Assembly (NCBI GenBank): GCA_017447445.1
Contig: JAFSNK010000035.1
Location: forward strand, 29,781-93,780
Length of the DNA stretch: 64,000 nt
Direction of reading: 5' to 3'
DNA from: Clostridia bacterium
GTDB taxonomy: Bacteria; Bacillota; Clostridia; Oscillospirales; CAG-382
The stretch's first letter is position 1. Each line of letters begins with the position of its first letter. Below the pieces are notes generated by a model. It was not told the origin of the DNA, ran no database searches, and saw only the letters and a program-made list of their open reading frames with translations. Of this stretch, positions 1 through 64,000 are shown piece after piece. A program made the position numbers and the translations under genes.

Positions 1-234
1 CATCCCGCTGTCCTCTATCGCCGTAACGACGAATCCGATCTCGTCCATATGCGCGGCGACCATCACCTTTTTGCCGCCGTGTCTTCCCTTTTTATAAACG
101 GTAAGGTTCCCCATCGCGTCGCGGGAGATACCGTCCGCTGCCGGCTCCAGCACTCCGGCGATAACGTCTGCAAGCGTGTTTTCTCCGCCGGAGACCGAAA
201 GCTCCGACTGAAATTTCTTTATAAGCTCAAACAT
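1..234 (-). CDS. M42 family metallopeptidase (N-terminal 78 codons; gene continues beyond window start)
   Basis: Reverse translation gives MFELIKKFQSELSVSGGE...VMVAAHMDEIGFVVTAIEDSGM. The AAHMDE[IV]GF motif is shared with the two upstream paralogues. The ATG at 234 overlaps the stop of the upstream gene. Confidence 0.8.
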   Translation of the reverse strand, partial: MFELIKKFQSELSVSGGENTLADVIAGVLEPAADGISRDAMGNLTVYKKGRHGGKKVMVAAHMDEIGFVVTAIEDSGM

Positions 235-1255
235 TTTCAAAGCTCCTTTCGTTTAACGCGAACGCCAGCCGTTCGACCGCGTCTATGTCGCCTGTATGCA
301 GAACGTCGGACGCCGTGTGTATGTATCTCGCGGGGGCGCTTACCGCGATCACCTTTGCTCCCGCCGCGCCGCGCTGATAGCTGCGCGCCTCGTTGCCTCC
401 GGCGATAACGTTCTTATACTGCCATTTTATACCGTTCTTTTCCGCCGTTTCGACCGCGTACGCGACGGCTTTTTTATTATAAAGCGTAGCGCCGTCCATA
501 AAGGATATCACGGCGCCGCCGCCCACCTCGCAGGCGCATTGGGTTTTCGGAGTCCCCAAAACGTCGCCCGCCGTGGTGGATTCGATTATCACCGCGACGT
601 CCGGGCGGGTGTTAAAAACGGTTTGCGACGCGCCGACGCAGCCCACTTCCTCGCAGGTGTTGAAGGCGAAATGAGTGTCGTACTCCGGATCGCCGTTTAT
701 CATATCGACGAGCACCGCGCAGCCAAACCTGTCGTCCAGCGCTTTGGAACGGACGAGACCTTCACCGAACGGTTCGAAATCCGGAGCGAACACCGCGCAG
801 TCGCCGACGTTCACGCTTTGCAGCGCCTCCTCGCGGTTCGCGGCGCCGATATCGATATTCATATCCGTGATCGGTTCGCATTTTCCGCGTTCCTCGTTAG
901 TCTGCATATGTATCGCCTTCGAAGCGATAACACCGGTGACGCCGCTGCGGCAGAACGCGACTCGCCTGCCGGAGACCACGCGCCTGTCGACGCCGCCGAC
1001 GCTGCCGAACCAAAGGTAGCCGTCTTCGTCGATATGCTTTACCATAAACCCGACTTCGTCCATATGCGCCGCGAACAGCACGGTTTTGTCCCTGCGCTTC
1101 CTTCCCTTTTTGAAAACCAGCAGGTTGCCCGCGGGATCGACCGAATACTCGCAGCCGGAATCCTTTATATCCGCGATTATCGCTTCGCGCACCTCGTCCT
1201 CCATTCCGGAAGGTCCGAGAATATCGCAGTATTTTTTAAGCAGCCGTATATCCAT
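227..1255 (-). CDS. M42 family glutamyl aminopeptidase / endoglucanase-like peptidase
   Basis: 342-aa ORF with LFAAHMDEVGFMV, DDRFGC and EEVG motifs typical of the FrvX/PepA/YsdC (TET aminopeptidase) family. Confidence 0.85.
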   Translation of the reverse strand: MDIRLLKKYCDILGPSGMEDEVREAIIADIKDSGCEYSVDPAGNLLVFKKGRKRRDKTVLFAAHMDEVGFMVKHIDEDGYLWFGSVGGVDRRVVSGRRVAFCRSGVTGVIASKAIHMQTNEERGKCEPITDMNIDIGAANREEALQSVNVGDCAVFAPDFEPFGEGLVRSKALDDRFGCAVLVDMINGDPEYDTHFAFNTCEEVGCVGASQTVFNTRPDVAVIIESTTAGDVLGTPKTQCACEVGGGAVISFMDGATLYNKKAVAYAVETAEKNGIKWQYKNVIAGGNEARSYQRGAAGAKVIAVSAPARYIHTASDVLHTGDIDAVERLAFALNERSFENV

Positions 1256-2293
1256 TCATCGCGCCTCCGTTTCTTTTATGAACAGCGAGATGAGACGCGC
1301 GGTCTCGTATACGTCCTTAAGATCGCAGATCTCGCTCGCGGTGTGCATATTTTTAAGCGGGATCGAGAACAGGACCGAAGGTATCGCTCCGCGCGCGGAG
1401 GAAATACCTTCCGTATTCGTTCCGGTCCGCCCCGGCGACGCCGAAAGCTGATATTTCACGCCGTTTTCCTTTGCGGTCTTCACGGCGAGGTCGGTAAGCC
1501 GGCGCGAAGTCATGGGCGAATAGCAGATATCCACGCCGTTCCCGACTTTTACACCCTCGCGCGATTTGTGCGCGCCGGGTACGAAGGCGTTAGTTACGTC
1601 GGAAACTATCGCCATATCCGGTTCCAAGCCGAAAGCGACGGTCGCCGCGGCGTTTCCCGTCTCTTCCCTTGCGGAGAAGGAGAACGCGACGTCGCAGCCG
1701 AGCTGTTTTTTATCAAGCATCATAAGCGCGCGGATCGTCGCGGCGGCGCAGAGCCGGTCGTCCAGATAGGTCCCGACTACGCGGGTGCCGAGCAGCTTTT
1801 CGGTCTTTCCGCGGAAGCCGACGGGAGTCCCGACGCGTATTATCTCTTTTAATCTTTCGACGGACGTCCCGGTGTCGATAAACAGGTCGGATATCTCGGT
1901 CTTTTTTTCCGCCTCGCCGGGCGCCTGCAGATGCGGCGGCTTGGAGCCGAAAACCCCGGTTATCGTGCGCTTGCCGTAGATATTCACAACGCTCGCCTGA
2001 AGTATCTTCGGCGCGATGCCGCCCACGGGAGCCACGCGCAGGAAACCGCCCTCGCAGATCTCGGTAACAAGAAAGCCGACGGTATCGAGATGCGCGTCGC
2101 ACATCACAAGCGGGGCGTTTTTCTTTCCGCAGCGCATCAAAGCGCAGATACTGCTGACGGGAGTGGTATATATCTCGTCGAAAATTTCCGTCGACGCGAG
2201 GAATTCCCGAACGGCGGCGAAAGCCGCGTGCTCGAAGCCCGAAACGCCGGGGACCGACGTTAGTTTTTCGATTATTTCATACAGCTTATCCAT
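1256..2293 (-). CDS. M42 family metallopeptidase
   Basis: 345-aa ORF with CDAHLDTVGF, LDDRLC and REETG motifs. AAGGAG RBS upstream. It abuts the next paralogue with no gap. Confidence 0.85.
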   Translation of the reverse strand: MDKLYEIIEKLTSVPGVSGFEHAAFAAVREFLASTEIFDEIYTTPVSSICALMRCGKKNAPLVMCDAHLDTVGFLVTEICEGGFLRVAPVGGIAPKILQASVVNIYGKRTITGVFGSKPPHLQAPGEAEKKTEISDLFIDTGTSVERLKEIIRVGTPVGFRGKTEKLLGTRVVGTYLDDRLCAAATIRALMMLDKKQLGCDVAFSFSAREETGNAAATVAFGLEPDMAIVSDVTNAFVPGAHKSREGVKVGNGVDICYSPMTSRRLTDLAVKTAKENGVKYQLSASPGRTGTNTEGISSARGAIPSVLFSIPLKNMHTASEICDLKDVYETARLISLFIKETEAR

Positions 2294-2295
2294 TT

Positions 2296-3642
2296 TTACT
2301 CCTTGAATCCGTTGACGATCTCTTTGAATCTTTCGCCCCTCTCGGCGAAGTTTTTGAACATATCGAAGCTTGCGGAAGCGGGCGAAAGCACCACCGAATC
2401 GCCGCGCTTTGCTTTTTCGCGCGCGGTACGCACGGCAAGCGCGAAGTCGCCGACAGTGACGTAATCGGTGAATCCCGCTTCGTCAAGAGCGCGCGCTATC
2501 TTCGGCGCGGTGGCGCCGCAGAGCACAGCGAACTTTACCTTGCGCAAGAAAAGCGCGCCGAGCGGATCGTAGGGGATGTGCTTGTCGTACCCGCCGGAGA
2601 TAACAATTACTTTGTCCCTGAAGCTTTCGAGGCACGCCTTGGTGCGCGAAGGGCTTGAATCTATGGAGGAATTGTAGTATTTCACTCCGTCCAGCTCCCG
2701 CACGAGCTCGATCCTGTGTTCCACGCCGCCGAACTCCGCGGCGACGCGGCGCAGGCATTCGACGGGAACGATATCGCGCACGGCGGAATACGCCTCGCAG
2801 TAGTTATAGCGGTTGTGCCTGCCGACTATCTTTATTCCGCAGTCGGGCACGAGCAGCTCGGTCCCGCGCTTTATCCCCTCTTCGTCGAAGTATACTTCCG
2901 CGTTTGCGGCGCCGAGACCGCTTATGAACCGAACTTCGCCGTTCGCGCTTTTTGCGAATCCGCGACAGTATTCGTCGTCCGCGTTCAGCACAAGCACGCC
3001 GTTTTTATCCTGGAACCTGAATATATTGCACTTTGAATCGACGTATTCCGGCATCCCGGTGTGCCAGTCGAGGTGGTTTGGGGCGATATTGGTTATTACC
3101 GCAATATCCGGGCTCGCGTCCATCTTCATAAGCTGGAACGAGGAAAGCTCCACCACCGCGTAATCGTCTTTGCCGATATCATCCAGCGAATCGAACAGAT
3201 TGACGCCGATATTGCCGCCCAAAAAGACCTTCTTCCCCGCCGCTTCGAGCAGCTTCGCGATAAGCGTGGTAGTGGTGGTCTTGCCGTCGCTCCCGGTAAC
3301 GGCGATCTTTCTGCAGGGGCAGAGGCGGAAGAATTCGCGCATTTCGCTTGTGACGCGCGTCCCGTTCACGCGGGCGGAGTCCAAACCGGGCAGGTCCGGG
3401 CGGACGGCGGGCGAAAGAAAAAGAAGCGATTCGTTTATGTCGTCCAGATATCCGTCGCCGCAGATGAACTCAACTCCGTTTTCGGCAAGAAAAGGGTAAT
3501 TTGCGCGTACGTCCTTTTTGTCCCGCACGGTGCAGAGCGCGCCGGAGGCGAGGAAGCGTTTTATAACGGGAAGGTTGCTTACGCCGAGCCCGACGAAGCC
3601 GACCTTCTTGCCGCGGTATGAATCCGTGTATTCTTTAAGCAT
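2296..3642 (-). CDS. murD: UDP-N-acetylmuramoylalanine--D-glutamate ligase
   Basis: Starts at MLKEYTDSYRGKKVGFVGLGVSN (Rossmann GxGxxG) and has the Mur ligase P-loop AVTGSDGKTTTT. The 595-aa ORF in the track is trimmed to Met148 because its upstream part overlaps the RNase P RNA gene. Confidence 0.9.
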   Translation of the reverse strand: MLKEYTDSYRGKKVGFVGLGVSNLPVIKRFLASGALCTVRDKKDVRANYPFLAENGVEFICGDGYLDDINESLLFLSPAVRPDLPGLDSARVNGTRVTSEMREFFRLCPCRKIAVTGSDGKTTTTTLIAKLLEAAGKKVFLGGNIGVNLFDSLDDIGKDDYAVVELSSFQLMKMDASPDIAVITNIAPNHLDWHTGMPEYVDSKCNIFRFQDKNGVLVLNADDEYCRGFAKSANGEVRFISGLGAANAEVYFDEEGIKRGTELLVPDCGIKIVGRHNRYNYCEAYSAVRDIVPVECLRRVAAEFGGVEHRIELVRELDGVKYYNSSIDSSPSRTKACLESFRDKVIVISGGYDKHIPYDPLGALFLRKVKFAVLCGATAPKIARALDEAGFTDYVTVGDFALAVRTAREKAKRGDSVVLSPASASFDMFKNFAERGERFKEIVNGFKE

Positions 3643-3732
3643 AACGCACACTCCGATTCTGAATACGTTTATTACATTATATAGCGTTTTCCGCAAATAA
3701 TCAAGTATATATAAAGTAATTTGAGCAAATAT

Positions 3733-3761
3733 TTGACAAACCCCGAAAATTGTGATAGAAT
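3733..3761 (+). promoter_or_regulatory. sigma-A type promoter of rnpB (TTGACA-17-TAGAAT, TG-extended)
   Basis: TTGACA at 3733-3738, a 17-nt spacer ending in tgtga, and TAGAAT at 3756-3761, placed 5-7 nt before the predicted P1 helix. Confidence 0.65.
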
Positions 3762-3765
3762 GAAT

Positions 3766-4113
3766 CAGACCGTTCCGAACAATCGCGCGGCGGCATGGCG
3801 AAAGCCCCCGCCGTGAGGAAAGTCCGAGCTCCACAGAGCAGGATAACAGATAACATCTGCCGAAGGCGACTTCAGGGCCAGTGCAACAGAAATAAACCGC
3901 CCGCTTTTTGCGGGTAAGGATGGAAAGGCGAGGTAAGAGCTCACCGGCGCGCCGGAGACGGCGCGGCCATGTAAACCCTATCCGGAGCAACACCGCGGCG
4001 GGGGCGTATGCTTGCTCGGCAGCCCCCATGGAGGTGGCACAGACGCATGCGGCGACGTATGCGCAAGATAGATGATTGTTCACGACAGAACTCGGCTTAC
4101 AGGTCCGGTCTTA
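3766..4113 (+). ncRNA. rnpB: RNase P RNA (bacterial, probably type A)
   Basis: Conserved blocks are present: GGAAAGTCCGAGCTCCACAGAGCAGG, GTGCAACAGAAA and ACAGAACTCGGCTTACAG. The 5' AGACCG (3767-3772) pairs with the 3' CGGTCT (4106-4111) as the P1 helix. Confidence 0.9.
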
Positions 4114-4142
4114 AACGTACCGCTTCGCGCGGTACGTTTTTT
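4114..4142 (+). terminator. Rho-independent terminator after rnpB
   Basis: AACGTACCGC / GCGGTACGTT 10-bp stem, 5-nt loop, then TTTTTT. Confidence 0.8.
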
Positions 4143-4151
4143 CAAAATCGC

Positions 4152-4180
4152 TTGACATATTCCCAAAAAAAGTATATAAT
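4152..4180 (+). promoter_or_regulatory. sigma-A promoter of prfB (TTGACA-17-TATAAT)
   Basis: Exact consensus hexamers with a 17-nt spacer, 43 nt upstream of the prfB start. Confidence 0.65.
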
Positions 4181-4222
4181 AACGTATGGATAAAAATAAC
4201 CCGCTTTAAGAGGTAAACGGAT

Positions 4223-5329
4223 TTGATACTGCAACTTGAACAGGCGAAGCTTTCATTGGGCGAGCTTAAAGACGGAATACACGATCTGGGCGATTCGATA
4301 GGTTACGAAGGGCTTAAAAAAGAAGTCGAGGAGCTTGAGAACAAGACCGCCGAGGCGGGATTCTGGGACAAGCCGGAAGAATCGCAGCATATATTGAAGC
4401 AGCTCAAGCACAAGAAGAGCACTTTGGAGCATTACACGGCGTTGAAGCGCGATTACGACGATATCGAAACGCTTATCGACATCGCGATAGAGGACGACGA
4501 CGAAAGCGTTGTCGATGAAGTTATGTCGGACCTCGAAAAGGTACGCAAGGAATACGAACGCCAGAAGATAGAGATATTGCTTTCCGGCGAATACGACGGA
4601 AGCAACGCCATAATTTCCATCCACCCGGGCGCCGGCGGCACGGAAGCGCAGGACTGGGCGCAGATGCTGTTCCGCATGTATCAGCACTATGCCGAAAGCC
4701 ACGGGTTCAAGTTCAAGGTGCTGGATTATCTTGACGGCGACGAAGCCGGGATAAAGAGCGTTTCGTTTATGGTGGAGGGCGAAAACGCCTACGGATACCT
4801 TAAAAGCGAATCCGGCGTGCACAGACTTGTGCGCGTTTCCCCCTTCGACGCGAACGGCAGAAGGCACACCTCGTTCGCCAGCGTGGAGGTTTTACCGGAG
4901 TTCAACGATGAAATGACGATAGAGATAAACGAAGCCGATCTTAAAATAGAAGCCCACCGTTCCAGCGGCGCGGGCGGGCAGCATATAAACAAGACCGACT
5001 CCGCGATAAGGATCACCCACATCCCCACCGGGATAGTAGTGGGGTGCCAGACCGAGCGCAGCCAGGTGCAAAACCGCGAGACCGCCATGAGGATGCTTAA
5101 AAGCAAGCTTATGGAGATAAAAGAGCGCGAACACCTGGAAAAGATCGAGGACATCACCGGGACGAAAATGAACATCGAATGGGGCAGCCAGATAAGGTCC
5201 TACGTGTTTATGCCCTATACGCTCGTGAAAGACAACCGCACCGGTTGCGAGACCGGAAACATCCAGGCGGTTATGGACGGCGACCTGGACGACTTTATAA
5301 ACGAATACTTGAAGCTCAACTGCAAATAA
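4223..5329 (+). CDS. prfB: Peptide chain release factor 2 (single continuous ORF, TTG start)
   Basis: RF2-specific SPF tripeptide (RVSPFDANGRRHTSF) and GGQ motif (SSGAGGQHINKTDSA). AAGAGG RBS 9 nt upstream of the TTG. Confidence 0.9.
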   Translation: MILQLEQAKLSLGELKDGIHDLGDSIGYEGLKKEVEELENKTAEAGFWDKPEESQHILKQLKHKKSTLEHYTALKRDYDDIETLIDIAIEDDDESVVDEVMSDLEKVRKEYERQKIEILLSGEYDGSNAIISIHPGAGGTEAQDWAQMLFRMYQHYAESHGFKFKVLDYLDGDEAGIKSVSFMVEGENAYGYLKSESGVHRLVRVSPFDANGRRHTSFASVEVLPEFNDEMTIEINEADLKIEAHRSSGAGGQHINKTDSAIRITHIPTGIVVGCQTERSQVQNRETAMRMLKSKLMEIKEREHLEKIEDITGTKMNIEWGSQIRSYVFMPYTLVKDNRTGCETGNIQAVMDGDLDDFINEYLKLNCK

Positions 5330-5350
5330 CTACATCAGGAGGTTACCAAA

Positions 5351-5701
5351 ATGAAAAAATTCAGACCGATACTGGGCATTTCACTGTGCATCCAGTCACT
5401 CACCTTCTTCATTCTCGCGCTGATAAACATCGAGAAGAAGAAAGCCCTTGCCGCCACTTTTGCGGTTTTAGGCGCGGCGGGCGGCGCTGTCGGCGGCGTG
5501 CTGCTTTATAATGAGATAAAAGAGCGCAAGTCCGAAGATGATTTCGATCCCGACGATTATCTTGAAAGCTTTGACGACGATTTCGACGATCTCGACATCT
5601 GCGAGGACGACATACTCTGTTCGTTCGAGGACGACGGCGAGAAAAAAGAAGCGGACGGCGCGGAAGATACCGCGGAATCCGCCGAAGAAAAAGCCGAGTG
5701 A
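5351..5701 (+). CDS. Small membrane protein with a highly acidic C-terminal tail (function unknown)
   Basis: AGGAGG RBS. Two hydrophobic segments, then a D/E-rich tail (DDFDPDDYLESFDDDFDDLDICEDD...). Confidence 0.6.
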   Translation: MKKFRPILGISLCIQSLTFFILALINIEKKKALAATFAVLGAAGGAVGGVLLYNEIKERKSEDDFDPDDYLESFDDDFDDLDICEDDILCSFEDDGEKKEADGAEDTAESAEEKAE

Positions 5702-5789
5702 TTTTTTGCAAATAACGAACGCGGATCGGGGTGCGAAAGCGCTCCGATTCGTCGCGTGTAAAGATGTTTATACGAAAGGATGATCAACT

Positions 5790-7571
5790 ATGGCAAACGG
5801 GTCGCTTTCCGTCGATACCGAGCATTTGTTTCCCATTATCAAAAAATGGCTTTATTCCGAAAAGGACATTTTCGTCCGTGAGGTGATCTCCAACGCCTGC
5901 GACGCAATAACCAAGCACAAACGTCTTGTTTCGCTTGGAGAAGCGGCCGACGACGGAACCGATTACCGCGTAACGGTTTCCGTAAACAAGGATGAGCAGA
6001 CCATCACCGTTACCGATAACGGCATAGGCATGGACGCCGAAGAAGTTGACAAATATATTAACAACATCGCGCTTTCCGGCGCTCTGGACTTCATTTCACG
6101 TTACGAAGGCGAAGGTTCGAGCGGCATTATAGGGCACTTCGGGTTGGGGTTTTATTCCATGTTCATTGTTTCGGAAAAGGTGGAACTGTTCTCGAAGTCT
6201 TATAAAGGCGGCGAAGGGGTGCACTGGATCTGCGACAGCGAGGGCAACTTTAACAGCGAGGCGTGCGAATACGAAGGGCACGGCACGCGCATTATAATGC
6301 ACGTCGCAGACGACGAGACGGCTTACCTCGACACCGTAAAGCTGCGCACGATACTGGAGCGTTACTGCGCCTTTATGCCCTACCCCATCGCGCTGACCGA
6401 CGCGGAGGGCAAGGAAAACGTTATAAACGACACCGATCCGCTGTGGCAGCGCAACCCGCAGGACGTTACCGACGAACAGTACAACGAGTTTTACAAAAAG
6501 GTATTCAACGATTATCAGGACCCGCTGTTCAGGGTGCACGTCGTCGCGGATTACCCGCTCAACTTCAAGGGCGTGCTGTTCATACCGCGCAGGAAAACGG
6601 GTTACGACTCCACGGAAAGCGAGATAAAGCTGTTTTACAACTCCGTGTTCGTGGCTGACAATATTAAAGAGGCGTGCCCGGACTGGCTGGTGAACATCAA
6701 GGGCGTGCTTGACTGCCCGGAGCTTCCGCTTAACGTTTCGCGCAGTTACCTGCAGAACGACGTTTACGTCCGCAAGATCGCCTCGCACATCGCGAAGAAG
6801 ATCGCCGACAGGGTGAATTATCTGTTCAACAACGAGCGCGAAGCGCTGGAGAAGAACTGGCGCGATATGAAGCCCTATTTTGAATACGCCTGCATGCGCG
6901 ACGAAAAGTTTGCGGAGCGCGTGAACGATTCGATCCTTATCGAAAAGGTCGGCGGCGGATTCTGCACCGTTAAGGAATATCTCGGCGAAGGGAACGAGGG
7001 CGGCGACATTTACTACACGAACGACGCGGCGGCGCAAAGCTATTACGTGGATATGTACCGTCAAAAAGGCAAGGACGTGCTGATATTCGATAACCTTATC
7101 GACAACAACTACGCGCAGTTCCTTGAAAGCAAGAACGACAAGCTGAAATTCAAGCGCATAGATTCCGCGTTCGGCGAAGGCACCGACGGAGGCGACAGCG
7201 AAGCGCTTACCGGGCTGTTCCGCAAAGCAAGCGGCAAGGAGGAGCTTAAAGTGGCGTTCGCGGACCTTGGCGAGGACGGCGCCGCGGCGCTTATTTCGCT
7301 GCCGGAGGAAGGGCGCAGGATCGCGGATATGATGCGGATGTACAGCATATCCTCCGGCAATCCGGAGCAGTTCGACTTCCCCGCCGACGAATGCCTTACG
7401 ATCAACCGCGCGAACCCGGTCATCAAGGCGCTGGAGCAGGACGAAAGATCCGAAGACGCCGAGGACAAGGCAAAGCTTATATACCTTTCCGCGCTGCTGC
7501 TCTCGCGCACGCTGAAAGCCGAGGAAGCGAAGGAGTTCATTCGTCTGAACAACAAATTCCTTGCGAAATAA
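5790..7571 (+). CDS. htpG: Molecular chaperone HtpG (Hsp90 family)
   Basis: GHKL ATPase motifs EVISNACDAITK, DNGIGM and GHFGLGFYS. 593 aa. Confidence 0.9.
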   Translation: MANGSLSVDTEHLFPIIKKWLYSEKDIFVREVISNACDAITKHKRLVSLGEAADDGTDYRVTVSVNKDEQTITVTDNGIGMDAEEVDKYINNIALSGALDFISRYEGEGSSGIIGHFGLGFYSMFIVSEKVELFSKSYKGGEGVHWICDSEGNFNSEACEYEGHGTRIIMHVADDETAYLDTVKLRTILERYCAFMPYPIALTDAEGKENVINDTDPLWQRNPQDVTDEQYNEFYKKVFNDYQDPLFRVHVVADYPLNFKGVLFIPRRKTGYDSTESEIKLFYNSVFVADNIKEACPDWLVNIKGVLDCPELPLNVSRSYLQNDVYVRKIASHIAKKIADRVNYLFNNEREALEKNWRDMKPYFEYACMRDEKFAERVNDSILIEKVGGGFCTVKEYLGEGNEGGDIYYTNDAAAQSYYVDMYRQKGKDVLIFDNLIDNNYAQFLESKNDKLKFKRIDSAFGEGTDGGDSEALTGLFRKASGKEELKVAFADLGEDGAAALISLPEEGRRIADMMRMYSISSGNPEQFDFPADECLTINRANPVIKALEQDERSEDAEDKAKLIYLSALLLSRTLKAEEAKEFIRLNNKFLAK

Positions 7572-7585
7572 AAAGCAAACAAGAA

Positions 7586-7620
7586 AACGGTGTGTTTCCG
7601 TCGGACGGGAACACACCGTT
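7586..7620. terminator. Stem-loop shared by convergent htpG and the diguanylate cyclase gene
   Basis: AACGGTGTGTTTCC / GGGAACACACCGTT stem. The T-rich tract is on the minus-strand side (ttcttgtttgctttt). Confidence 0.6.
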
Positions 7621-7666
7621 ATCGTTATAAGCGTTTCGCGGCGGAGCGGCTGCGGCAACGCCGTTT

Positions 7667-9814
7667 TTATTCTTTCGGAGCTTTGCCGAGCCGCTTGTTT
7701 TCGTACATTATCTTGTCCGCGCGGCGCGCCGTTTCGTTAACGGAACGGTCGATTGAAGGATCGTATACCGCAACGCCGAGCGCGACTCTTATCTCTTCCC
7801 ATTTATATTGCGCCGCGGAGCATGCCTCGATCTGCTTTTCGTTGAATTCGGCGATAAGTTTTTCTCTGTTAAGAAAATCCGCATCCTGCATTACAGCGGC
7901 GAATTCATCCCCGCCTATTCTGAAAATCTGGCTGTGTTTGAACACGCTGCAGATGAGGCGCGCGGCGGATTTGAGATACAGATCGCCCTTGTCGTGGCCG
8001 AATCTGTCGTTTATCGCTTTTAAGTCGTCGCAATCGAACACGCCTATTGCGAATTCGACATTTTCGCCCGCGTCGAGCTTATCCTGGGTATCCTGGATAT
8101 AGTTATTGAACGCGCCTTTGTTGCGGACGGAGGTAAGAGTATCGACAAAAACGATCTTGTTCAGGTCGTCGACGATATGCTGTTTCTCGATGACCTTCCT
8201 TTTCGCCCGAAGATTGCGCAGGATAAGAACGAGGATTATTAAAATAACGGCGGTGAGGACGGTAAGGATTATAAACAGGTAATCCTTTATGAGGTCCAGA
8301 AAATCGGTCTTGACGTCCTCGGTGGAATAGTAGGTGAGCGCGGTGTTGATGAACGATTCGGGGGTGGCGCGGATGACGCGGGAAAGGATGGAATAAAGCT
8401 CGGTCTCCCCTTTGTTCACCGCGAAGTAATATTCCATATCGACGCCGGTATATACCGTTGTGAGGCGGAGCTTTTCGCAGAGCTTGGAAATATTGTTGTA
8501 ACGGTAATTGCTTATTATTACGCAGTCTGCCTCTCCCGCCGCGACGGCTTCAAGCCCGGCGGGCGTATCCACAAAATACGCTATTTTCCAGGTCGGATAG
8601 TGGTCCGCGAGATACAGATCGTAGTTTGTGTTGCCCTCGTTGACGGCGACGGTAACGTCTTCCTTTACAATAAATTCCTTCTGCACGGACGCACGCACTA
8701 CCGCGTCCATTTCGCTGCGCATTATAGGCGTCGTCATAACGACTCCGTTCATTTCGCTGTCGTATTCCGAAAGGTTCGCGGGGAACACACAGTCGACATC
8801 GCCTTTCTTCATCGCCTCCAAAGCGGCTGCCGCAGTCGGGAAAGAGACCGCTTCGATATCGAGCTTTGCGTTTTCCAGCGCGGTGGAAAAGAATTCCAGA
8901 CAGTCTTTCAGAGCGCCCGTAAGCTTTCCCGTGTCCGGATCTGCAGCGCAGAACGCAAGATAGTTATCCTGATACCCGACGCGTATCTTTCCGTGCCGTT
9001 CAAGCCATTCCAGCTCTTTGGGGTTAAGATAGAGGTCGGTTTTGCTGTTGCGCAGGTATTTTTCGTTGAGCTGCAGGTTATAATACTTGTTCTCGTCCTG
9101 TATGCGGTTCATCGCGGCGTCGAGCTCGTTAAGTATATCCTGGCGGCCTTTCCTTACCGCGAAATAGAAATCGGAAGAGCCGATCTTGGAGATCGGGGTT
9201 GCGATATCCGGATCGCCGTAGATCTCCAGAGTAACGTACGCGTCGAATTCTTTGCCGAGCTTTTTAATGGATTCCTCGTCGGTGCCGTTCATTTCTATTA
9301 TCTGCGTATTTATCCCGTGCGCGGCCGCCCATTTTTCATAGAGAGATTTCTGTATGCTCCCGCTTGTAACGCCGACTTTCTTTCCGTTGAGCGAAGCGAG
9401 GTTTTCGGAAGTAATCTCGGTATTTCCGGGCGATACGAATATGTAATACGATTCGGTCCCCATCGGAAGCGAAGCGTAAAGGAACATCTCCGCGCGCTCC
9501 TCCATATAGGAGATGTTGCTCATAAGGTCGATCTTTCCGTCCTTAAGCATCTGGAGAAGCTCCGTCCAGCTTCCTTCGACATATTCGAATTCCCACCCGG
9601 TATACGCCGCGAGCTTGCACTGATAATCGTATGAATAGCCGGAATAGCGCCCGTATTGATCCTTTATGAAAAACGGAGGTTCGTGCCACCCGACGCGTAT
9701 TTTTTTTGAGCCGCTTTCCGCCGATACGGCGGGGATCGCCGCCGCGGTGAAAATAACGAGGCAAAGCAGCAGTATTATTGCCCGTATTACAGCGCGTGTT
9801 CTGTTTTGCATCAT
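7667..9814 (-). CDS. Membrane diguanylate cyclase: signal/TM, two tandem periplasmic solute-binding (SBP_bac_3-like) domains, TM, GGDEF domain
   Basis: RIGGDEF active-site motif near the C-terminus, an internal TM (FIILTVLTAVILIILVLIL), and an N-terminal signal-like helix. Start placed at the ATGATG (9814) after GGAAGGA; the ORF extends to 9892. Confidence 0.8.
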   Translation of the reverse strand: MMQNRTRAVIRAIILLLCLVIFTAAAIPAVSAESGSKKIRVGWHEPPFFIKDQYGRYSGYSYDYQCKLAAYTGWEFEYVEGSWTELLQMLKDGKIDLMSNISYMEERAEMFLYASLPMGTESYYIFVSPGNTEITSENLASLNGKKVGVTSGSIQKSLYEKWAAAHGINTQIIEMNGTDEESIKKLGKEFDAYVTLEIYGDPDIATPISKIGSSDFYFAVRKGRQDILNELDAAMNRIQDENKYYNLQLNEKYLRNSKTDLYLNPKELEWLERHGKIRVGYQDNYLAFCAADPDTGKLTGALKDCLEFFSTALENAKLDIEAVSFPTAAAALEAMKKGDVDCVFPANLSEYDSEMNGVVMTTPIMRSEMDAVVRASVQKEFIVKEDVTVAVNEGNTNYDLYLADHYPTWKIAYFVDTPAGLEAVAAGEADCVIISNYRYNNISKLCEKLRLTTVYTGVDMEYYFAVNKGETELYSILSRVIRATPESFINTALTYYSTEDVKTDFLDLIKDYLFIILTVLTAVILIILVLILRNLRAKRKVIEKQHIVDDLNKIVFVDTLTSVRNKGAFNNYIQDTQDKLDAGENVEFAIGVFDCDDLKAINDRFGHDKGDLYLKSAARLICSVFKHSQIFRIGGDEFAAVMQDADFLNREKLIAEFNEKQIEACSAAQYKWEEIRVALGVAVYDPSIDRSVNETARRADKIMYENKRLGKAPKE

Positions 9815-9896
9815 ATGAATAACATCCTTCCGGTGCAGACCGGGTACCGCAAACGACATAAGCCCGTTCTGCTTTCCGATAAAATACACCATTTAC

Positions 9897-9924
9897 ATTA
9901 TACATATTTGTTTTACAAATTCAA
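9897..9924 (-). promoter_or_regulatory. Candidate promoter of the diguanylate cyclase gene (TTGAAT-16-TATAAT)
   Basis: Read on the minus strand: TTGAATttgtaaaacaaatatgTATAAT. Confidence 0.45.
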
Positions 9925-9965
9925 TACATTCAAGACGATTTACGGGATTTTTGCGTTATATTTGC

Positions 9966-10007
9966 GAAAAAAAGCCGGAACGGCGCCGCCGCCGTTCCGG
10001 TTTTTTA
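9966..10007. terminator. Strong bidirectional rho-independent terminator ending the pilin/adhesin operon
   Basis: GCCGGAACGGCG / CGCCGTTCCGG stem flanked by an A-run (9967-9973) and a T-run (10001-10006). Confidence 0.8.
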
Positions 10008-10014
10008 CTTTTAT

Positions 10015-10857
10015 TCAGTTCAGCGTTCCGGTCACGGTTATCTTTACCCTGCCGGGCGTACGCGGCGTTCCGGGTGTGAAGGAAGCCGCGGGTACCGTGA
10101 GCGCGTAAGCTCCGCCCGCCGGGAACGTGAGCACTCCCGCGACGTAGGTGTAGTTCTCCGGGGCGACCTCCGTGCCGTTCACCGCAACAGTTACGTTTGA
10201 AGGCGCGGGCGCGAAGGCGTCGGTGAGAACGACGTTTTCCGCCGCCATATTTCCGGTATTCGTGATATCGAAATCATAGGTCAGCAGACCGCCCGTAACG
10301 ACGGGGTTCGGAGACATGGTTTTTACTATCGCGAGCTGAGCGCTCTCCTCCGCCGTGACCGTGCTGGAGGCGGAGACGGTTTCGCCGGAATAAACGGCGG
10401 AGGCGGTGTTTGTTATCGTGCCGCCCTGCGCGGCGGGCGCTTCGCCGTTCACCACAGCGTTATAAACGATGAGCGCGTTTCCGCCAGCGGGGATCTGCGG
10501 AACGGTGAAGGTAACGCCGCCGTCGCCGACCGTCCCCGTGATCTCGCCCTGCGAAACGCCGTTGATATAAAGCAGCGCGCCGCCTGCGTAATCCAGCGGG
10601 ACCACCGTTCCCTCTTCGCCCTCGTAGGCGCCGAGATCGTCTGTGATCTCCAGCGAATCGATCCCGGTTTCGCAGGAGTTGGTAACGCCGATGATATAAG
10701 TGAGCGTATCGCCCGGCGTGTAAGTCCCGGCAAGCGAGGTCTTTTCTATCGCCACGGCGCCCTGCAGTACTGTCGTCGCAAGGTTGGAAACGGCGGTGGC
10801 CGTCTCCGTACCGTAGTTATAGCTGACGCTTGCGCGGTTCGTAATGATCGTTGCCAT
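10015..10857 (-). CDS. DUF11 (conserved repeat domain) protein with two repeats and no signal peptide
   Basis: Two DUF11-like cores: GDTLTYIIGVTNSCETGIDSLEITDDLG and GGLLTYDFDITNTGNMAAENVVLTDAFAP. The N-terminus MATIITNRASVSYNYG has no hydrophobic leader. Confidence 0.7.
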   Translation of the reverse strand: MATIITNRASVSYNYGTETATAVSNLATTVLQGAVAIEKTSLAGTYTPGDTLTYIIGVTNSCETGIDSLEITDDLGAYEGEEGTVVPLDYAGGALLYINGVSQGEITGTVGDGGVTFTVPQIPAGGNALIVYNAVVNGEAPAAQGGTITNTASAVYSGETVSASSTVTAEESAQLAIVKTMSPNPVVTGGLLTYDFDITNTGNMAAENVVLTDAFAPAPSNVTVAVNGTEVAPENYTYVAGVLTFPAGGAYALTVPAASFTPGTPRTPGRVKITVTGTLN

Positions 10858-10959
10858 CCTTGTTTGTTGACTCCTTTCGGCGGTAAAGCGTTGTGCTTTC
10901 CGCTGTTAGAAGTTTATGCAAAAGAACGGCGGCGGGACAATCGGTTCTTTATTCCGTTT

Positions 10960-13900
10960 TCAATCGTTCCTCGGGTCGCCCGGGATGCGCTTTGCGCGGA
11001 CGCCGCTTCCGTCGACGCTTACTTCGAACCAGGTCGCCGTATAGCCGGAGGGAGCGAGCGTTTCCTGCAGATAATACTTCCCGTACGGGAGCGTGCCGAT
11101 GTAGAACACGCCCGTATCGCCCGAAACGCAGCTTTCCGCCACGACCGACATATCGGCACGGAGCACGTTGAATTCGGCGCCCTTAAGCGATTCGTTGGCG
11201 ATATTGACCTTGCGGAATATCACCATGCGTTTCGCGGAAGAATCGTTTATTACGCCGCGTTTTGCGATATCCGGCGAGGTCGCCGCCATACCGCTTTCGC
11301 CATCCAGCAGGAACACCGCGGAATCGAGCGCGCCGCCGGAGGTCTGTGCGGAAACGTCCGCCAGAGTGAGCCCGTATTCGGCGAGGAACACGCTGTTTTC
11401 GAGGTAGGTCTTGCCCACTATAACAAGGTACCTTCGATTGCTGAGCGAGTATCCGTCCGGCGCCTCGGTCTCTCTCATAAAGTATATACCGGTGGGTATG
11501 TTCTCGAACAGGACGGCGCCTTCCGGCAGAGTGGCGCCGGAGGAGCTGCGCAGGGTTCCGTCGGAGGAAGCCGCGACAACGCTTCTGCCGCTTTGTCTGT
11601 AGGGATTCAGGCAGGTCTTGTCGACGAACAGCGTGAATTCCGCGCCTGCGAGCTTCGCGCCGAAGCCGTCGATCTTATCGAAGCCGACGTTGAAGCCGCC
11701 CGTCCAGTAGATATACGAAGCGTCGCTTCCCGTGCTGCCGGAGAGATAGCCGGAATCGCCGCAGAGAGTAAGATCGTCGGTCTGCGCGTTGCGGAACACC
11801 GTGTAGGATTCGGCGCCGAGCGTTATGCCGCCGTTGATCTTCGCAAACGGCTTCATCATAAGATAATGCTTTTCGCTTTCCGCCCATACCCAAATCGTGC
11901 CTTCGCCGCAGGTGAGGTCGCCCGTAATAAGTATTGAAGCGGGAGAATCGCCGGTCTCCTGCAGGAAGATATCCTGGTGCGCGTAGTTATACATCTTGCC
12001 GCCGTTCTTCTTAACGAAGCGGTCGGTGCGTTTGTTGATATTCGTATCGAGTATTCGCCCGTCCGCGCCGGTGCCTTTTCCGCCGAACGAAGGGTTGCCG
12101 GACATTTCGAGCACCGAGCCCGACGCGAGATAGATCCCCGCGCCGTCCTTATCGGACTCGTTGTTGGCGATCTTTCCGTCGTAAAGCGTGACTCTGCCGC
12201 CCGATGCGGTATAGATCGCGCCGCCCTTTTCGGAGGTCTTGGAGTTGACGAGCTCCGCGCCGCCGGAAACCGTGAGCTTGCCGCCGGAAGCGACGTATAC
12301 AAGTCCGCCGTCGGTATTCGCGGCGCGGTTTTCCTTTGCGCCCTGCAGAACTATATTGTTCAGTTTAAGCGTACCGCTCAGCGTGAACATCGAGCCGCCG
12401 TCGAACCAGCGCGTTATCTTTGCGGCGCCGCTGCCCTGATACGGGAACAGATCCGCGCCGAGAGAAGCTGTCGTGAGCGTGATACCCACGTTTCCGGTAG
12501 TCGCCTGCGGCAGACTTACGGCTTCGCCGAGCAAATACTCGCCGATAAGCATCTGTATCTGCGCGCCGTTCGCCGACACGCTGTGAGTGGTGGGATTAGT
12601 GCCCGCGGAGGTATAGAGCTTGCCGCGCAGCGCTTCGAAGGCGCCCTCGCTCCCGGTGAGATCGGTATAGACCGCCGGGACGTAATAATCCTTGCCGCCC
12701 GAGGTATATTTGCGATAGAGCAGACTTCCGTCGTTCTTCGTGATCTTGCAGACCGGAAGAATGTTTACTGCGGCGACCTCGGAAACGTACGGGTCGACGT
12801 CGGTCCTGCCGCTGTTTTCGCCTATCGTTCCGGAATACACGTTGGTAAGCGCGGCGTACTTCTTCTGCTGGTCCGCCGTGAGGTTTTCCATTACCTCGTA
12901 GGTAAGACCTTTTGATAGGTTTATACCCGTGATGCTTTCGCCGTTCTTCAAGGTGAACCGCGCAACGGTCTTGTCGATGCCGTTGCTTTCGAAGAACATT
13001 TCGCCGTAGTCGCCGGTGGAGCTGTCGATCTCGTACGCGGATTTCTGACCGGGCGAGGAGGCGTCGCCTGTGATAACGACCGTGAAGGAGAACACCTCGT
13101 TCGGGTCGGGAACGACGCTGCTTCCCGATTCGACAGTCTTGCTTACGGTAAGCGAGAAGATCTGTATCCAATAGATCGTATTGGGCGCGGGATTCTCTAT
13201 TATGCCGCCCTTAAGACCGTTTCTGTCGTTGACGAAGCAATAGAAGTTATTGACGTTGTCGCCGCTCGCAAAGCCGCCGAACGGTTTCTTTTCGACGCCG
13301 TGCTCGTCATATAGCAGAGCGCCGTCCGGAACGTAAACGCCGATGTAGGAGCCGGAGTAGATGCCGCCGTTTTCGGTTTTTATAACGGAGCTCGAATCGT
13401 AGTTCAGCTCGACATTGCAGATATTCCCGGCAGCCGTGCTTGCCGCGCACCTGTTGCCCGAAACGACGACGCGTTTTGAAAGCAGGAGCCCGGAGGTGCT
13501 GCTTCCGAACGCGATCCCGCCGCCGGCGTCGGTCGCGTCGTTATTCGTAACGCTGCCGCCGGACATATGCAGGGACTTGCTCTCGCGGATGAAGATGCCG
13601 CCGCCGCTTACGGCAGAGCACCTTGTAACGGAGCCGCCCTCCATATAGAAGTTGTTTCCGGCGTAGATGCCGCCGCCGTTGCCCGCCTGCGCGGTACATC
13701 TGGAAACCGTGCCCGCGGTGAACACGATGCTGTTGGGCTTGTTCTCGAGAAGGTATATACCGCCGCCGTTCATCCCCGCGACGCAGTTGTTTATAGTGCC
13801 GCCGGAGATCCTTAAAGTGCCTTTGTTCACGTAGACGCCGGCGCCGTTCGCGGTGGTCGTTGCGTTCTGCAGAAGCGCGTTCTGCCCGAGCGTAACGGTC

Positions 13901-16900
13901 TTGCCCTCCGCTTCGATGTTGACGATGCGGGTATATCCCTTCGGGGTCCCGACTGTGCCGTCTAATATGATATTCTCGACCTGGATATTGGTCCTGACGT
14001 CGAGCATACTGTGGTCGCCCACGCCGTTGCCCCTGGCAATAGTGGCGCGCGTCCACTTCCCGCTTTCCCTGCGCGGATCAGCCGGATCGGCGGTGGTAAG
14101 AGTGATGCTTTGCACCTTATCTGTATAGATCGCTTTGATGCTCTTTTCGGAAACGAAGTTTTCCACAAGCATCTTTACGCAGTAATGAGTACCCGTATAA
14201 AGTGTGCCGCCCGAAGTATAAAGCTGCAGGTCGGTTTTTCTCAACACGCCGAACGCGCTGATGTTATCCGGCGTTTCTGAACCGCTGTTGTCGAGTTTGT
14301 CGAAAATCGCTTCCTCGGTGTGCGCGGCGTTCATATAAAGCTTGACTTCGTTGCCCTGATCGTCCACGCCGGTGATCCTTGCGACGGGAGGCCCCGCCCA
14401 GATTATCTTCATGCCGTCCTCGTCGGTACGGTCGATAATGCCGTAAAGCGTGCTGTTGTCCGCACGGAAGACCGCGTCGTTATCCGAGAACCCGGAAGCG
14501 GGTTTGGAGACGTAGGAGGAGCCGAACTGCGTTCCGACCTTATCGGCGTTGACAACGAGGATACTGCCGTTCAGTGCGCACCAAACGTAAACGCTTTTTA
14601 CGTTGTTCTTAGCTCCGGAGTTGTCCCACCAGAGCCGCACGTTGGAGGAAGCGCCCGCGGCGGTGCTGTTATCGGTAACGGACGAGGAATCGGGCTCCGT
14701 CGCGCCCTTGGAGCCGACGAGGAGCTGCCGGTTGTTGATGAGATATACGCCCGCGGCGTTTTCCGCCGACGAAGAAGCAAGGCGGTTGTCGCGGATCATC
14801 GTGTCGTTCCAGATATGCAGATGCGCTTTTGTCGCGACGCCGCCGCCGAGATTGGACGCGGTATTTCCGGTTACGGTGCAGGCGTTGAGCTTAAGCTCGG
14901 TCGTGCCGTCGTAATTGTGATATATACCGCCGCCGCTGCCGGAGGATTCGTTGCCGCGGACTGCGGTGTTCTCCAGCGAAACGAGGCCGACGTTTGAATA
15001 GAGGCCGCCGCCCAAAGACGAGGATCCCGACGCGCGGCAGTTCTCCATCGTGGAGCTTTCTACTGTGAAGGTCGCTTCGGCTTTTGCGTCGCCGGTGAGT
15101 TCGCAGTTATGGCATATGCCGCCGCCGTTGCTTTGCGCGGTGCAGTTGGAGATCACCGTGCCGGAGGGGTTTTCGCCCTCCGAAACGCCGACGTAGAGCG
15201 TTTTTACGTTGGTGTAAATACCGCCGCCGCTGCCGCCGGAGGTGTTGCGGTTGAAGGTGCAGCTCTTGACGTTGAGCATCATGTTTGCGGGGACGGAATC
15301 CTTCCCGCTGCACCATACGCCGCCGCCGTTGCCCGCCGCGGTGTTTTCGGATATATTCGATCCGGTAAGCGCCGCGGTCCACGCGTTGGTGTAGATACCG
15401 CCGCCGGTCTGACCGGACGCGGTCACCTTGTTGCCTTTTATTTTGGCGTTTGTTACGGTCATCTGCGACCCGCTTATCGGGCGGTCGTGATAAATGCCGC
15501 CGCCGTTGTTCTTTGCGGTATTGTCGGATACCGACGAATGCTTAACTTTTTCCGCACCGCTTTCGTCGGTGTACGTATGATCGGAGATCTCGACAGTCTT
15601 CGCAAGCGTATATACGCCGCCGCCTGAACCGTTGTTGGCGGTATTGCCGTTTATCGAAGACCCGTTCACCGTAAGCGACATATTCTTGCGCACGTCGTCG
15701 GTGGATCCGTTGTAGAACACGCCGCCGCCGTTGCCGTTGTAGTTATAGCCGGAAACGTTGAACGATATCGACGAATCGATGATCTTAAGCGACGGTTTGG
15801 AGGTGTTCTTGACGTAGCAATACAAGCCGCCTCCGGCGCCTTTGCAGCTGTTGTTTTCGATGGTGGCGCCTGTGATCGTGACTTTTTGCATCATATTTGC
15901 GTAGACGCCGCCGCCGTTTACGCCGTTTGAATTGGAAGTGTTTCCGGTTATCACGGCGCCGGTTATGGTAAGCGAAGAATTGGAGTTGTCTTTTTCGCAG
16001 AACAAGCCGCCGCCTTCGTTTTTGGCATAGCAATTAGTGATCTCGGTCTGTCTGCCGATAATATTGTTCTCTGCATTGCGGATATATTTCCCGGCGGATA
16101 CGCTTGCCGGAGCTTCGCCGGCGCCGTAGGTGTAGTTGTCTATCACCATCGTCAGCGCTTTGCTGTAAACGCCGCCGCCCTGTTTGTTCGCGTTGCATCT
16201 GTTGAACGTGGTGCCGTATATTTCGCACATTTTGGCGTTGCCGTTCGACAGCGAGAACCCGCCGCCGTAAGCCGCGGAACTGTTGGAAAACGTGCAGTCC
16301 TTAACGGTCGTATAAACAGAGGTGCTTCGGAATCCTCCGCCGTAGCCGCCGTTCGAAGCCGTGCCGGTAAGCTGGCAGTCGTTGAAGGTGCAGCCGATAA
16401 CCGTTACCCAGCAATCGGCGCTGGAGGTGCCGCTGTTAAGCGCCCAGACGTTGAATCCGCCGCCGTTGCGCTTCTTTGCATAGCAATGCTCGAAAGTGGT
16501 GCCTTCGACAAGTATAGTCTTCGAGTCGAGCTCCAGACCGCCCGCCGCGTCGGCGTTGCAGTTCCTGAACACGCAGTTTTTGATATTGGTCCAGGAATTG
16601 TAGTTGCCGTCCACACGGTGGAACACCGCGCCCGCCTGGTCGACAGCCGTGCAGTTTTCGAAAACGCAGTTTTCAAGAGTCATCGTTTCGGCGTTGGTAA
16701 CGAGCGCGCCGCCGCCCAAACGGTTGGAGGTCTCCGTGGTAGTGGAAGTGCAGCCGGTGAAGTTGGAGTTTCTTACTTCAAGCACCGTGCCGGGAAGCGT
16801 CACTTTGTTGTTCTTGTCCTTAGCGGAGAACATTATAAGCAGCGCGCCGCCGTTGCTGGCGTAAACGTTTTTGAAATCGACGTTGTCGATATAAACGTTT

Positions 16901-19900
16901 GTGTATTTTGCCGCTATACCGCCGCCGTCGCTGCTTCCTTTAACGCTCTTGCCGTCGAATATAAGGTTTTTAACGGTGAGCGTTGTTACGACCGCGTTGC
17001 TGACCAGGGCGTTTTCGGCGTTGATCATGGAAAGACCGTTGTCGGAATCGCGGCTGATTATGGCGCGGTCGCCTTCGCCGGAGTATTTGTAGGTCACCCC
17101 GCTCTTTGCGGCGGTCGTTATTGTTATATTGTATCCTTGAGGTATCGACACCACGTCCCCTATCGGGAGCAGGTAGTCGGTAAGCATTTCTATGACGGCG
17201 GTTTTTTCGGCTGCAAGAGTGATATCCCCGTTCTTGATCGCGTCGATGGCGCTGCTGATCAAGCTGTAAGGATGCTCGACGCCGGACGCGTCGACTACCT
17301 TGCAAATGCGTTTGTCGTCGCCGAAGATTATTTTATACGTGCTGGAGGAATTCAGAGTCGTGCCGGAGATCTGCGCAAAGCCGCCGCCCGCGCCGAGCGC
17401 AGCCGCGCCTTCCGATTCGCCGGTCTTTCTTAAGCGTATGCTTTCGCCGTCGGCGCCGTTTACGAACGAGCCGTCGAGCGTATACGCCATATTCCTGCCG
17501 CCCGGTATGAGCAGGTTGACCGAATCGCCCTCCGCGAGCTTAAGATCATCCGCGGTGATCGGCAGGAGCGCGGAACGTATCGCGCCGTTCTTGGCGAACA
17601 CGGTACCGAATCCGGCGTTCACGGCGTTGTTAATAACGCTTAGACCGTTGACCTTGATATCGGAGATATCCAGCTCTTTATCGGTATTGTTCTCTATCGC
17701 TATGTAAGCCGGTTCGGAATAATAGATGATTATCTTTTTCCCGGCGAGCGGAGATCTCGTCCCGTCGCGTTTTTCAGTCATCCACGCGGAAACGTCGCTG
17801 TCCCACACAAGTTTGGTTATATAATCGCCGTACCCGGACGCGCCCTCGACGAAAGCGCAGCCGTAGACAGCGGAGCTTGTTAAATTCATACTGCCGCTGT
17901 ACTTGGTGTAAAGCTCGGAGGCGAGTTCGGAAACCGCGCCGTCGTTGAATTCGGGGAAATAATTCGTATTGGTGTATTTGCTCGTATACGAAGCGGACGG
18001 GGGCAGTTCGGCGAAAGACTCCTGATACCGCACCTCTACTTTTACGGAGTTGCCCCAGTATAGTTTCTTGGCATTGGTATCGCTTTGAACGTACAGCGAA
18101 GCGAATCTGTCGTTGACTATTTTGGATACGTTCGAATTATTCGTATAGATGGCGAAGCGCGCGCCCGGAACGCTGCGTTCGGAAACGATACCGTCGGGAA
18201 CGTAGATGCCGATCGAAGCGCTGCCGCTTAAGCTGTCGATATTTATAACCGCGTCGTCGTCCTGGTCGAGATAAACGTTGCAGGTAGAACCGCCGAGTTT
18301 GTTGTTCTTTACCTGAACGCCGCCGTCGAACATAAGACGCGCGTCTTTGCTTCCGACGCCGACCGCGCCGCCGGAGGTCGCGGTATTGTTTGTATAACTG
18401 CCGGAGCTTAACGTAGCCCTGCCGACGTTATTATATACAGCCGCGCCGTTTACGGCTTGGTTGCCGCTGGCGGTAACGGATGCGAGCGTAAGATTGCCGC
18501 TGTTGAGATATACCGCGCCGCCGAATCCGGAAAGAGCGCTGTTTTCGGTGAATGCAGTGGAGGATATGGAGATAACGCCTGCGCCCGCGTAGATCGCGCC
18601 GCCGCTGCCCGCCGAAGCCGAGTTGGAGAGCATGCTGCCGCCGGACACCGTTAAATTGCCGCTGCCCGCGTACACCGCGCCGCCGTTCTGCCCCGCGGTG
18701 TTGCCTTTGGAGCTTCCGCCCGCGGCGACGTTCGTGAACGTTACGGTGCCTTTATCCGCGTATACCGCGCCGCCGTCCGTTCCGGCGGTATTGTTTTCCA
18801 ATTTGGAGTTTGTAATATCGACCGAACCGGAGAGCGCGCACACGGCGCCGCCCTTGCCCGCGGAGGCGGTGTTGTTTATAAATTCGGAGCTGTCGTCCGC
18901 GGATACGGAGCCCGAACCGGCGTAGACGGCGCCGCCGTCGGCGCCCGCCGTGTTGGAGCCCATACTGCCGCCGGAGATATAGACGTTGCCGTTTGCGGCG
19001 TATACCGCGCCGCCTTTATCGGAAACGGATCTGTTGGAAGTAAACGACGCTTCGGTAACGTTTACGTCGCCGCTTCCGGCATAGATCGCGCCGCCCGCGC
19101 CGGACGTTGATTCGTTGTTCGCGGCGGAGCCGTTCGAGAAGTTGACCGCGCCAGTCCCGGCGTAGATCGCGGCGCCCGATCCGGCTTTGTTGGCGTTGAC
19201 GACGGAAGTGGTTCCCGAAACCGTCACGGTGGCGTTTTCGGCATATACGAAGCCGCCGTTGCCGGAAAGCGCCTTGTTGCCTTCGCCCGCGCCGCCTTCC
19301 ATATTTACCGAACCCGTGCCGATCCATATAGCGCCGCCGTCGCTCCCCGAAGCGGTGTTGCCGACTAATGAGGGGGACCCGGAGGTGCTTACGGCGCCCC
19401 TGTTGACGCAGATCGCGCCGCCTTTGTTCGCGCTGTTGGCGGATACCGACGCGGTGTCTTTTATTTCCGCCGTGCCGTTTTCCATATATATCGCGCCGCC
19501 ACTGCCGTTTGCCGCGGTGTTGCCGCGCATTTCCGAGAATTCGGAAAGCACGACGGAGCCCGCGGAAGCGCAGATCGCGCCGCCGTTGCCGGAAAGCGCG
19601 CTGTTGGCGGAAAAGCTGCCGTTGCCCTTTACGGTTATCCTGCCGTTGCCGCTGAAGTATATCGCGCCGCCGTTCGCGGCGGTGTTGTTCCTTATCGAGC
19701 CGGAATCCACCGTGACGTTGCCGGACGAAGCGGATATCGCGCCGCCGTTGCCGATATTAACCGCGTTGATGAGCGCGGCGCCTTCGGCGACCGTAAGGTT
19801 CCCGGTATTTTTGACAAGCGGGGCGGAAGCGCTTATTTCCGCACCGTCGATAACTACGCCGTCGATGATAAGCGTTCCTTTATTATCTATCATAGCCGCG

Positions 19901-22900
19901 CCGGAAAGCGAGGCGGTGCGCGTGATGTGCGCCGTGCCTCCCGTCCCGGTGAAGCCGTCGTCCGCGGTCTTTAGCTTGATAGCGGTGCCCTGCGGGATCT
20001 CCACCCTGTCCGCGTACGGCATAAGGTAATCCGTGAGCATTTCGATATCCGTCTGATCGGGAGCGAAGTATTCGTTCACGTAATCGACTGCGCTCTGCAT
20101 CGTGTAGAAGATGCGCTCGGTGCCGTTGTCGTTTACCTTGCACAGCCGTTTCGGGCTGTTTATAAGCTCCAGCTTCGTTTCCGCGTCGAGCGCAAGCGTT
20201 ACGCTCCTGTTGTCGAAAACAGTTAAATTGCTTGTCGTCGAGCCGACTATCCGGCCCGCCCTCACTGCGAGATCGTAGTTTTCGTTGCCGGATTCGGTAA
20301 CGGTGTAGGTCCCTCTTAAAAGACCTTTTATGCGTATATGCGCGCCGTCGCGCACGGTAATCTCGATCCTGCCGGGCGCGGAGCCGGACGCGGGCACGGC
20401 GTAAACGTAGGAATCGCCGGTGCCTTCCGCCGCGTAGGAGACGTGCTTAATACTGTCGGAAACCAGCGTGACCGTGAATTCGTTATCGGTGAACAGCCGG
20501 TTCGCGCCGCTTTGGGTGGTGTTGACGGTTTTGACTATCTGCAGGTCGTAGCCGCGTTCGGTATAGACCGCGTAAACGGTGGGAGAAACCGAAAGCAGCA
20601 GATCCTTCCAAACGGTCCCGTCGAAGCTGTACTGCAGTGTGGTGTTTGATACCCGGAACCGCAGTTCCAGCCCGTCCGCGACGTCGAGAAGCGAAAGATC
20701 GTCTATCCCTCCGGCGCCGACCGCGAGTTTGGTATAGGAAAGGTACCTTTCGAACACGCCCTCGTCGAGTATCGGGGGCATACGGAAGGCGTTGCCTTTC
20801 TGGCTTAAAGTCAAGCCGGAAAGCGGGATCTCGAAGCGTTCGTCCTGCTCCACCGTCTTGCCGTTCATGGATATCGGAGAATGGCTGTACGTCAGCGAGT
20901 CGCTTTCGCGGATGATGCCGTCCGTGCCGGGCAGACAGCCCTTGATATCGGTGAGCACGCCGCTTTCGTTTTCCAGAACGTAGCGTATCTTCGGCATTGT
21001 ATAATAGATGTAGTAGATCTGGTCGCTTCCGAGCTCGCCGAGCGTATCGCCGTTTTCGTCTTTAAGTACGAGCTCGTATATATTGCCGTTTGTCTGCTGA
21101 TATGAGACCGAAACGATGCCGAGCTCCCTTACCGATACGGCTGCGTTATCCGCCCCGTTGCCGTAGAGCGCGGCGCCGAAGGCATAGATCGAAGCGTCGC
21201 CGTTGAAAACTCCCGCGGCGGGAAGCTTTGCCGTGAGCACGGCGCTTTCGCCCAGCGCGAGCGAGAAGCGGTAGTCGGCGGGATCGGCGCTGCGTCTGCC
21301 GTCCCTGCGTACGACGCCGCCGGTGACTCCGTCGTCCTCAACGAGCGCGACGTGAACTTCGACTTCTGTCGCCTTGTGAGTGTTGGTGAAGGTGACGTTG
21401 CGCACGTCGCCGAGCGCGCTCGAGGTATATTCGAATTCATACGAAGCAACGCCGTCGGCTTCGGTGGTGAACGCGTCGTTCGCCGCCTGCACTATACGCG
21501 CGATCTGCGTGGATTCGACGGTAACTACTGTCAAAACGCGCACGTTGGCGGAAATATTATCCGCCGTCTCGGTCTCGGTCTTGCTGTAGAAGAGGATCGC
21601 CGAACGCGCTTCGCCGTTCTTAAGAGTATATTGCGTGTATTCCGGCATGGAGGGAACGAAAACGTCGTTTTCCGCCGTGTCGGTGGTTACGGTGGGTTCC
21701 CCGTCGTTCACCCATTCCCCGGCGATGAGCTTCTGATCGCGGACCGTAGTGGTGGTCGTGACGGTTTCTTTTACTGTGAGGTCGTAAGTGAACGGTGTGT
21801 TCATCACGGCGGAGGTGCCCACCGTGGATTCATAGAACATAACTACGCAGGGCAGTTTTTCGAAATAGATCACGTACAACTGCGGATCGTAGCCGCAGTC
21901 GATGGGGTCCGCGCCGCCGGAGGTCCTGAACCGGAAGCCGCGCCAGGTGTTCTCGACAGTAAGGTACGGGCGGTCGGAATCGGAATCCGAGGACGAGGTT
22001 ATAAGCACCATACCGGAAGCGTTAGTCGCCCCGGGGGCGCCTATGGCGAACGCGTAATAAGGAGTATCGGCGCTGCCGTACCACGCGAGCGGATCGGTGA
22101 TCCCCGCGGCGGCGTCATAGCCGCCTATTCGCCCGTTCGTGCTGTTCGGCGCGGACGCGGAGACGGCTGCGTCTTCCAGCGCGCCGGAGGGCAGCATTTT
22201 TTTGTATACGACGGAAAGCTCTTTCAGTTCGTAGAAAACAAAGTATATTTCGTAGGGTTCTTCTATCGCGGAGCGTCTGCCGTCGGCGTATTCGGCGTAC
22301 AGATGCTTTTCGGACTGATCGTAATACGCCGAAACGATCTTTTCGGATTCGGAGATAAGCTGAATATCCGTGCCCATCTTATGCGCGGCGGCAAAAGCGA
22401 ACGCGTAATCGGCGGGCGCGGGGATGTTTGTGAGATCGACCGGGTCGGCGGTGACAAGCAGCTTGTCCGCCGTCCAGCCGGACCTTTCGGAAAGCACGGC
22501 GGAAGAAGCGTCGATCGCGTGGACCGGGACCTCCACCGGGCCCGCCCAGCGGGCGTAAAGGTCGAGATCCGCCGTTACGGGGGAGGAAAAATCGTATGCC
22601 GGGCTGGTTTCGGTCTGTGCCGGGACCGGAGTTTCGGTCCAGAAATAGAACATCGTATCCGCAAGCGGAGAAACCGGTATCGCGGCGGGCTCCTCGACTG
22701 TGTTGCCGAAGTACACCTGAACGGAATATACGTCGTTTGCCGAGTCGTAGCCGCTTTCGGTCCAGGAGGCGCCGGGAACGCCGAGATGGAACCTCACCTC
22801 CGCCTTCCATACCGCGTAAAGCCGCAGCGGCTCTTTTCTGTCGACGCCGCAGTCGCCGCCGAGCTGATACAAAGTATCGCCGGGACGGTAGACGGGTTTT

Positions 22901-25797
22901 TCGCTCCACCCCGCGAGGGTATATACGACTCCGCCTTTCGCGCAGACGAAGCCGGAGCCGTCGCTGAGCCGTATCTTGGAGTTATTTACGAGCCCGGACA
23001 CGGTCGCCGTGCCGTTTTCGCCGTCGCAGGTACCGGTAAGCGCGACGGGGTTGTTCATACTGTCGAACATATAGCCGAAGTCCACCGCGCCGGAGACCGT
23101 GCCGCCGTTTGCGTCGTAAATGACCGAAGCGGTGCCGACGCGGGCGTATACCGCGTCGAGATAGACTATATTCTTTCCGCTGACGTGTTCTGAGTCGTCC
23201 GCCTGCAGAGTGAACTGCTCGCCGGGCGTGAACAGACGCCCGCCGGTCCCGCGGACCTGCCAGCCGACAAAGGTATATCCGGCGGGCGCGGCGGCGGATT
23301 CGGAAACGACTATGCTTGCGTAATCGCAGAACGCGTTTTCGGAAACGGTTTCACCGGCGCCGCTTTCGAGCGCGCCCGCCCCCGCGTTGTAGGCGAGGTA
23401 ATACACGCCCGTCTTCTTCCAGTGCAGACGCAGCGTGGTGTAGTGCGTGGTGTGTTCGCCGAACTTGAACAGAGTTTCGGTCCCGTCGGGATTGACTTCG
23501 TACCATCCGATGTAGGTATACGTACCGGGAGAATACTCGAAAGTCTTGTTCTCGGTGTCTTCTTTAATGTCCTGCGAGTAGTAGGTGTATCTGTCTTTGC
23601 CGTTGTACGCGCGGTCGTGTTTAACGTAGAACCAGGTGCCGGAGCTGGATTCCACGAAATCGCGCGTGGTGTGCGTGTATTCGCCGATCGGTTCGCCTTC
23701 GTAGCTGGACCAGAACCAGGTGGAGCCGGTGCCGACGAGCTTGTGCGAATCGTCGTATTCATACAGCGCGCCGTAGTTCGGGTCTATCGTAACGATATAC
23801 CATTCGGTCTGCCATCCTGCGTAGACCGTAAGGTCGCAGTCGGGCATCCGGTCGAGATCGAATTCCACGGTGCAGTCTTTATCGAGATACCATTTATCGA
23901 ATTCATAGCCGATCCTGCCCGATTTGGGAGCCGCGGGTATCCTGCCGGATAAGTCGTCCCCGAATTTAAGCCCGGAGACGTCGACGGGAAGATCGTCGCT
24001 CCTGTCGTCGGCGGAATCGTCGAAGGTAAGCACGTATTCCGCGTCGGGGTCGGGAGTATAGTCGGCGTTTTTATCGTAATATACGTTGAGCACGGTCTCA
24101 CCGCCGACATCGACGGTCTTCGCTCCGTCGCAGCGGGAATAGGTATATCCGGCGATGACTCTTTCCTTGAATTCGTTGGGAACCGAAACTTCGGCGCCCA
24201 CCGCCGCGCGGAACGAGGCGCTTTCGACGAAGAGATAATCCCCCGCCTTGCCCGCCGGGTTCTGCCTGTAAACGGCGACGCGGTAATCGGCTTCGGTATT
24301 GTCCGCCCATTTCGCGTAAAGCGTGACGTCCGAACGGAGATAAAGCTTACCGTCCGAAACGTACGCGCCGCCGTCGTCCGCGCCGACGAGCAGGTTGCCG
24401 TCGGGATCGGTGATGGCGCTGCCGTAGCTGACTTCATCGGACATGGTCCCGGCGTACCAGCCGAGGAACACTTTGCCTTTCATTGAAGTAACGGGCAGCG
24501 GCGAAGCTATATAATCGCCCTTGAAGCATTTTGCCGGAGAGACGTAATCCGCGCCAGAGCCGGCGGCGGCGGCGTAGTATGTCAGTCTGCGGACCTGCTT
24601 GAATATCGGGTAAAGGTGAGTTTCCCCGGAAACGGGTATGCAGCCGTTCTCGTCCGGGGTTATGACGTAGGAATTATGCTCGGCGTCCTCGTAAACGCCG
24701 GGAGTCTTGACCTGTGTGAACGACCAGCCGAAGAACGCCATATTCTCGCCGCCGCGCTTGGAATAGGCGGCAGCGGCGTCGCTGATCCTGATGTCGGCGG
24801 AGGTCCCGCTTCCGGAGGGGATGACGCGGCGGACTATCGCGACCGGGAATGAATCCGTGTCCTCGTCGTACTGGTCGTGGAAATAAACGTATATGAAATC
24901 CGCGAACACCGCGTAGAGGTCTATTGCGCTGTCCTCGGTTATGACCGCGTTTTTGAAATCGTAAGGTTCGCTTTCCAGAACGATATCGCCGGTATCGGAA
25001 TAGCTGCCCTGATACCATCCGGCAAACGCCTTGCCGCCGTAGGAAGTGAGGTTCGGGACAACGAGTTCGTCGGTGCTTTTGACTGTCTGCTTGAAGAAAA
25101 CGTTTCCGTTGTCGTCGGTAAAGCCGTATTCGTTATAGCCGACGTCGCCCATAACGTAGAACGTGTAGGTGCAACGCGGCGCGGCGGGCACGCCGCCTTC
25201 GCCGACGAGAACGTAGACGGAGAAGCCGGAAGCTTCGAATTCAACGGCTCCGCCGTTTAACGAGGAATCCACAACGTCCGGGCGTTCGCCGTTCGCGCCG
25301 CCGAAATGGACGACGCGGAGGTATTCGAACGAACCGAGGTCGCTGTTGAGTATCTCTATACTGACGTTCACGCCGCGTTCGGGCTGATATTCGGTTCCGG
25401 TGACCGGATCGGAAAGGGTTATGTCGAAAACCCGGGCGATGCCGAAGCTGTTCGCGTTTTCGCCGAGCACGCTCGCGCTTTTGCTTATGTAATCGCCGTA
25501 GGAGAGCCCGCCTTCGTTTCCGGCGGAAAGGTCCTCCGCGGAGATGCCGTATTCATCGTAGACCGAGGTATCCTCTTTCTCTATCTCCTTCACGCCGAGC
25601 ACGGCGTTCTCCGGGATGCCGGAGGCGTCGTTATAAGAGACGGTGATACGGTAGGTATTCCCGTCCGACGCTGAAAGAGTATAGGACCGCGTCCCCGCCG
25701 AAGCGGCGAATTCGAGAATATTCCCGTAGCCCGCCGTGAGAACGCAGAAAATACATATTACAGAAAGCAATCGTCTTAGTTTAGTCATTGGATACAT
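10960..25797 (-). CDS. Giant secreted adhesin-like protein (4,945 aa): Sec signal peptide, Listeria-Bacteroides (Flg_new) repeats, four beta-helix modules rich in GGA[IV]Y PMP-type repeats, Cna-B/SpaA-like stalk domains, no recognisable anchor
   Basis: One uninterrupted ORF. The N-terminus KLRRLLSVICIFCVLTAGYG is signal-like. xGW[YS] repeats (FAGWYQGSY, FLGWYAG, FDKWYL, YIGWYEV, FVGWQV) map to about 22540-25035. Dozens of GGAIY/GGAVY/GGGIY/GGGVY motifs map to about 12000-20000. The C-terminal AGAEFTLF...PTGIYFMRETEAPDGY and KGAEFNVL...YGKYYLQETLAPSGY segments are Cna-B-like. The true start may be Met4 (25788). Confidence 0.85.
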   Translation of the reverse strand: MYPMTKLRRLLSVICIFCVLTAGYGNILEFAASAGTRSYTLSASDGNTYRITVSYNDASGIPENAVLGVKEIEKEDTSVYDEYGISAEDLSAGNEGGLSYGDYISKSASVLGENANSFGIARVFDITLSDPVTGTEYQPERGVNVSIEILNSDLGSFEYLRVVHFGGANGERPDVVDSSLNGGAVEFEASGFSVYVLVGEGGVPAAPRCTYTFYVMGDVGYNEYGFTDDNGNVFFKQTVKSTDELVVPNLTSYGGKAFAGWYQGSYSDTGDIVLESEPYDFKNAVITEDSAIDLYAVFADFIYVYFHDQYDEDTDSFPVAIVRRVIPSGSGTSADIRISDAAAAYSKRGGENMAFFGWSFTQVKTPGVYEDAEHNSYVITPDENGCIPVSGETHLYPIFKQVRRLTYYAAAAGSGADYVSPAKCFKGDYIASPLPVTSMKGKVFLGWYAGTMSDEVSYGSAITDPDGNLLVGADDGGAYVSDGKLYLRSDVTLYAKWADNTEADYRVAVYRQNPAGKAGDYLFVESASFRAAVGAEVSVPNEFKERVIAGYTYSRCDGAKTVDVGGETVLNVYYDKNADYTPDPDAEYVLTFDDSADDRSDDLPVDVSGLKFGDDLSGRIPAAPKSGRIGYEFDKWYLDKDCTVEFDLDRMPDCDLTVYAGWQTEWYIVTIDPNYGALYEYDDSHKLVGTGSTWFWSSYEGEPIGEYTHTTRDFVESSSGTWFYVKHDRAYNGKDRYTYYSQDIKEDTENKTFEYSPGTYTYIGWYEVNPDGTETLFKFGEHTTHYTTLRLHWKKTGVYYLAYNAGAGALESGAGETVSENAFCDYASIVVSESAAAPAGYTFVGWQVRGTGGRLFTPGEQFTLQADDSEHVSGKNIVYLDAVYARVGTASVIYDANGGTVSGAVDFGYMFDSMNNPVALTGTCDGENGTATVSGLVNNSKIRLSDGSGFVCAKGGVVYTLAGWSEKPVYRPGDTLYQLGGDCGVDRKEPLRLYAVWKAEVRFHLGVPGASWTESGYDSANDVYSVQVYFGNTVEEPAAIPVSPLADTMFYFWTETPVPAQTETSPAYDFSSPVTADLDLYARWAGPVEVPVHAIDASSAVLSERSGWTADKLLVTADPVDLTNIPAPADYAFAFAAAHKMGTDIQLISESEKIVSAYYDQSEKHLYAEYADGRRSAIEEPYEIYFVFYELKELSVVYKKMLPSGALEDAAVSASAPNSTNGRIGGYDAAAGITDPLAWYGSADTPYYAFAIGAPGATNASGMVLITSSSDSDSDRPYLTVENTWRGFRFRTSGGADPIDCGYDPQLYVIYFEKLPCVVMFYESTVGTSAVMNTPFTYDLTVKETVTTTTTVRDQKLIAGEWVNDGEPTVTTDTAENDVFVPSMPEYTQYTLKNGEARSAILFYSKTETETADNISANVRVLTVVTVESTQIARIVQAANDAFTTEADGVASYEFEYTSSALGDVRNVTFTNTHKATEVEVHVALVEDDGVTGGVVRRDGRRSADPADYRFSLALGESAVLTAKLPAAGVFNGDASIYAFGAALYGNGADNAAVSVRELGIVSVSYQQTNGNIYELVLKDENGDTLGELGSDQIYYIYYTMPKIRYVLENESGVLTDIKGCLPGTDGIIRESDSLTYSHSPISMNGKTVEQDERFEIPLSGLTLSQKGNAFRMPPILDEGVFERYLSYTKLAVGAGGIDDLSLLDVADGLELRFRVSNTTLQYSFDGTVWKDLLLSVSPTVYAVYTERGYDLQIVKTVNTTQSGANRLFTDNEFTVTLVSDSIKHVSYAAEGTGDSYVYAVPASGSAPGRIEITVRDGAHIRIKGLLRGTYTVTESGNENYDLAVRAGRIVGSTTSNLTVFDNRSVTLALDAETKLELINSPKRLCKVNDNGTERIFYTMQSAVDYVNEYFAPDQTDIEMLTDYLMPYADRVEIPQGTAIKLKTADDGFTGTGGTAHITRTASLSGAAMIDNKGTLIIDGVVIDGAEISASAPLVKNTGNLTVAEGAALINAVNIGNGGAISASSGNVTVDSGSIRNNTAANGGAIYFSGNGRITVKGNGSFSANSALSGNGGAICASAGSVVLSEFSEMRGNTAANGSGGAIYMENGTAEIKDTASVSANSANKGGAICVNRGAVSTSGSPSLVGNTASGSDGGAIWIGTGSVNMEGGAGEGNKALSGNGGFVYAENATVTVSGTTSVVNANKAGSGAAIYAGTGAVNFSNGSAANNESTSGAGGAIYAGSGDVNVTEASFTSNRSVSDKGGAVYAANGNVYISGGSMGSNTAGADGGAVYAGSGSVSADDSSEFINNTASAGKGGAVCALSGSVDITNSKLENNTAGTDGGAVYADKGTVTFTNVAAGGSSKGNTAGQNGGAVYAGSGNLTVSGGSMLSNSASAGSGGAIYAGAGVISISSTAFTENSALSGFGGAVYLNSGNLTLASVTASGNQAVNGAAVYNNVGRATLSSGSYTNNTATSGGAVGVGSKDARLMFDGGVQVKNNKLGGSTCNVYLDQDDDAVINIDSLSGSASIGIYVPDGIVSERSVPGARFAIYTNNSNVSKIVNDRFASLYVQSDTNAKKLYWGNSVKVEVRYQESFAELPPSASYTSKYTNTNYFPEFNDGAVSELASELYTKYSGSMNLTSSAVYGCAFVEGASGYGDYITKLVWDSDVSAWMTEKRDGTRSPLAGKKIIIYYSEPAYIAIENNTDKELDISDIKVNGLSVINNAVNAGFGTVFAKNGAIRSALLPITADDLKLAEGDSVNLLIPGGRNMAYTLDGSFVNGADGESIRLRKTGESEGAAALGAGGGFAQISGTTLNSSSTYKIIFGDDKRICKVVDASGVEHPYSLISSAIDAIKNGDITLAAEKTAVIEMLTDYLLPIGDVVSIPQGYNITITTAAKSGVTYKYSGEGDRAIISRDSDNGLSMINAENALVSNAVVTTLTVKNLIFDGKSVKGSSDGGGIAAKYTNVYIDNVDFKNVYASNGGALLIMFSAKDKNNKVTLPGTVLEVRNSNFTGCTSTTTETSNRLGGGALVTNAETMTLENCVFENCTAVDQAGAVFHRVDGNYNSWTNIKNCVFRNCNADAAGGLELDSKTILVEGTTFEHCYAKKRNGGGFNVWALNSGTSSADCWVTVIGCTFNDCQLTGTASNGGYGGGFRSTSVYTTVKDCTFSNSSAAYGGGFSLSNGNAKMCEIYGTTFNRCNANKQGGGVYSKALTMVIDNYTYGAGEAPASVSAGKYIRNAENNIIGRQTEITNCYAKNEGGGLFCEKDNSNSSLTITGAVITGNTSNSNGVNGGGVYANMMQKVTITGATIENNSCKGAGGGLYCYVKNTSKPSLKIIDSSISFNVSGYNYNGNGGGVFYNGSTDDVRKNMSLTVNGSSINGNTANNGSGGGVYTLAKTVEISDHTYTDESGAEKVKHSSVSDNTAKNNGGGIYHDRPISGSQMTVTNAKIKGNKVTASGQTGGGIYTNAWTAALTGSNISENTAAGNGGGVWCSGKDSVPANMMLNVKSCTFNRNTSGGSGGGIYTNVKTLYVGVSEGENPSGTVISNCTAQSNGGGICHNCELTGDAKAEATFTVESSTMENCRASGSSSLGGGLYSNVGLVSLENTAVRGNESSGSGGGIYHNYDGTTELKLNACTVTGNTASNLGGGVATKAHLHIWNDTMIRDNRLASSSAENAAGVYLINNRQLLVGSKGATEPDSSSVTDNSTAAGASSNVRLWWDNSGAKNNVKSVYVWCALNGSILVVNADKVGTQFGSSYVSKPASGFSDNDAVFRADNSTLYGIIDRTDEDGMKIIWAGPPVARITGVDDQGNEVKLYMNAAHTEEAIFDKLDNSGSETPDNISAFGVLRKTDLQLYTSGGTLYTGTHYCVKMLVENFVSEKSIKAIYTDKVQSITLTTADPADPRRESGKWTRATIARGNGVGDHSMLDVRTNIQVENIILDGTVGTPKGYTRIVNIEAEGKTVTLGQNALLQNATTTANGAGVYVNKGTLRISGGTINNCVAGMNGGGIYLLENKPNSIVFTAGTVSRCTAQAGNGGGIYAGNNFYMEGGSVTRCSAVSGGGIFIRESKSLHMSGGSVTNNDATDAGGGIAFGSSTSGLLLSKRVVVSGNRCAASTAAGNICNVELNYDSSSVIKTENGGIYSGSYIGVYVPDGALLYDEHGVEKKPFGGFASGDNVNNFYCFVNDRNGLKGGIIENPAPNTIYWIQIFSLTVSKTVESGSSVVPDPNEVFSFTVVITGDASSPGQKSAYEIDSSTGDYGEMFFESNGIDKTVARFTLKNGESITGINLSKGLTYEVMENLTADQQKKYAALTNVYSGTIGENSGRTDVDPYVSEVAAVNILPVCKITKNDGSLLYRKYTSGGKDYYVPAVYTDLTGSEGAFEALRGKLYTSAGTNPTTHSVSANGAQIQMLIGEYLLGEAVSLPQATTGNVGITLTTASLGADLFPYQGSGAAKITRWFDGGSMFTLSGTLKLNNIVLQGAKENRAANTDGGLVYVASGGKLTVSGGAELVNSKTSEKGGAIYTASGGRVTLYDGKIANNESDKDGAGIYLASGSVLEMSGNPSFGGKGTGADGRILDTNINKRTDRFVKKNGGKMYNYAHQDIFLQETGDSPASILITGDLTCGEGTIWVWAESEKHYLMMKPFAKINGGITLGAESYTVFRNAQTDDLTLCGDSGYLSGSTGSDASYIYWTGGFNVGFDKIDGFGAKLAGAEFTLFVDKTCLNPYRQSGRSVVAASSDGTLRSSSGATLPEGAVLFENIPTGIYFMRETEAPDGYSLSNRRYLVIVGKTYLENSVFLAEYGLTLADVSAQTSGGALDSAVFLLDGESGMAATSPDIAKRGVINDSSAKRMVIFRKVNIANESLKGAEFNVLRADMSVVAESCVSGDTGVFYIGTLPYGKYYLQETLAPSGYTATWFEVSVDGSGVRAKRIPGDPRND

Positions 25798-25860
25798 TTC
25801 CTCGCGTGAATACAGTTATGTTCGTTCTGCGGACGTTCGGTCCGCCGTGATCTTGAAAAA

Positions 25861-28038
25861 TTATCTGTTGATTATCCTTACTTCGGGTGCGGGCCAGTCG
25901 CCGTAATGCGAAGCGACGAAATCGCCGCTTTCAAGGTCCGCGCCGAGCTGCCCGACGGTGATAAGCGCGTATCCGCCGCGGTAATACTGCACCAGCGCGC
26001 CGTCGTAAGCGGAAGCGGGCATACGGACCGCGGTGAGGTAGGCGTTGAATCCCGCGCTGTCGGCGTCGAACGGAACGATATCCTTTGCGCTGCCGGACGG
26101 AGCCGCGGGCAGATAGGTCTTGCCGTCCGCGCCGGAATCACGCTCGTTCACGATCTGGTAATAGCGGCACTTGTCGCCGAAGACCGTGGTCTCGCCGGGG
26201 ACGGCGGCGAAAGCGCCTTCGGCTTCGCTGCCCTCGACTTTACCCGCGGCGTAGCAATTGTCGATGCTGCCGCCGCTTGTGACCGCGGCGATACCGCCCG
26301 CGTTTTTGCCTTTCGCGGAGCAGGTGGAATAGCTTTCGGAAAGCGTCATCCCGTAGGCGGCGCCGACAAGCCCGCCCGCGTTTGCGGCGGAAGTGACGTT
26401 GTATCCGTCGGCGCTGAACGCGCCGTTTACGGTGTGTCCGCCGGAGAAGCAGGCGATAACGCCGCCGTCTTTGACGTAGCCGATAAGCCCGCCCGCGTTG
26501 TCGCCCGTGGAGACGACTGTGAGCGCCGCCGCGCTTTTGGTGACCGTGCTGCGTTCGGCGCTGCCGATAAGGCCGCCCGCGCTGCCCGAAGCGGTGATAT
26601 TCGCCGCGGCAGAGCCGGTGCTGTTGTAAGCCACGACGTTAGTGACCGTCGCGCCGTCCGCGTCCCCTGCGAGAGCGCCGGCGTTGCTTCCGGAAATCGT
26701 GAAGTCGATAAGCTTAAGGTTCTTCACCGTGTCGCCGGTAAGCGAGCCGAACATACCCGAGGCGGCGCCGGGACGGTCCGCCGAGACCGCCGAGACCGCG
26801 TGACGCTGTCCGTCGTATTCAAGCACGTAATCGGTGTTCACCGGGTAGTATTTTTTATCGGTAAGCGGACCGGAACGGTCGTAAACGCTTCTGTCCTCCC
26901 AGCCGGACCAGGAAATATCGGTGGTCTGGAGCGCCTTCACGCTGCCGTCGGACCGGTTGTGTTTAAGCTCCGTATTCGAAACGTTGAGTTCGGAAACGGT
27001 CCTGTCGAGATTTTCCAGATGGCGGATATTCGAAATATGCGCGGAAGCTTTGTCCGAATCGTTATAGGCGAACAGACTGTTCGTCGTCTGCTTCGTGCTG
27101 TACGCGACGTTCGTGAGCTCGCTGTTGTTGTAAGAGACCGCCTGAACGGTTATATCCTCGCCGGGGATGAACCCGTTCGGACCGAGCAGCTCCGAAAAGT
27201 GCTTTCCGCTTTGGGTGATATCGTCGAGCGTGAGGGTGAAAACGTAATTGTCGTCGGAATTCCTGTAAACGTCGGAATTCGAATAGAATTCGGTCGCGGA
27301 GCTGCTTGAAAGCGGGATCTCGCGCCGGCTTTTGCTTGTGACTCCGGTAATTATAAGCTTTATGCGCGCCTTGTCGTTCGCGGAGTTGGTGTCCGTAACC
27401 GTAACGATCAACTTGTCCGCGTTGCTCACGGAGATAAGGGGCGTTTTAAGCTCCGCGCCGCGGGTAAGCCCGGAAGCGTCCGCGCCGCCGTAGTAGCCGA
27501 TAACAGATTTATCGCCCGTATACGTCTTTAACTCGTCCTTGTCGGCGCGTTTTTCCATAAAGGAAGCGTAATCGTCGGCATAAATATGATCGTACCTGCC
27601 GTTTTCCTGCCAGTAGAAGACGTCCAGCACGGTGCCGGAATCCTTGTGATAGCGGATGATATAACATCCGCCGCCGCGCACCGTTTCGTCCACCGCGGCG
27701 AACGGCAGCATAAGGTTGAGCACCGAGTTTTCGTCGTCGACGTCGGAATGCGAGCCGTCTTTAATGAAATAGTATATCCCGGTAAGGTCGCCGTGTTCGT
27801 CCTTTTCCGGCGTGCCGAAATCGCCGCGTCCGAGATACCCCTGGCTTTCCGCCATCGAAAGATGGTTCTGCGCCGCGATGAAAATCTCTTTCGCGCAGCC
27901 GTCGTATTCCAATTTTGTCATGGAACGGAGATAGGCGAATATCGCAACGAAGATAAGCGCGGCAAGCACCGCGATTATCGCCACGACCATAAGCGCCTCC
28001 GCCATGGTAAAGCCGTTTTTGCGTTTGTTGTTATGCAT
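25861..28038 (-). CDS. Large modular (minor) pilin: prepilin-type N-terminus fused to a ~700-aa module with GLUG-motif repeats
   Basis: Class III signal MHNNKRKNG|FTMAEALMVVAIIAVLAALIF. The C-terminal half carries repeated NAGGLIG / SAGGLIG / NAGGLVG / NAGGIAA motifs (about 26250-26720). An alternative TTG start lies at 28056. Confidence 0.8.
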   Translation of the reverse strand: MHNNKRKNGFTMAEALMVVAIIAVLAALIFVAIFAYLRSMTKLEYDGCAKEIFIAAQNHLSMAESQGYLGRGDFGTPEKDEHGDLTGIYYFIKDGSHSDVDDENSVLNLMLPFAAVDETVRGGGCYIIRYHKDSGTVLDVFYWQENGRYDHIYADDYASFMEKRADKDELKTYTGDKSVIGYYGGADASGLTRGAELKTPLISVSNADKLIVTVTDTNSANDKARIKLIITGVTSKSRREIPLSSSSATEFYSNSDVYRNSDDNYVFTLTLDDITQSGKHFSELLGPNGFIPGEDITVQAVSYNNSELTNVAYSTKQTTNSLFAYNDSDKASAHISNIRHLENLDRTVSELNVSNTELKHNRSDGSVKALQTTDISWSGWEDRSVYDRSGPLTDKKYYPVNTDYVLEYDGQRHAVSAVSADRPGAASGMFGSLTGDTVKNLKLIDFTISGSNAGALAGDADGATVTNVVAYNSTGSAAANITASGSAGGLIGSAERSTVTKSAAALTVVSTGDNAGGLIGYVKDGGVIACFSGGHTVNGAFSADGYNVTSAANAGGLVGAAYGMTLSESYSTCSAKGKNAGGIAAVTSGGSIDNCYAAGKVEGSEAEGAFAAVPGETTVFGDKCRYYQIVNERDSGADGKTYLPAAPSGSAKDIVPFDADSAGFNAYLTAVRMPASAYDGALVQYYRGGYALITVGQLGADLESGDFVASHYGDWPAPEVRIINR

Positions 28039-28052
28039 ATCGTCCCACCGTG

Positions 28053-28574
28053 TCAACGTTTAATATCGGTAAGTATTTTTATCTCGAACGCCGCCGCGCC
28101 GATCATCGTTTCGTCGCCCTTTTTTACCGCGAGGTCAGTAAACTTTATTACGCCGCCGGAATATTCGCAGGAGGCGAACGAGGTGCGCAGGTTGTTGTTC
28201 GCCGCCTCGCGCGTGACGAGCAGGCGGTCGTATTCGGGCGAATCGGTGATATCCGCGTATTCGCGCAGACAGATGCCGCCGTCGCCGAGATATATCACGC
28301 TTTTGCTCCCCGCGGAGCTTACGTAGGTGATCGTCCCGCCCTCGGCTTTTATCTCCGCGGCGGTGCAAAGCTCGTCGCGCAGACGTGTCATCGTGGTGGA
28401 AAGCAGCACCTGCGCGTTCGCGGAGGTAACTATTTCGTCGTACGCGTTCACCGCGACGGGTACGCCCGCCGCGACTATCGCCACGACCATAAGCAGGATG
28501 ACTATGGCGATGAGCGTTTCGGCAAGCGTGACGCCCGATTTATTCTTTATTTTCCGCCGGATCCGTTTTGCCAT
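28053..28574 (-). CDS. Minor pilin / pseudopilin (prepilin-type N-terminal cleavage/methylation domain)
   Basis: MAKRIRRKIKNKSG|VTLAETLIAIVILLMVVAIV: basic leader, Gly-1, Glu+5, hydrophobic helix. Confidence 0.75.
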   Translation of the reverse strand: MAKRIRRKIKNKSGVTLAETLIAIVILLMVVAIVAAGVPVAVNAYDEIVTSANAQVLLSTTMTRLRDELCTAAEIKAEGGTITYVSSAGSKSVIYLGDGGICLREYADITDSPEYDRLLVTREAANNNLRTSFASCEYSGGVIKFTDLAVKKGDETMIGAAAFEIKILTDIKR

Positions 28575-28924
28575 TATTCCGCCACCTTGTATGATCTTAC
28601 CGACCCGTTCGAGCCGTTTTCGTAGTATTGCACGGTTATTTCGGTCCCGTCGCCATTGGTAAGCCGTATGGCGGCGTTCCCTTCGCCGATTATGGTGACC
28701 GTTCCGGAACCCGAAGCGGCGCTTTGCTCCACAACGGCGTTTTCGCCCTCCGCGTATGCCGCCATACCGTCCCTGCTTTTGCGGACGAGCGAGGCGGAGG
28801 AATTGATCATCGCGGCGAGCGTGACTATCCCAAGTGAAGATACGAGCAGCGCGACGAGCACTTCGGCAATGGTTTCGCCGCGGCGGTCCTTGATGCGCGC
28901 AAGCGCTTTTTTAATTGCTTTCAT
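28574..28924 (-). CDS. Minor pilin / pseudopilin (prepilin-type N-terminus)
   Basis: MKAIKKALARIKDRRG|ETIAEVLVALLVSSLGIV. 1-nt overlap with the next gene and 14-nt overlap with the previous one. Confidence 0.7.
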   Translation of the reverse strand: MKAIKKALARIKDRRGETIAEVLVALLVSSLGIVTLAAMINSSASLVRKSRDGMAAYAEGENAVVEQSAASGSGTVTIIGEGNAAIRLTNGDGTEITVQYYENGSNGSVRSYKVAE

Positions 28925-29744
28925 CCGGCTCGCGCACCTCCTTTACGATACTGCCTACCGACCATTTTATAACCGACGTTTTCGTGTATACCGTCGTCTT
29001 CCTGCGCGTCTCTTTATATCCGCCCTCCGTCTCCGCGGTAAAGGCGTTTTCGGTGACGCCGCTGTTATCCGAAACGTTTATCGACGGCGTGAGCGTGAGT
29101 ATAAGCGCAAAGCTGTCCTTTGCGGAGCCGTCGCTCACACGGAATACCAGCGTGCCGTCGCTTTCGCTGTGCCATTCCACCGAAGCGTTAAGCTCCGTAT
29201 CGGCGTGGGAAACGGTGAACCCCTTTCCGGCGCCGCTTTCCGAGACGGAAAACGTGTATCCCATCGCGGCGGCGGTATCCGGCGCCTCGTTCCCGAACAT
29301 CAGCCGCACCGCGCGCTCCGTGAGAAAGCTGAATCCGCTGTGCTCGTAGTCGCCGTTGAAAAGGTTCGGCTCCGTATCGGTGGGATCGACGGCGGCGGTG
29401 TATGTTTCGGTAACGGAGTTAACGGGAGCCCCCTGCGAGACCTGCTCTTCGCCGTTGGAATCGATTATTACGGTATAATCGGTCTCGGTGACGTTTTGGG
29501 TGGTCTTGGTGCGGACTATCTTTACCTCCCTGCCGCAAAGCTTTTCGGCAAGCAGCTCCGCCGCGGAAGCGACCTTGTAATATCTTTTGTCCATCTCCGC
29601 AAGTTTGCTCGCCTTTCCGGCGGAAGCCGTGGCGGAGGCGAGCACCACCGCGCCGACCACCGCGCAAACGAGGAACAGCAGCAGCGCGACGATAAGCGAA
29701 GCGCCTTTATTCGATTTTAATTTTGCCGCGGTCTTTTTACGCAT
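28911..29744 (-). CDS. Pilin-like protein lacking Glu5 (PilX/GspK/ComGG-like position in the operon)
   Basis: MRKKTAAKLKSNKG|ASLIVALLLFLVCAVVGAVV: basic leader, Gly, hydrophobic helix, no Glu at +5. First gene after the promoter at 29825-29853. Confidence 0.6.
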   Translation of the reverse strand: MRKKTAAKLKSNKGASLIVALLLFLVCAVVGAVVLASATASAGKASKLAEMDKRYYKVASAAELLAEKLCGREVKIVRTKTTQNVTETDYTVIIDSNGEEQVSQGAPVNSVTETYTAAVDPTDTEPNLFNGDYEHSGFSFLTERAVRLMFGNEAPDTAAAMGYTFSVSESGAGKGFTVSHADTELNASVEWHSESDGTLVFRVSDGSAKDSFALILTLTPSINVSDNSGVTENAFTAETEGGYKETRRKTTVYTKTSVIKWSVGSIVKEVREPDESN

Positions 29745-29824
29745 ACAGATACCTCACAGAGCCGGAACGGTATATTTATTATAATTATATATATAAATAA
29801 TTTATAAATAATTTCGTAAATTGA

Positions 29825-29853
29825 AGTATAACACAAATAAAAGCAAATGTCAA
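29825..29853 (-). promoter_or_regulatory. sigma-A promoter of the minor-pilin/giant-adhesin operon (TTGACA-17-TATACT)
   Basis: The minus strand reads TTGACAtttgcttttatttgtgtTATACT. It is followed by a ~70-nt very AT-rich leader and a GAGGT RBS. Confidence 0.6.
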
Positions 29854-29888
29854 TACTTTCTATACATTATGTCAACGATTTTCAGCGC

Positions 29889-29929
29889 AAAACAAAAAGG
29901 CGGCGTCCGCGTTGCCGCGCGGCGCCGCC
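29889..29929 (-). terminator. Rho-independent terminator after the Wzy_C-family gene
   Basis: 13-bp GC-rich stem (GGCGGCGTCCGCG / CGCG(C)GGCGCCGCC) followed on the minus strand by TTTTTGTT. Confidence 0.75.
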
Positions 29930-29959
29930 GAAGCGGTTATATTATTTGAAAACGCACGG

Positions 29960-31321
29960 TCATTCGCCCTTTTCCGCGCGCTGATACCCCATTCCGAGGA
30001 AGATGAACAGCAACGGTGCGGTGCCGAACAAAGTCAGCCCGAAAAACGCCGAAACAAGATACCCGAACGCTCCGGTCAAACAGACCAAAGACACCGGATC
30101 TAGTTTATGCCTGCGCTTTAATGCGCGTAAATATACTGTCAGACATCCGGCAAAATACGCAAGTCCCGCCGGAATCCCATAGAACAGCGCATATTGCAAA
30201 TACTCGTTATGCACTCTGTAATTACCCGCGAATTCTTTAAGATCATTAACGTCTATACCCTCAAATCCTATACCGAAAAGAGGATGAGAAATGATCATTT
30301 TACCTGCCGTCGTCCACAATTGCCAACGACCGGACCCGGCGCTTTTGGCGCCTTCGGCGTTTTCGGCGATTTTTATGATATCATTACCCAATTGAACGAT
30401 GTTATTTTCAAAATGTCCTTGTATATGTCCCGGCAAATACAAACTGACAGCAAAAATCAAGAACACGACCGCCACTTGCCAGTTGAGCTTATGCTCGATT
30501 ATTGCATGCGCTATCAGCAAAAACACAATTGCGACAAAGCAAGCGACCCAAGCGCCCATTGTATTATTGAACGCCAATGCGACCGAATTCGCGCATACGG
30601 AAAACGCGGATAACAGCTTCCAACCGATACGCGTTTCAGCCACAAACCCCGCCGCCGATAATGAAACGGAAACGGCAAGATAATAGCCGTAATAATTCGT
30701 ATTACTGAAAATCGCGGAAAACTGTTGTTTCCAAGATATTATTTGCGAAGTTAATTGAGTTTTCCAAAGCACAAACGCAACGATGACCAAAAACAAACTC
30801 GTAAATTCAAAAACGCGGACGATCCACCATTTGACAGTTGCGTTTTTTATAATAACGGCGGACGGAAAAAGCAGACAGAAATACCCCAACTGCATAAATA
30901 TCGTTTCGTGTCTGAAACCCGCGCCGGACAGTACCCAGCCGTTCCACCCGTTGACTGAAGTTGCAGCGATCATCCAAATGCTCAAAAACAAAAAGCAGAC
31001 GAACGCTGGATTTGTTTTAAGTGTTGTTTTGATATGTTTGCATTTTGAATTCCCTTTAATACAGTACAGCAGCATTGAAACAACGCCTAAAACCGCGGCG
31101 ATAGGCCAGACAATATGTTCAATGGCAAACGGATACCCATAAACCAAAAAATCCGCGTTTTTAAGAATCATGCAAAAAGCGCCGATAAAAAAGGGCGTAA
31201 CAATAAACAGGCCTGCGCAAATTGCAGAAAGGTACTCGGGTACTTTTTCCGGTAGCGCTTCTGCGAACTTGTGACAATAGCCGCATATATCTGTATTCAA
31301 CCCTATTCTTTGCTTTTGCAT
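29960..31321 (-). CDS. O-antigen ligase (Wzy_C) family polytopic membrane protein; candidate pilin O-oligosaccharyltransferase (TfpO/PilO/PglL-like)
   Basis: About 10-12 hydrophobic segments and the family-typical RVHNEYLQYALFYGIPAGLAYF motif near the C-terminus. Start set at the ATG at 31321 (AAGGAG 6 nt upstream); the ORF extends to 31360 through a hairpin. Confidence 0.7.
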   Translation of the reverse strand: MQKQRIGLNTDICGYCHKFAEALPEKVPEYLSAICAGLFIVTPFFIGAFCMILKNADFLVYGYPFAIEHIVWPIAAVLGVVSMLLYCIKGNSKCKHIKTTLKTNPAFVCFLFLSIWMIAATSVNGWNGWVLSGAGFRHETIFMQLGYFCLLFPSAVIIKNATVKWWIVRVFEFTSLFLVIVAFVLWKTQLTSQIISWKQQFSAIFSNTNYYGYYLAVSVSLSAAGFVAETRIGWKLLSAFSVCANSVALAFNNTMGAWVACFVAIVFLLIAHAIIEHKLNWQVAVVFLIFAVSLYLPGHIQGHFENNIVQLGNDIIKIAENAEGAKSAGSGRWQLWTTAGKMIISHPLFGIGFEGIDVNDLKEFAGNYRVHNEYLQYALFYGIPAGLAYFAGCLTVYLRALKRRHKLDPVSLVCLTGAFGYLVSAFFGLTLFGTAPLLFIFLGMGYQRAEKGE

Positions 31322-31346
31322 TGCGTACTCCTTTTTCGACAGAAGA

Positions 31347-31383
31347 GAATTGACCCCCATCTATGATAGACGGAGGTCAATTC
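31347..31383 (-). other. 12-bp stem-loop between the pilin gene and the Wzy_C gene (possible attenuator or mRNA 3' stabiliser)
   Basis: Minus-strand RNA: GAAUUGACCUCC-13 nt-GGGGGUCAAUUC (one G-U pair), followed by ucuucug rather than a clean U-run. Confidence 0.45.
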
Positions 31384-31433
31384 TTAATGCCACTCCGACA
31401 TTATACCGTCGAAGTATTATTAATCAGCTTAAA

Positions 31434-31835
31434 TTAGTTGCCCGATGCGCCCATGAAGTTAATGAAGTGATCGGAACCCTTGGTAGCGTCAATGGTAACG
31501 GAACCGGTTTCAGAAACGTGTACGTAAACAGCGCCGGTCAACGTAACACCGCCGAGCTGGAAGTTGCCGATTTTGGTGGTGCTATCGATCTTCTCGAAAG
31601 TGCCGGACTGCTTAAGGTTAACGGGGCCTACGGTAACAGCGATGCCGTCCTGAGTAAGGGATTCGGCAGCGCCCATAGCATAAGCGGCACGAAGGTTAGC
31701 AGCATCAGCAGATTCACGGGATTTCTCGAGCTGGCTGGAGAATATCGGAATAGCGATAGCTACGAGAACGGCGATGATCGCAACGACGATCAGCAGTTCG
31801 GCAAGGGTAAAGCCCTTCTTGTTGGTTTTCTTCAT
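31434..31835 (-). CDS. Type IV pilin / pseudopilin (candidate major subunit)
   Basis: MKKTNKKG|FTLAELLIVVAIIAVLVAIAIPIF is a textbook class III signal with Phe+1 and Glu+5. 133 aa with its own consensus promoter. Confidence 0.85.
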   Translation of the reverse strand: MKKTNKKGFTLAELLIVVAIIAVLVAIAIPIFSSQLEKSRESADAANLRAAYAMGAAESLTQDGIAVTVGPVNLKQSGTFEKIDSTTKIGNFQLGGVTLTGAVYVHVSETGSVTIDATKGSDHFINFMGASGN

Positions 31836-31925
31836 TGTGAGTACTCTTTGAAAAAATATATTTTTTTATGAAGACTGGTTCATAAACCCGGTTCGTTGAC
31901 ATAATCATCGATTCGGGCTTTTTGT

Positions 31926-31954
31926 ATAATACCACAACGCAAAGCGAATGTCAA
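31926..31954 (-). promoter_or_regulatory. sigma-A promoter of the pilin gene (TTGACA-17-TATTAT, TGn-extended)
   Basis: The minus strand reads TTGACAttcgctttgcgttgtggTATTAT, with an A/T-rich tract (aaattgcaaatttttc) directly upstream. Confidence 0.6.
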
Positions 31955-32014
31955 GAAAAATTTGCAATTTCCCCCAAAAAAATCTTTTCGGCTTTTGCGC
32001 GCGGCTGCACGCGG

Positions 32015-32437
32015 CTATTTTGCGGGTTCGGGATCCGGCTCGAAGCAGACGGCGCACAGGTGGCGCATCACCTTGCGGCGCGTAACTATGCCGATAAAGC
32101 TGCCCCTGTCGTCCACCACGGGGACGAAATTCTGCTCCGTCACCCGGGCGAAAAGATCGCGCATGGGGACGTCGATACGCTGCTCCGGGTTGAATTCCCT
32201 GTCGATGATATCCTTTATTTTTATCTGCTCCAGCTCGCGCAGGTCCGCCCCGTGGCCGATCACGCAGCGCAGAAAATCGCCCTCCGTAACGGTCCCGGCG
32301 TACTTCCCGCGTGAGGTTATGACCGGGATCGCGCGGTAGCCGTGGAACGCCATTTTCTCCAGCCCGTTGCGGACCGTGGAGTCCTCCGTGAGATAGACGG
32401 TGGCGCTTTTGGGGATGAGAAACTGTATAATATTCAT
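32015..32437 (-). CDS. CBS domain pair protein
   Basis: 140 aa with two CBS-like repeats (HGYRAIPVITSRGKYAGTVTEGDFL; QNFVPVVDDRGSFIGIVTRRKVM). Confidence 0.75.
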   Translation of the reverse strand: MNIIQFLIPKSATVYLTEDSTVRNGLEKMAFHGYRAIPVITSRGKYAGTVTEGDFLRCVIGHGADLRELEQIKIKDIIDREFNPEQRIDVPMRDLFARVTEQNFVPVVDDRGSFIGIVTRRKVMRHLCAVCFEPDPEPAK

Positions 32438-32438
32438 G

Positions 32439-33401
32439 TCAAATCCTTTTCTCCAGATTCCTGGACCTTTCGGTCATTCCGTAATCCGCGTAGAACCTTT
32501 CGGCTTCGCCGTTGCCGCTCCAGACTGAAAGCAGCAGATAAGAGCAGCCGTTTTCTTTGCCGAACGCTTCCGCGCGGCGCATTAGCTTGCGGGCGACGCC
32601 TTTGCGGCGCGCCGCCGGGTCGACGCAGAGGTCGTCGATATAAAGAGTTTTAGGCGCGTCCCGCAGGATAACGCACATTATATGGCCGCAAACTTCGCCT
32701 TCGCGTTCCGCGACGAAGATAAAATTCGTGCCGTCGCCGATATGGGCGCGGACCTCCTCCGGGGTGTATTTGCTTTTCTTATCCAGCATAAGGTCCGGCC
32801 TTATAGCGCGGTGAACGTCCGCAATCACGGTGAGCAGGCGGTAGATGGCGGGAACGTCCTCCGGATTCGCCTCGCGCACGGTAACGGCGGGAGCGACGCG
32901 GCGGTAGACGCAGAAAACGTAATCCAGCGCGGGGTCGGTATCCTTTTCCGGGTCGCTGTGCATAACTCCGCTTTCCTCGCAAAGCTCCCATTCCGGGGAT
33001 TCGTCCAGGTTTTCGAACCAGACGTCCTTTTCGTAGCTTTTTCTGAACTTGGTGACGTACGCCGTATCGCAATAGGGCAGAAGCTGGCGGTAGACGCTGG
33101 CGCCGCCTATGGCGAAAACGTCGTTCGTATCGTAACTTTTAAGCATATCCAGCAGTTCCGGGATGGAATGCGCGACCAAAGCGCCCTCCGGCGAATAGCT
33201 TTCGCTGGGGTGCAATACGATATTCACGCGGTTTTTCAGCACCTTTCCCCCGGGGAAGGTGGCAAGCGTGTTGGAGCCGAGCACGACGGTTTTGCCCGCG
33301 GTAACGTCGCGGAAATGAAGCAGGTCGCCGCGCACCCGCGCAAGCAGATCTCCTTTATTGCCTATTCCCCACTCGTTGTCGACTGCGACTATCAGTTTCA
33401 T
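32439..33401 (-). CDS. Dihydrofolate reductase fused to a GNAT N-acetyltransferase domain
   Basis: The N-terminal ~165 aa match DHFR (MKLIVAVDNEWGIGNKGDLL...VVLGSNT...AIGGASVY). The C-terminal ~150 aa match GNAT (LCVDPAARRKGVARKLMRRAEAFGKENGC). Confidence 0.8.
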   Translation of the reverse strand: MKLIVAVDNEWGIGNKGDLLARVRGDLLHFRDVTAGKTVVLGSNTLATFPGGKVLKNRVNIVLHPSESYSPEGALVAHSIPELLDMLKSYDTNDVFAIGGASVYRQLLPYCDTAYVTKFRKSYEKDVWFENLDESPEWELCEESGVMHSDPEKDTDPALDYVFCVYRRVAPAVTVREANPEDVPAIYRLLTVIADVHRAIRPDLMLDKKSKYTPEEVRAHIGDGTNFIFVAEREGEVCGHIMCVILRDAPKTLYIDDLCVDPAARRKGVARKLMRRAEAFGKENGCSYLLLSVWSGNGEAERFYADYGMTERSRNLEKRI

Positions 33402-33435
33402 TATCTTTTTTTACCTCGCAAAGCTTTGGGATATC

Positions 33436-34266
33436 TTAAATCGCGACGGGGAATTTTTCCACCGGGGGCCCGTAAACGTAATCCTCCACCTTAAAGCTGT
33501 AGCGGGTGAAATCGTAGAAGTTCGTAACAGAGGGATCGAGCGTGACCTTCGGCGCCGGGTAGGATTCGCGCTTAATAAGCTCTTCCACTATTGGGATATG
33601 CCTGTCGTAAATATGCGCGTCGGCGATGACGTGGACGAACTCGCCGGGTTTCAGCCCCGACACCTGCGCGAACATCATTACCAGCGCGGCGTACTGCGCG
33701 ACGTTCCAGGCGTTCGCGGCGAGCATATCCTGCGAGCGCTGGTTGAGTATGGCGCACAGTTTCCCGTCCACCACGTTGAAGGTCATACTGTAGGCGCAGG
33801 GGTAAAGCGCCATTTCGTGCAGGTCGGCGAAGTTATAAAGGTTCGTCATTATCCGGCGGGAGCAGGGGTTGTTCTTTAAGTCGTAAAGCACGCGGTCGAC
33901 CATATCGAACTCGCCTTCTTTATATTTATGCTTCACGCCCATCTGATAACCGTACGCCTTCCCTATGCTTCCGTTTTCGTCCGCCCAGGAATCCCAGATA
34001 TGGCTGTTCAGATCGTGCACGTTATTGGATTTTTTCTGCCAGATCCACAGTATCTCGTCCACGCAGGAAACGAAGGGGACGCGGCGCAGAGTCATCATCG
34101 GAAATTCCTTGGAAAGGTCGTAGCGGTTCACCACGCCGAACTTCTTTTTGGTATAGGCGGGTTCGCCGTCCTCCCAGTGCGGGCGCACGCGCTCGTCGCG
34201 CACCCAGCTTCCGTTTTCGAGTATATCCTTACAGGTCGCAATAAAAGCTTTATCGGCGGAACTCAT
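33436..34266 (-). CDS. thyA: Thymidylate synthase (ThyA type)
   Basis: Catalytic-Cys region MALYPCAYSMTFNV, then LNQRSQDMLAANAWNVAQYA and DAHIYDRH. AAGGAG RBS. Confidence 0.9.
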   Translation of the reverse strand: MSSADKAFIATCKDILENGSWVRDERVRPHWEDGEPAYTKKKFGVVNRYDLSKEFPMMTLRRVPFVSCVDEILWIWQKKSNNVHDLNSHIWDSWADENGSIGKAYGYQMGVKHKYKEGEFDMVDRVLYDLKNNPCSRRIMTNLYNFADLHEMALYPCAYSMTFNVVDGKLCAILNQRSQDMLAANAWNVAQYAALVMMFAQVSGLKPGEFVHVIADAHIYDRHIPIVEELIKRESYPAPKVTLDPSVTNFYDFTRYSFKVEDYVYGPPVEKFPVAI

Positions 34267-34320
34267 GGTTTCGGCTCCTTAAATTTATATATATTTACAG
34301 TATTTTTACTTACCGTTCAC

Positions 34321-34349
34321 ATTATATCATCGCGCGGCGGATTTGTCAA
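34321..34349 (-). promoter_or_regulatory. sigma-A promoter of the thyA-DHFR::GNAT-CBS operon (TTGACA-17-TATAAT)
   Basis: The minus strand reads TTGACAaatccgccgcgcgatgaTATAAT, about 55 nt upstream of the thyA ATG. Confidence 0.65.
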
Positions 34350-34494
34350 CAGCAGTTTTTCGCCCCGGCGAACGGCGCTTGGCACTCGACGTCGTATTCT
34401 GCCGATTCGCGGCGTATCTCGGCACAATTTGCCGCGTTTCCCGGCACTCTGTGCGGTGCTGTGTTTGTTCGTGGGGCGATATTTTTTTAAATAA

Positions 34495-34521
34495 TTAGCA
34501 CTCTTTCGATTATATTGCTAA
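34495..34521 (+). promoter_or_regulatory. Degenerate CIRCE-like inverted repeat (HrcA operator-like) upstream of hsp20
   Basis: TTAGCACTC-N9-TATTGCTAA versus consensus TTAGCACTC-N9-GAGTGCTAA. The left arm matches 9/9 and the right arm 7/9. Confidence 0.45.
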
Positions 34522-34523
34522 AT

Positions 34524-34563
34524 GTTTACAATTTGTTCACAATTTGTTCACATTCCGTTCACA
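34524..34563 (+). repeat. Four phased direct repeats of GTT[TC]ACA with an 11-bp period
   Basis: GTTTACA 34524, GTTCACA 34535, GTTCACA 34546, GTTCACA 34557. A fifth GTTCACA lies at 34315-34321, at the thyA -10. Confidence 0.8.
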
Positions 34564-34655
34564 ATTACGGTATACACTATGCGCGTAAGAAAAAAGAAGG
34601 CGGGCGGCGCCCGAAGGAAAACGAATAAGCGCCGTTCGTGAAGGAGGTATTTATT

Positions 34656-35093
34656 ATGTTTGAACTTACACCTTTCGTACGCAGGAACCACAGCGCGGCG
34701 GCTTACAGTCCTTTCAGGGACATTGACGAGCTTGAGCGCAGCTTCTTCGGCAGGAACGCGGTCGCCGATTTCAAGACCGATATCACCGAAAACGAAAAGG
34801 AGTATATCCTTGAAGCGGAGCTTCCGGGGTTCAAGAAGGAAGATATCAACATCGATATCGACAACAACTACCTTACCATCTCCGCCGAAAGAAAGTACGA
34901 AAACACCGAAAAGGACAAGAAGGGCAGCGTGATCCGCAGCGAACGCAGCTACGGCTCGTTCTCGCGCAGCTTCGATATCTCCGGCGTGCAGACCGATAAG
35001 ATCGAAGCGGAATACGAAAACGGCGTGCTGAAGCTTACGATGCCGAAGAAAGAGGAGATAGTTCCCAAGACCAGACGGCTTGAGATAAAGTGA
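34656..35093 (+). CDS. Hsp20/alpha-crystallin family small heat-shock protein
   Basis: MFELTPF... with the alpha-crystallin core EYILEAELPGFKKEDINIDIDNNYLTISAE...FSRSFDI...AEYENGVLKLTMPK. GAAGGAGG RBS before the ATG at 34656. Confidence 0.9.
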   Translation: MFELTPFVRRNHSAAAYSPFRDIDELERSFFGRNAVADFKTDITENEKEYILEAELPGFKKEDINIDIDNNYLTISAERKYENTEKDKKGSVIRSERSYGSFSRSFDISGVQTDKIEAEYENGVLKLTMPKKEEIVPKTRRLEIK

Positions 35094-35112
35094 TTTTCGC
35101 AGCATAAGAAAG

Positions 35113-35140
35113 AACCTTCCCCGTGCGGGAAGGTTTTTTC
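35113..35140 (+). terminator. Rho-independent terminator after hsp20
   Basis: AACCTTCCC / GGGAAGGTT stem followed by TTTTTT. Confidence 0.8.
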
Positions 35141-35194
35141 TTGCATTCCGCGTGATTTTGTGTTATTATTTATAAAAACGGAGGAGGGACAGAC

Positions 35195-36676
35195 GTGCCT
35201 AAGGCGGTATTCATTTGCGGAACCGAATATTACGAAGCGGCGTGTCCGGAGGGCACGACGATAGCGGAAGCCGCAGCGCTGGCCGGCGTTCCGGTTTTTC
35301 TGCCCTGCGGAGGAAAAGGAACATGCGGCGGATGCGCGGTTACCGCAAGAGGCGGATTGAGCGCCCCCTCCGCGCGTGAGCTCGAGGCTCTGGGCGATTC
35401 GGCAGTACGCGGTATGCGGCGGCTTGCCTGCAGTGCGGTGATAAACGGCGACTGCACGGTCTGGGTCGGCTCCCGGCGTGTGTTCGTCCCCGCTTCCGCC
35501 GGCGCGCGGATGAAAAGGATCGCGCCTTTGACCGGAAGCAAAAAATGCTTCGCCGCCGCCGTGGATATAGGCACCACGACGGTAGTTATAAAGCTTATTT
35601 CCCTGCCCTCCGGAAAAACGTTAAAGAAAACCGCGTTCCCGAATCCGCAGGCGCGGTTCGGCGCGGACGTCGTTTCGCGGCTGGACGCCTGCATTAACGG
35701 CAGGCAGGGCGAGCTGACCGCGCTTATAAACGGCGCGGTGGAAAAGACTTTTTCGGAATGGGACGCCGAGCCCGAGTTCCGCATTGTTACCGGGAACACG
35801 GCGATGCTGCATATCGCCGCAGGACTGGACGCACGCGGACTTGCAAACCACCCGTTCACGCCGGAAAGTCTTTTCGGCGAATGGATCGGGAACAGGTATT
35901 ATATGCGCTGCGCGGGCGCTTATATCGGCGGCGACGTTACCGCATCCGTGCTTGCCGCGGATATAGGCGGTCTGCCCGCTGTGCTTACGGATATCGGCAC
36001 GAACAACGAAACGGTGCTGTTCGACGGCGAAAAGTTCACCGCCTGCGCTTCGGCGGCGGGGCCGGCTTTCGAGGGGGCGCATATAAGCTGCGGCATGCCG
36101 GCTGTCGGCGGAGCGATCTGCGACGTTGTGATACAAAACGGCAGTACCCGGTTTATTAAAACAGTCAGCGGCGCGGAACCGGAAGGGTTTTGCGGAAGCG
36201 GACTTATAAGCGCGGCGGCGCAGCTTCTGAAAAACGGATTCATTGCGCCCGGCGGAGAGCCTTTGAAGCGTTTCCCCGATTTCGGCGGATTAAAGCTTCT
36301 GCCGCAGGATATAGCCGAGCTTCAGCTTGCAAAATCAGCCGTTATTTCCGGCATCCGCACTCTTTTGCACAACGCCGGAACGGAGGCGTGGCAGATCGGG
36401 CGATACGTCCCGGCGGGCAGCTTCGGTGCGGGGATCGATATCGGAGCCGCGATAAGGATCGGCATGCTGCCCGAACAGTTTGCCGGAGTTGCGGACAAAG
36501 CTTCGGTTTGCGCCTGCGACGGCGCGGAAATGCTTGTGCTGGACGAAGCGTGTTTTGAACGTTCGGTCAGCATCGCGCAGAAAACGGAGGTCACGGAGCT
36601 TGCCGATTCGCAGTTCTTCGCCGACGAGTTCATAAGCAACCTATATTTTCCGTATCAGGATCCGATGAACGGTTAG
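35195..36676 (+). CDS. 2Fe-2S ferredoxin domain fused to an ASKHA (DUF4445) ATPase-like domain (RACo-like, short form)
   Basis: N-terminal CGGKGTCGGC cluster motif, then ASKHA-like VDIGTTT and GNTAM motifs. GTG start after GGAGGAGGG. Confidence 0.7.
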   Translation: MPKAVFICGTEYYEAACPEGTTIAEAAALAGVPVFLPCGGKGTCGGCAVTARGGLSAPSARELEALGDSAVRGMRRLACSAVINGDCTVWVGSRRVFVPASAGARMKRIAPLTGSKKCFAAAVDIGTTTVVIKLISLPSGKTLKKTAFPNPQARFGADVVSRLDACINGRQGELTALINGAVEKTFSEWDAEPEFRIVTGNTAMLHIAAGLDARGLANHPFTPESLFGEWIGNRYYMRCAGAYIGGDVTASVLAADIGGLPAVLTDIGTNNETVLFDGEKFTACASAAGPAFEGAHISCGMPAVGGAICDVVIQNGSTRFIKTVSGAEPEGFCGSGLISAAAQLLKNGFIAPGGEPLKRFPDFGGLKLLPQDIAELQLAKSAVISGIRTLLHNAGTEAWQIGRYVPAGSFGAGIDIGAAIRIGMLPEQFAGVADKASVCACDGAEMLVLDEACFERSVSIAQKTEVTELADSQFFADEFISNLYFPYQDPMNG

Positions 36677-36696
36677 AATGAACAGAATAAGCTTTG

Positions 36697-36730
36697 ATAC
36701 CGCGGGCAAACCCGCGGTATTTTTTATTTT
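36697..36730 (+). terminator. Rho-independent terminator upstream of the spoIIA operon
   Basis: ATACCGCGGG-caaa-CCCGCGGTAT followed by TTTTTTATTTT. Confidence 0.8.
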
Positions 36731-36796
36731 GCCCGCACGGTATGACAAAATCCGCGCAGGGCGAGGTTTATAATGTTCCCGAAAGGACTGGTGAAA

Positions 36797-37117
36797 ATGG
36801 AGATAACCGAAACAAAGAACGGGCGCGAAGTAGTCGCCCGGATAACCGGGGAGATCGACCACCATTCCGCCGGAGTCGCGCGGGAATGGCTCGACGGGAT
36901 GATCGAAAACGAACAGCCGCCGCGGTTCGGTATGGACCTTTCCGGCGTGACGTTCTGCGATTCTTCAGGACTCGGGCTGGTTATGGGCAGGATGCGCAAA
37001 TGCGGCGCGGTGGGCAGCGAGCTGTTTATAGTAAATCCTTCCGCGGAGGCGGAAAAGATCCTGCAGATAGCGGGAATGGACAAATTTCTGAAAATAGAAA
37101 AAGGGGTGAAAGTATGA
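36797..37117 (+). CDS. spoIIAA: Anti-sigma F factor antagonist (STAS domain)
   Basis: MEITETKNGREVVARITGEIDHHS...VTFCDSSGLG (phosphorylatable Ser context). ATGA overlap with the next gene. The ORF also allows a start at 36773. Confidence 0.85.
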   Translation: MEITETKNGREVVARITGEIDHHSAGVAREWLDGMIENEQPPRFGMDLSGVTFCDSSGLGLVMGRMRKCGAVGSELFIVNPSAEAEKILQIAGMDKFLKIEKGVKV

Positions 37118-37557
37118 GAAAACAGACCGAAAAGAACGTTTTTAAGGCGGAGTTCCCGGCGAAGAGTGTGAACGAGCGCTTTGCGCGGAGCATAGTCGCC
37201 TCCTTCGCGGCGCAGGCGGACCCCGCCGTGAGCGTGATCGCCGACGTGAAGACCGCGGTGAGCGAAGCGGTGACGAACTGCATAGTACACGCCTACCGCG
37301 ACAGAAAAGACCGGGCAAAGTGCACGGTCTACATATACTGCTCGCTCGACGCGAAGCGGCGGCTTACGGTTAAGATACGCGACAAGGGCGTGGGGATAGA
37401 GGACGTGCAGAAGGCGATGCAGCCGCTGTATACGACCGACCCGGACGGCGAGAGAAGCGGGATGGGGTTCGCGGTGATGCAAAACCTTTGCGACAGAGTA
37501 AAGGTGAGCTCGCGTCCCGGGAAAGGCACCGTCGTAACGCTTATCCGCGCGATATGA
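37114..37557 (+). CDS. spoIIAB: Anti-sigma F factor (serine kinase)
   Basis: GHKL-type motifs EAVTNCIVHAY, DKGVGI and SGMGF. Translationally coupled on both sides (ATGA overlaps). Confidence 0.85.
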   Translation: MRKQTEKNVFKAEFPAKSVNERFARSIVASFAAQADPAVSVIADVKTAVSEAVTNCIVHAYRDRKDRAKCTVYIYCSLDAKRRLTVKIRDKGVGIEDVQKAMQPLYTTDPDGERSGMGFAVMQNLCDRVKVSSRPGKGTVVTLIRAI

Positions 37558-38261
37558 ACGATTCGTTTTCCGGCAACGCGGAAAAGATCGCGCGGGCGAA
37601 GGCGGGCGACGAAAGCGCGCTTGACGAGCTTATGCGTGAGAACGCCGGGCTGGTGCGGGCGGCGGCAAAGCGTTTTCTTAACCGCGGCGCGGAATTCGAT
37701 GACCTCTGCCAGATCGGCAGCATCGGTATGCTTAAAGCCGTGCGCAGGTTCGAACCGGAGCGCGGAACGCGGTTTTCGACCTACGCGGTGCCGCTGATAA
37801 TCGGCGAGATACGCCGCTTCCTGCGGGACGACGGCAGCGTTAAGGTGGGACGCGAGCTTAAAAGAAGAAGCGGGCTGGTGATGGCGGAGACCGAAAGGTT
37901 CACCGCGGAAAACGGGCGCGAGCCGACGGTTTCGGAGCTTGCGGAAATCTGCGGTCTCACGCGGGAGGAAACGGCGGAATCGATAGGCGCCGCCTCCGCG
38001 CCGATATCGCTTTTCGACACTCTGGGCGAGCTTACGGTGGAAGAAAGGATAGGCGCCGACTTCACGCCGGAGACCGACGAACGGCTTGCGCTGGAGCAGG
38101 CGATGGGCTGTCTGAACGAAGAAGAAAAGCGGATAATCGCGCTGAGATATTACAAAAACCTTACTCAGGCGCAGACGGGAAAGGTGCTCGGCATTTCGCA
38201 GGTGACCGTTTCCCGCCGGGAAAGCGCCGCGCTGGAGAAATTACGAAAGGAGCTGTGCTGA
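37554..38261 (+). CDS. sigF: RNA polymerase sporulation sigma factor SigF
   Basis: Sigma-70 region 2 FSTYAVPLIIGEIRRFLRDDG and a region 4 HTH QAQTGKVLGISQVTVSRRE. Third gene of the spoIIA arrangement. Confidence 0.85.
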   Translation: MNDSFSGNAEKIARAKAGDESALDELMRENAGLVRAAAKRFLNRGAEFDDLCQIGSIGMLKAVRRFEPERGTRFSTYAVPLIIGEIRRFLRDDGSVKVGRELKRRSGLVMAETERFTAENGREPTVSELAEICGLTREETAESIGAASAPISLFDTLGELTVEERIGADFTPETDERLALEQAMGCLNEEEKRIIALRYYKNLTQAQTGKVLGISQVTVSRRESAALEKLRKELC

Positions 38262-38271
38262 ATAGAATACC

Positions 38272-38305
38272 GAAAAACGGCTTGCGCGAGGCGAGCCGTT
38301 TTTCG
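38272..38305. terminator. Bidirectional terminator between sigF and plsY
   Basis: AAACGGCT / AGCCGTTT stem with an A-run on the left and a T-run on the right. Confidence 0.7.
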
Positions 38306-38323
38306 TTGCGTTTTCAGCGGGTA

Positions 38324-39154
38324 TTATTTCTTGCGGGAGGAGTATTTTCCCTTCCTTACCTTCTTCTTTTTGCGTATCTCGGGCACGTATTCGTTCGCTT
38401 TGTCGTTTTCCCTGTCCTCGGCGTCGAGAATATCCTGCGCCTGCGGCTTGCTGCGGAAGCTGAACTTGGATTCCTCGTTGTTGAAGATGCGGAATATGTT
38501 CGAACGGTGCATAAAGATAACGATGAGCCCGACGAACAGCGCGAACAGCATCGAATAGATGCTGGGAGAGTTCCCGGTGCGTATCCGCGCGGCATAGAAG
38601 ACCGCCGCGGGATAGGTTATCGCCGCGATAATGGAAGCGAGCGAAACGTACTGGGTGAACAGCAGCACCACCGCGAACACCACGATGAGCACGAGGAATA
38701 TGACCGGGTCGATTATTAAGATCATAGTCGCCGCGGTGAGCACGCCCTTGCCGCCCTTGAAGCCGTAGTAGACCGGGAAAATATGCCCGATCATACAGAA
38801 CAGCCCCGCGATGTACGCGCCGGTCTGCCCCGCGATGATTATGCCGAGGAAGACCGAAACGACCTGCTTGAGCACGTCGCCGAGCAGGGTGAGCAGCGCG
38901 CCTTTTTTGCCGTAGACGCGGAACATATTCGTGAGCCCGGCGTTTCCGCTGCCGAACTGCCGGATATCCTTGCGGAAAAGCGTTTTTGAAACGATTATGG
39001 CGGAATTGAGCGAGCCGAGCAGGTATCCCGCGGCGGCGGTAAGCACCAGCGCGGAAATGAATATCACGTAATAAGCGGTCTTATCCGTCTGCGATTCAGC
39101 CCAGCGGACCATAAGCCCGAACATCCCGGGGACGATATTATAAAGGTAGTTCAA
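38324..39154 (-). CDS. plsY: Glycerol-3-phosphate acyltransferase PlsY with a Lys-rich C-terminal extension
   Basis: GSGNAGLTN and FKGGKGV motifs. TTG start at 39154, with alternative ATGs at 39124 and 39112. Confidence 0.8.
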   Translation of the reverse strand: MNYLYNIVPGMFGLMVRWAESQTDKTAYYVIFISALVLTAAAGYLLGSLNSAIIVSKTLFRKDIRQFGSGNAGLTNMFRVYGKKGALLTLLGDVLKQVVSVFLGIIIAGQTGAYIAGLFCMIGHIFPVYYGFKGGKGVLTAATMILIIDPVIFLVLIVVFAVVLLFTQYVSLASIIAAITYPAAVFYAARIRTGNSPSIYSMLFALFVGLIVIFMHRSNIFRIFNNEESKFSFRSKPQAQDILDAEDRENDKANEYVPEIRKKKKVRKGKYSSRKK

Positions 39155-39155
39155 A

Positions 39156-40493
39156 TCAAAACTCTCCTTTCGGCTGTTCGCCCTTCTGTTTTATGACGAG
39201 ACGTATGGGCGTTCCCGAAAAATCGAAAGCTTCGCGCAGGCAGTTTTCGATATACCTCTGATAGGAGAAGTGGAACAGCTCCGCGTCGTTGCAGAACAGC
39301 ACGAACGTGGGCGGCTGTATCCCGGTCTGCGTCATATAATAGATCTTCAGTCTGCGCCCCTTGTCCGTCGGCGGCTGCACGCGCGCCGTTGTCTCGGCGA
39401 GGAAATCGTTCAAAAGCCCCGTCGTTACGCGGCGGCGCGAGTTTTCGTAAACGAGGTTTATCATCCCGTAAAGCTTTTCCACGCGCTGCCCGGTGAGCGC
39501 CGAAACGAAGGCGTTGGGGGCGTAGCGCATATAGGTGAGCGCGACTTCGATATCCTTTTTGAACTTCTTAACGGTGGAATCGTCTTTTTCTATGGTATCC
39601 CATTTGTTTATGACTATCACGCTCGCTTTGCCGGCGTTATGCGCGAGCCCGGCGATGCGTTCGTCCTGCGCGGTGATCCCCTGCGCGGCGTCGACCATAA
39701 CGAGGCAGACGTCCGCTTTCTCCACCGCCGCGTTGGCGCGGACGACGGAAAATCTTTCCACCCTGTCTTCGATCTTCGCGCTGCGGCGGATGCCGGCGGT
39801 ATCGACGAATATATATTTGCCGTATTTGTTTTCTATAAGCGTATCCACCGCGTCGCGCGTGGTGCCGGGAACGTCGGAAACGATCACCCGTTCCTCCCCC
39901 GCTATGCGGTTGACTATGGAGCTTTTTCCGGCGTTCGGCTTGCCTATCACGGCGACTCTTATCGCGCCGTCGCCGCCCTGCTCCCTCTCCGCTTCCGGCA
40001 GATGCGCGGCGACCGCGTCGAGAATATCGCCGGTCCCGGTGCCGTGCAGCGAGGAAACGGGGACGACTTCTTCGAACCCGAGCTCGTAAAACTCGTAGAA
40101 CCCGGCGGGAGTTTCGCCGGTGGAATCGACCTTGTTCACGGCGACGACGACCGGCTTGCGGCTTTTTTTGAGCATCGAGGCGATCTCGCGGTCGGCGGCG
40201 GTGACTCCGGCGGGCAGCTCGGTCATAAAAACTATGACGTCGGCGGCTCCGACGGCTATCATCGCCTGATCGCACATCTGTTTGAGTATGGGGGTATCGG
40301 TATCCGGCTCTATGCCGCCGGTATCGATGAACAGCATCTGCCTGCCGTTCCATTCGACGTCGCAGTATATCCTGTCGCGCGTGACGCCGGGAGTGTCCTC
40401 CACTATGGAGATGCGCTCGCCCGCTATTTTATTGAAAAACGTACTTTTGCCGACGTTCGGTCTGCCGACGACGGCGACTGTGCTTTTTGCCAT
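39156..40493 (-). CDS. der: Ribosome-associated GTPase Der/EngA
   Basis: Two G domains (GRPNVGKST, GKPNAGKSS) plus a KH-like C-terminus. Confidence 0.92.
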   Translation of the reverse strand: MAKSTVAVVGRPNVGKSTFFNKIAGERISIVEDTPGVTRDRIYCDVEWNGRQMLFIDTGGIEPDTDTPILKQMCDQAMIAVGAADVIVFMTELPAGVTAADREIASMLKKSRKPVVVAVNKVDSTGETPAGFYEFYELGFEEVVPVSSLHGTGTGDILDAVAAHLPEAEREQGGDGAIRVAVIGKPNAGKSSIVNRIAGEERVIVSDVPGTTRDAVDTLIENKYGKYIFVDTAGIRRSAKIEDRVERFSVVRANAAVEKADVCLVMVDAAQGITAQDERIAGLAHNAGKASVIVINKWDTIEKDDSTVKKFKKDIEVALTYMRYAPNAFVSALTGQRVEKLYGMINLVYENSRRRVTTGLLNDFLAETTARVQPPTDKGRRLKIYYMTQTGIQPPTFVLFCNDAELFHFSYQRYIENCLREAFDFSGTPIRLVIKQKGEQPKGEF

Positions 40494-40495
40494 TT

Positions 40496-41800
40496 TCAGC
40501 CCTTTCGATCGTTTATGAGCGCTTCGCAGAGCGCGTATCCGCCGCGCGGGGTAACGGTTATTTCCACCCCGAGTGAACCGGAGACCTGCGCGAGCGAAAC
40601 GCCGTCAAGGAACAGGTCGCCTTCGGCGCGCAGCATATTTTCGGGTATTAGCAGCGTTTCGCCGAGCGGCTTGCCTTTAAGCTGTTTTATTATATCGCCC
40701 CCGGTGACGAGTCCGCTTACCGTAACGCCGCCGCCGAAGAAATCGTTCCTTACCGCGTAGACGCGCACTTTGAGCCCGGGGAATTTTTCGCTTGCTTTCG
40801 CGGCGAGCGAGGAGATGAATCCGAACGCCGCCTCGCCCGTGGCGATGCTCACTTCCCTATTATACACCCTGTTTTCCGCGTTTTCAAGACGTTCGCAAAA
40901 TTCGTCGCAGTCGCTGCGGATCATACCCACGCCGTTTTCAAGCTGGGGATAGCCCTCGTAGTAATCGTTTTCCGGGATATCCCTGCCGGAGAGCAGGAAG
41001 AATTCGTCCGAGGCGTATATTAACCGCGCTCCGCGTGAGGCGAGATTCTTTTCGCCGTATTTGTTCGCGATATCGAGCACCGCGGAAGCGGAAGCGGCGT
41101 CGAAGGGACGCAGCGGATAAAGCCCTTCGCGGTGGCCGGTAAGCCCGCAGGGTACCATGGCGACGCTTTCCAGATTGGCGAGCGCAGAAAGGTCGGAAAG
41201 CGAGCGTTCGAGCTCCGCGCCGTCGTTTATCCCGCGGCAGAGCACGAGCTGCGCGTTTATCGCGATGCCCGCGTCGTCCAGCTTTTTTATATACGCCAGG
41301 CAATCCCCCGCGAATCGGTTGCGCATCATCATACAGCGCAGTTCGGGGTTCGTGGTGTGCACCGATATATTTATCGGCGAGATACGCATTTTTATTATGC
41401 GGTCGACGTCGCTTTCGCGCAGGTTGGTAAGAGTAACGTAGTTCCCCTGCAGGAAGGAAAGTCGTTCGTCGTCGTCCTTGAAATATACCGTCTCGCGCAT
41501 GCCTTTCGGGTTCTGGTCGATGAAGCAGAACACGCAGTTGTTGCGGCAGCGCTTCTTTTCGTCCATAAGATAAGTCGGGAACTCGAGCCCTATATCGCCG
41601 TACCGCGGCTTTTTTATGGTCGCGGTATACTCTTCGCCGTTCCTTAAAAGCTTAAGCTCTATCCTCGGCTCGCAGAGATAAAAACGGTAGTCGAGTACGT
41701 CGGTTATGCCGTTTCCGTTCACCGAGACGAGCACGTCCCCAGCGAGTATGCCCGCGCGTTCCGCGGGCGAGCCCTTTTCCACGCCGGAAATACCGACCAT
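40496..41800 (-). CDS. PDZ plus DUF512 domain protein (putative Fe-S / radical-SAM-like enzyme commonly upstream of der)
   Basis: N-terminal PDZ (GSPAERAGILAGDVLVSVNG), a CxxxCxFC-like cluster (CRNNCVFCF) and LQGNYVTLTN. Confidence 0.7.
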   Translation of the reverse strand: MVGISGVEKGSPAERAGILAGDVLVSVNGNGITDVLDYRFYLCEPRIELKLLRNGEEYTATIKKPRYGDIGLEFPTYLMDEKKRCRNNCVFCFIDQNPKGMRETVYFKDDDERLSFLQGNYVTLTNLRESDVDRIIKMRISPINISVHTTNPELRCMMMRNRFAGDCLAYIKKLDDAGIAINAQLVLCRGINDGAELERSLSDLSALANLESVAMVPCGLTGHREGLYPLRPFDAASASAVLDIANKYGEKNLASRGARLIYASDEFFLLSGRDIPENDYYEGYPQLENGVGMIRSDCDEFCERLENAENRVYNREVSIATGEAAFGFISSLAAKASEKFPGLKVRVYAVRNDFFGGGVTVSGLVTGGDIIKQLKGKPLGETLLIPENMLRAEGDLFLDGVSLAQVSGSLGVEITVTPRGGYALCEALINDRKG

Positions 41801-41837
41801 TCGCTTTTATCCCTCCTTTTAATCGATCTCCCGAATA

Positions 41838-41880
41838 AAGACAAAAAGCGTGTTGTTGACTGCCGCCAAGCAACACGCTG
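41838..41880 (-). terminator. Rho-independent terminator after rpmF
   Basis: Minus strand: AGCGTGTTG-15 nt-CAACACGCT followed by TTTTTGTCTTT. Confidence 0.7.
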
Positions 41881-41920
41881 TGTTTGTGAGGCAGCCCCGT
41901 GAGATGCGCGGGGCGGTGAT

Positions 41921-42112
41921 TCAGTCCTCTTTTTCCTTGACCTGAAGAACTACTTTTCCGCCGTAGCTTCCGCAGTTCTTGCAAACACGGTGAGAGAGCA
42001 CGTACTCACCGCACTTGGGGCATTTGGTCATTCCGGGGAGCTCGAGCTTCCACACGGAAGACCTTCTCTTATCTCTTCTTGCTTTGGATACCTTTCTCTT
42101 CGGTACAGCCAT
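41921..42112 (-). CDS. rpmF: 50S ribosomal protein L32 (Zn-ribbon form)
   Basis: [17 protein letters not shown]...[18 protein letters not shown]. Confidence 0.92.
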
Positions 42113-42143
42113 CGTCAGGTTCCTCCTTATTTATGATATCTTA

Positions 42144-42647
42144 TTATTTTTTATCAAAGTAATCGAGCAGCTTGTCCCACCTGTGGTCGCGCTCGCTGTG
42201 ATCGCAGCCGCATTCGCCTTCGTTAAGGTCGGCGCCGCATTTGGGGCAAAGCCCTTTGCAGTCCTCGCGGCAAAGGAAGCGCGTGGGCAGTTCCAACACC
42301 AACGTGGTGCGGATAAGCTCTTCGATATCCACCGCGCAGTCGGACATCAGAACGAATTCGTCCTCGTCGGCGGAATCGGCGACTTTATCGGTTATTTTTG
42401 CGCGAAGCGGGACCGGAACGGCGTATTCGAAAACGTTTCCGCACCTGCCGCATACCGCGCGCAGATCCGGTTCCAGAGTCCCCTCCAGCAAAAGCAGGCC
42501 GGAATGGTTCGTAACTTTTCCGTACGCCCTGGCGGCGCCGGAGACCACGTCGGCGGAAACGTCGCCCGCGTCGACGGTGACGTCGAACTCCGCGGAATCG
42601 GCGGATCCTTCGATTAATTTTTTAAGATCAAGCATCCCTGCCGACAC
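42144..42647 (-). CDS. YceD/DUF177 family protein
   Basis: Classic yceD-rpmF pairing and the C-terminal CKGLCPKCGADLNEGECGC motif. Confidence 0.85.
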   Translation of the reverse strand: MSAGMLDLKKLIEGSADSAEFDVTVDAGDVSADVVSGAARAYGKVTNHSGLLLLEGTLEPDLRAVCGRCGNVFEYAVPVPLRAKITDKVADSADEDEFVLMSDCAVDIEELIRTTLVLELPTRFLCREDCKGLCPKCGADLNEGECGCDHSERDHRWDKLLDYFDKK

Positions 42648-42695
42648 ACCTTTTATTGCCGTAATGATTCATATTCGCGTAAAAGCGCACTGTTC

Positions 42696-42724
42696 ATTAT
42701 ACATTTGCGATCCCGATTTGTCAA
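42696..42724 (-). promoter_or_regulatory. sigma-A promoter of yceD-rpmF (TTGACA-17-TATAAT)
   Basis: The minus strand reads TTGACAaatcgggatcgcaaatgTATAAT. Confidence 0.6.
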
Positions 42725-42823
42725 CAGTTTTTTTAATAATCTGAAAAAACATCGCCAAAAGTTGCAATCCGGGTAAAAATATGTTAGTATATATACGTTC
42801 CGCCTGCAGATAATAACCGCGGG

Positions 42824-43018
42824 GTGAATGTTTTGAAAATGATAAAAAGCTTTCTCGCGGCGAACTGCATGATGTGCTGCGCGGTTTCGGCGGCAGCGGG
42901 GTTCGCGGCGGGATTCCTTGCCGGGAAGGCGGTTTACGAAAAATGCGGACCCGCCAAGGCGCTTGCCTGGAAGGCGAAAAAAGCGTTCCGGGCGATAGAA
43001 AACAAGCTGTCCGTATAA
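42824..43018 (+). CDS. Small hypothetical membrane protein (Cys-rich helix)
   Basis: 64-aa ORF (FLAANCMMCCAVSAAAGFAAGFLAG) downstream of TTGCAA-17-TAGTAT (42762-42790). The start codon is ambiguous (GTG 42824, TTG 42833 or ATG 42839). Confidence 0.4.
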   Translation: MNVLKMIKSFLAANCMMCCAVSAAAGFAAGFLAGKAVYEKCGPAKALAWKAKKAFRAIENKLSV

Positions 43019-43064
43019 ACCGTACCCGCGGCGCGCGCCGCGGGGCGCGGACGGGAGGTTACAT

Positions 43065-43739
43065 ATGGGAGCATTGGGAAAACGGCTCGGCGCCGTGCTG
43101 GATATACTTAAAGAAAACGCGCCTTATGCGCTTTTTGCGGACGTGGGCAGCGACCACGCTCATCTCGCCTGCGCGGCAGCGCGGGAAGGGATCGCGAAGC
43201 GCGTTATAGCCGCGGATATAAACGAAAAGCCGCTTGAAAAAGGGCGGGAATACGCGCGGAAAGCCGGCGTTCAAATCGAATTCGCGCTTTCGGACGGATT
43301 CTCGGCGATAGACGGCGAGCCGGTCGACGCCGCCGCGATATGCGGTATGGGCGGCGAGCTTACGGCGGACATACTCGCACGGAGCGAGGCGGCGAAAAAA
43401 TGCCTGCTCGTGCTGCAGCCGATGACCGCGCAGGACGACCTGCGGCGGTTTCTTTACGAAAACGGGTACGAAATAACCGGGGAACGCTTTGTCTGCGAGG
43501 CGAAGAAGCCCTACGCGGTCATTACCGCGCGCTATACCGGGAAAAACACCGCCTACACTTATTCCGACCTGTTCCTGGGGCGGGTACGCCCGCGCGGACC
43601 GGAATACGCCGAATACGTGAAAAAGGTGCTTTCCGCCGCAAAAAAGCGCCTTATCGGCGCCCCCCGCGACTTGGATATAACGCGTTTGATAGAAGACTGT
43701 CAGACGCAGATAACGAACTTGTCCGGTATGAACTTCTGA
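43065..43739 (+). CDS. trmK: tRNA (adenine22-N1)-methyltransferase TrmK
   Basis: DVGSDHAHLA and CGMGGELTADIL motifs. GGGAGG RBS. Confidence 0.8.
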   Translation: MGALGKRLGAVLDILKENAPYALFADVGSDHAHLACAAAREGIAKRVIAADINEKPLEKGREYARKAGVQIEFALSDGFSAIDGEPVDAAAICGMGGELTADILARSEAAKKCLLVLQPMTAQDDLRRFLYENGYEITGERFVCEAKKPYAVITARYTGKNTAYTYSDLFLGRVRPRGPEYAEYVKKVLSAAKKRLIGAPRDLDITRLIEDCQTQITNLSGMNF

Positions 43740-44233
43740 AGGAACTCCCGCGCGGAGCCGGGGCTTACGCGCAGATTCCGCTTCGGCACGATTATCGCGG
43801 TGCGTTTGTCTATATATATAATGAAGTGTCCTTTCGTTTCGTACACGCGTTCGAGCTCTTCGTACAGCACGTCGGTATATTCGCTGTCCGATCCCTTGTC
43901 GTACAGCAGCTCGAAAACAAAGCCGTTTTTCCCGAAAAGGACGTGCTGCGTCCCGCGCGCCGCCTTTTCGTTTTTCGCCATTACGTTCCTTACGGTGGTC
44001 TTTATCATATAAGCGAGCATCCCGGCGCAGAGCAGCAGTATCCCCGCGCAGATGAGCGCTTCTTTGTTTTTTCGGGCAACGCCGACCAGCGCGAGCGCGA
44101 TAACGCCCGCGGTGAGCGCGAGCGCGGCGAGCAGAGCGTACACGCGGTGGTATTTGCCTTTCAGCATACCGAACCGCACGAACGCGGCGTAATCGTTTTT
44201 ATTCAGTTTTCCGAACGATTCAAAGGGTTTCAT
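43700..44233 (-). CDS. YcxB-like membrane protein
   Basis: Two central TM helices followed by the YcxB-like C-terminal domain (GHFIIYIDKRTAIIVPKR). Its 3' end overlaps trmK by 40 nt. Confidence 0.6.
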   Translation of the reverse strand: MKPFESFGKLNKNDYAAFVRFGMLKGKYHRVYALLAALALTAGVIALALVGVARKNKEALICAGILLLCAGMLAYMIKTTVRNVMAKNEKAARGTQHVLFGKNGFVFELLYDKGSDSEYTDVLYEELERVYETKGHFIIYIDKRTAIIVPKRNLRVSPGSAREFLQKFIPDKFVICV

Positions 44234-44234
44234 A

Positions 44235-45449
44235 TTACTTGACCTTTATGAGGCGGTCCATAACGTCGCCGCCTTCCGGCAGCACGACGCCGCCTGTCCT
44301 TACCGAGAATTCGTCGTAGGTATCCGCCCCGGAGCGCTTTTCGGCGCCGGAATCGTAGATCGCGTAAGGGACCGCTTCGCGGGTGTGGGTGCGGACCTCG
44401 ACGGGAGTCGGGTGGTCCGGCATAAGCAGTATGCGAAAACGTTCGCCGCGGGCGCGGAGCGTTTCCGTTAGGCCGCCGAGGATGTATTTATCTATGTTTT
44501 CGATCGATTTGATCTTGTCGGCGGGGTTGCCCTGGTGACCGCATTCGTCCGGCGCCTCGACGTGTATATACACCAGGTCGGCGCCGTTTTCCAGCTCCGC
44601 GAGAGCCGCGTCGCGCTTTGCGGCGTAATCGGTGTTCAGCGCTCCGGTGGCGCCCGGGACCTTCGGAACGTTCATCCCCGCGCAGAAGCCGATGCCTTTT
44701 ATGAGGTCGACGGCGCAGACGACGGACGCTTTCAGCCCGGTGCGTTCGTAAAACGACGGCAGCGAGGGCTTTTTCCCGGGGCTCCACAGCCAAAGCGAGT
44801 TCGCCGGGCGTTTGCCTTCGGATACGCGCTTTTTGTTAAGCGGATGTTCGCTCAAAAACTCGTAAGATTCGCTCATAAGCCGCAGGAATACCGCGCCGTT
44901 TTCGCCGTAGGGCAGATATTCGCCTATGCGTTTTCCGATTATGTCGTGCGGGCGGGAGAAATCGGTGAACTCCGGGCAATCGCGCCAAATAAGGCAGTGG
45001 CGGTAGCTTACGCCGGTATGGAACGCGCGGTATTCGTTCCCGAACTTTTCCTGCAGCGCTTCGATAAGCACGCGCGCTTCTTCGGTTGAGATCTCGCCGG
45101 AGGAATGGTCGACCATAACGAGGCCGGCGTATTCCCCTTTTCCGCCGAGCGTGACGAGGTTCGCGCGGATAGCCGTCTCGTCGTCGCGCATTTTAATACC
45201 CATACTCGCCGCTTCGAGCGGAGAACGCCCTTTGGAATAAACGCGCGGGTCGTAGCCCATCACCGAAAGGTTCGCGGTGTCGCTTTCCGGCACCATCCCT
45301 TCGGGAACGGTGTTCACCAGACCGACTTCCCCGTGCGAAGCGATATAATCCATATTCGGTTTGAAGGCGCACTGCAGCGGAGTTTTGCCGCCCAGCGCGG
45401 GGACCGGGTGGTCCGCCATCCCGTCGCCGAGCATAACTATATATTTCAT
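44235..45449 (-). CDS. apgM: Cofactor-independent phosphoglycerate mutase, ApgM type (family also proposed as homoserine kinase)
   Basis: Starts MKYIVMLGDGMADHPVPALGGKTPL and has a metalloenzyme motif EAPDECGHQG. Trimmed from the 441-aa ORF to Met38. Confidence 0.8.
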   Translation of the reverse strand: MKYIVMLGDGMADHPVPALGGKTPLQCAFKPNMDYIASHGEVGLVNTVPEGMVPESDTANLSVMGYDPRVYSKGRSPLEAASMGIKMRDDETAIRANLVTLGGKGEYAGLVMVDHSSGEISTEEARVLIEALQEKFGNEYRAFHTGVSYRHCLIWRDCPEFTDFSRPHDIIGKRIGEYLPYGENGAVFLRLMSESYEFLSEHPLNKKRVSEGKRPANSLWLWSPGKKPSLPSFYERTGLKASVVCAVDLIKGIGFCAGMNVPKVPGATGALNTDYAAKRDAALAELENGADLVYIHVEAPDECGHQGNPADKIKSIENIDKYILGGLTETLRARGERFRILLMPDHPTPVEVRTHTREAVPYAIYDSGAEKRSGADTYDEFSVRTGGVVLPEGGDVMDRLIKVK

Positions 45450-45553
45450 CGTCCGTTCTTCCCTTTTCTTATTCTGCAGTACAGTATAACAAAACGCACA
45501 GATAAAATCAACGGTTATCGGAAATAATTTTGCATTCTGTCTTTCTTTTCCGG

Positions 45554-45582
45554 TTGACAAACGGCGAAAGCGCCTTTATAAT
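45554..45582 (+). promoter_or_regulatory. sigma-A promoter (TTGACA-17-TATAAT) of the SLOG gene
   Basis: Exact consensus hexamers with a 17-nt spacer, 31 nt upstream of the ATG at 45614. Confidence 0.6.
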
Positions 45583-45613
45583 ATTAAATAATATGTAGCA
45601 AGGATGTTTTCGG

Positions 45614-45943
45614 ATGAAAGTAGCAGTTGTCGGTTCGCGCTCCATTACCAACGCGGAGATCGACCGTCTTATACCGCCCGACGCCACGCTTATAGTTTCC
45701 GGCGGAGCCGCGGGGGTGGATACGCTCGCGGAGAGGATCGCCGACCGGCGCGGGATAAGGAAAATGATAATATACCCCGATTACGAGCTTTACGGCAAAA
45801 GCGCGCCGCTGATACGCGACAAGCTTATCGTTGAAAACTCGGATATGCTGATCGCGGTTTGGGACGGCGAATCCACCGGGACCGAATTCACGATCTCCTA
45901 TGCGAAGCGGCGCGGCATACCGGTGGAGATATACATCGTATAG
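45614..45943 (+). CDS. SLOG-fold protein, DUF2493/YspA-like
   Basis: KVAVVGSRS...IVSGGAAGVDTLAERIA...AVWDGESTGT pattern typical of DUF2493. Confidence 0.65.
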   Translation: MKVAVVGSRSITNAEIDRLIPPDATLIVSGGAAGVDTLAERIADRRGIRKMIIYPDYELYGKSAPLIRDKLIVENSDMLIAVWDGESTGTEFTISYAKRRGIPVEIYIV

Positions 45944-46038
45944 CGTCCGCGCGGGCGGGGAAAAGCGCGCGGCGCGAGTAAATTTTTTCCGCGGTTTACA
46001 TATTTTTCCCGGTTTAAGTGCGTTTTGCACAAAACAGT

Positions 46039-46081
46039 TATTTTTGAAATAGGTATTTTTGACAAAAAAGGTTCAAAAATA
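46039..46081 (+). promoter_or_regulatory. Three copies of the 9-mer TATTTTTGA (two direct, one inverted) just upstream of the -35 box
   Basis: TATTTTTGA at 46039-46047 and 46054-46062, and TCAAAAATA at 46073-46081. The last two form a 9-bp inverted repeat with a 10-nt spacer. Confidence 0.5.
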
Positions 46082-46094
46082 GTAAAGTTTACAC

Positions 46095-46123
46095 TTGACA
46101 AATTGATTTCGTGCGTATATAAT
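46095..46123 (+). promoter_or_regulatory. sigma-A promoter of the sortase operon (TTGACA-17-TATAAT)
   Basis: Exact consensus hexamers with a 17-nt spacer. Confidence 0.65.
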
Positions 46124-46182
46124 AAGATTATCAATAATATCATCATTCCGGCATTTGCCGGGCAAAAGCAAAGGAGAACATC

Positions 46183-46698
46183 ATGAAAAAAACTCTTATC
46201 GCTGTTATTTCAGCTATCGTTCTTGTTGCGGTCCTCGCCATTGCGGTTTCCGCCGCCGGCATTTCCGCCAACGAACAGAAGCTTCTCGACAAATTCAAAG
46301 CCGGCGTCACCCTTGAAGACGGCACCGTAGTTACTCCTCCCGCCGTTTACATCACCCAGGCGGAACAGCAGCTCGCCAAAGACGACTTCACCGACGCAGA
46401 GCTTGCCAAGCTTGAGAAAGCTATGGACGAAATCTTCGCCATAATCAAGGCGGAGGACCTCCACAGCGGCAGAGAAGTTAAAGCTTCCGCCAAGTACAAC
46501 GAAATGGTCCAGATCGCCGAGAAGGCATTCGACGAGATCGGCTACACCGTCACCCCCGGTGATGAAGTCAACGGCGCGAACATCGTTAAGAAGACCGGCG
46601 TCGATATGACCGCCACCATCGTTGCCGTCGTCGCGCTCGTTTCGGTACTCGCTCTCAGCGCTGCCGTTATCGCGAAGAAGAGACTGCTCGTCAAATAA
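46183..46698 (+). CDS. Small secreted protein with a C-terminal sorting-signal-like tail (candidate sortase substrate)
   Basis: Signal peptide MKKTLIAVISAIVLVAVLAIAVSAA. C-terminus IVKKTG-VDMTATIVAVVALVSVLALSAAVIA-KKRLLVK (motif, hydrophobic stretch, basic tail). Confidence 0.65.
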   Translation: MKKTLIAVISAIVLVAVLAIAVSAAGISANEQKLLDKFKAGVTLEDGTVVTPPAVYITQAEQQLAKDDFTDAELAKLEKAMDEIFAIIKAEDLHSGREVKASAKYNEMVQIAEKAFDEIGYTVTPGDEVNGANIVKKTGVDMTATIVAVVALVSVLALSAAVIAKKRLLVK

Positions 46699-46710
46699 CA
46701 TCGCTTATTA

Positions 46711-47433
46711 ATGAAAAGCTTAAAAGCTCTGAAATTACCGGCATATTTTATTGTGCCGGTAATTTTTGGTATATTGGGTTATCTGGTGCTGCGGGTGGCG
46801 TTTGCGCCTATGATAAACCTCGCGTCCGCATACGCCTCGCTGGTGATCGCGGACGAAGCGCCGAACTTTAACGGCGAGCTTAAAAAAATATACGATCCGG
46901 ACGCGCCGAAATACGCCGATACCGTTTCGAAAGACGACGTATCCGGCACGGAGCAAAGCGGAACGGAGCTGAAATACATCCCGATGAACGCGGTGCATTT
47001 CCCGGAATCCGGCGAACAGTACGGCAACGTTTCCTGCGAGAAGCTCGGGCTGAACGCGCCCGTCTACTGGGGCGACACCGGAGCGATACTTCGTATGGGC
47101 GCCGGGCAATCGAAATACACCTTCCCTCCCGGATTCGGCAGGACGATAATACTGAGCGCGCACAACATTTCGTTTTTCAATCCGCTTAAAAACGCGGAGG
47201 TCGGCGACGTTATTAAGTTCGACACGAACTACGAGACCTACGAATACCGCATCGTAAAAGCCGAAGTCGCGAAGGCGGCGGATCTTGAAATCGAGTTCAA
47301 CGATATGCTGCTTACCGAAAAAGAAACGCTCGTGATGTATACCTGCTATCCCTTCGACGCGGTCGTAGCCGTGCCCGACAGGTTCGTGGTATATTGCGAA
47401 AAGATAAGCGGGCTGGACGTTAAATGGAGGTAG
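46711..47433 (+). CDS. Sortase family transpeptidase
   Basis: N-terminal TM. Catalytic triad contexts: ILSAHN (His), TLVMYTCYPF (Cys), VPDRFVVY (Arg). Confidence 0.75.
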   Translation: MKSLKALKLPAYFIVPVIFGILGYLVLRVAFAPMINLASAYASLVIADEAPNFNGELKKIYDPDAPKYADTVSKDDVSGTEQSGTELKYIPMNAVHFPESGEQYGNVSCEKLGLNAPVYWGDTGAILRMGAGQSKYTFPPGFGRTIILSAHNISFFNPLKNAEVGDVIKFDTNYETYEYRIVKAEVAKAADLEIEFNDMLLTEKETLVMYTCYPFDAVVAVPDRFVVYCEKISGLDVKWR

Positions 47434-47435
47434 GA

Positions 47436-48320
47436 ATGGCTGAAAACGAAGAAAAAAGAGCCGGAAAGCCGCTTAAGATCGCGGATTCCAGATACCGCAA
47501 GGTCGTTGCCTATCTGCTTTCCTTCGTACTTTCGCTGTTCCTGCTGCTGGCGACTGTCTGCGCGGTCGCATTTATGAACGCGCTGTCGGAGCGTCACATA
47601 ATAAACACGCTCGGGGACGAATACTACGAAGGCGTTCTTAACACGGTGGTCGCCGCCGCGGAGGATATCACCATGCCGACGGGGATCGACATTTCGGTGG
47701 TGAAAGGCGTGTTCGAGCTTGAAAACGTGAAGCGCGACGTGAACGGGTATATTTCCGCCGCGTTCAGCGGCAAGGAATACGTTCCGGACAACGAGGACGC
47801 GGACAACCGTCTGTATATCAACGTTTCGGAGTTTCTGGACAGCCACGACGTAACGCTGGTCGCCGACAAGAAAGAGACGATTCGCGCTTATATCGAGGAA
47901 GTGAACAGCGAATACGCGCAGTATACGAAGCTCCCGGGGCTCGGGATCGTTTCGAAGTACCGCGCGAAGTACCTTAAAATAGCGCTTATAGCGTTCATCG
48001 TGCTCGCCGGGGCGTCGGTAATAATCGGCGCGGTCATTATTAAAATGTACCGCCATCCGCACCGAGGAATGCGCTTTATCGCCTATGCTTTGGGCGGGAC
48101 GGCGCTGATGTCGCTCGTGGCGCCGCTGGTCCTGCTGATCTCGGGCAAATACAAGGGGCTCAACCTTACGCCGGAGCATTTTTACAGGTTCGCTATAAGG
48201 TATATCGACAGCGTGCTTTACAGCTTTATCGCCGCTGCGGCGATCTGGCTGGCGCTTACCGCGGGGTGCGTCACGGCGATACATTTTATGCGAAAAAAAT
48301 TGCTTGACAAGTCGAAATAA
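47436..48320 (+). CDS. Polytopic membrane protein of unknown function (third gene of the sortase operon)
   Basis: GGAGG 6 nt before the ATG at 47436. One N-terminal TM, a ~150-aa extracytoplasmic segment, then three C-terminal TMs. Confidence 0.6.
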   Translation: MAENEEKRAGKPLKIADSRYRKVVAYLLSFVLSLFLLLATVCAVAFMNALSERHIINTLGDEYYEGVLNTVVAAAEDITMPTGIDISVVKGVFELENVKRDVNGYISAAFSGKEYVPDNEDADNRLYINVSEFLDSHDVTLVADKKETIRAYIEEVNSEYAQYTKLPGLGIVSKYRAKYLKIALIAFIVLAGASVIIGAVIIKMYRHPHRGMRFIAYALGGTALMSLVAPLVLLISGKYKGLNLTPEHFYRFAIRYIDSVLYSFIAAAAIWLALTAGCVTAIHFMRKKLLDKSK

Positions 48321-48329
48321 CGCAAAATA

Positions 48330-48376
48330 AAGACGCTTTTGCCGAACTATACAGCGAACGGCAAAAGCGTTTTTTC
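48330..48376. terminator. Bidirectional terminator between the sortase operon and asnB
   Basis: ACGCTTTTGCCG / CGGCAAAAGCGT 12-bp stem with a T-run on the right and an A-rich tract on the left. Confidence 0.8.
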
Positions 48377-48390
48377 GTTTGTATGTTTTT

Positions 48391-50265
48391 TTAAGGTTCC
48401 TGCGGCATCTCGGTCCGCGCCGGGTCCGCGCTGCCGAAATACACGCCGTACCACACAAGGAAGGTGTAAAGAGTCCATATCTTGCGGGAATTATCGGCGG
48501 CGCCCCTGCGGTGCTCGTCCAGCAGGGCGACGAGCTTTTCGGTGTCGAACAGCTTTTCCGCCGCCTCGGAGGTGAACGCTTCGCGCACTTTGCCGTAGTA
48601 TTCGTCCTGCTTCAGCCAGACTCTTATCGGCACCGGGAAGCCGAGTTTGCGGCGCTCCGCGTCTTCCGGCGGGAGCACGCGCTTTGCGGCGGCGCGCAGC
48701 GCGATCTTCGATTTGCGCGACGACGTGCGGTATTTCGTGGGTATCTTCGAAGCGGTCAACATAACTTCTTTATCCAGGAACGGCACGCGAAGCTCCAGCG
48801 AGCTCGCCATACTCATTTTATCGGCTTTGAGCAGAATATCGCCGGGAAGCCAGAAGTTGAGGTCGACGTACTGCATTTTGGTAACGTCGTCTTTTCCAGC
48901 GGCGTGTTCGTATACGGGGCGGCAGAGCTCGCTCGGCTCCTTCCCCTCTCCGCGCACGCGCAGCAGCGATTCGCGCTCCTCTTTTGTGAATATGTTCGCG
49001 TTGCCGATAAAGCGCTGCTCGATATCCCTTCCGCGCCGCACGAAGAAGTTGAGCCCGCGTCTGATATGCAGTTTTTTGACCAGCTTCGCCATACCCGCGC
49101 GGAAGCCGCGGGGCAGTTTGCTGTACAGCTTGAAGAACTGCGGTTCTTTATATACGTTGTAGCCGCCGAAAAGCTCGTCCGAACCTTCGCCGGAAAGCAC
49201 GACCTTTACCTGCTTCGCGGCGTGGCGGCAGAGGAAGAACAGCGCTATCGCGGAGGAATCAGCCATCGGCTCGTCCATATGGTACTGCACCAGCGGGACG
49301 GCGCGCCAGAATTCGCCCGGAGTGATAAGGCGCGGATAGTTCGAAGTCCCTATAAACTTTGCGATATTCGCCGCCTTGCCTATTTCGTTATATCTGTCGG
49401 TACCGTCGATATCGAACCCCACGGTAAAGGTCTTCGGCACGCCGGAGACCGCGGCGGCATACGCCGAATCCACGCCGCCGGACAGGAAGGAGCCGACTTC
49501 GACGTCGCTTACCATATGCGCGTTGACCGAATCGGCGAACACGCCGGATATCTCGTCCGCCCAGCCCTTCAGCCCCTTGCCGGAGACCGGTTCGAACTCC
49601 GGCTGCCACCAGCGGGTTATTTCCAGTTTGCCGTCGCCGCGGCTGTATTTGAAGCAGTGCGCGGGCATCAGGCGGTAGACGCCTTTGAATATCGTCTCCG
49701 CGCCGGGGGCGTATTGGAACGAAAGGTAGTTTTCCAGGGCGGTCACGTTGAGCTCGCGGTGGAAATCCGGGTGCGGGAGGAAGCTTTTTATTTCGCTGCC
49801 GAACATAAAAGTTCCGTTGTGCTCGGCGTAATAGAACGGTTTTATGCCGAATCTGTCTCGCGCGGCGAACAGCGTTTTTTCGCCTTTGTTCCAGATGACG
49901 AAGGCGAACATCCCGCGAAGGCGCGGAAGCATTTCCCCGCCCCATTCCTCGTAACCGTGAAGCACTACCTCCGAATCGGTGTCGGTGGTGAAAACATGCC
50001 CGGCGGCGAGCAGCTCTTCCCTTAAAGCGCGGAAATTGTATATCTCGCCGTTGAACAGCAGAACGAGGTCCCCGCTTTCGTTGTAAAGCGGCTGGCTTCC
50101 GTGTTCGAGGTCGATAATGCTCAAACGGCGGAAGCCGAGCGCGATGTTATCGTCCAGATACCTGCCGGACGAATCCGGGCCGCGGTGGACGATCCGCGCG
50201 AGCATTTGATCGAGTATCTCGCCGGATATGTTGTTTTTGGAGCTGAAACCTACGAATCCGCACAT
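48391..50265 (-). CDS. asnB: Asparagine synthase (glutamine-hydrolysing)
   Basis: N-terminal MCGF (Ntn Cys2) and the PP-loop SGGVDS. 624 aa. Confidence 0.9.
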   Translation of the reverse strand: MCGFVGFSSKNNISGEILDQMLARIVHRGPDSSGRYLDDNIALGFRRLSIIDLEHGSQPLYNESGDLVLLFNGEIYNFRALREELLAAGHVFTTDTDSEVVLHGYEEWGGEMLPRLRGMFAFVIWNKGEKTLFAARDRFGIKPFYYAEHNGTFMFGSEIKSFLPHPDFHRELNVTALENYLSFQYAPGAETIFKGVYRLMPAHCFKYSRGDGKLEITRWWQPEFEPVSGKGLKGWADEISGVFADSVNAHMVSDVEVGSFLSGGVDSAYAAAVSGVPKTFTVGFDIDGTDRYNEIGKAANIAKFIGTSNYPRLITPGEFWRAVPLVQYHMDEPMADSSAIALFFLCRHAAKQVKVVLSGEGSDELFGGYNVYKEPQFFKLYSKLPRGFRAGMAKLVKKLHIRRGLNFFVRRGRDIEQRFIGNANIFTKEERESLLRVRGEGKEPSELCRPVYEHAAGKDDVTKMQYVDLNFWLPGDILLKADKMSMASSLELRVPFLDKEVMLTASKIPTKYRTSSRKSKIALRAAAKRVLPPEDAERRKLGFPVPIRVWLKQDEYYGKVREAFTSEAAEKLFDTEKLVALLDEHRRGAADNSRKIWTLYTFLVWYGVYFGSADPARTEMPQEP

Positions 50266-50420
50266 AACTTACCTTTTAAAAAAAAATTTTATCCTTGGTA
50301 TTTTATCACATTATTTCCGTCTTTGCAATAGCAAATCTATTTTTTGCAAATCTGTTGTATTTGTTTCAAAAACGGTGTATAATCAAGCTGTAATTATAAT
50401 TATTATTATGGAGGCGGAAC

Positions 50421-52166
50421 ATGAACATCGGCGCCGCAGGAAAGGCGATAGGCCTGATATTCAATATGCTCGACGCGACTAAGCCCACCAAAGCTCTCAT
50501 CCCGTTCGCGCCGCAGAAGCCGGAATTCGCTTTGTCGGAAGCAAAGTATTTTAAGCGCGCCACGCCCGAGGAATGCGGGATAAGCAGCGAAGCGGTGTGC
50601 GAATACGTTCGCGCTCTGGCGAAGGATCCTTCGGTCGGGCTGCAGACGATAATGCTGCTGCGCGGCGACCGGGTGTTCTTCGAAGCCGCGGCGGGCGACG
50701 ATTCGCTTTCGCTGCACAAAAGCACGTTTTCGGAATGCAAAAGCATCGTTTCGCTCGCAATAGGCAAACTTTATACCGACGGGATGCTGGATCTTGACGA
50801 AAAGCTCGCGGATATATTTCCGCAGAAGGCGGGCGCGATGTCTTTGATGCGCCTTAAAAACGTTACCGTGCGGCATCTGCTTACCATGACCGCGGCGGTG
50901 GAGTTCAACGAGCTGGAAGCGGCGGTCAGCACCGACTGGATAAAGGGGTTTATGCGGTCCTCGTTCGTGGGGGACCCGGGAAAGACCTTTTTCTACAACA
51001 GTCTGAACACCTATATGCTCGCCGCGGTTGTAAAAGAAAAGGCGGGCAAGCCGTTTACCGAATACCTCGACGAAACGGTGTTCGGCGAGCTCGGGATAAC
51101 CGATTATTACTGGGAGACCTGCCCGGCGGGCAACGCCAAGGGCGGCTGGGGACTTTATATACTGCCGGAGGACGCGGCGAAGCTCGGCGTTCTCGTATAC
51201 AACGGCGGCGTATGGAACGGCAAACGGATAATTTCGGAGGAATATATTGCGAAAGCGACCTCCGCGCAGGCGATCGCGCCGAAGAGCTGCGGCGATTACA
51301 ATTACGGGTTCCAGTTCTGGTGCGGGCGCACGGTGAACAGCTTTTTGATGAACGGGATGCTTGGGCAGAACCTGCTTTGCTACCGCGACAGCGGCGTGAT
51401 CATCGCGGCGAACTGCTCCAACGGCGACAATTATCAGCAGAACGCGTTCTTTAAGATAACCGCGAAGCATATGAACAAGAGCTTCCCCGATACGCTTCCG
51501 CCGGACAGAAAAGGCGCGAAGGCGACGGAACGGCTCAAGCGCGAGCTTAAAGAGGGATATCCGCCCGAAAAGATATGGACCACCGGGGCGAAGGCGCCGG
51601 AATATGCCGGGTGTCTGCGCCTGCTCGCGGGGAGAAGGTTCCGCGCCGCCGGAGCGACCGCGGCTTCCGCCGGGTTCGAGCCGATGTTTATGCAGATGGT
51701 GCAGAACAATTACGTGAAAGGGCTTAAGGAGATCGGGTTCGAGGACAGAAGCGGCGTGCTTTACGTTATCTTCCGCGAAGCGGAGGACGTTTTCGAGATA
51801 CCCGCGCCGGAAAACGCCGCCGGGACGACCGTGGCGCGCTTTTGCGGGGAGCCGTTTTACGTGAATTCGCGCGGGAGCTTTTCCGAGACCGAGGACGGCA
51901 TACCGGTGTTCACGCTGAAATGCGAATTCCCGGAAACGCCATACAAGCGCGTATACAAATTCCTTTTCGGTTCCGAAACGCGCCTGCTGATGACCGAAAC
52001 GCCCGGCGTTTCCTACGCGAAGGTGGTGCCTCAGCTTATGCGCACGATGGCGGAATACAATCAGCTCGCGGGGAGCGTGCTTTCGAAGATCGACGACGAG
52101 CACATCACCGCGCTTACCGAATACGCCTTCGAACCGAAAATAACGCTTAAAGAAATAAAAGAATAG
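50421..52166 (+). CDS. Beta-lactamase-family serine hydrolase (class C / esterase-like)
   Basis: SxxK motif in FSECKSIVSLAIG. 581 aa. GGAGG RBS. Confidence 0.7.
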   Translation: MNIGAAGKAIGLIFNMLDATKPTKALIPFAPQKPEFALSEAKYFKRATPEECGISSEAVCEYVRALAKDPSVGLQTIMLLRGDRVFFEAAAGDDSLSLHKSTFSECKSIVSLAIGKLYTDGMLDLDEKLADIFPQKAGAMSLMRLKNVTVRHLLTMTAAVEFNELEAAVSTDWIKGFMRSSFVGDPGKTFFYNSLNTYMLAAVVKEKAGKPFTEYLDETVFGELGITDYYWETCPAGNAKGGWGLYILPEDAAKLGVLVYNGGVWNGKRIISEEYIAKATSAQAIAPKSCGDYNYGFQFWCGRTVNSFLMNGMLGQNLLCYRDSGVIIAANCSNGDNYQQNAFFKITAKHMNKSFPDTLPPDRKGAKATERLKRELKEGYPPEKIWTTGAKAPEYAGCLRLLAGRRFRAAGATAASAGFEPMFMQMVQNNYVKGLKEIGFEDRSGVLYVIFREAEDVFEIPAPENAAGTTVARFCGEPFYVNSRGSFSETEDGIPVFTLKCEFPETPYKRVYKFLFGSETRLLMTETPGVSYAKVVPQLMRTMAEYNQLAGSVLSKIDDEHITALTEYAFEPKITLKEIKE

Positions 52167-52179
52167 CTCTTTTCCCCCC

Positions 52180-52207
52180 GACCGGACGGCAGTCCGGTCT
52201 TTTTTTG
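52180..52207 (+). terminator. Rho-independent terminator
   Basis: GACCGGAC-ggca-GTCCGGTC followed by TTTTTTTT. Confidence 0.8.
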
Positions 52208-52248
52208 CAAAAAAACGCTTCTCTTCCCCGCTTTTTTTCAAAAACCCC

Positions 52249-52296
52249 TTGACAAGCACGAATGAACGGTATATCATATGAACAATGATTCATATG
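52249..52296 (+). promoter_or_regulatory. Promoter (TTGACA-17-TATCAT) overlapped by an ArsR/SmtB-type operator palindrome
   Basis: CATATGAAcaatgaTTCATATG (52275-52296) contains the TGAACA-N2-GATTCA core typical of SmtB/CadC operators and overlaps the -10 and start-site region. Confidence 0.6.
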
Positions 52297-52310
52297 TATG
52301 GAGGTTCATT

Positions 52311-52661
52311 ATGGAAAAACGCCACGACCACGCCGAAGCGATAAAGCTTGCGCGGGAGAATATGCCGAAGGACGAGCTTTTGTGCGATCTGGGAGACCTT
52401 TTTAAGATATTCGGCGACACGACGCGGATAAAGATACTTTATCTTCTGTTCGAATCGGAACTTTGCGTGTTGGATATGACCGAGCTTCTGGGAATGGAGC
52501 AGTCCGCCGTTTCGCACCAGCTTAAGATACTTAAGGACGCAAAGCTTATCGCAAGCCGGCGCGAAGGAAAAATGAACGTGTATTTCCTTTCCGACGACCA
52601 CGTCCGCTCGATAATCGGGCAGGGATTCGAACATCTTACGGAAGAAGGCGAACGCGAATGA
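52311..52661 (+). CDS. ArsR/SmtB family metal-responsive transcriptional repressor
   Basis: ELCVLDM (alpha3 metal-site region) and the recognition helix QSAVSHQLKILK. GGAGG RBS. 4-nt overlap with the ATPase gene. Confidence 0.85.
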   Translation: MEKRHDHAEAIKLARENMPKDELLCDLGDLFKIFGDTTRIKILYLLFESELCVLDMTELLGMEQSAVSHQLKILKDAKLIASRREGKMNVYFLSDDHVRSIIGQGFEHLTEEGERE

Positions 52662-54538
52662 GATTCTTTAAGGAAATGGAAAAAGAGCAGCGTGTGAATC
52701 TGATCCGCTGCGCGGCGGGCGCTTTGCTGCTTGCCGCGGTGTGGGCGGTCACCGGAATTTTGAACGTCGAAGCGGTGTATCTGCTCCTGCCGCTGTTTCT
52801 TATCCCCTATCTCGTCGTCGGTTACGACGTGGTGTGGGACGCGATAAAAGGTATTGCGAAGCTTGAGCTGCTGGACGAACGCTTCCTTATGTTCATCGCG
52901 ACCGTCGGCGCGTTCGCTTTGGGCGAATACCCGGAAGCCGTCGCCGTTATGCTGTTTTACCAGATCGGCGAGCTTTTGCAGGACATAGCGTTGGACAAAA
53001 GCCGCGATTCGATACACGCGCTTATGGAGCTTAAACCCGATTCGGCGCGCGTACTGCGCAACGGCGAGGAAATCACCGTTCCCCCGGAGGAAGTCGCGGC
53101 GGGCGAAACGATAATCGTTCTGCCCGGCGAGCGCATCCCGCTGGACGGCGAGATAATCGAGGGGAATACCACGCTTAACAAGGCGGCGCTTACCGGAGAA
53201 TCGCTCCCGCAGGACGCGCTTTGCGGCGAAAACGTTTTAAGCGGCAGCGTGAACCTCACCTCCGTTATAAAGATAAAGACCTCCGGCGCGTACGGCGAAA
53301 GCACGGTGGCGAAGATACTGGAGCTTGCCGAGCACGCCGAACAGAACAAGGCGCGCACCGAAAGCATAGTGCGGCGCTTTGCGAAGATATATACCCCCGC
53401 CGTGGTGGTCTCCGCCGTGCTGCTGGCGGCGATTCCCGCCCTTTGCGGCGCGGAGTTCGCCGTGTGGCTGAAACGCGCGCTTATATTCCTTGTGGTATCC
53501 TGCCCCTGCGCGCTCGTTATCTCGGTGCCGCTTTCCTTCTTCAGCGGGATCGGCGCCGCCTCGCGCAAGGGGATACTTATTAAAGGCGCGAACTGTATGG
53601 AAGCGCTTGAAAAGACGAAAACCGCGATATTCGACAAGACCGGCACGCTTACGAAAGGCAGCTTTTCGGTCTCCGCGGTGCATCCGAACGGCGTCTCCGC
53701 CGCCGATCTGCTGGATATCGCCGCCTGCGCGGAATCCTATTCCAACCATCCTATTGCCGGATCGATAATCCGGGCGCACGGCGGGCATATCGACGCGAGC
53801 CGCATCTCGGAAGTCAAAGAAATGGCGGGAATGGGCATCGAAGCGACCATCGACGGGCGGCGCGTGCTTGCCGGGAACAGCCGGCTTGTCGGGCGGGACA
53901 ACGCCGATTGCGAGGAATGCCGCGACAGCGCGGGCACCGTGGTGCACGTTTCGGTAGACGGCGTTTACTGCGGTCATATTGTTATTTCCGACGAGATCAA
54001 GCCCGATTCCGCGGAAGCGGTGAGATCGCTTTACGCGCTTGGAGTCGAACGCGTGGTCATGCTTACCGGGGACGGAAAGGACGTCGCCGAAAAGACTGCT
54101 GACGCGCTCGGGATAAAAGAAGCGCTCCATTCCCTGCTTCCCGCCGACAAGGCGAAGGCGGCGGAAGCGATAAAGCGGGAGACCGGCAAAGGCGCGACCT
54201 TGTTCGCCGGGGACGGCATAAACGACGCTCCGGCGCTTGCGACCGCCGACGTAGGAGTCGCGATGGGGATCTCCGGCAGCGACGCCGCGATAGACACCGC
54301 CGACGTGGTGCTTATGGACGACAGCGTTTCGAAGATCGCGAAGGCGATAGAGATATCCCGCAAAACGATGCGAATCGTGCGCGAAAACATAGTCTTCTCG
54401 CTTGCGGTGAAGCTTGCGATAATGGTCACCGGCGCGCTCGGGTTAACGGATATGTGGTGGGCGGTGTTCGGCGACGTGGGCGTTACCGTGCTCGCTGTGA
54501 TAAACGCGACGAGGATGCTTTATTCCAAAAACAGATAA
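52658..54538 (+). CDS. Heavy-metal (Cd/Zn/Co-type) translocating P1B-type ATPase without an N-terminal HMA domain
   Basis: CPC transmembrane motif (VVSCPCALVISVP), DKTGTLT and GDGINDAPAL. Confidence 0.9.
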   Translation: MRFFKEMEKEQRVNLIRCAAGALLLAAVWAVTGILNVEAVYLLLPLFLIPYLVVGYDVVWDAIKGIAKLELLDERFLMFIATVGAFALGEYPEAVAVMLFYQIGELLQDIALDKSRDSIHALMELKPDSARVLRNGEEITVPPEEVAAGETIIVLPGERIPLDGEIIEGNTTLNKAALTGESLPQDALCGENVLSGSVNLTSVIKIKTSGAYGESTVAKILELAEHAEQNKARTESIVRRFAKIYTPAVVVSAVLLAAIPALCGAEFAVWLKRALIFLVVSCPCALVISVPLSFFSGIGAASRKGILIKGANCMEALEKTKTAIFDKTGTLTKGSFSVSAVHPNGVSAADLLDIAACAESYSNHPIAGSIIRAHGGHIDASRISEVKEMAGMGIEATIDGRRVLAGNSRLVGRDNADCEECRDSAGTVVHVSVDGVYCGHIVISDEIKPDSAEAVRSLYALGVERVVMLTGDGKDVAEKTADALGIKEALHSLLPADKAKAAEAIKRETGKGATLFAGDGINDAPALATADVGVAMGISGSDAAIDTADVVLMDDSVSKIAKAIEISRKTMRIVRENIVFSLAVKLAIMVTGALGLTDMWWAVFGDVGVTVLAVINATRMLYSKNR

Positions 54539-54591
54539 ATACGATAAATACGCAAAAAAGCCGTTTCGCGCGGCTTTTTTTGCCGTTTCTG

Positions 54592-54620
54592 TTGATTTCG
54601 GCGAATATATATGGTATAAT
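54592..54620 (+). promoter_or_regulatory. sigma-A promoter of the O-acylation cluster (TTGATT-17-TATAAT, TGn-extended)
   Basis: TTGATTtcggcgaatatatatggTATAAT. Confidence 0.55.
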
Positions 54621-54661
54621 AAGCCGATTATAAAACTATATATTGGAGGAATACGGCTTAT

Positions 54662-56458
54662 ATGTCGAAAAAGATAAATACGCGTCGGATAGCGGAGCTT
54701 GCGCTCGGGCTGGCGCTTACCGGCGCGATACTGATATCGCTGGTGCTTGTCGCAAACAAAAACAAACCTTCGGACGGCGACACGTCGGCGGGCGTTTCCT
54801 ACCTGGAGGAAGCCGGAAAGAACGACCCGCACGAGCTCGACAGATACGTTTCGGAGCGCGACCGCGAGCAGGAGGAACGCCGCAAGGAAGAGGAGCGCAA
54901 GCGGCTGGAGGAAATGGAGCGCGAGGAACGCCTGGCGGAGATCAAGCGCAGGCAGGACGAGCTGCGCGCCGATTACGAAAAGCGCATAGCGGAGATAGAA
55001 AGCGGCGAAAAGGATATTTGGACCTGCTTCGGCGACAGCGTTATAATGGGCGATTCGCGCGCCGTGGGGTTTTATTACTTCAAATTCCTGCCGCACGCGC
55101 AGGTGCTTGCCGCCGGAGGCGACACGATACGGAATATAAAAGAGCATTTCAACGACCTTAAAGAGCTGAAACCGAAATATCTGTACCTCTGCTACGGGCT
55201 GAACGACGCGGGCATCGGGTTCTGGAAGGAAGGCGATTCCTACGCCGCCGAGGTGATGGAGATCGCCGACGAGCTGCACGAACTGCTTCCCGGTACGGTG
55301 ATAGTGTTCAGCTCCATACTCCCCGCCACGGAGGAAGCGGTGGCAAAATCGCCGTCCTGGAGGCGCATCCCCGATTTCTGCGCGAAAGTCAAAGCTATCT
55401 GCGGCGAGCACGACCTTGTCTACGCCGACAACGATACCATCGCCGCGGAGCATATGGACACCTGGCAGCCGGACGGCGTTCACGTCAACCAGCTTTTCTA
55501 CCCGATCTGGGGACGCAATCTCGTCGCGGCGGCGCTGCGGTACGAGGAGGAAAAGGCCGTTGCCGCGCTGGAGGACGATTATATGCTCGACGGCCGGGGC
55601 GGAACTTCGGAAACAAGCGAGTCCGAAGCAAGCAAGCAGCCGGAGGAGAGCAAACAGCCCGAGGAAAGCAAACAACCGGAAGTCAGCAAGCAACCGGAAG
55701 AAAGCAAGCAACCGGAGGAGAGCAAGCAACCGGAGGAGAGCAAGCCCGCGCAGAGCGAGGACGACAATAAAAAAGCCGATCTGGATACGCTGCGCGCGGA
55801 AGCCGCCGCGGAGACGGCGTATATAGAATCGCGACTGAAAACTCTTGTCGCGCAGGACGCGGAGAAATGGCAACCGGTGAAGGACAGGTACGACGGGATC
55901 GCAAGCGGCAAAACGAACGTGTGGACCTGCTTTGACGACAGTATAATTATGGGCGATTCGCGCGCTTGCGGGTTCTTCGTTTTCAAGTTCCTGCCCGGCA
56001 CGCGCACCATCGCCTACGGCGGCGACACGATACGCAACATACGCGAGCATTTCGACGAATTAAAGTCGATAAACCCGAAAAACGTGTTCCTCTGCTACGG
56101 ACTGAACGACGCGGGCATCGGGTTCTGGAAGGACGGAACTCAGTACGCGGACGAGCTGGCGGCGATCTGCGCCGACCTGCACGCATTACTTCCCGAAACG
56201 CGCATAATATTCAGCTCCATACTTCCCGCCACCGAGGAAGCCTACCAGAAATCTCCGTCGTGGAGGCGGATACCCGGGTTCAACGCCGAGGTGCGCGCCC
56301 GCGCCGCCGAAATGGGGATCATATACTGCGACAACGACCTTACCGCCGCGGAGCATATGGACTGCTGGCAGCCGGACGGAGTACATATAAACCAGCTTTT
56401 CTATCCGCTTTGGGCGAGGAATATGCTGATCTCTGTTATAAAGGATGAAATAAAGTGA
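54662..56458 (+). CDS. Membrane-anchored protein with two tandem SGNH/GDSL-like hydrolase domains separated by a KQPEES repeat linker
   Basis: N-terminal TM. Two copies of the block W-T-C-F-[GD]-D-S-[VI]-I-M-G-D-S-R ... YGLNDAGIGFWK ... WQPDGVH[VI]NQLFYP. Confidence 0.75.
   Translation: MSKKINTRRIAELALGLALTGAILISLVLVANKNKPSDGDTSAGVSYLEEAGKNDPHELDRYVSERDREQEERRKEEERKRLEEMEREERLAEIKRRQDELRADYEKRIAEIESGEKDIWTCFGDSVIMGDSRAVGFYYFKFLPHAQVLAAGGDTIRNIKEHFNDLKELKPKYLYLCYGLNDAGIGFWKEGDSYAAEVMEIADELHELLPGTVIVFSSILPATEEAVAKSPSWRRIPDFCAKVKAICGEHDLVYADNDTIAAEHMDTWQPDGVHVNQLFYPIWGRNLVAAALRYEEEKAVAALEDDYMLDGRGGTSETSESEASKQPEESKQPEESKQPEVSKQPEESKQPEESKQPEESKPAQSEDDNKKADLDTLRAEAAAETAYIESRLKTLVAQDAEKWQPVKDRYDGIASGKTNVWTCFDDSIIMGDSRACGFFVFKFLPGTRTIAYGGDTIRNIREHFDELKSINPKNVFLCYGLNDAGIGFWKDGTQYADELAAICADLHALLPETRIIFSSILPATEEAYQKSPSWRRIPGFNAEVRARAAEMGIIYCDNDLTAAEHMDCWQPDGVHINQLFYPLWARNMLISVIKDEIK
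55631..55738 (+). repeat. Six tandem 18-bp coding repeats (SKQPEE)n
   Basis: AGCAA[GA]CA[GA]CC[GC]GA[GA]G[AT][GAC] units at 55631, 55649, 55667, 55685, 55703 and 55721. The last two are identical. Confidence 0.9.
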
Positions 56459-56934
56459 AAAAGACCGTTTTTGAAGCGATACGCTGGCTCGCCGTTATCG
56501 CGGCGGTGCTGCTTACGGTTTCCGGCTCCAGATCGGCGAAAACCAGTTCCGCCGACGCGAAGGACGTGTTCGAAGCCGTCTGCGCCGCGGTGGATACGAA
56601 CGAAATGCAGCCGGGCGACCGGCTGATGATAAAGCGCCTTTACGGGCTCGAAGCCGACGATTACGAGGGGTGTTACCTGCTTTATCCCGCCACTAATATG
56701 GGCGCGGAGGAGATACTTGTGGTGAAATTCGCCGAAGGGACCGACACCGCAAAGCTTATCGAAGCGGTGGAGAACCGCATAGAAGCGCAGAAGACCAGCT
56801 TCGACGGATACGGCGTAGAACAGTACGAGCTGCTTACCAACCACGCGGCGACGGAGCTTGCGGGGAACTTTCTGCTGTTCGTCGTCAGCGGGAACGAAAC
56901 GGAAGCCGTGAAGGCGTTCCGCGCGGCGCTGTAA
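56455..56934 (+). CDS. DUF4358-like secreted/anchored small protein
   Basis: GTG start overlapping the upstream stop. Signal/anchor helix, then a family-like YGLEADDYEG...ILVVKF...FLLFVVSG pattern. Usual partner of MBOAT/DHHW genes in Clostridia. Confidence 0.5.
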   Translation: MKKTVFEAIRWLAVIAAVLLTVSGSRSAKTSSADAKDVFEAVCAAVDTNEMQPGDRLMIKRLYGLEADDYEGCYLLYPATNMGAEEILVVKFAEGTDTAKLIEAVENRIEAQKTSFDGYGVEQYELLTNHAATELAGNFLLFVVSGNETEAVKAFRAAL

Positions 56935-56945
56935 GGAGGGACGTT

Positions 56946-58328
56946 ATGAGCTTTTATCAGACAGCGTTCGTCTTTATCTTCCTTCCGGTGTGCGTGCTGC
57001 TGTATTTCGTTCTTCCGAAATACTGCCGCAGGTATCTTTTGCTTGCCGCGAGCGTCGTTTTCATCGCCTGGGGCGGATTGAAAGGGCTTGCCGTTATCGC
57101 GGCGAGCACCGTGTTCAATTATTTCACCGGGCTGCTTATTGACAAAAAGGGCAAAAAGACCGCTTGGGGGACGTTTGCGTTCGTAAGCGGTATATTGTGC
57201 GATATCGCGCTTCTGGCGCTGTTCAAATACGTTTCCCCCGCCGCGTCGCTGTTCGGCAAGAATTTCGCGGTCGGCTTCGCGCCGATGGGGATATCCTTCT
57301 TCACATTCTCGGCGATATCCTATCTCTGCGACGTGCGCTCCGGCAAGGCGCCCGCCGCCGTGAACTTTATCGACCTGGCGATATACGTCTGCTTCTTCGG
57401 CAAGCTCGTTTCCGGGCCGATAGTCAAATACGCGGATATCGCGGAGCAGATCGAACGCCCCCGCACCACGAGAAACCTTCTGGAGCGCGGCGCGCGCCGG
57501 TTTGCAGTCGGCCTGGCGAAAAAACTGCTGATCGCCGACGGGCTCACCGTTTATTTCAATATGCTGCAAAGCGGCGGCGAAAAGACTCTGCTCGGCGCCT
57601 GGACCGCGGCGCTGTGCTACGCTTTCATACTTTACTACGACTTCAGCGGATATTCGGATATGGCGATAGGGATAAGCGGCGTTCTGGGCTTCCGCTTGCC
57701 GGAAAACTTCGAATACCCCTATCTTTCGCCTAGCGTTACGCAGTTCTGGCGGCGCTGGCATATCACTCTGGGCGCGTGGTTCAAGGAATACGTATACATC
57801 CCTCTGGGCGGGAGCCGCAAGGGGAACGCGCGCACGGTATTCAACCTCTTCGCGGTATGGCTGCTCACGGGGATATGGCACGGCGCGAACTTCACCTTCC
57901 TCGTTTGGGGGCTTTACTATTTCGTTTTGCTCGTGCTTGAAAAATTCGTGTTCGCTTCGGTGCTTGAAAAAACGCCGAAGGCGGTCAACGTCTTCCTCGT
58001 CTTCCTCGCGGCGGTGTTCGGCTGGGTGTTATTCTTCTCGCCGGATATCGGATCGGCGTTCGCGCATATCGGCAATATGTTCGGCTTCGGCTGCGGCTCT
58101 GCGGCGAGCGCGGGTTCGGTCTACGCCCTGCGCGGCGCGGGGATATTGCTTGTTATAGCCGCGATAGGTGCGACGGGCGCAGTTAAAAAAGCATTCGCGC
58201 TGTTGGAGGAGCGCACGCGCGCGGGCTCCGGCGTGATAAGCGCGGTTTGCTGTACGGCGCTGTTCGCTCTGTGCGTCGCCGAAATGGCGAATTCCACTTA
58301 CACCTCGTTCCTTTACGCGGCGTTTTAA
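56946..58328 (+). CDS. MBOAT family O-acyltransferase (AlgI/DltB/PatA-like)
   Basis: Polytopic protein with the catalytic-His region FWRRWHITLGAWFKEYVYIPLGGSRKG. Confidence 0.88.
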   Translation: MSFYQTAFVFIFLPVCVLLYFVLPKYCRRYLLLAASVVFIAWGGLKGLAVIAASTVFNYFTGLLIDKKGKKTAWGTFAFVSGILCDIALLALFKYVSPAASLFGKNFAVGFAPMGISFFTFSAISYLCDVRSGKAPAAVNFIDLAIYVCFFGKLVSGPIVKYADIAEQIERPRTTRNLLERGARRFAVGLAKKLLIADGLTVYFNMLQSGGEKTLLGAWTAALCYAFILYYDFSGYSDMAIGISGVLGFRLPENFEYPYLSPSVTQFWRRWHITLGAWFKEYVYIPLGGSRKGNARTVFNLFAVWLLTGIWHGANFTFLVWGLYYFVLLVLEKFVFASVLEKTPKAVNVFLVFLAAVFGWVLFFSPDIGSAFAHIGNMFGFGCGSAASAGSVYALRGAGILLVIAAIGATGAVKKAFALLEERTRAGSGVISAVCCTALFALCVAEMANSTYTSFLYAAF

Positions 58329-58340
58329 GGAGGTACGGAT

Positions 58341-59480
58341 ATGAACGGAAACAACGGCAAAAACGGAAAGGCGTTCCTTTTCACCGCGGTGGCGCTCGCC
58401 TGCTTTATCGCGGTGTTCGACGCGCTTTGGATAATACTCCCCAAAAAGAGCTTTTCGGAAAGCGAGAACAGGATGCTTTCGCCCGCGCCTAAGCTGACGT
58501 GGGAATCGATTTCCGGCGGCGGGTTCGGCGACGCGTTCGAATCCTTCGCCGCGGACAGGATCCCCCTGCGCGACAGTCTTATATCGCTCCGCACGGAGGA
58601 GAAAAAGCTGCTCGGCGCGAAGGAAAACGGCGGGGTGTGGTTCGGGAGCGACGGATATCTGTTCCTTAAACCGTCCGCGCAGAAAAGCGCTTCGCTCGCG
58701 CGCAATCTTAACGCGATGGACCTTTTCGCCTGGGAGCACAACGATATTTCGCATTACGCGCTTATAGCGCCCAATTCTTTCTGCGTCCTTTCGGACAAGC
58801 TCCCCGCGAACGCCTCCGCGCCGGACCAGAAGGCGCAGTTGGCGGAGATAGCGCAGAATCTGAGCGATGTGAAGACGATAGACGTTACGGACGCTCTGCT
58901 TGCCCGCAAGAACGAATATATCTACTACCGCACCGACCATCACTGGACCACGCTCGGCGCCTTCTACGCCTTTTCGAAGGCCGCGGAAGCGATGGGGCTG
59001 GACGTTTCGGACGTGAGGTATTCGGCATACGACGTGAGCGCGTCTTTCGAAGGCACGCTCGCTTCCAAAAGCGGCGCGCACGGGATCTGCGACACGGTGA
59101 GCGTATGCTCGCCGGAGGGGATAATGTGCCGCGTGGATATTCCGGAAAGCGGAAAAGAGCCCTCCGGGACGATATACGAAAAGTCCGCGCTGGCGACGAA
59201 GGACAAATACGCGCTGTTTCTCGGCGGGAACTACCCGCTGGTGCGGATAACCACCTCCTCGGACAGCGGCAGGCGGCTTCTGATATTCAAGGATTCCTAC
59301 GCGAACTGCTTCGTGCAGTTCCTGCTGCCGCATTTTTCGGAGATAGTGCTTGTCGACCCGCGCTATTATTACGAGGACGCTTCTCCCCTGCTGAGCCGCT
59401 ACGGGATCACCGACGTGCTGTATCTTTACAATCTGGACACCTTCAACACCGACAATTCGCTCGCGGACGCGCTGCATTGA
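58341..59480 (+). CDS. DHHW family protein (AlgJ/AlgX/PatB-like partner of MBOAT)
   Basis: Eponymous motif YYRTDHHWTTLGAFYA. N-terminal TM anchor. Confidence 0.8.
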   Translation: MNGNNGKNGKAFLFTAVALACFIAVFDALWIILPKKSFSESENRMLSPAPKLTWESISGGGFGDAFESFAADRIPLRDSLISLRTEEKKLLGAKENGGVWFGSDGYLFLKPSAQKSASLARNLNAMDLFAWEHNDISHYALIAPNSFCVLSDKLPANASAPDQKAQLAEIAQNLSDVKTIDVTDALLARKNEYIYYRTDHHWTTLGAFYAFSKAAEAMGLDVSDVRYSAYDVSASFEGTLASKSGAHGICDTVSVCSPEGIMCRVDIPESGKEPSGTIYEKSALATKDKYALFLGGNYPLVRITTSSDSGRRLLIFKDSYANCFVQFLLPHFSEIVLVDPRYYYEDASPLLSRYGITDVLYLYNLDTFNTDNSLADALH

Positions 59481-59542
59481 TCATAAAAAGGTTAAAAATA
59501 ATAAAAAATTCCGAAATATAAGCATTTTTTTGAAAAAAGTCC

Positions 59543-59571
59543 TTGACATTCAACGAGGTTCGGGTTATAAT
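59543..59571 (+). promoter_or_regulatory. sigma-A promoter of rpmG-secE-nusG (TTGACA-17-TATAAT)
   Basis: Exact consensus hexamers with a 17-nt spacer, followed by a ~120-nt leader. Confidence 0.65.
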
Positions 59572-59693
59572 GTCCGTACCTCTGTTGTGCGAGGGCTTTT
59601 TTGTTGTGCGCCCGGTTTTCGATTTCCGCCGCGCGCCGGCGCGAAACCCCGCCGATTCAGAGGGAGGTAACAAAATATGGAGGTGCCGAAAAA

Positions 59694-59852
59694 ATGAAAG
59701 AAAAACGGGTTAAGGTAACTCTCGTATGCAGCGAATGCAAACAGAGGAACTATGACACGGCAAAAAACAAGAGCAATACTCCGGATCGTCTTGAAATGAA
59801 CAAGTATTGCAGATTCTGCCGCAAGCATACCCTTCACAAGGAAAGCAAGTAA
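59694..59852 (+). CDS. rpmG: 50S ribosomal protein L33
   Basis: [26 protein letters not shown]...[13 protein letters not shown] (Zn-ribbon form). GGAGG RBS. Confidence 0.9.
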
Positions 59853-59865
59853 GGAGGACGCGGTA

Positions 59866-60417
59866 GTGAAAAAATATCTTTTGAAACTGCTTCCCGTTCT
59901 TGCCGCGATCGCGCTGGTGTTCGCGCTTTCGTTCGCCGCTTTTGCGGAGGACGCTTCCGAACCCGAAACGAAGGCCGGATCCGCCGCCGAATCCGAGGTG
60001 CTCACCACGGGCGAAGTATCGCAGGAGGATACCGCGGTCGAAGGTTCCGCCGCCGAACCGGCAGCGGAAAGCGCACCCGCGGCGACTGAAAGCGAAGCGG
60101 AACAGCAGGAGTCGGGCGGCGGAAGTTCGTCCAGTTTCGTGCGGCATCTGCCCAGATGGATCACCCTTTTCGTGATCATCATACTTATCGGCGTCGCGGT
60201 GATACTTTCCCGCACGAAGACAAAGCTCGGGCAGAAGATCGCGAAATTCTTCCGCGATTACAAGAGCGAGATATCGAAGATATCCTGGTATTCCCCGAAG
60301 GAAACGGCGAAAGCCACCGGCATAGTGCTCGTATTCATAATCGGGCTCGCTGTCGCGATAGGCGTTCTGGACTTCCTCTTTACGCAGGGGATAAAGCTGC
60401 TCGCGCAGTTATTCTAA
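59866..60417 (+). CDS. secE: Preprotein translocase subunit SecE with a ~120-aa N-terminal extension
   Basis: The C-terminal 60 aa are canonical SecE (KFFRDYKSEISKISWYSPKETAKATGIVLVFIIGLAVAIGVLDF). GTG start 8 nt after AAGGAGG, with no internal ATG. Confidence 0.8.
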   Translation: MKKYLLKLLPVLAAIALVFALSFAAFAEDASEPETKAGSAAESEVLTTGEVSQEDTAVEGSAAEPAAESAPAATESEAEQQESGGGSSSSFVRHLPRWITLFVIIILIGVAVILSRTKTKLGQKIAKFFRDYKSEISKISWYSPKETAKATGIVLVFIIGLAVAIGVLDFLFTQGIKLLAQLF

Positions 60418-60432
60418 AAGGAACGGTCTGTT

Positions 60433-60969
60433 ATGAGTTTACCACAGGAGAGCACACCGCTTTGGTATGTCATCCATACCTATACGGGCTATGAAAACAA
60501 GGTTGCCGCGAACATCGAAAAGATCGTGGAGAACCGCGGGCTCGAAAAGCTGATACTCGCGGTAAACATCCCTGTCGAAAAAGTCATAGAAAAGAACGAC
60601 AAGGGCGAAAAGGAAATCGAAAGAAAATTGTTCCCGAGTTACGTTCTGGTCAAAATGGTCATGAACGACGAGACCTGGCACATCATCCGCAACACCACCG
60701 GCGTCACCGGTTTCGTCGGCCCCGGATCGCGCCCCGTTCCGCTTACCGAAGAAGAGGTCGAGCGTATGGGCGTCGAAGTGAGGACGATAGAGATCAAGTT
60801 CGCCGTCGGCGACAGCGTGAGGATAGTCGACGGCCCGCTTTCCGGTTTTATAGGTCTGGTAGAGGAAATATCGGAAGACCTTACGAAGGTAAAGGTATCC
60901 GCTTCCCTCTTCGGCAGAGAGACCAAAGTGGAGCTCAACAGCGATCAGGTCCGGCCTTTGGACGAATAA
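60433..60969 (+). CDS. nusG: Transcription termination/antitermination factor NusG
   Basis: WYVIHTYTGYENKV NGN domain and a KOW motif (GDSVRIVDGPLSGFIGLV). Confidence 0.92.
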   Translation: MSLPQESTPLWYVIHTYTGYENKVAANIEKIVENRGLEKLILAVNIPVEKVIEKNDKGEKEIERKLFPSYVLVKMVMNDETWHIIRNTTGVTGFVGPGSRPVPLTEEEVERMGVEVRTIEIKFAVGDSVRIVDGPLSGFIGLVEEISEDLTKVKVSASLFGRETKVELNSDQVRPLDE

Positions 60970-61103
60970 CGCAAAGGTCATTTACCGCCTGAAAACGGAT
61001 TTGCCTGCCGTCGTAAGGCAAAAAGCGCGGAACACGCGCACTTAAATCAGTGGGAGGGCCACAGCGCCCGAAATCTTATTACCACATGGAGGTGTCAATA
61101 AAA

Positions 61104-61529
61104 ATGGCAAAAAAAGTAGTTGGCTATATCAAGCTTCAGATCCCCGCGGGTAAAGCAACGCCCCAGCCACCGATAGGCCCCGCCCTCGGTCAGTACGGCG
61201 TCGCCATCCCGATGTTCACCAAGGAATTCAACGAACGTACCAAAAACGATATCGGGCTTATAATCCCCGTCGTTATCACCGTTTACGCGGACAGGACGTT
61301 CAGCTTCATCACCAAGACTCCGCCCGCAGCCGTTCTTATAAAGAAGGCCTGCGGCATCGAAAAGGGTTCCGGCGTGCCCCAGTCCAACAAGGTGGCTCAC
61401 ATCTCGAAGGAACAGGTCCGCAAGATCGCCGAACTCAAAATGCCCGACTTGAACGCCGCGAGCGTTGAAGCCGCAATGAGCATGGTCGCCGGCACCGCCC
61501 GCAGCATGGGCGTCGTCGTCGATGATTAA
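61104..61529 (+). CDS. rplK: 50S ribosomal protein L11
   Basis: [38 protein letters not shown]. Trimmed from the ORF starting at 61050. Confidence 0.92.
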
Positions 61530-61541
61530 GGAGGTCTTACG

Positions 61542-62237
61542 ATGAAAAGAGGAAAGAATTACAAGGCGGCAGCCGCTGCCATAGACAAAGCAAAACTTTA
61601 CGACAGCAACGAAGCGCTCGGTCTCGTCTGCCAGCTTTCCAAAGCCAAATTCGACGAAACCGTTGAAGTTCACGTCCGCCTGGGCGTCGACTCCCGCCAC
61701 GCCGACCAGCAGGTCCGCGGCGCGGTCGTGCTTCCCAACGGCACGGGCAAGACGATACGCACGCTCGTTATAACCAAGGGCGACAAGGTCAAAGCCGCGG
61801 AAGAAGCCGGCGCGGATTACGTCGGCGCGGAAGAATACATCGAAAAGATCCAGAAAGAAAACTGGTTCGAATTCGACGTTGTCATCGCTTCCCCGGACAT
61901 GATGGGCCTCGTGGGCCGCTTGGGTAAGGTACTCGGCCCGAAGGGCTTGATGCCTAACCCCAAAGCCGGCACCGTTACTCCCGACGTCGCGAAAGCGGTT
62001 TCGGAAGCCAAAGCCGGTAAGATTGAATACCGTCTCGACAAGACCAACATCATACACTGCCCGATCGGCAAGGTAAGCTTCGGCACCGAAAAGCTTATGG
62101 AAAACTTCAATACCCTGCTCGGCGCCATTATAAAGGCAAAACCCGCCGCCGCGAAAGGCCAGTATATCAAGTCCTGCGTGGTCGCTTCCACCATGGGCCC
62201 CGGTCTTAAAGTCAACGCCGCCAAGATCGGCGACTGA
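61542..62237 (+). CDS. rplA: 50S ribosomal protein L1
   Basis: [15 protein letters not shown]...[14 protein letters not shown]. Confidence 0.92.
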
Positions 62238-62267
62238 TCGGATCGGTCGGTTTATAAAACCAACAGA

Positions 62268-62315
62268 AAAGGACCGTACGGAACCGTGTGTTTCAGACGG
62301 TCCTTTTGATTTTTG
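62268..62315 (+). terminator. Rho-independent terminator after rplA
   Basis: AAAGGACCGT / ACGGTCCTTT stem followed by TGATTTTTG. Confidence 0.7.
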
Positions 62316-62336
62316 AAAAATATTGAGAAAAACCTA

Positions 62337-62365
62337 TTGACAAACGCAAAAAAGTGTGCTATATT
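62337..62365 (+). promoter_or_regulatory. sigma-A promoter of rplJL (TTGACA-17-TATATT, TGn-extended)
   Basis: TTGACAaacgcaaaaaagtgtgcTATATT. Confidence 0.6.
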
Positions 62366-62538
62366 AACTTGTCAATTCCAAAGACAGTAGGTGCGTAAAG
62401 CGTAAAGGGAACACTTCCCGCCTGCCGAGGAGAGATAAAAAATGCAGATAAACTGTGTCTTTATGCTCCTTTGCAGTGTACGCGAAGGAGCTTTTCTTTT
62501 CGCTTGAAGCGCACAAAAATAATACGGAGGTGTAGAAT
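62366..62538 (+). ncRNA. Probable ribosomal protein L10 leader (autoregulatory 5' UTR of rplJ-rplL)
   Basis: A ~170-nt untranslated leader between the consensus promoter and the rplJ TTG start. AAAGACAG...CTGTGTCTTT long-range pairing and several local hairpins. The position matches the known Firmicute L10 leader. No covariance model was run. Confidence 0.5.
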
Positions 62539-63111
62539 TTGGCAAACGCAACCATTCTTGAACAAAAGAAGCAGTTTGTTAGCGATCTTGCCGACAAGAT
62601 GAAGAATGCCGCCAGCGGCGTGCTCGTGAATTATCAGGGCATCACCGTTTCCGACGACACCGCTCTTCGCGCGGAGCTGCGCAAAGCGGGCGTTGAATAC
62701 GCGGTAGTGAAGAACACCCTTACTTCCAAGGCGTGCGATCTTATCGGTTTCGAAGCGCTTAAAGAACAGCTTTCCGGCATGACGGCTCTCGCCACCAGCG
62801 CCGAAGATCCCGTTGCCGCGGCAAGGATACTTGCCAATTACGCAAAGGATCACGAAAACTTTGTTATCAAGGCCGGCTTTGTTGACGGCGAACTTCTGGA
62901 TGCGGAAGGCGTTAAGGAATTAGCTTCCACTCCTACCAAGGAAGTCCTTATCGGCAGACTTATGGGCTCGCTGCAGTCCGGTCTTTACGGCTTCGCATAC
63001 GCTATCCAGGCGATCATCGACAAGCAGGAAGAAGGCGCTCCGGCTGAAGCAGCCGCGGCACCCGCAGAAGAAGCAGCCGCTCCCGCTGAAGAAGCGCCCG
63101 CGGCGGAATAA
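62539..63111 (+). CDS. rplJ: 50S ribosomal protein L10 (TTG start, Ala/Glu/Pro-rich C-terminal tail)
   Basis: MANATILEQKKQFVSDLADKMK...VVKNTL. ACGGAGG RBS before the TTG. Confidence 0.9.
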   Translation: MANATILEQKKQFVSDLADKMKNAASGVLVNYQGITVSDDTALRAELRKAGVEYAVVKNTLTSKACDLIGFEALKEQLSGMTALATSAEDPVAAARILANYAKDHENFVIKAGFVDGELLDAEGVKELASTPTKEVLIGRLMGSLQSGLYGFAYAIQAIIDKQEEGAPAEAAAAPAEEAAAPAEEAPAAE

Positions 63112-63156
63112 TCCATTACAAAAAAACAACACTAACATAACGGAGGAATCAAAACA

Positions 63157-63531
63157 ATGGAAAAAATCACCCAGATACTCGACCTTATCGACGGTCTTAC
63201 CATCCTTGAACTCAAGGATCTCGTTAAAGCTCTTGAAGAAAAATACGGCGTTTCCGCTGCTCCCGTAGCTGTCGCCGCCGCTCCCGGCGCCGCCGCTGCT
63301 CCCGCAGAAGAAGAAAAGACCGAATTCGACGTAGAACTCACCTCCTACGACGAAGCCGCCAAGCTGAAGGTCATAAAGGCCGTGAAGGAAATCACCGGTC
63401 TCGGACTCGGCGAAGCGAAAGAAATCGTTGTCGGCGCCCCCAAGGCGATCAAGACCGGCGTTTCCAAGGAAGAAGCCGAAGAACTCAAGAAGGCCATCGA
63501 AGAAGTCGGCGGCAAAGTTACCATCAAATAA
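63157..63531 (+). CDS. rplL: 50S ribosomal protein L7/L12
   Basis: [26 protein letters not shown]...Ala-rich hinge...[18 protein letters not shown]. Confidence 0.92.
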
Positions 63532-63547
63532 GTTTGCTTTCCGCAAT

Positions 63548-63582
63548 ACAAAAGAGGTCGCACACGCGGCCTCTTTTGTATT
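63548..63582 (+). terminator. Rho-independent terminator after rplL
   Basis: CAAAAGAGGTCGC-acac-GCGGCCTCTTTTG followed by a T-rich tail. Confidence 0.8.
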
Positions 63583-63677
63583 CGGGCGCTTGACATATCC
63601 GCGCTGACGGTGCAGTATTTTTGTATGCTTCCCCGCCGGATCCCACCAACAGGCGAGCCGACTGTAAAACCGCGTTA

Positions 63678-63706
63678 TTGAATCCGGCGTAAAAGCGGGT
63701 TATAAT
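63678..63706 (+). promoter_or_regulatory. sigma-A promoter (TTGAAT-17-TATAAT) of the XRE-family gene
   Basis: TTGAATccggcgtaaaagcgggtTATAAT, 52 nt upstream of the ATG. Confidence 0.55.
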
Positions 63707-63758
63707 GTGTCTGCAAAACAAAAAACGCCCGCAAACGGGTACGAAAAGGAGAATCGTT

Positions 63759-64000
63759 ATGGAACTCGGAAAAAAGATAAGGCAGCTTCGGTTCAAAGCC
63801 GGGCTCACGCAGGAACAGCTTGCCGAAAAGCTCGGGATCGGCGCGCAGTCGGTCTCCAAATGGGAAACCGCGGCGGCGATGCCGGACATCACCGCGCTGC
63901 CGCTGCTGGCGGAGATATTCGGCGTGAGCATCGACGACATTTTCGACCTCACCGCCGAACAGCGGCTGAACCGCATAGAATCACGCATGGATATGGAGGA
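63759..64000 (+). CDS. XRE-family helix-turn-helix transcriptional regulator (5' part; runs off window end)
   Basis: Own translation: MELGKKIRQLRFKAGLTQEQLAEKLGIGAQSVSKWETAAAMPDITALPLLAEIFGVSIDDIF. AAAGGAG RBS. No stop before the window end. Confidence 0.75.
   Translation, partial: MELGKKIRQLRFKAGLTQEQLAEKLGIGAQSVSKWETAAAMPDITALPLLAEIFGVSIDDIFDLTAEQRLNRIESRMDME

Follow-up and report, generated by a model that had tools for sequence, protein, structure and literature searches.

A minus-strand gene set of a gut Firmicute, located in the window, i.e., the whole 64,000-nt stretch of DNA that was analysed, is rather likely to encode the module that forms the tip and the adhesin of a type IVa pilus (T4aP) in a Gram-positive bacterium. 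The pairing of its four minor-pilin genes, here called p1 to p4, with the gene of a giant adhesin is found again in hundreds of Gram-positive species of rumen and gut, and because of this recurrence the type IV pili of these species probably carry the giant adhesin. Such an adhesin has not been described previously on Gram-positive pili; the sequence-only reading, which likewise knew of no Gram-positive example, agrees here with recent papers according to which the T4aP of monoderms have no PilC/PilY1 (bioRxiv 10.64898/2026.09.18.752573). Its proposal that minor pilins carry the giant adhesin is now supported by synteny, by the T4aP clusters of relatives, by the lack of an anchor and by gene fusions.

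The set comprises a major pilin gene, a Wzy_C gene, p1 to p4, the gene of a 4,945-aa protein with a Sec signal and a DUF11 gene. The coordinates reported earlier all proved correct. The genes are tightly packed, with overlaps of 14 nt between p1 and p2 and of 1 nt between p2 and p3 and a gap of 14 nt between p3 and p4. The giant ORF follows p4 after 63 nt, as claimed, with a short hairpin without U-run in between, and is separated by 102 nt from the DUF11 gene next to it. A sigma-70-like promoter precedes p1 (29825..29853, minus strand; TTGACA-17-TATACT, 11 of 12 positions, extended TG), and the transcription unit ends at an intrinsic terminator (9975..10000, minus strand) with an 11-bp stem containing nine GC pairs, followed by CTTTTTTT. 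Thus, the single consensus promoter and the strong terminator said to bound the set were both found, and the minus-strand hairpins between them are weak, of 5-6 bp only. A second sigma-70-like promoter lies 5' of the major pilin gene (31926..31954, minus strand; TTGACA-17-TATTAT, 11 of 12 positions, extended TG).

All four pilin-like genes start with a class III prepilin signal, the first one without Glu5, just as had been noticed, and by these signals p1 to p4 are shown to be predicted substrates of a prepilin peptidase. p1 (28911..29744, minus strand; 277 aa; NKG/ASLIVALL) is a minor pilin without Glu5, like GspK, PilK, PilX and ComGG. In an alignment of 30 sequences of its family, G-A-S is invariant, Glu is never found at +5 (0/30), and p1 has a conserved C-terminal strand of its own ('TT.T.T...W.L..I'). 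By its sequence, p1 is shown to be a putative capping subunit of the Glu5-less type; no sequence match was found in Pfam, NCBIfam or PDB. The small minor pilin p2 (28574..28924, minus strand; 116 aa; RG/ETIAEVLV) has the size of GspI/PilV and keeps its position between p1 and p3 in related loci. Its matches to N_methyl and to TIGR02523 (PilV) are weak and confined to the N-terminus. Similarly, p3 (28053..28574, minus strand; 173 aa; SG/VTLAETLI; N_methyl, E 7e-5) matches the pilins in PDB in a profile comparison with its N-terminal helix only. Sequence searches gave no assignment of p2 and p3 to the GspI/J folds.

The fourth protein, p4 (25861..28038, minus strand; 725 aa), is a modular minor pilin, in which an NG/FTMAE signal and the pilin module (N_methyl) are followed by a beta-sandwich, a GLUG beta-helix and a small subdomain at the C-terminus, the last residues of which are HYGDWPAPE. 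It has more than 1,000 full-length homologues, and its C-terminal module (aa ~265-725) is duplicated in tandem in some species. An AF2 model of p4 is confident, both locally and in the overall arrangement of the modules. In a Foldseek search, the model matched the beta-helix region of IgA1 protease (6xja/6xjb, E 1e-5), and a profile search gave a match to 3n6z. In structure, the p4 module comes closest to the N-terminal GLUG beta-helix of the M26 IgA1 protease of Streptococcus pneumoniae. Unlike that enzyme, p4 carries a prepilin signal and lacks the HExxH zincin domain, the motif of which was not found in its sequence; p4 is therefore no peptidase.

The giant (10960..25797, minus strand) is a predicted fibrillar adhesin of 4,945 aa. 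The position of the ribosome-binding site and independent gene calls of 4,942 aa suggest that translation starts at the second ATG, at 25788. Domain and hydrophobicity scans bore out that the protein has an ordinary Sec signal, which is its only hydrophobic segment, and neither a wall-anchor domain nor a C-terminal transmembrane segment: domain searches revealed no LPXTG motif with transmembrane tail and no SLH, LysM, CWB or choline-binding match. A cryptic wall anchor, raised in the sequence-only reading as an argument against display on a pilus, was also searched for and not found. That reading described the giant as a beta-helix protein, which holds for only about a quarter of it. Chlam_PMP repeats, the parallel beta-helix region, span aa ~2000-2500 (18298..19800, minus strand; PF02415, E 2.2e-16) and include 15 GGA[ILV] motifs; further PMP repeats, around aa 3400-3530, are weaker. 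The remainder consists of an N-terminal domain (ND), Flg_new, two DUF7601 and two SpaA domains. ND (aa 40-198; 25204..25680, minus strand) is a newly defined, hitherto unannotated beta-sandwich unit and the hallmark of the pilus-linked giants. An HMM built here found one to four tandem copies near the giant N-terminus in 22 related loci, in both of the gene arrangements described below, and matched 983 cluster representatives at E<=1e-3; overall, the copy number ranges from one to seven. ND was modelled by AF2 with high confidence; a fold search in PDB gave nothing better than E 0.02, and Pfam gave no match. The C-terminus of the giant (aa ~4750-4931; 11005..11550, minus strand) is formed by the two prealbumin/CnaB-like SpaA domains (PF17802, E 8e-26). 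The last one is conserved across giants, and the tail beyond it varies in length and sequence among 40 giants.

The p4 family was matched in 208 species-level genomes, and 79 loci were examined. Both p1 and p3 could be identified in 73 of these loci, and the order was p1-p2-p3-p4 in every case. Of 69 loci that could be assessed, ~57 have a giant homologue next to the block and on its strand. It lies directly 5' of p1 in 37 loci, with the 3' end of its gene adjacent to p1, and 3' of p4, or fused to p4, in ~19 loci, with one more case nearby; the source locus has the giant after p4. The ~12 assessable loci with the block and without an adjacent giant indicate that the pilin block has no strict need for it. 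Conversely, when six giants carrying ND were picked evenly, type IV pilus genes were found beside all six, and a block of p1-p4 size abutted directly in five. Thus, the co-occurrence of the four-pilin block with giant genes that the sequence-only reading proposed to look for is very strong in both directions, and this synteny shows block and giants of this family to be, by all appearances, co-inherited across Bacillota and Coriobacteriia.

Fusions that join full-length p4 in frame to the giant occur in at least four lineages and reach 7,092 aa. In these proteins, full-length p4 is followed directly by ND and then by the rest of the giant, with no signal peptide. They were found in Solobacterium (L012), in Oscillospiraceae (L030; complete, 2,901 aa), in Coriobacteriaceae (L059; >4,122 aa) and in P0272 (7,092 aa), where the fusion lies between p3 and PilD in a type IV pilus operon. 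Such independent fusions link both proteins physically in some lineages. They also argue against the improbable alternative that block and giant are merely co-regulated neighbours, i.e., that the giant stands on its own as a fibrillar adhesin, attached to the wall non-covalently and without contact with the pilus, in an adhesion island under regulation common to giant and pilus genes (e.g., by c-di-GMP). Clustering is frequent among adhesin genes, several loci have GGDEF genes on the flanks of the module, and the loci with a block and no giant also suit this explanation. However, repeated independent fusions, and to p4 specifically, would be difficult to account for if the two proteins were not physically linked, the same-strand adjacency is kept in two phyla despite the switch between two orders, and the reverse sampling was positive in every case.

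Two other genes also speak for the neighbour explanation, as they indicate that surface genes specific to a lineage accumulate at this site. The DUF11 gene (10015..10857, minus strand) encodes a two-domain DUF11/CLIPPER protein of 280 aa (PF01345, E 2.8e-10; TIGR01451) without signal peptide; its ORF shares the giant's reading frame and comes after two stop codons. It is probably co-transcribed with the giant set and is unchanged in other populations of the source organism; none of the 79 related loci has a homologue, and it is no conserved part of the system. The Wzy_C gene (29960..31360, minus strand), located between the major pilin gene and p1, was missed in the sequence-only reading. It encodes a polytopic membrane protein resembling O-antigen ligases (PF04932, E 1.6e-16), is located directly 3' of the pilin gene in a segment of low GC content (0.449) and was found in none of the 79 related loci; in L018, L049 and L087, the pilin is followed by YfhO instead. 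The protein is a candidate TfpO/PglL-like enzyme for O-glycosylation of the pilin, and its gene is a lineage-specific accessory and no conserved part of the system.

The major pilin itself (31434..31835, minus strand; 133 aa) is of type IVa, with a class III signal KKG/FTLAELLIVVAII and matches to N_methyl (PF07963, E 1.3e-8) and to NCBIfam pilin models. Homologues with 70-80% identity over the N-terminal half are found inside the type IV pilus clusters of the relatives L012, L063 and L069. In relatives, block and giant lie within full T4aP clusters encoding PilB, the retraction ATPase PilT, PilC, PilD and PilM-O, as in L038, with the order giant-p1-p2-p3-p4-PilB-PilT-PilC-x-PilD-PilM-N-O (Pfam E-values: T2SSE 2e-129, T2SSF 9e-53, A24 4e-30, PilM 2e-21), and the machinery is at most 10 kb away in 25 of 79 loci. 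A search confirmed that pilB, pilC, pilD and pilMNO are missing from the window; PilB, PilC, PilD and the ATPases were not found in these 64 kb or in the 10 kb beyond the window start. PilB, PilT, PilC, PilD and PilM-O of the source genome must be encoded elsewhere, and a functional pilus in the source organism is assumed. The machinery in the relatives makes it unlikely that the pilus, or a short pseudopilus, serves as a piston or conduit by which the giant, once exported by Sec, crosses the thick peptidoglycan, in resemblance to a T2SS or to a type IVb pilus (T4bP) with CofJ/TcpF, after which the giant would be released or retained at the wall otherwise instead of being displayed on the filament: relatives have PilT and a T4a-type major pilin, which are typical of retractile pili and not of secretion pseudopili. 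The giant does lack a recognisable anchor, the tight synteny of the minor pilins fits export equally well, and T4bP minor pilins recruit non-pilin cargo via the cargo N-terminus, which docks onto the minor pilin according to work cited in a recent study (bioRxiv 10.64898/2026.09.18.752573). In contrast, the fused giants belong to a pilin, the N-terminal helix of which anchors it in the membrane, and, hence, are no released cargo in the fusion lineages.

Since the fusions join p4 to the giant N-terminus, docking of the giant is proposed to proceed via these two parts, and p4 most likely would hold the giant N-terminus at the pilus tip. In this tip display, which we infer, p1, p2 and p3 would assemble at the tip of the pilus into an initiation complex like that of GspK/I/J, with p4 built in just below it, and the Sec-exported giant would dock non-covalently with its N-terminal ND region on the C-terminal module of p4. 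The filament, made of the separately transcribed major pilin, would display the ~5,000-residue fibrillar adhesin far from the cell, with its Listeria-Bacteroides repeats, its PMP beta-helix and its DUF7601 and SpaA stalk domains, and retraction would then draw the cell to the adhesin's target, e.g., plant fibre, other microbes or mucosa. The tandem ND copies would fit a stalk or a binding repeat equally well as a docking site, and the C-terminal SpaA stalks suggest, by analogy with sortase-anchored adhesins, a cell-proximal C-terminus.

The PilHIJK complex holds PilC/PilY1 (PMC13533445; bioRxiv 10.64898/2026.09.18.752573), and docking of the giant could follow that example, its extreme C-terminus adding a beta-strand to Glu5-less p1 as PilC/PilY1 does to PilK. 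The mechanism is established in diderm T4aP (PMC13533445), and the commoner arrangement, with the giant 3' end against p1, recalls pilX-pilY1 in Pseudomonas. Nevertheless, such docking is very improbable here, given the variable residues past the last SpaA domain, the conserved C-terminal strand of p1, which represents the in-cis situation of GspK and ComGG, and the fusions, which connect the giant N-terminus and not its C-terminus to a pilin. The earlier analogy with fimU-pilVWX-pilY1 thus stands for the gene layout and fails for the giant, which has neither a PilY1 domain nor a conserved C-terminal plug.

With PilC/PilY1 and PilH-I-J-K (FimU-PilV-W-X), the system has in common a large Sec-exported non-pilin adhesin with variable, modular N-terminal regions, expected on a tip priming complex, and four minor pilins, one of them Glu5-less. 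The giant is 4-7 times larger, its host is a monoderm, and the fusions implicate p4 and the adhesin N-terminus, not the K-type pilin and the C-terminus. A relationship of the giant to PilY1 was ruled out, as it has no beta-propeller (PF05567/IPR008707) and no such plug. Its SpaA/CnaB-like, DUF7601, Listeria-Bacteroides and Chlam_PMP blocks are shared with sortase-anchored adhesins and with the Pmp-type adhesins of Chlamydia and Bacteroidota; unlike these, the giant is linked to pilus genes and has no LPXTG motif, autotransporter barrel or SLH, LysM or choline-binding anchor. In CofB-CofJ of ETEC and TcpB-TcpF of V. cholerae, as proposed here, the N-terminus of a Sec-exported non-pilin docks at the pilus tip onto the C-terminal domains of a minor pilin that is large and modular. 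The cargo in these pairs is a small, soluble colonisation factor that is released, in diderm T4bP with a homotrimeric minor pilin, whereas the partner here is a fibrillar adhesin of several thousand residues in a T4aP-type cluster with PilT. Finally, monoderm pilus tips are functionalised by modular pilins (PMC8179133), such as PilB (vWA) and PilC (lectin) of Streptococcus sanguinis, in which, as in p4, a functional module is grafted onto a pilin module; the survey describing them (Raynaud et al. 2021, PMC8179133) already includes the pilin+GLUG architecture (IPR012902-IPR011493). Fusions of p4 and giant, which are rare, represent an extreme form of modular pilin, with 2,901-7,092 aa vs. 860 aa for the largest one in the survey, whereas the usual state here is a modular pilin plus a separate Sec-secreted giant.

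The genes of the pilin and giant-protein module all lie on the minus strand, and the ORF map and translations bore out the coordinates and strand that the sequence-only reading had given for every gene it listed. The major pilin gene (31434-31835) encodes a textbook class III signal, KKG/FTLAELLIVVAII, and matches N_methyl (E 1.3e-8) and several pilin models. The four abutting minor-pilin-like genes, p1 (28911-29744), p2 (28574-28924), p3 (28053-28574) and p4 (25861-28038), each open with a prepilin signal in translation, as had been claimed (G/ASLIV, without Glu5, and G/ETIAE, G/VTLAE and G/FTMAE, respectively). The giant gene, an ORF of 4,945 codons (10960-25797), starts 63 nt after p4 and is followed by a DUF11 ORF (10015-10857). 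All listed genes are thus present, but a Wzy_C gene (29960-31360; PF04932, E 1.6e-16) between the major pilin gene and p1 had been left unmentioned. Promoter-like sites, both matching at 11/12 positions and with TG, precede p1 (29853-29825, minus strand) and the major pilin gene (31954-31926, minus strand). A GC-rich hairpin with an 11-bp stem and a T-run is found at 10000-9975 on the minus strand, with none comparable on that strand in between, in agreement with the proposed single unit bounded by the promoter-like site before p1 and this hairpin.

Two alleles of the major-pilin start region exist among metagenome populations of the same organism (window 31835-31860, minus strand, versus loci L080-L082). 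The window and L080 have a weak ribosome-binding site (AAAGAG) and ATG; L081 (on the 375,773-bp contig ERZ27256819:k141_564479) and L082 have a good one (AGGAG) with the start codon altered to ATA. The remaining ~580 aligned bases are identical, and the alleles may represent an expression polymorphism.

A class III signal, consisting of a short basic leader, Gly at -1 and a hydrophobic helix, is present in p1, p2, p3 and p4. Each contains a single, N-terminal hydrophobic segment, and p2, p3 and p4 match N_methyl. In the alignment of the p1 family, G/AS is invariant, and position +5 is occupied by F, M, V or L and never by Glu in 30/30 homologues, consistent with the earlier remark that p1 lacks Glu5. 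Judged by its sequence, p1 shows a K-type (GspK/PilK/ComGG) signature. The p1 family has no match in Pfam, NCBIfam or the PDB. As the p1 and p3 profiles match PDB/NCBIfam pilins over the N-terminal helix only, the assignment of p1-p3 as GspI/J/K equivalents is based on size, gene order and Glu5 only.

The p4 protein matches N_methyl and GLUG; a pilin module at the N-terminus (IPR012902 motif) precedes a separate functional module, and the p4 family counts more than 1,000 homologues conserved over their full length. In a confident AF2 model (pLDDT 90.2, pTM 0.84), the pilin module is followed by a beta-sandwich, then by a beta-helix, and lastly by a small subdomain at the C-terminus that closes with the invariant HYGDWP.PE. 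Structurally, p4 comes closest to the GLUG beta-helix region of the pneumococcal IgA1 protease (3n6z by profile). A role as M26 IgA1 peptidase was ruled out, since HExxH is absent and the match covers the beta-helix part only. With a pilin module, a GLUG beta-helix and no HExxH, p4 is considered a modular pilin as defined by Raynaud et al. (2021), whose catalogue includes the pilin+GLUG architecture (PMC8179133). In other species, the p4 module is tandemly duplicated, which explains other "long p4" genes.

The second ATG (25788) is the probable start of the giant protein, whose length would then be the 4,942 aa of independent gene calls. Its N-terminus is Sec-type and signal-peptide-like, without a prepilin motif, and contains the only hydrophobic window of the protein. 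Scanning of ten segments revealed a signal peptide followed by an unannotated domain, designated ND (aa 40-198), then Listeria-Bacteroides repeats (Flg_new) between ~aa 230 and 850, DUF7601 at ~aa 1750-1860 and aa 4215-4331, Chlam_PMP beta-helix repeats at ~aa 2000-2500 (E 2e-16) and, weaker, near aa 3400-3530, and two SpaA domains at the C-terminus. The description as a beta-helix protein therefore holds for the Chlam_PMP repeats, but these form only part of the giant, the domain make-up of which is that of a fibrillar adhesin. No SLH, LysM or CWB domain, no HExxH motif, and neither a C-terminal LPXTG-like motif nor LPXTG with a TM tail was found in the giant, which ends in RIPGDPRND; the earlier list of missing anchors, including a C-terminal TM segment, was thus correct. 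Across metagenomes of the same organism, the gene calls (L080-L084) give lengths of 4,942, 4,357 or 4,263 aa, reflecting either length polymorphism or assembly collapse in repeat regions.

Several neighboring genes were considered as further components. DUF11 and Wzy_C were rejected as conserved ones, as tblastn found no counterpart of either in 79 related loci, and they are lineage-specific additions. The DUF11 gene that had been included in the set is therefore real but not shared. It encodes no signal peptide and lies in the frame of the giant at a distance of 102 nt; read-through is unlikely, since two stop codons intervene. The ORF is conserved as such in other populations and absent beside the giants of other species. 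DUF11, now Pfam "CLIPPER", is an isopeptide-type stalk domain (PMC12617251), and the ORF may be a detached former C-terminus of the giant or a leaderless partner. Wzy_C is a polytopic membrane protein encoded directly downstream of the major pilin, in a segment of low GC (0.449). A large polytopic glycosyltransferase-like membrane protein is encoded 3' of the major pilin in different lineages. In the window, this protein is Wzy_C (O-antigen-ligase/TfpO/PglL-like); Butyrivibrio-type loci (L018:14297-17158, L049:14540-17227 and L087:25273-27130) have YfhO, and there an LRV/HEAT-repeat protein precedes the pilin. This suggests pilin glycosylation in Gram-positive T4P.

A diguanylate cyclase with two SBP_bac_3 domains and GGDEF is encoded at 7667-9892 on the minus strand. 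In ~8 of ~86 loci (the window, L024, L033, L036, L050, L060, L064 and L090), a GGDEF gene is the direct neighbor of the pilin/giant module, against ~1 expected by chance in a rough estimate, which hints at control by c-di-GMP. Rfam gave no match to a c-di-GMP or other riboswitch upstream of the major pilin or p1, and no c-di-GMP riboswitch in the window. It did detect two ordinary housekeeping RNAs on the plus strand, i.e., a class A RNase P RNA (3767-4115, 261 bits) and a ribosomal L10 leader (62360-62506). A mechanically listed Mur-ligase ORF (2296-4083) shares its 5' part with the RNase P gene; its true start lies further downstream, and gene calls give it 448 aa. A sortase gene (46711-47433, plus strand) lies 15 kb from the pilus module on the opposite strand and adjoins ORFs without a Pfam match (43340-44242 and 47424-48320). 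The sortase gene has no link with the giant, a protein devoid of LPXTG.

When one genome per GTDB species was scanned with a degenerate pattern, p4 relatives appeared in at least 208 species-level genomes; the analysis covered 79 loci, each with 10-kb flanks. Nearly all hosts are MAGs from the rumen or gut, belonging to Oscillospiraceae, Lachnospiraceae, Erysipelotrichaceae, Mogibacterium and notably Coriobacteriia, with one cultured representative, Oribacterium sp. NK2B42, whose locus is NZ_KE384191.1:22032-44434. Both p1 and p3 were detectable in 73/79 loci, and the order p1-p2-p3-p4 is without exception. A giant homologue on the same strand immediately precedes p1 in 37 loci, follows p4 or is fused to it in ~19, and lies nearby in one. 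After correction of three loci by inspection of ORF maps, the giant is coupled to the pilin block in ~57 of 69 assessable loci, the block occurring without a giant in 12. In a Lachnospiraceae locus (L005:4236-17551), two consecutive pilin blocks, p1-p2-p3-p4 and then p3-p4, are followed by a 1,628-aa protein that contains ND and terminates in a sorting signal, LPHTG, and then by sortase-pilus-like genes; pilus-borne and wall-anchored display may be combined here in a hybrid.

ND was defined by iterative HMM search and occurs in one to four tandem copies near the N-terminus of giants in both gene arrangements. A word-indexed search yielded only four short matches for the ND profile and proteins of up to ~1,100 aa for the first 700 aa of the giant. 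Because this collection seems to be devoid of giant proteins, 1.84 billion cluster representatives were instead searched exhaustively with phmmer, which gave 983 matches at E<=1e-3 and 441 at E<=1e-10. They represent ~980 protein clusters at 50% identity, mostly from ruminant and gut anaerobes. The best 150 matches have a median length of 2,124 aa; 79 of them reach 2,000 aa or more, the longest 7,751 aa, and the N-terminus is signal-peptide-like in 116. ND is confidently predicted to fold as a beta-sandwich with a helical insert (pLDDT 89.8), with no structural match in the PDB better than E 0.02 and no informative match of its profile to PDB sequences. Conversely, when the contigs of six ND-giants taken at even steps down the match list were inspected, 6/6 were found beside T4P genes and 5/6 directly abutting a gene block of p1-p4 size. 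P0133 is part of a single-strand cluster of PilB-T-C-D-M-O, giant, p1-p4, LRV, major pilin and YfhO; the sixth, P0127, is located just downstream of PilB-T-C-D-M-N-O. The co-occurrence of giants with the four-pilin block, put forward earlier as a check, is thus seen from both sides.

As noted earlier from the sequence, the window contains no assembly genes: Pfam searches of ~40 ORFs in the window and of 10 kb beyond its start detected no PilB, PilT, PilC, PilD or PilM/N/O. In relatives, these genes adjoin the same pilin block, with T4P machinery within 10 kb of it in 25 of the 79 loci. In L038, the order is giant-p1-p2-p3-p4-PilB-PilT-PilC-x-PilD-PilM-N-O, with a major-pilin match near the end of the locus (T2SSE 2e-129, T2SSF 9e-53, A24 4e-30 and PilM 2e-21 by Pfam). 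The gene x in this cluster, "x239" (L038:16461-17180), encodes ~240-270 aa without a Pfam match, has homologues in ~19 loci, lies between PilC (or p4) and PilD in many related T4P clusters, and is absent from the window; it is an uncharacterised conserved component of pilus clusters.

In several lineages, full-length p4 with its prepilin signal continues in frame, without a signal peptide, into ND and the rest of a collinear giant. Such fusions were found in Solobacterium (L012/P0137), in Oscillospiraceae (L030; complete, 2,901 aa), in Coriobacteriaceae (L059; >4,122 aa) and in P0272 (7,092 aa), encoded between p3 and PilD in a T4P operon, and their junctions differ from lineage to lineage. 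They represent Rosetta-stone evidence for p4 being linked physically, through its C-terminus, to the N-terminus of the giant. The giant and pilus genes could possibly be merely co-regulated, or the pilus could have a T4bP-like role in the export of the giant as cargo. The p4::giant fusions and the conservation of the pairing across two phyla speak against both possibilities.

As to how the giant is held, docking of the PilY1 type, in which a C-terminal plug of the giant would insert into a K-type pilin (PMC13533445; bioRxiv 10.64898/2026.09.18.752573), is less likely. In an alignment of the C-terminal 70 residues of 40 giants, the tails after the last SpaA differ in both length and sequence, and p1 itself possesses a conserved C-terminal strand. 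In the absence of a conserved tail in these 40 sequences, a C-terminal plug was rejected as the main docking route. The tip-adhesin interpretation offered previously gains genomic support from the co-conserved block and giant and from the fusions, with the docking model revised to a proposed interaction of p4 with the N-terminus of the giant. In this mechanism, the one with the strongest backing, p1-p3 would form the tip initiation complex of a T4aP, which p4 would enter as a modular pilin, and p4 would hold the Sec-exported giant by the N-terminal region of the latter, so that the pilus would display and pull it. On balance, we lean towards a giant that is physically carried by the pilus.

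In the current view, monoderm T4aP lack a PilC/PilY1-type adhesin and carry only modular pilins at their tips (bioRxiv 10.64898/2026.09.18.752573; PMC8179133). Full-text literature searches turned up no Gram-positive T4P described as having a giant non-pilin partner, in line with what the sequence-only reading had supposed. The system is therefore regarded as a variation on tip-displayed T4P adhesins, and it suggests a third solution for the tip, i.e., a separate giant adhesin with a genetic and, in some lineages, covalent tie to a modular minor pilin. More broadly, and with the scales evenly poised, it may represent a widespread, unrecognised class of Gram-positive (Bacillota, Coriobacteriia) T4aP, in which tip display without PilC/PilY1 is accomplished by a Sec-secreted fibrillar adhesin of 2,000-7,700 residues with its ND docked on a GLUG beta-helix modular minor pilin, occasionally fused into "mega-pilins" of up to 7,092 residues; these retractile rumen and gut pili would bear the largest pilus-borne adhesins known. 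If the third solution is borne out, it would account for the retention of anchorless giant adhesins by Gram-positive cells, reveal what is probably a major means of attachment for fibre-associated rumen bacteria, and provide a natural test of the cargo size that a T4P tip can carry and retract. The system adds two unannotated protein families, p1 and ND, and is open to experiment in the cultured Oribacterium strain.

Like the PilC/PilY1 tip adhesins, the giant is a large Sec-exported non-pilin genetically coupled to a minor-pilin operon. Unlike them, it has no PF05567/IPR008707 C-terminal beta-propeller (Pfam, whole protein and ten 495-aa segments, E<=0.5), and whereas PilC/PilY1 have a conserved C-terminal plug or beta-strand of ~10-12 residues that completes the sheet of a PilK-type pilin, the aligned giants appear to have no such conserved tail. 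Sortase-anchored surface proteins carry a C-terminal LPXTG, a hydrophobic segment and a basic tail, an arrangement that the giant lacks. With the core minor pilin sets (GspH/I/J/K, PilH/I/J/K and ComGD-GG), p1-p4 share class III signals and, in p1, a K-type subunit without Glu5. Finally, the fused p4::giant proteins are almost ten times larger than the catalogued modular pilins (860 aa in PMC8179133).
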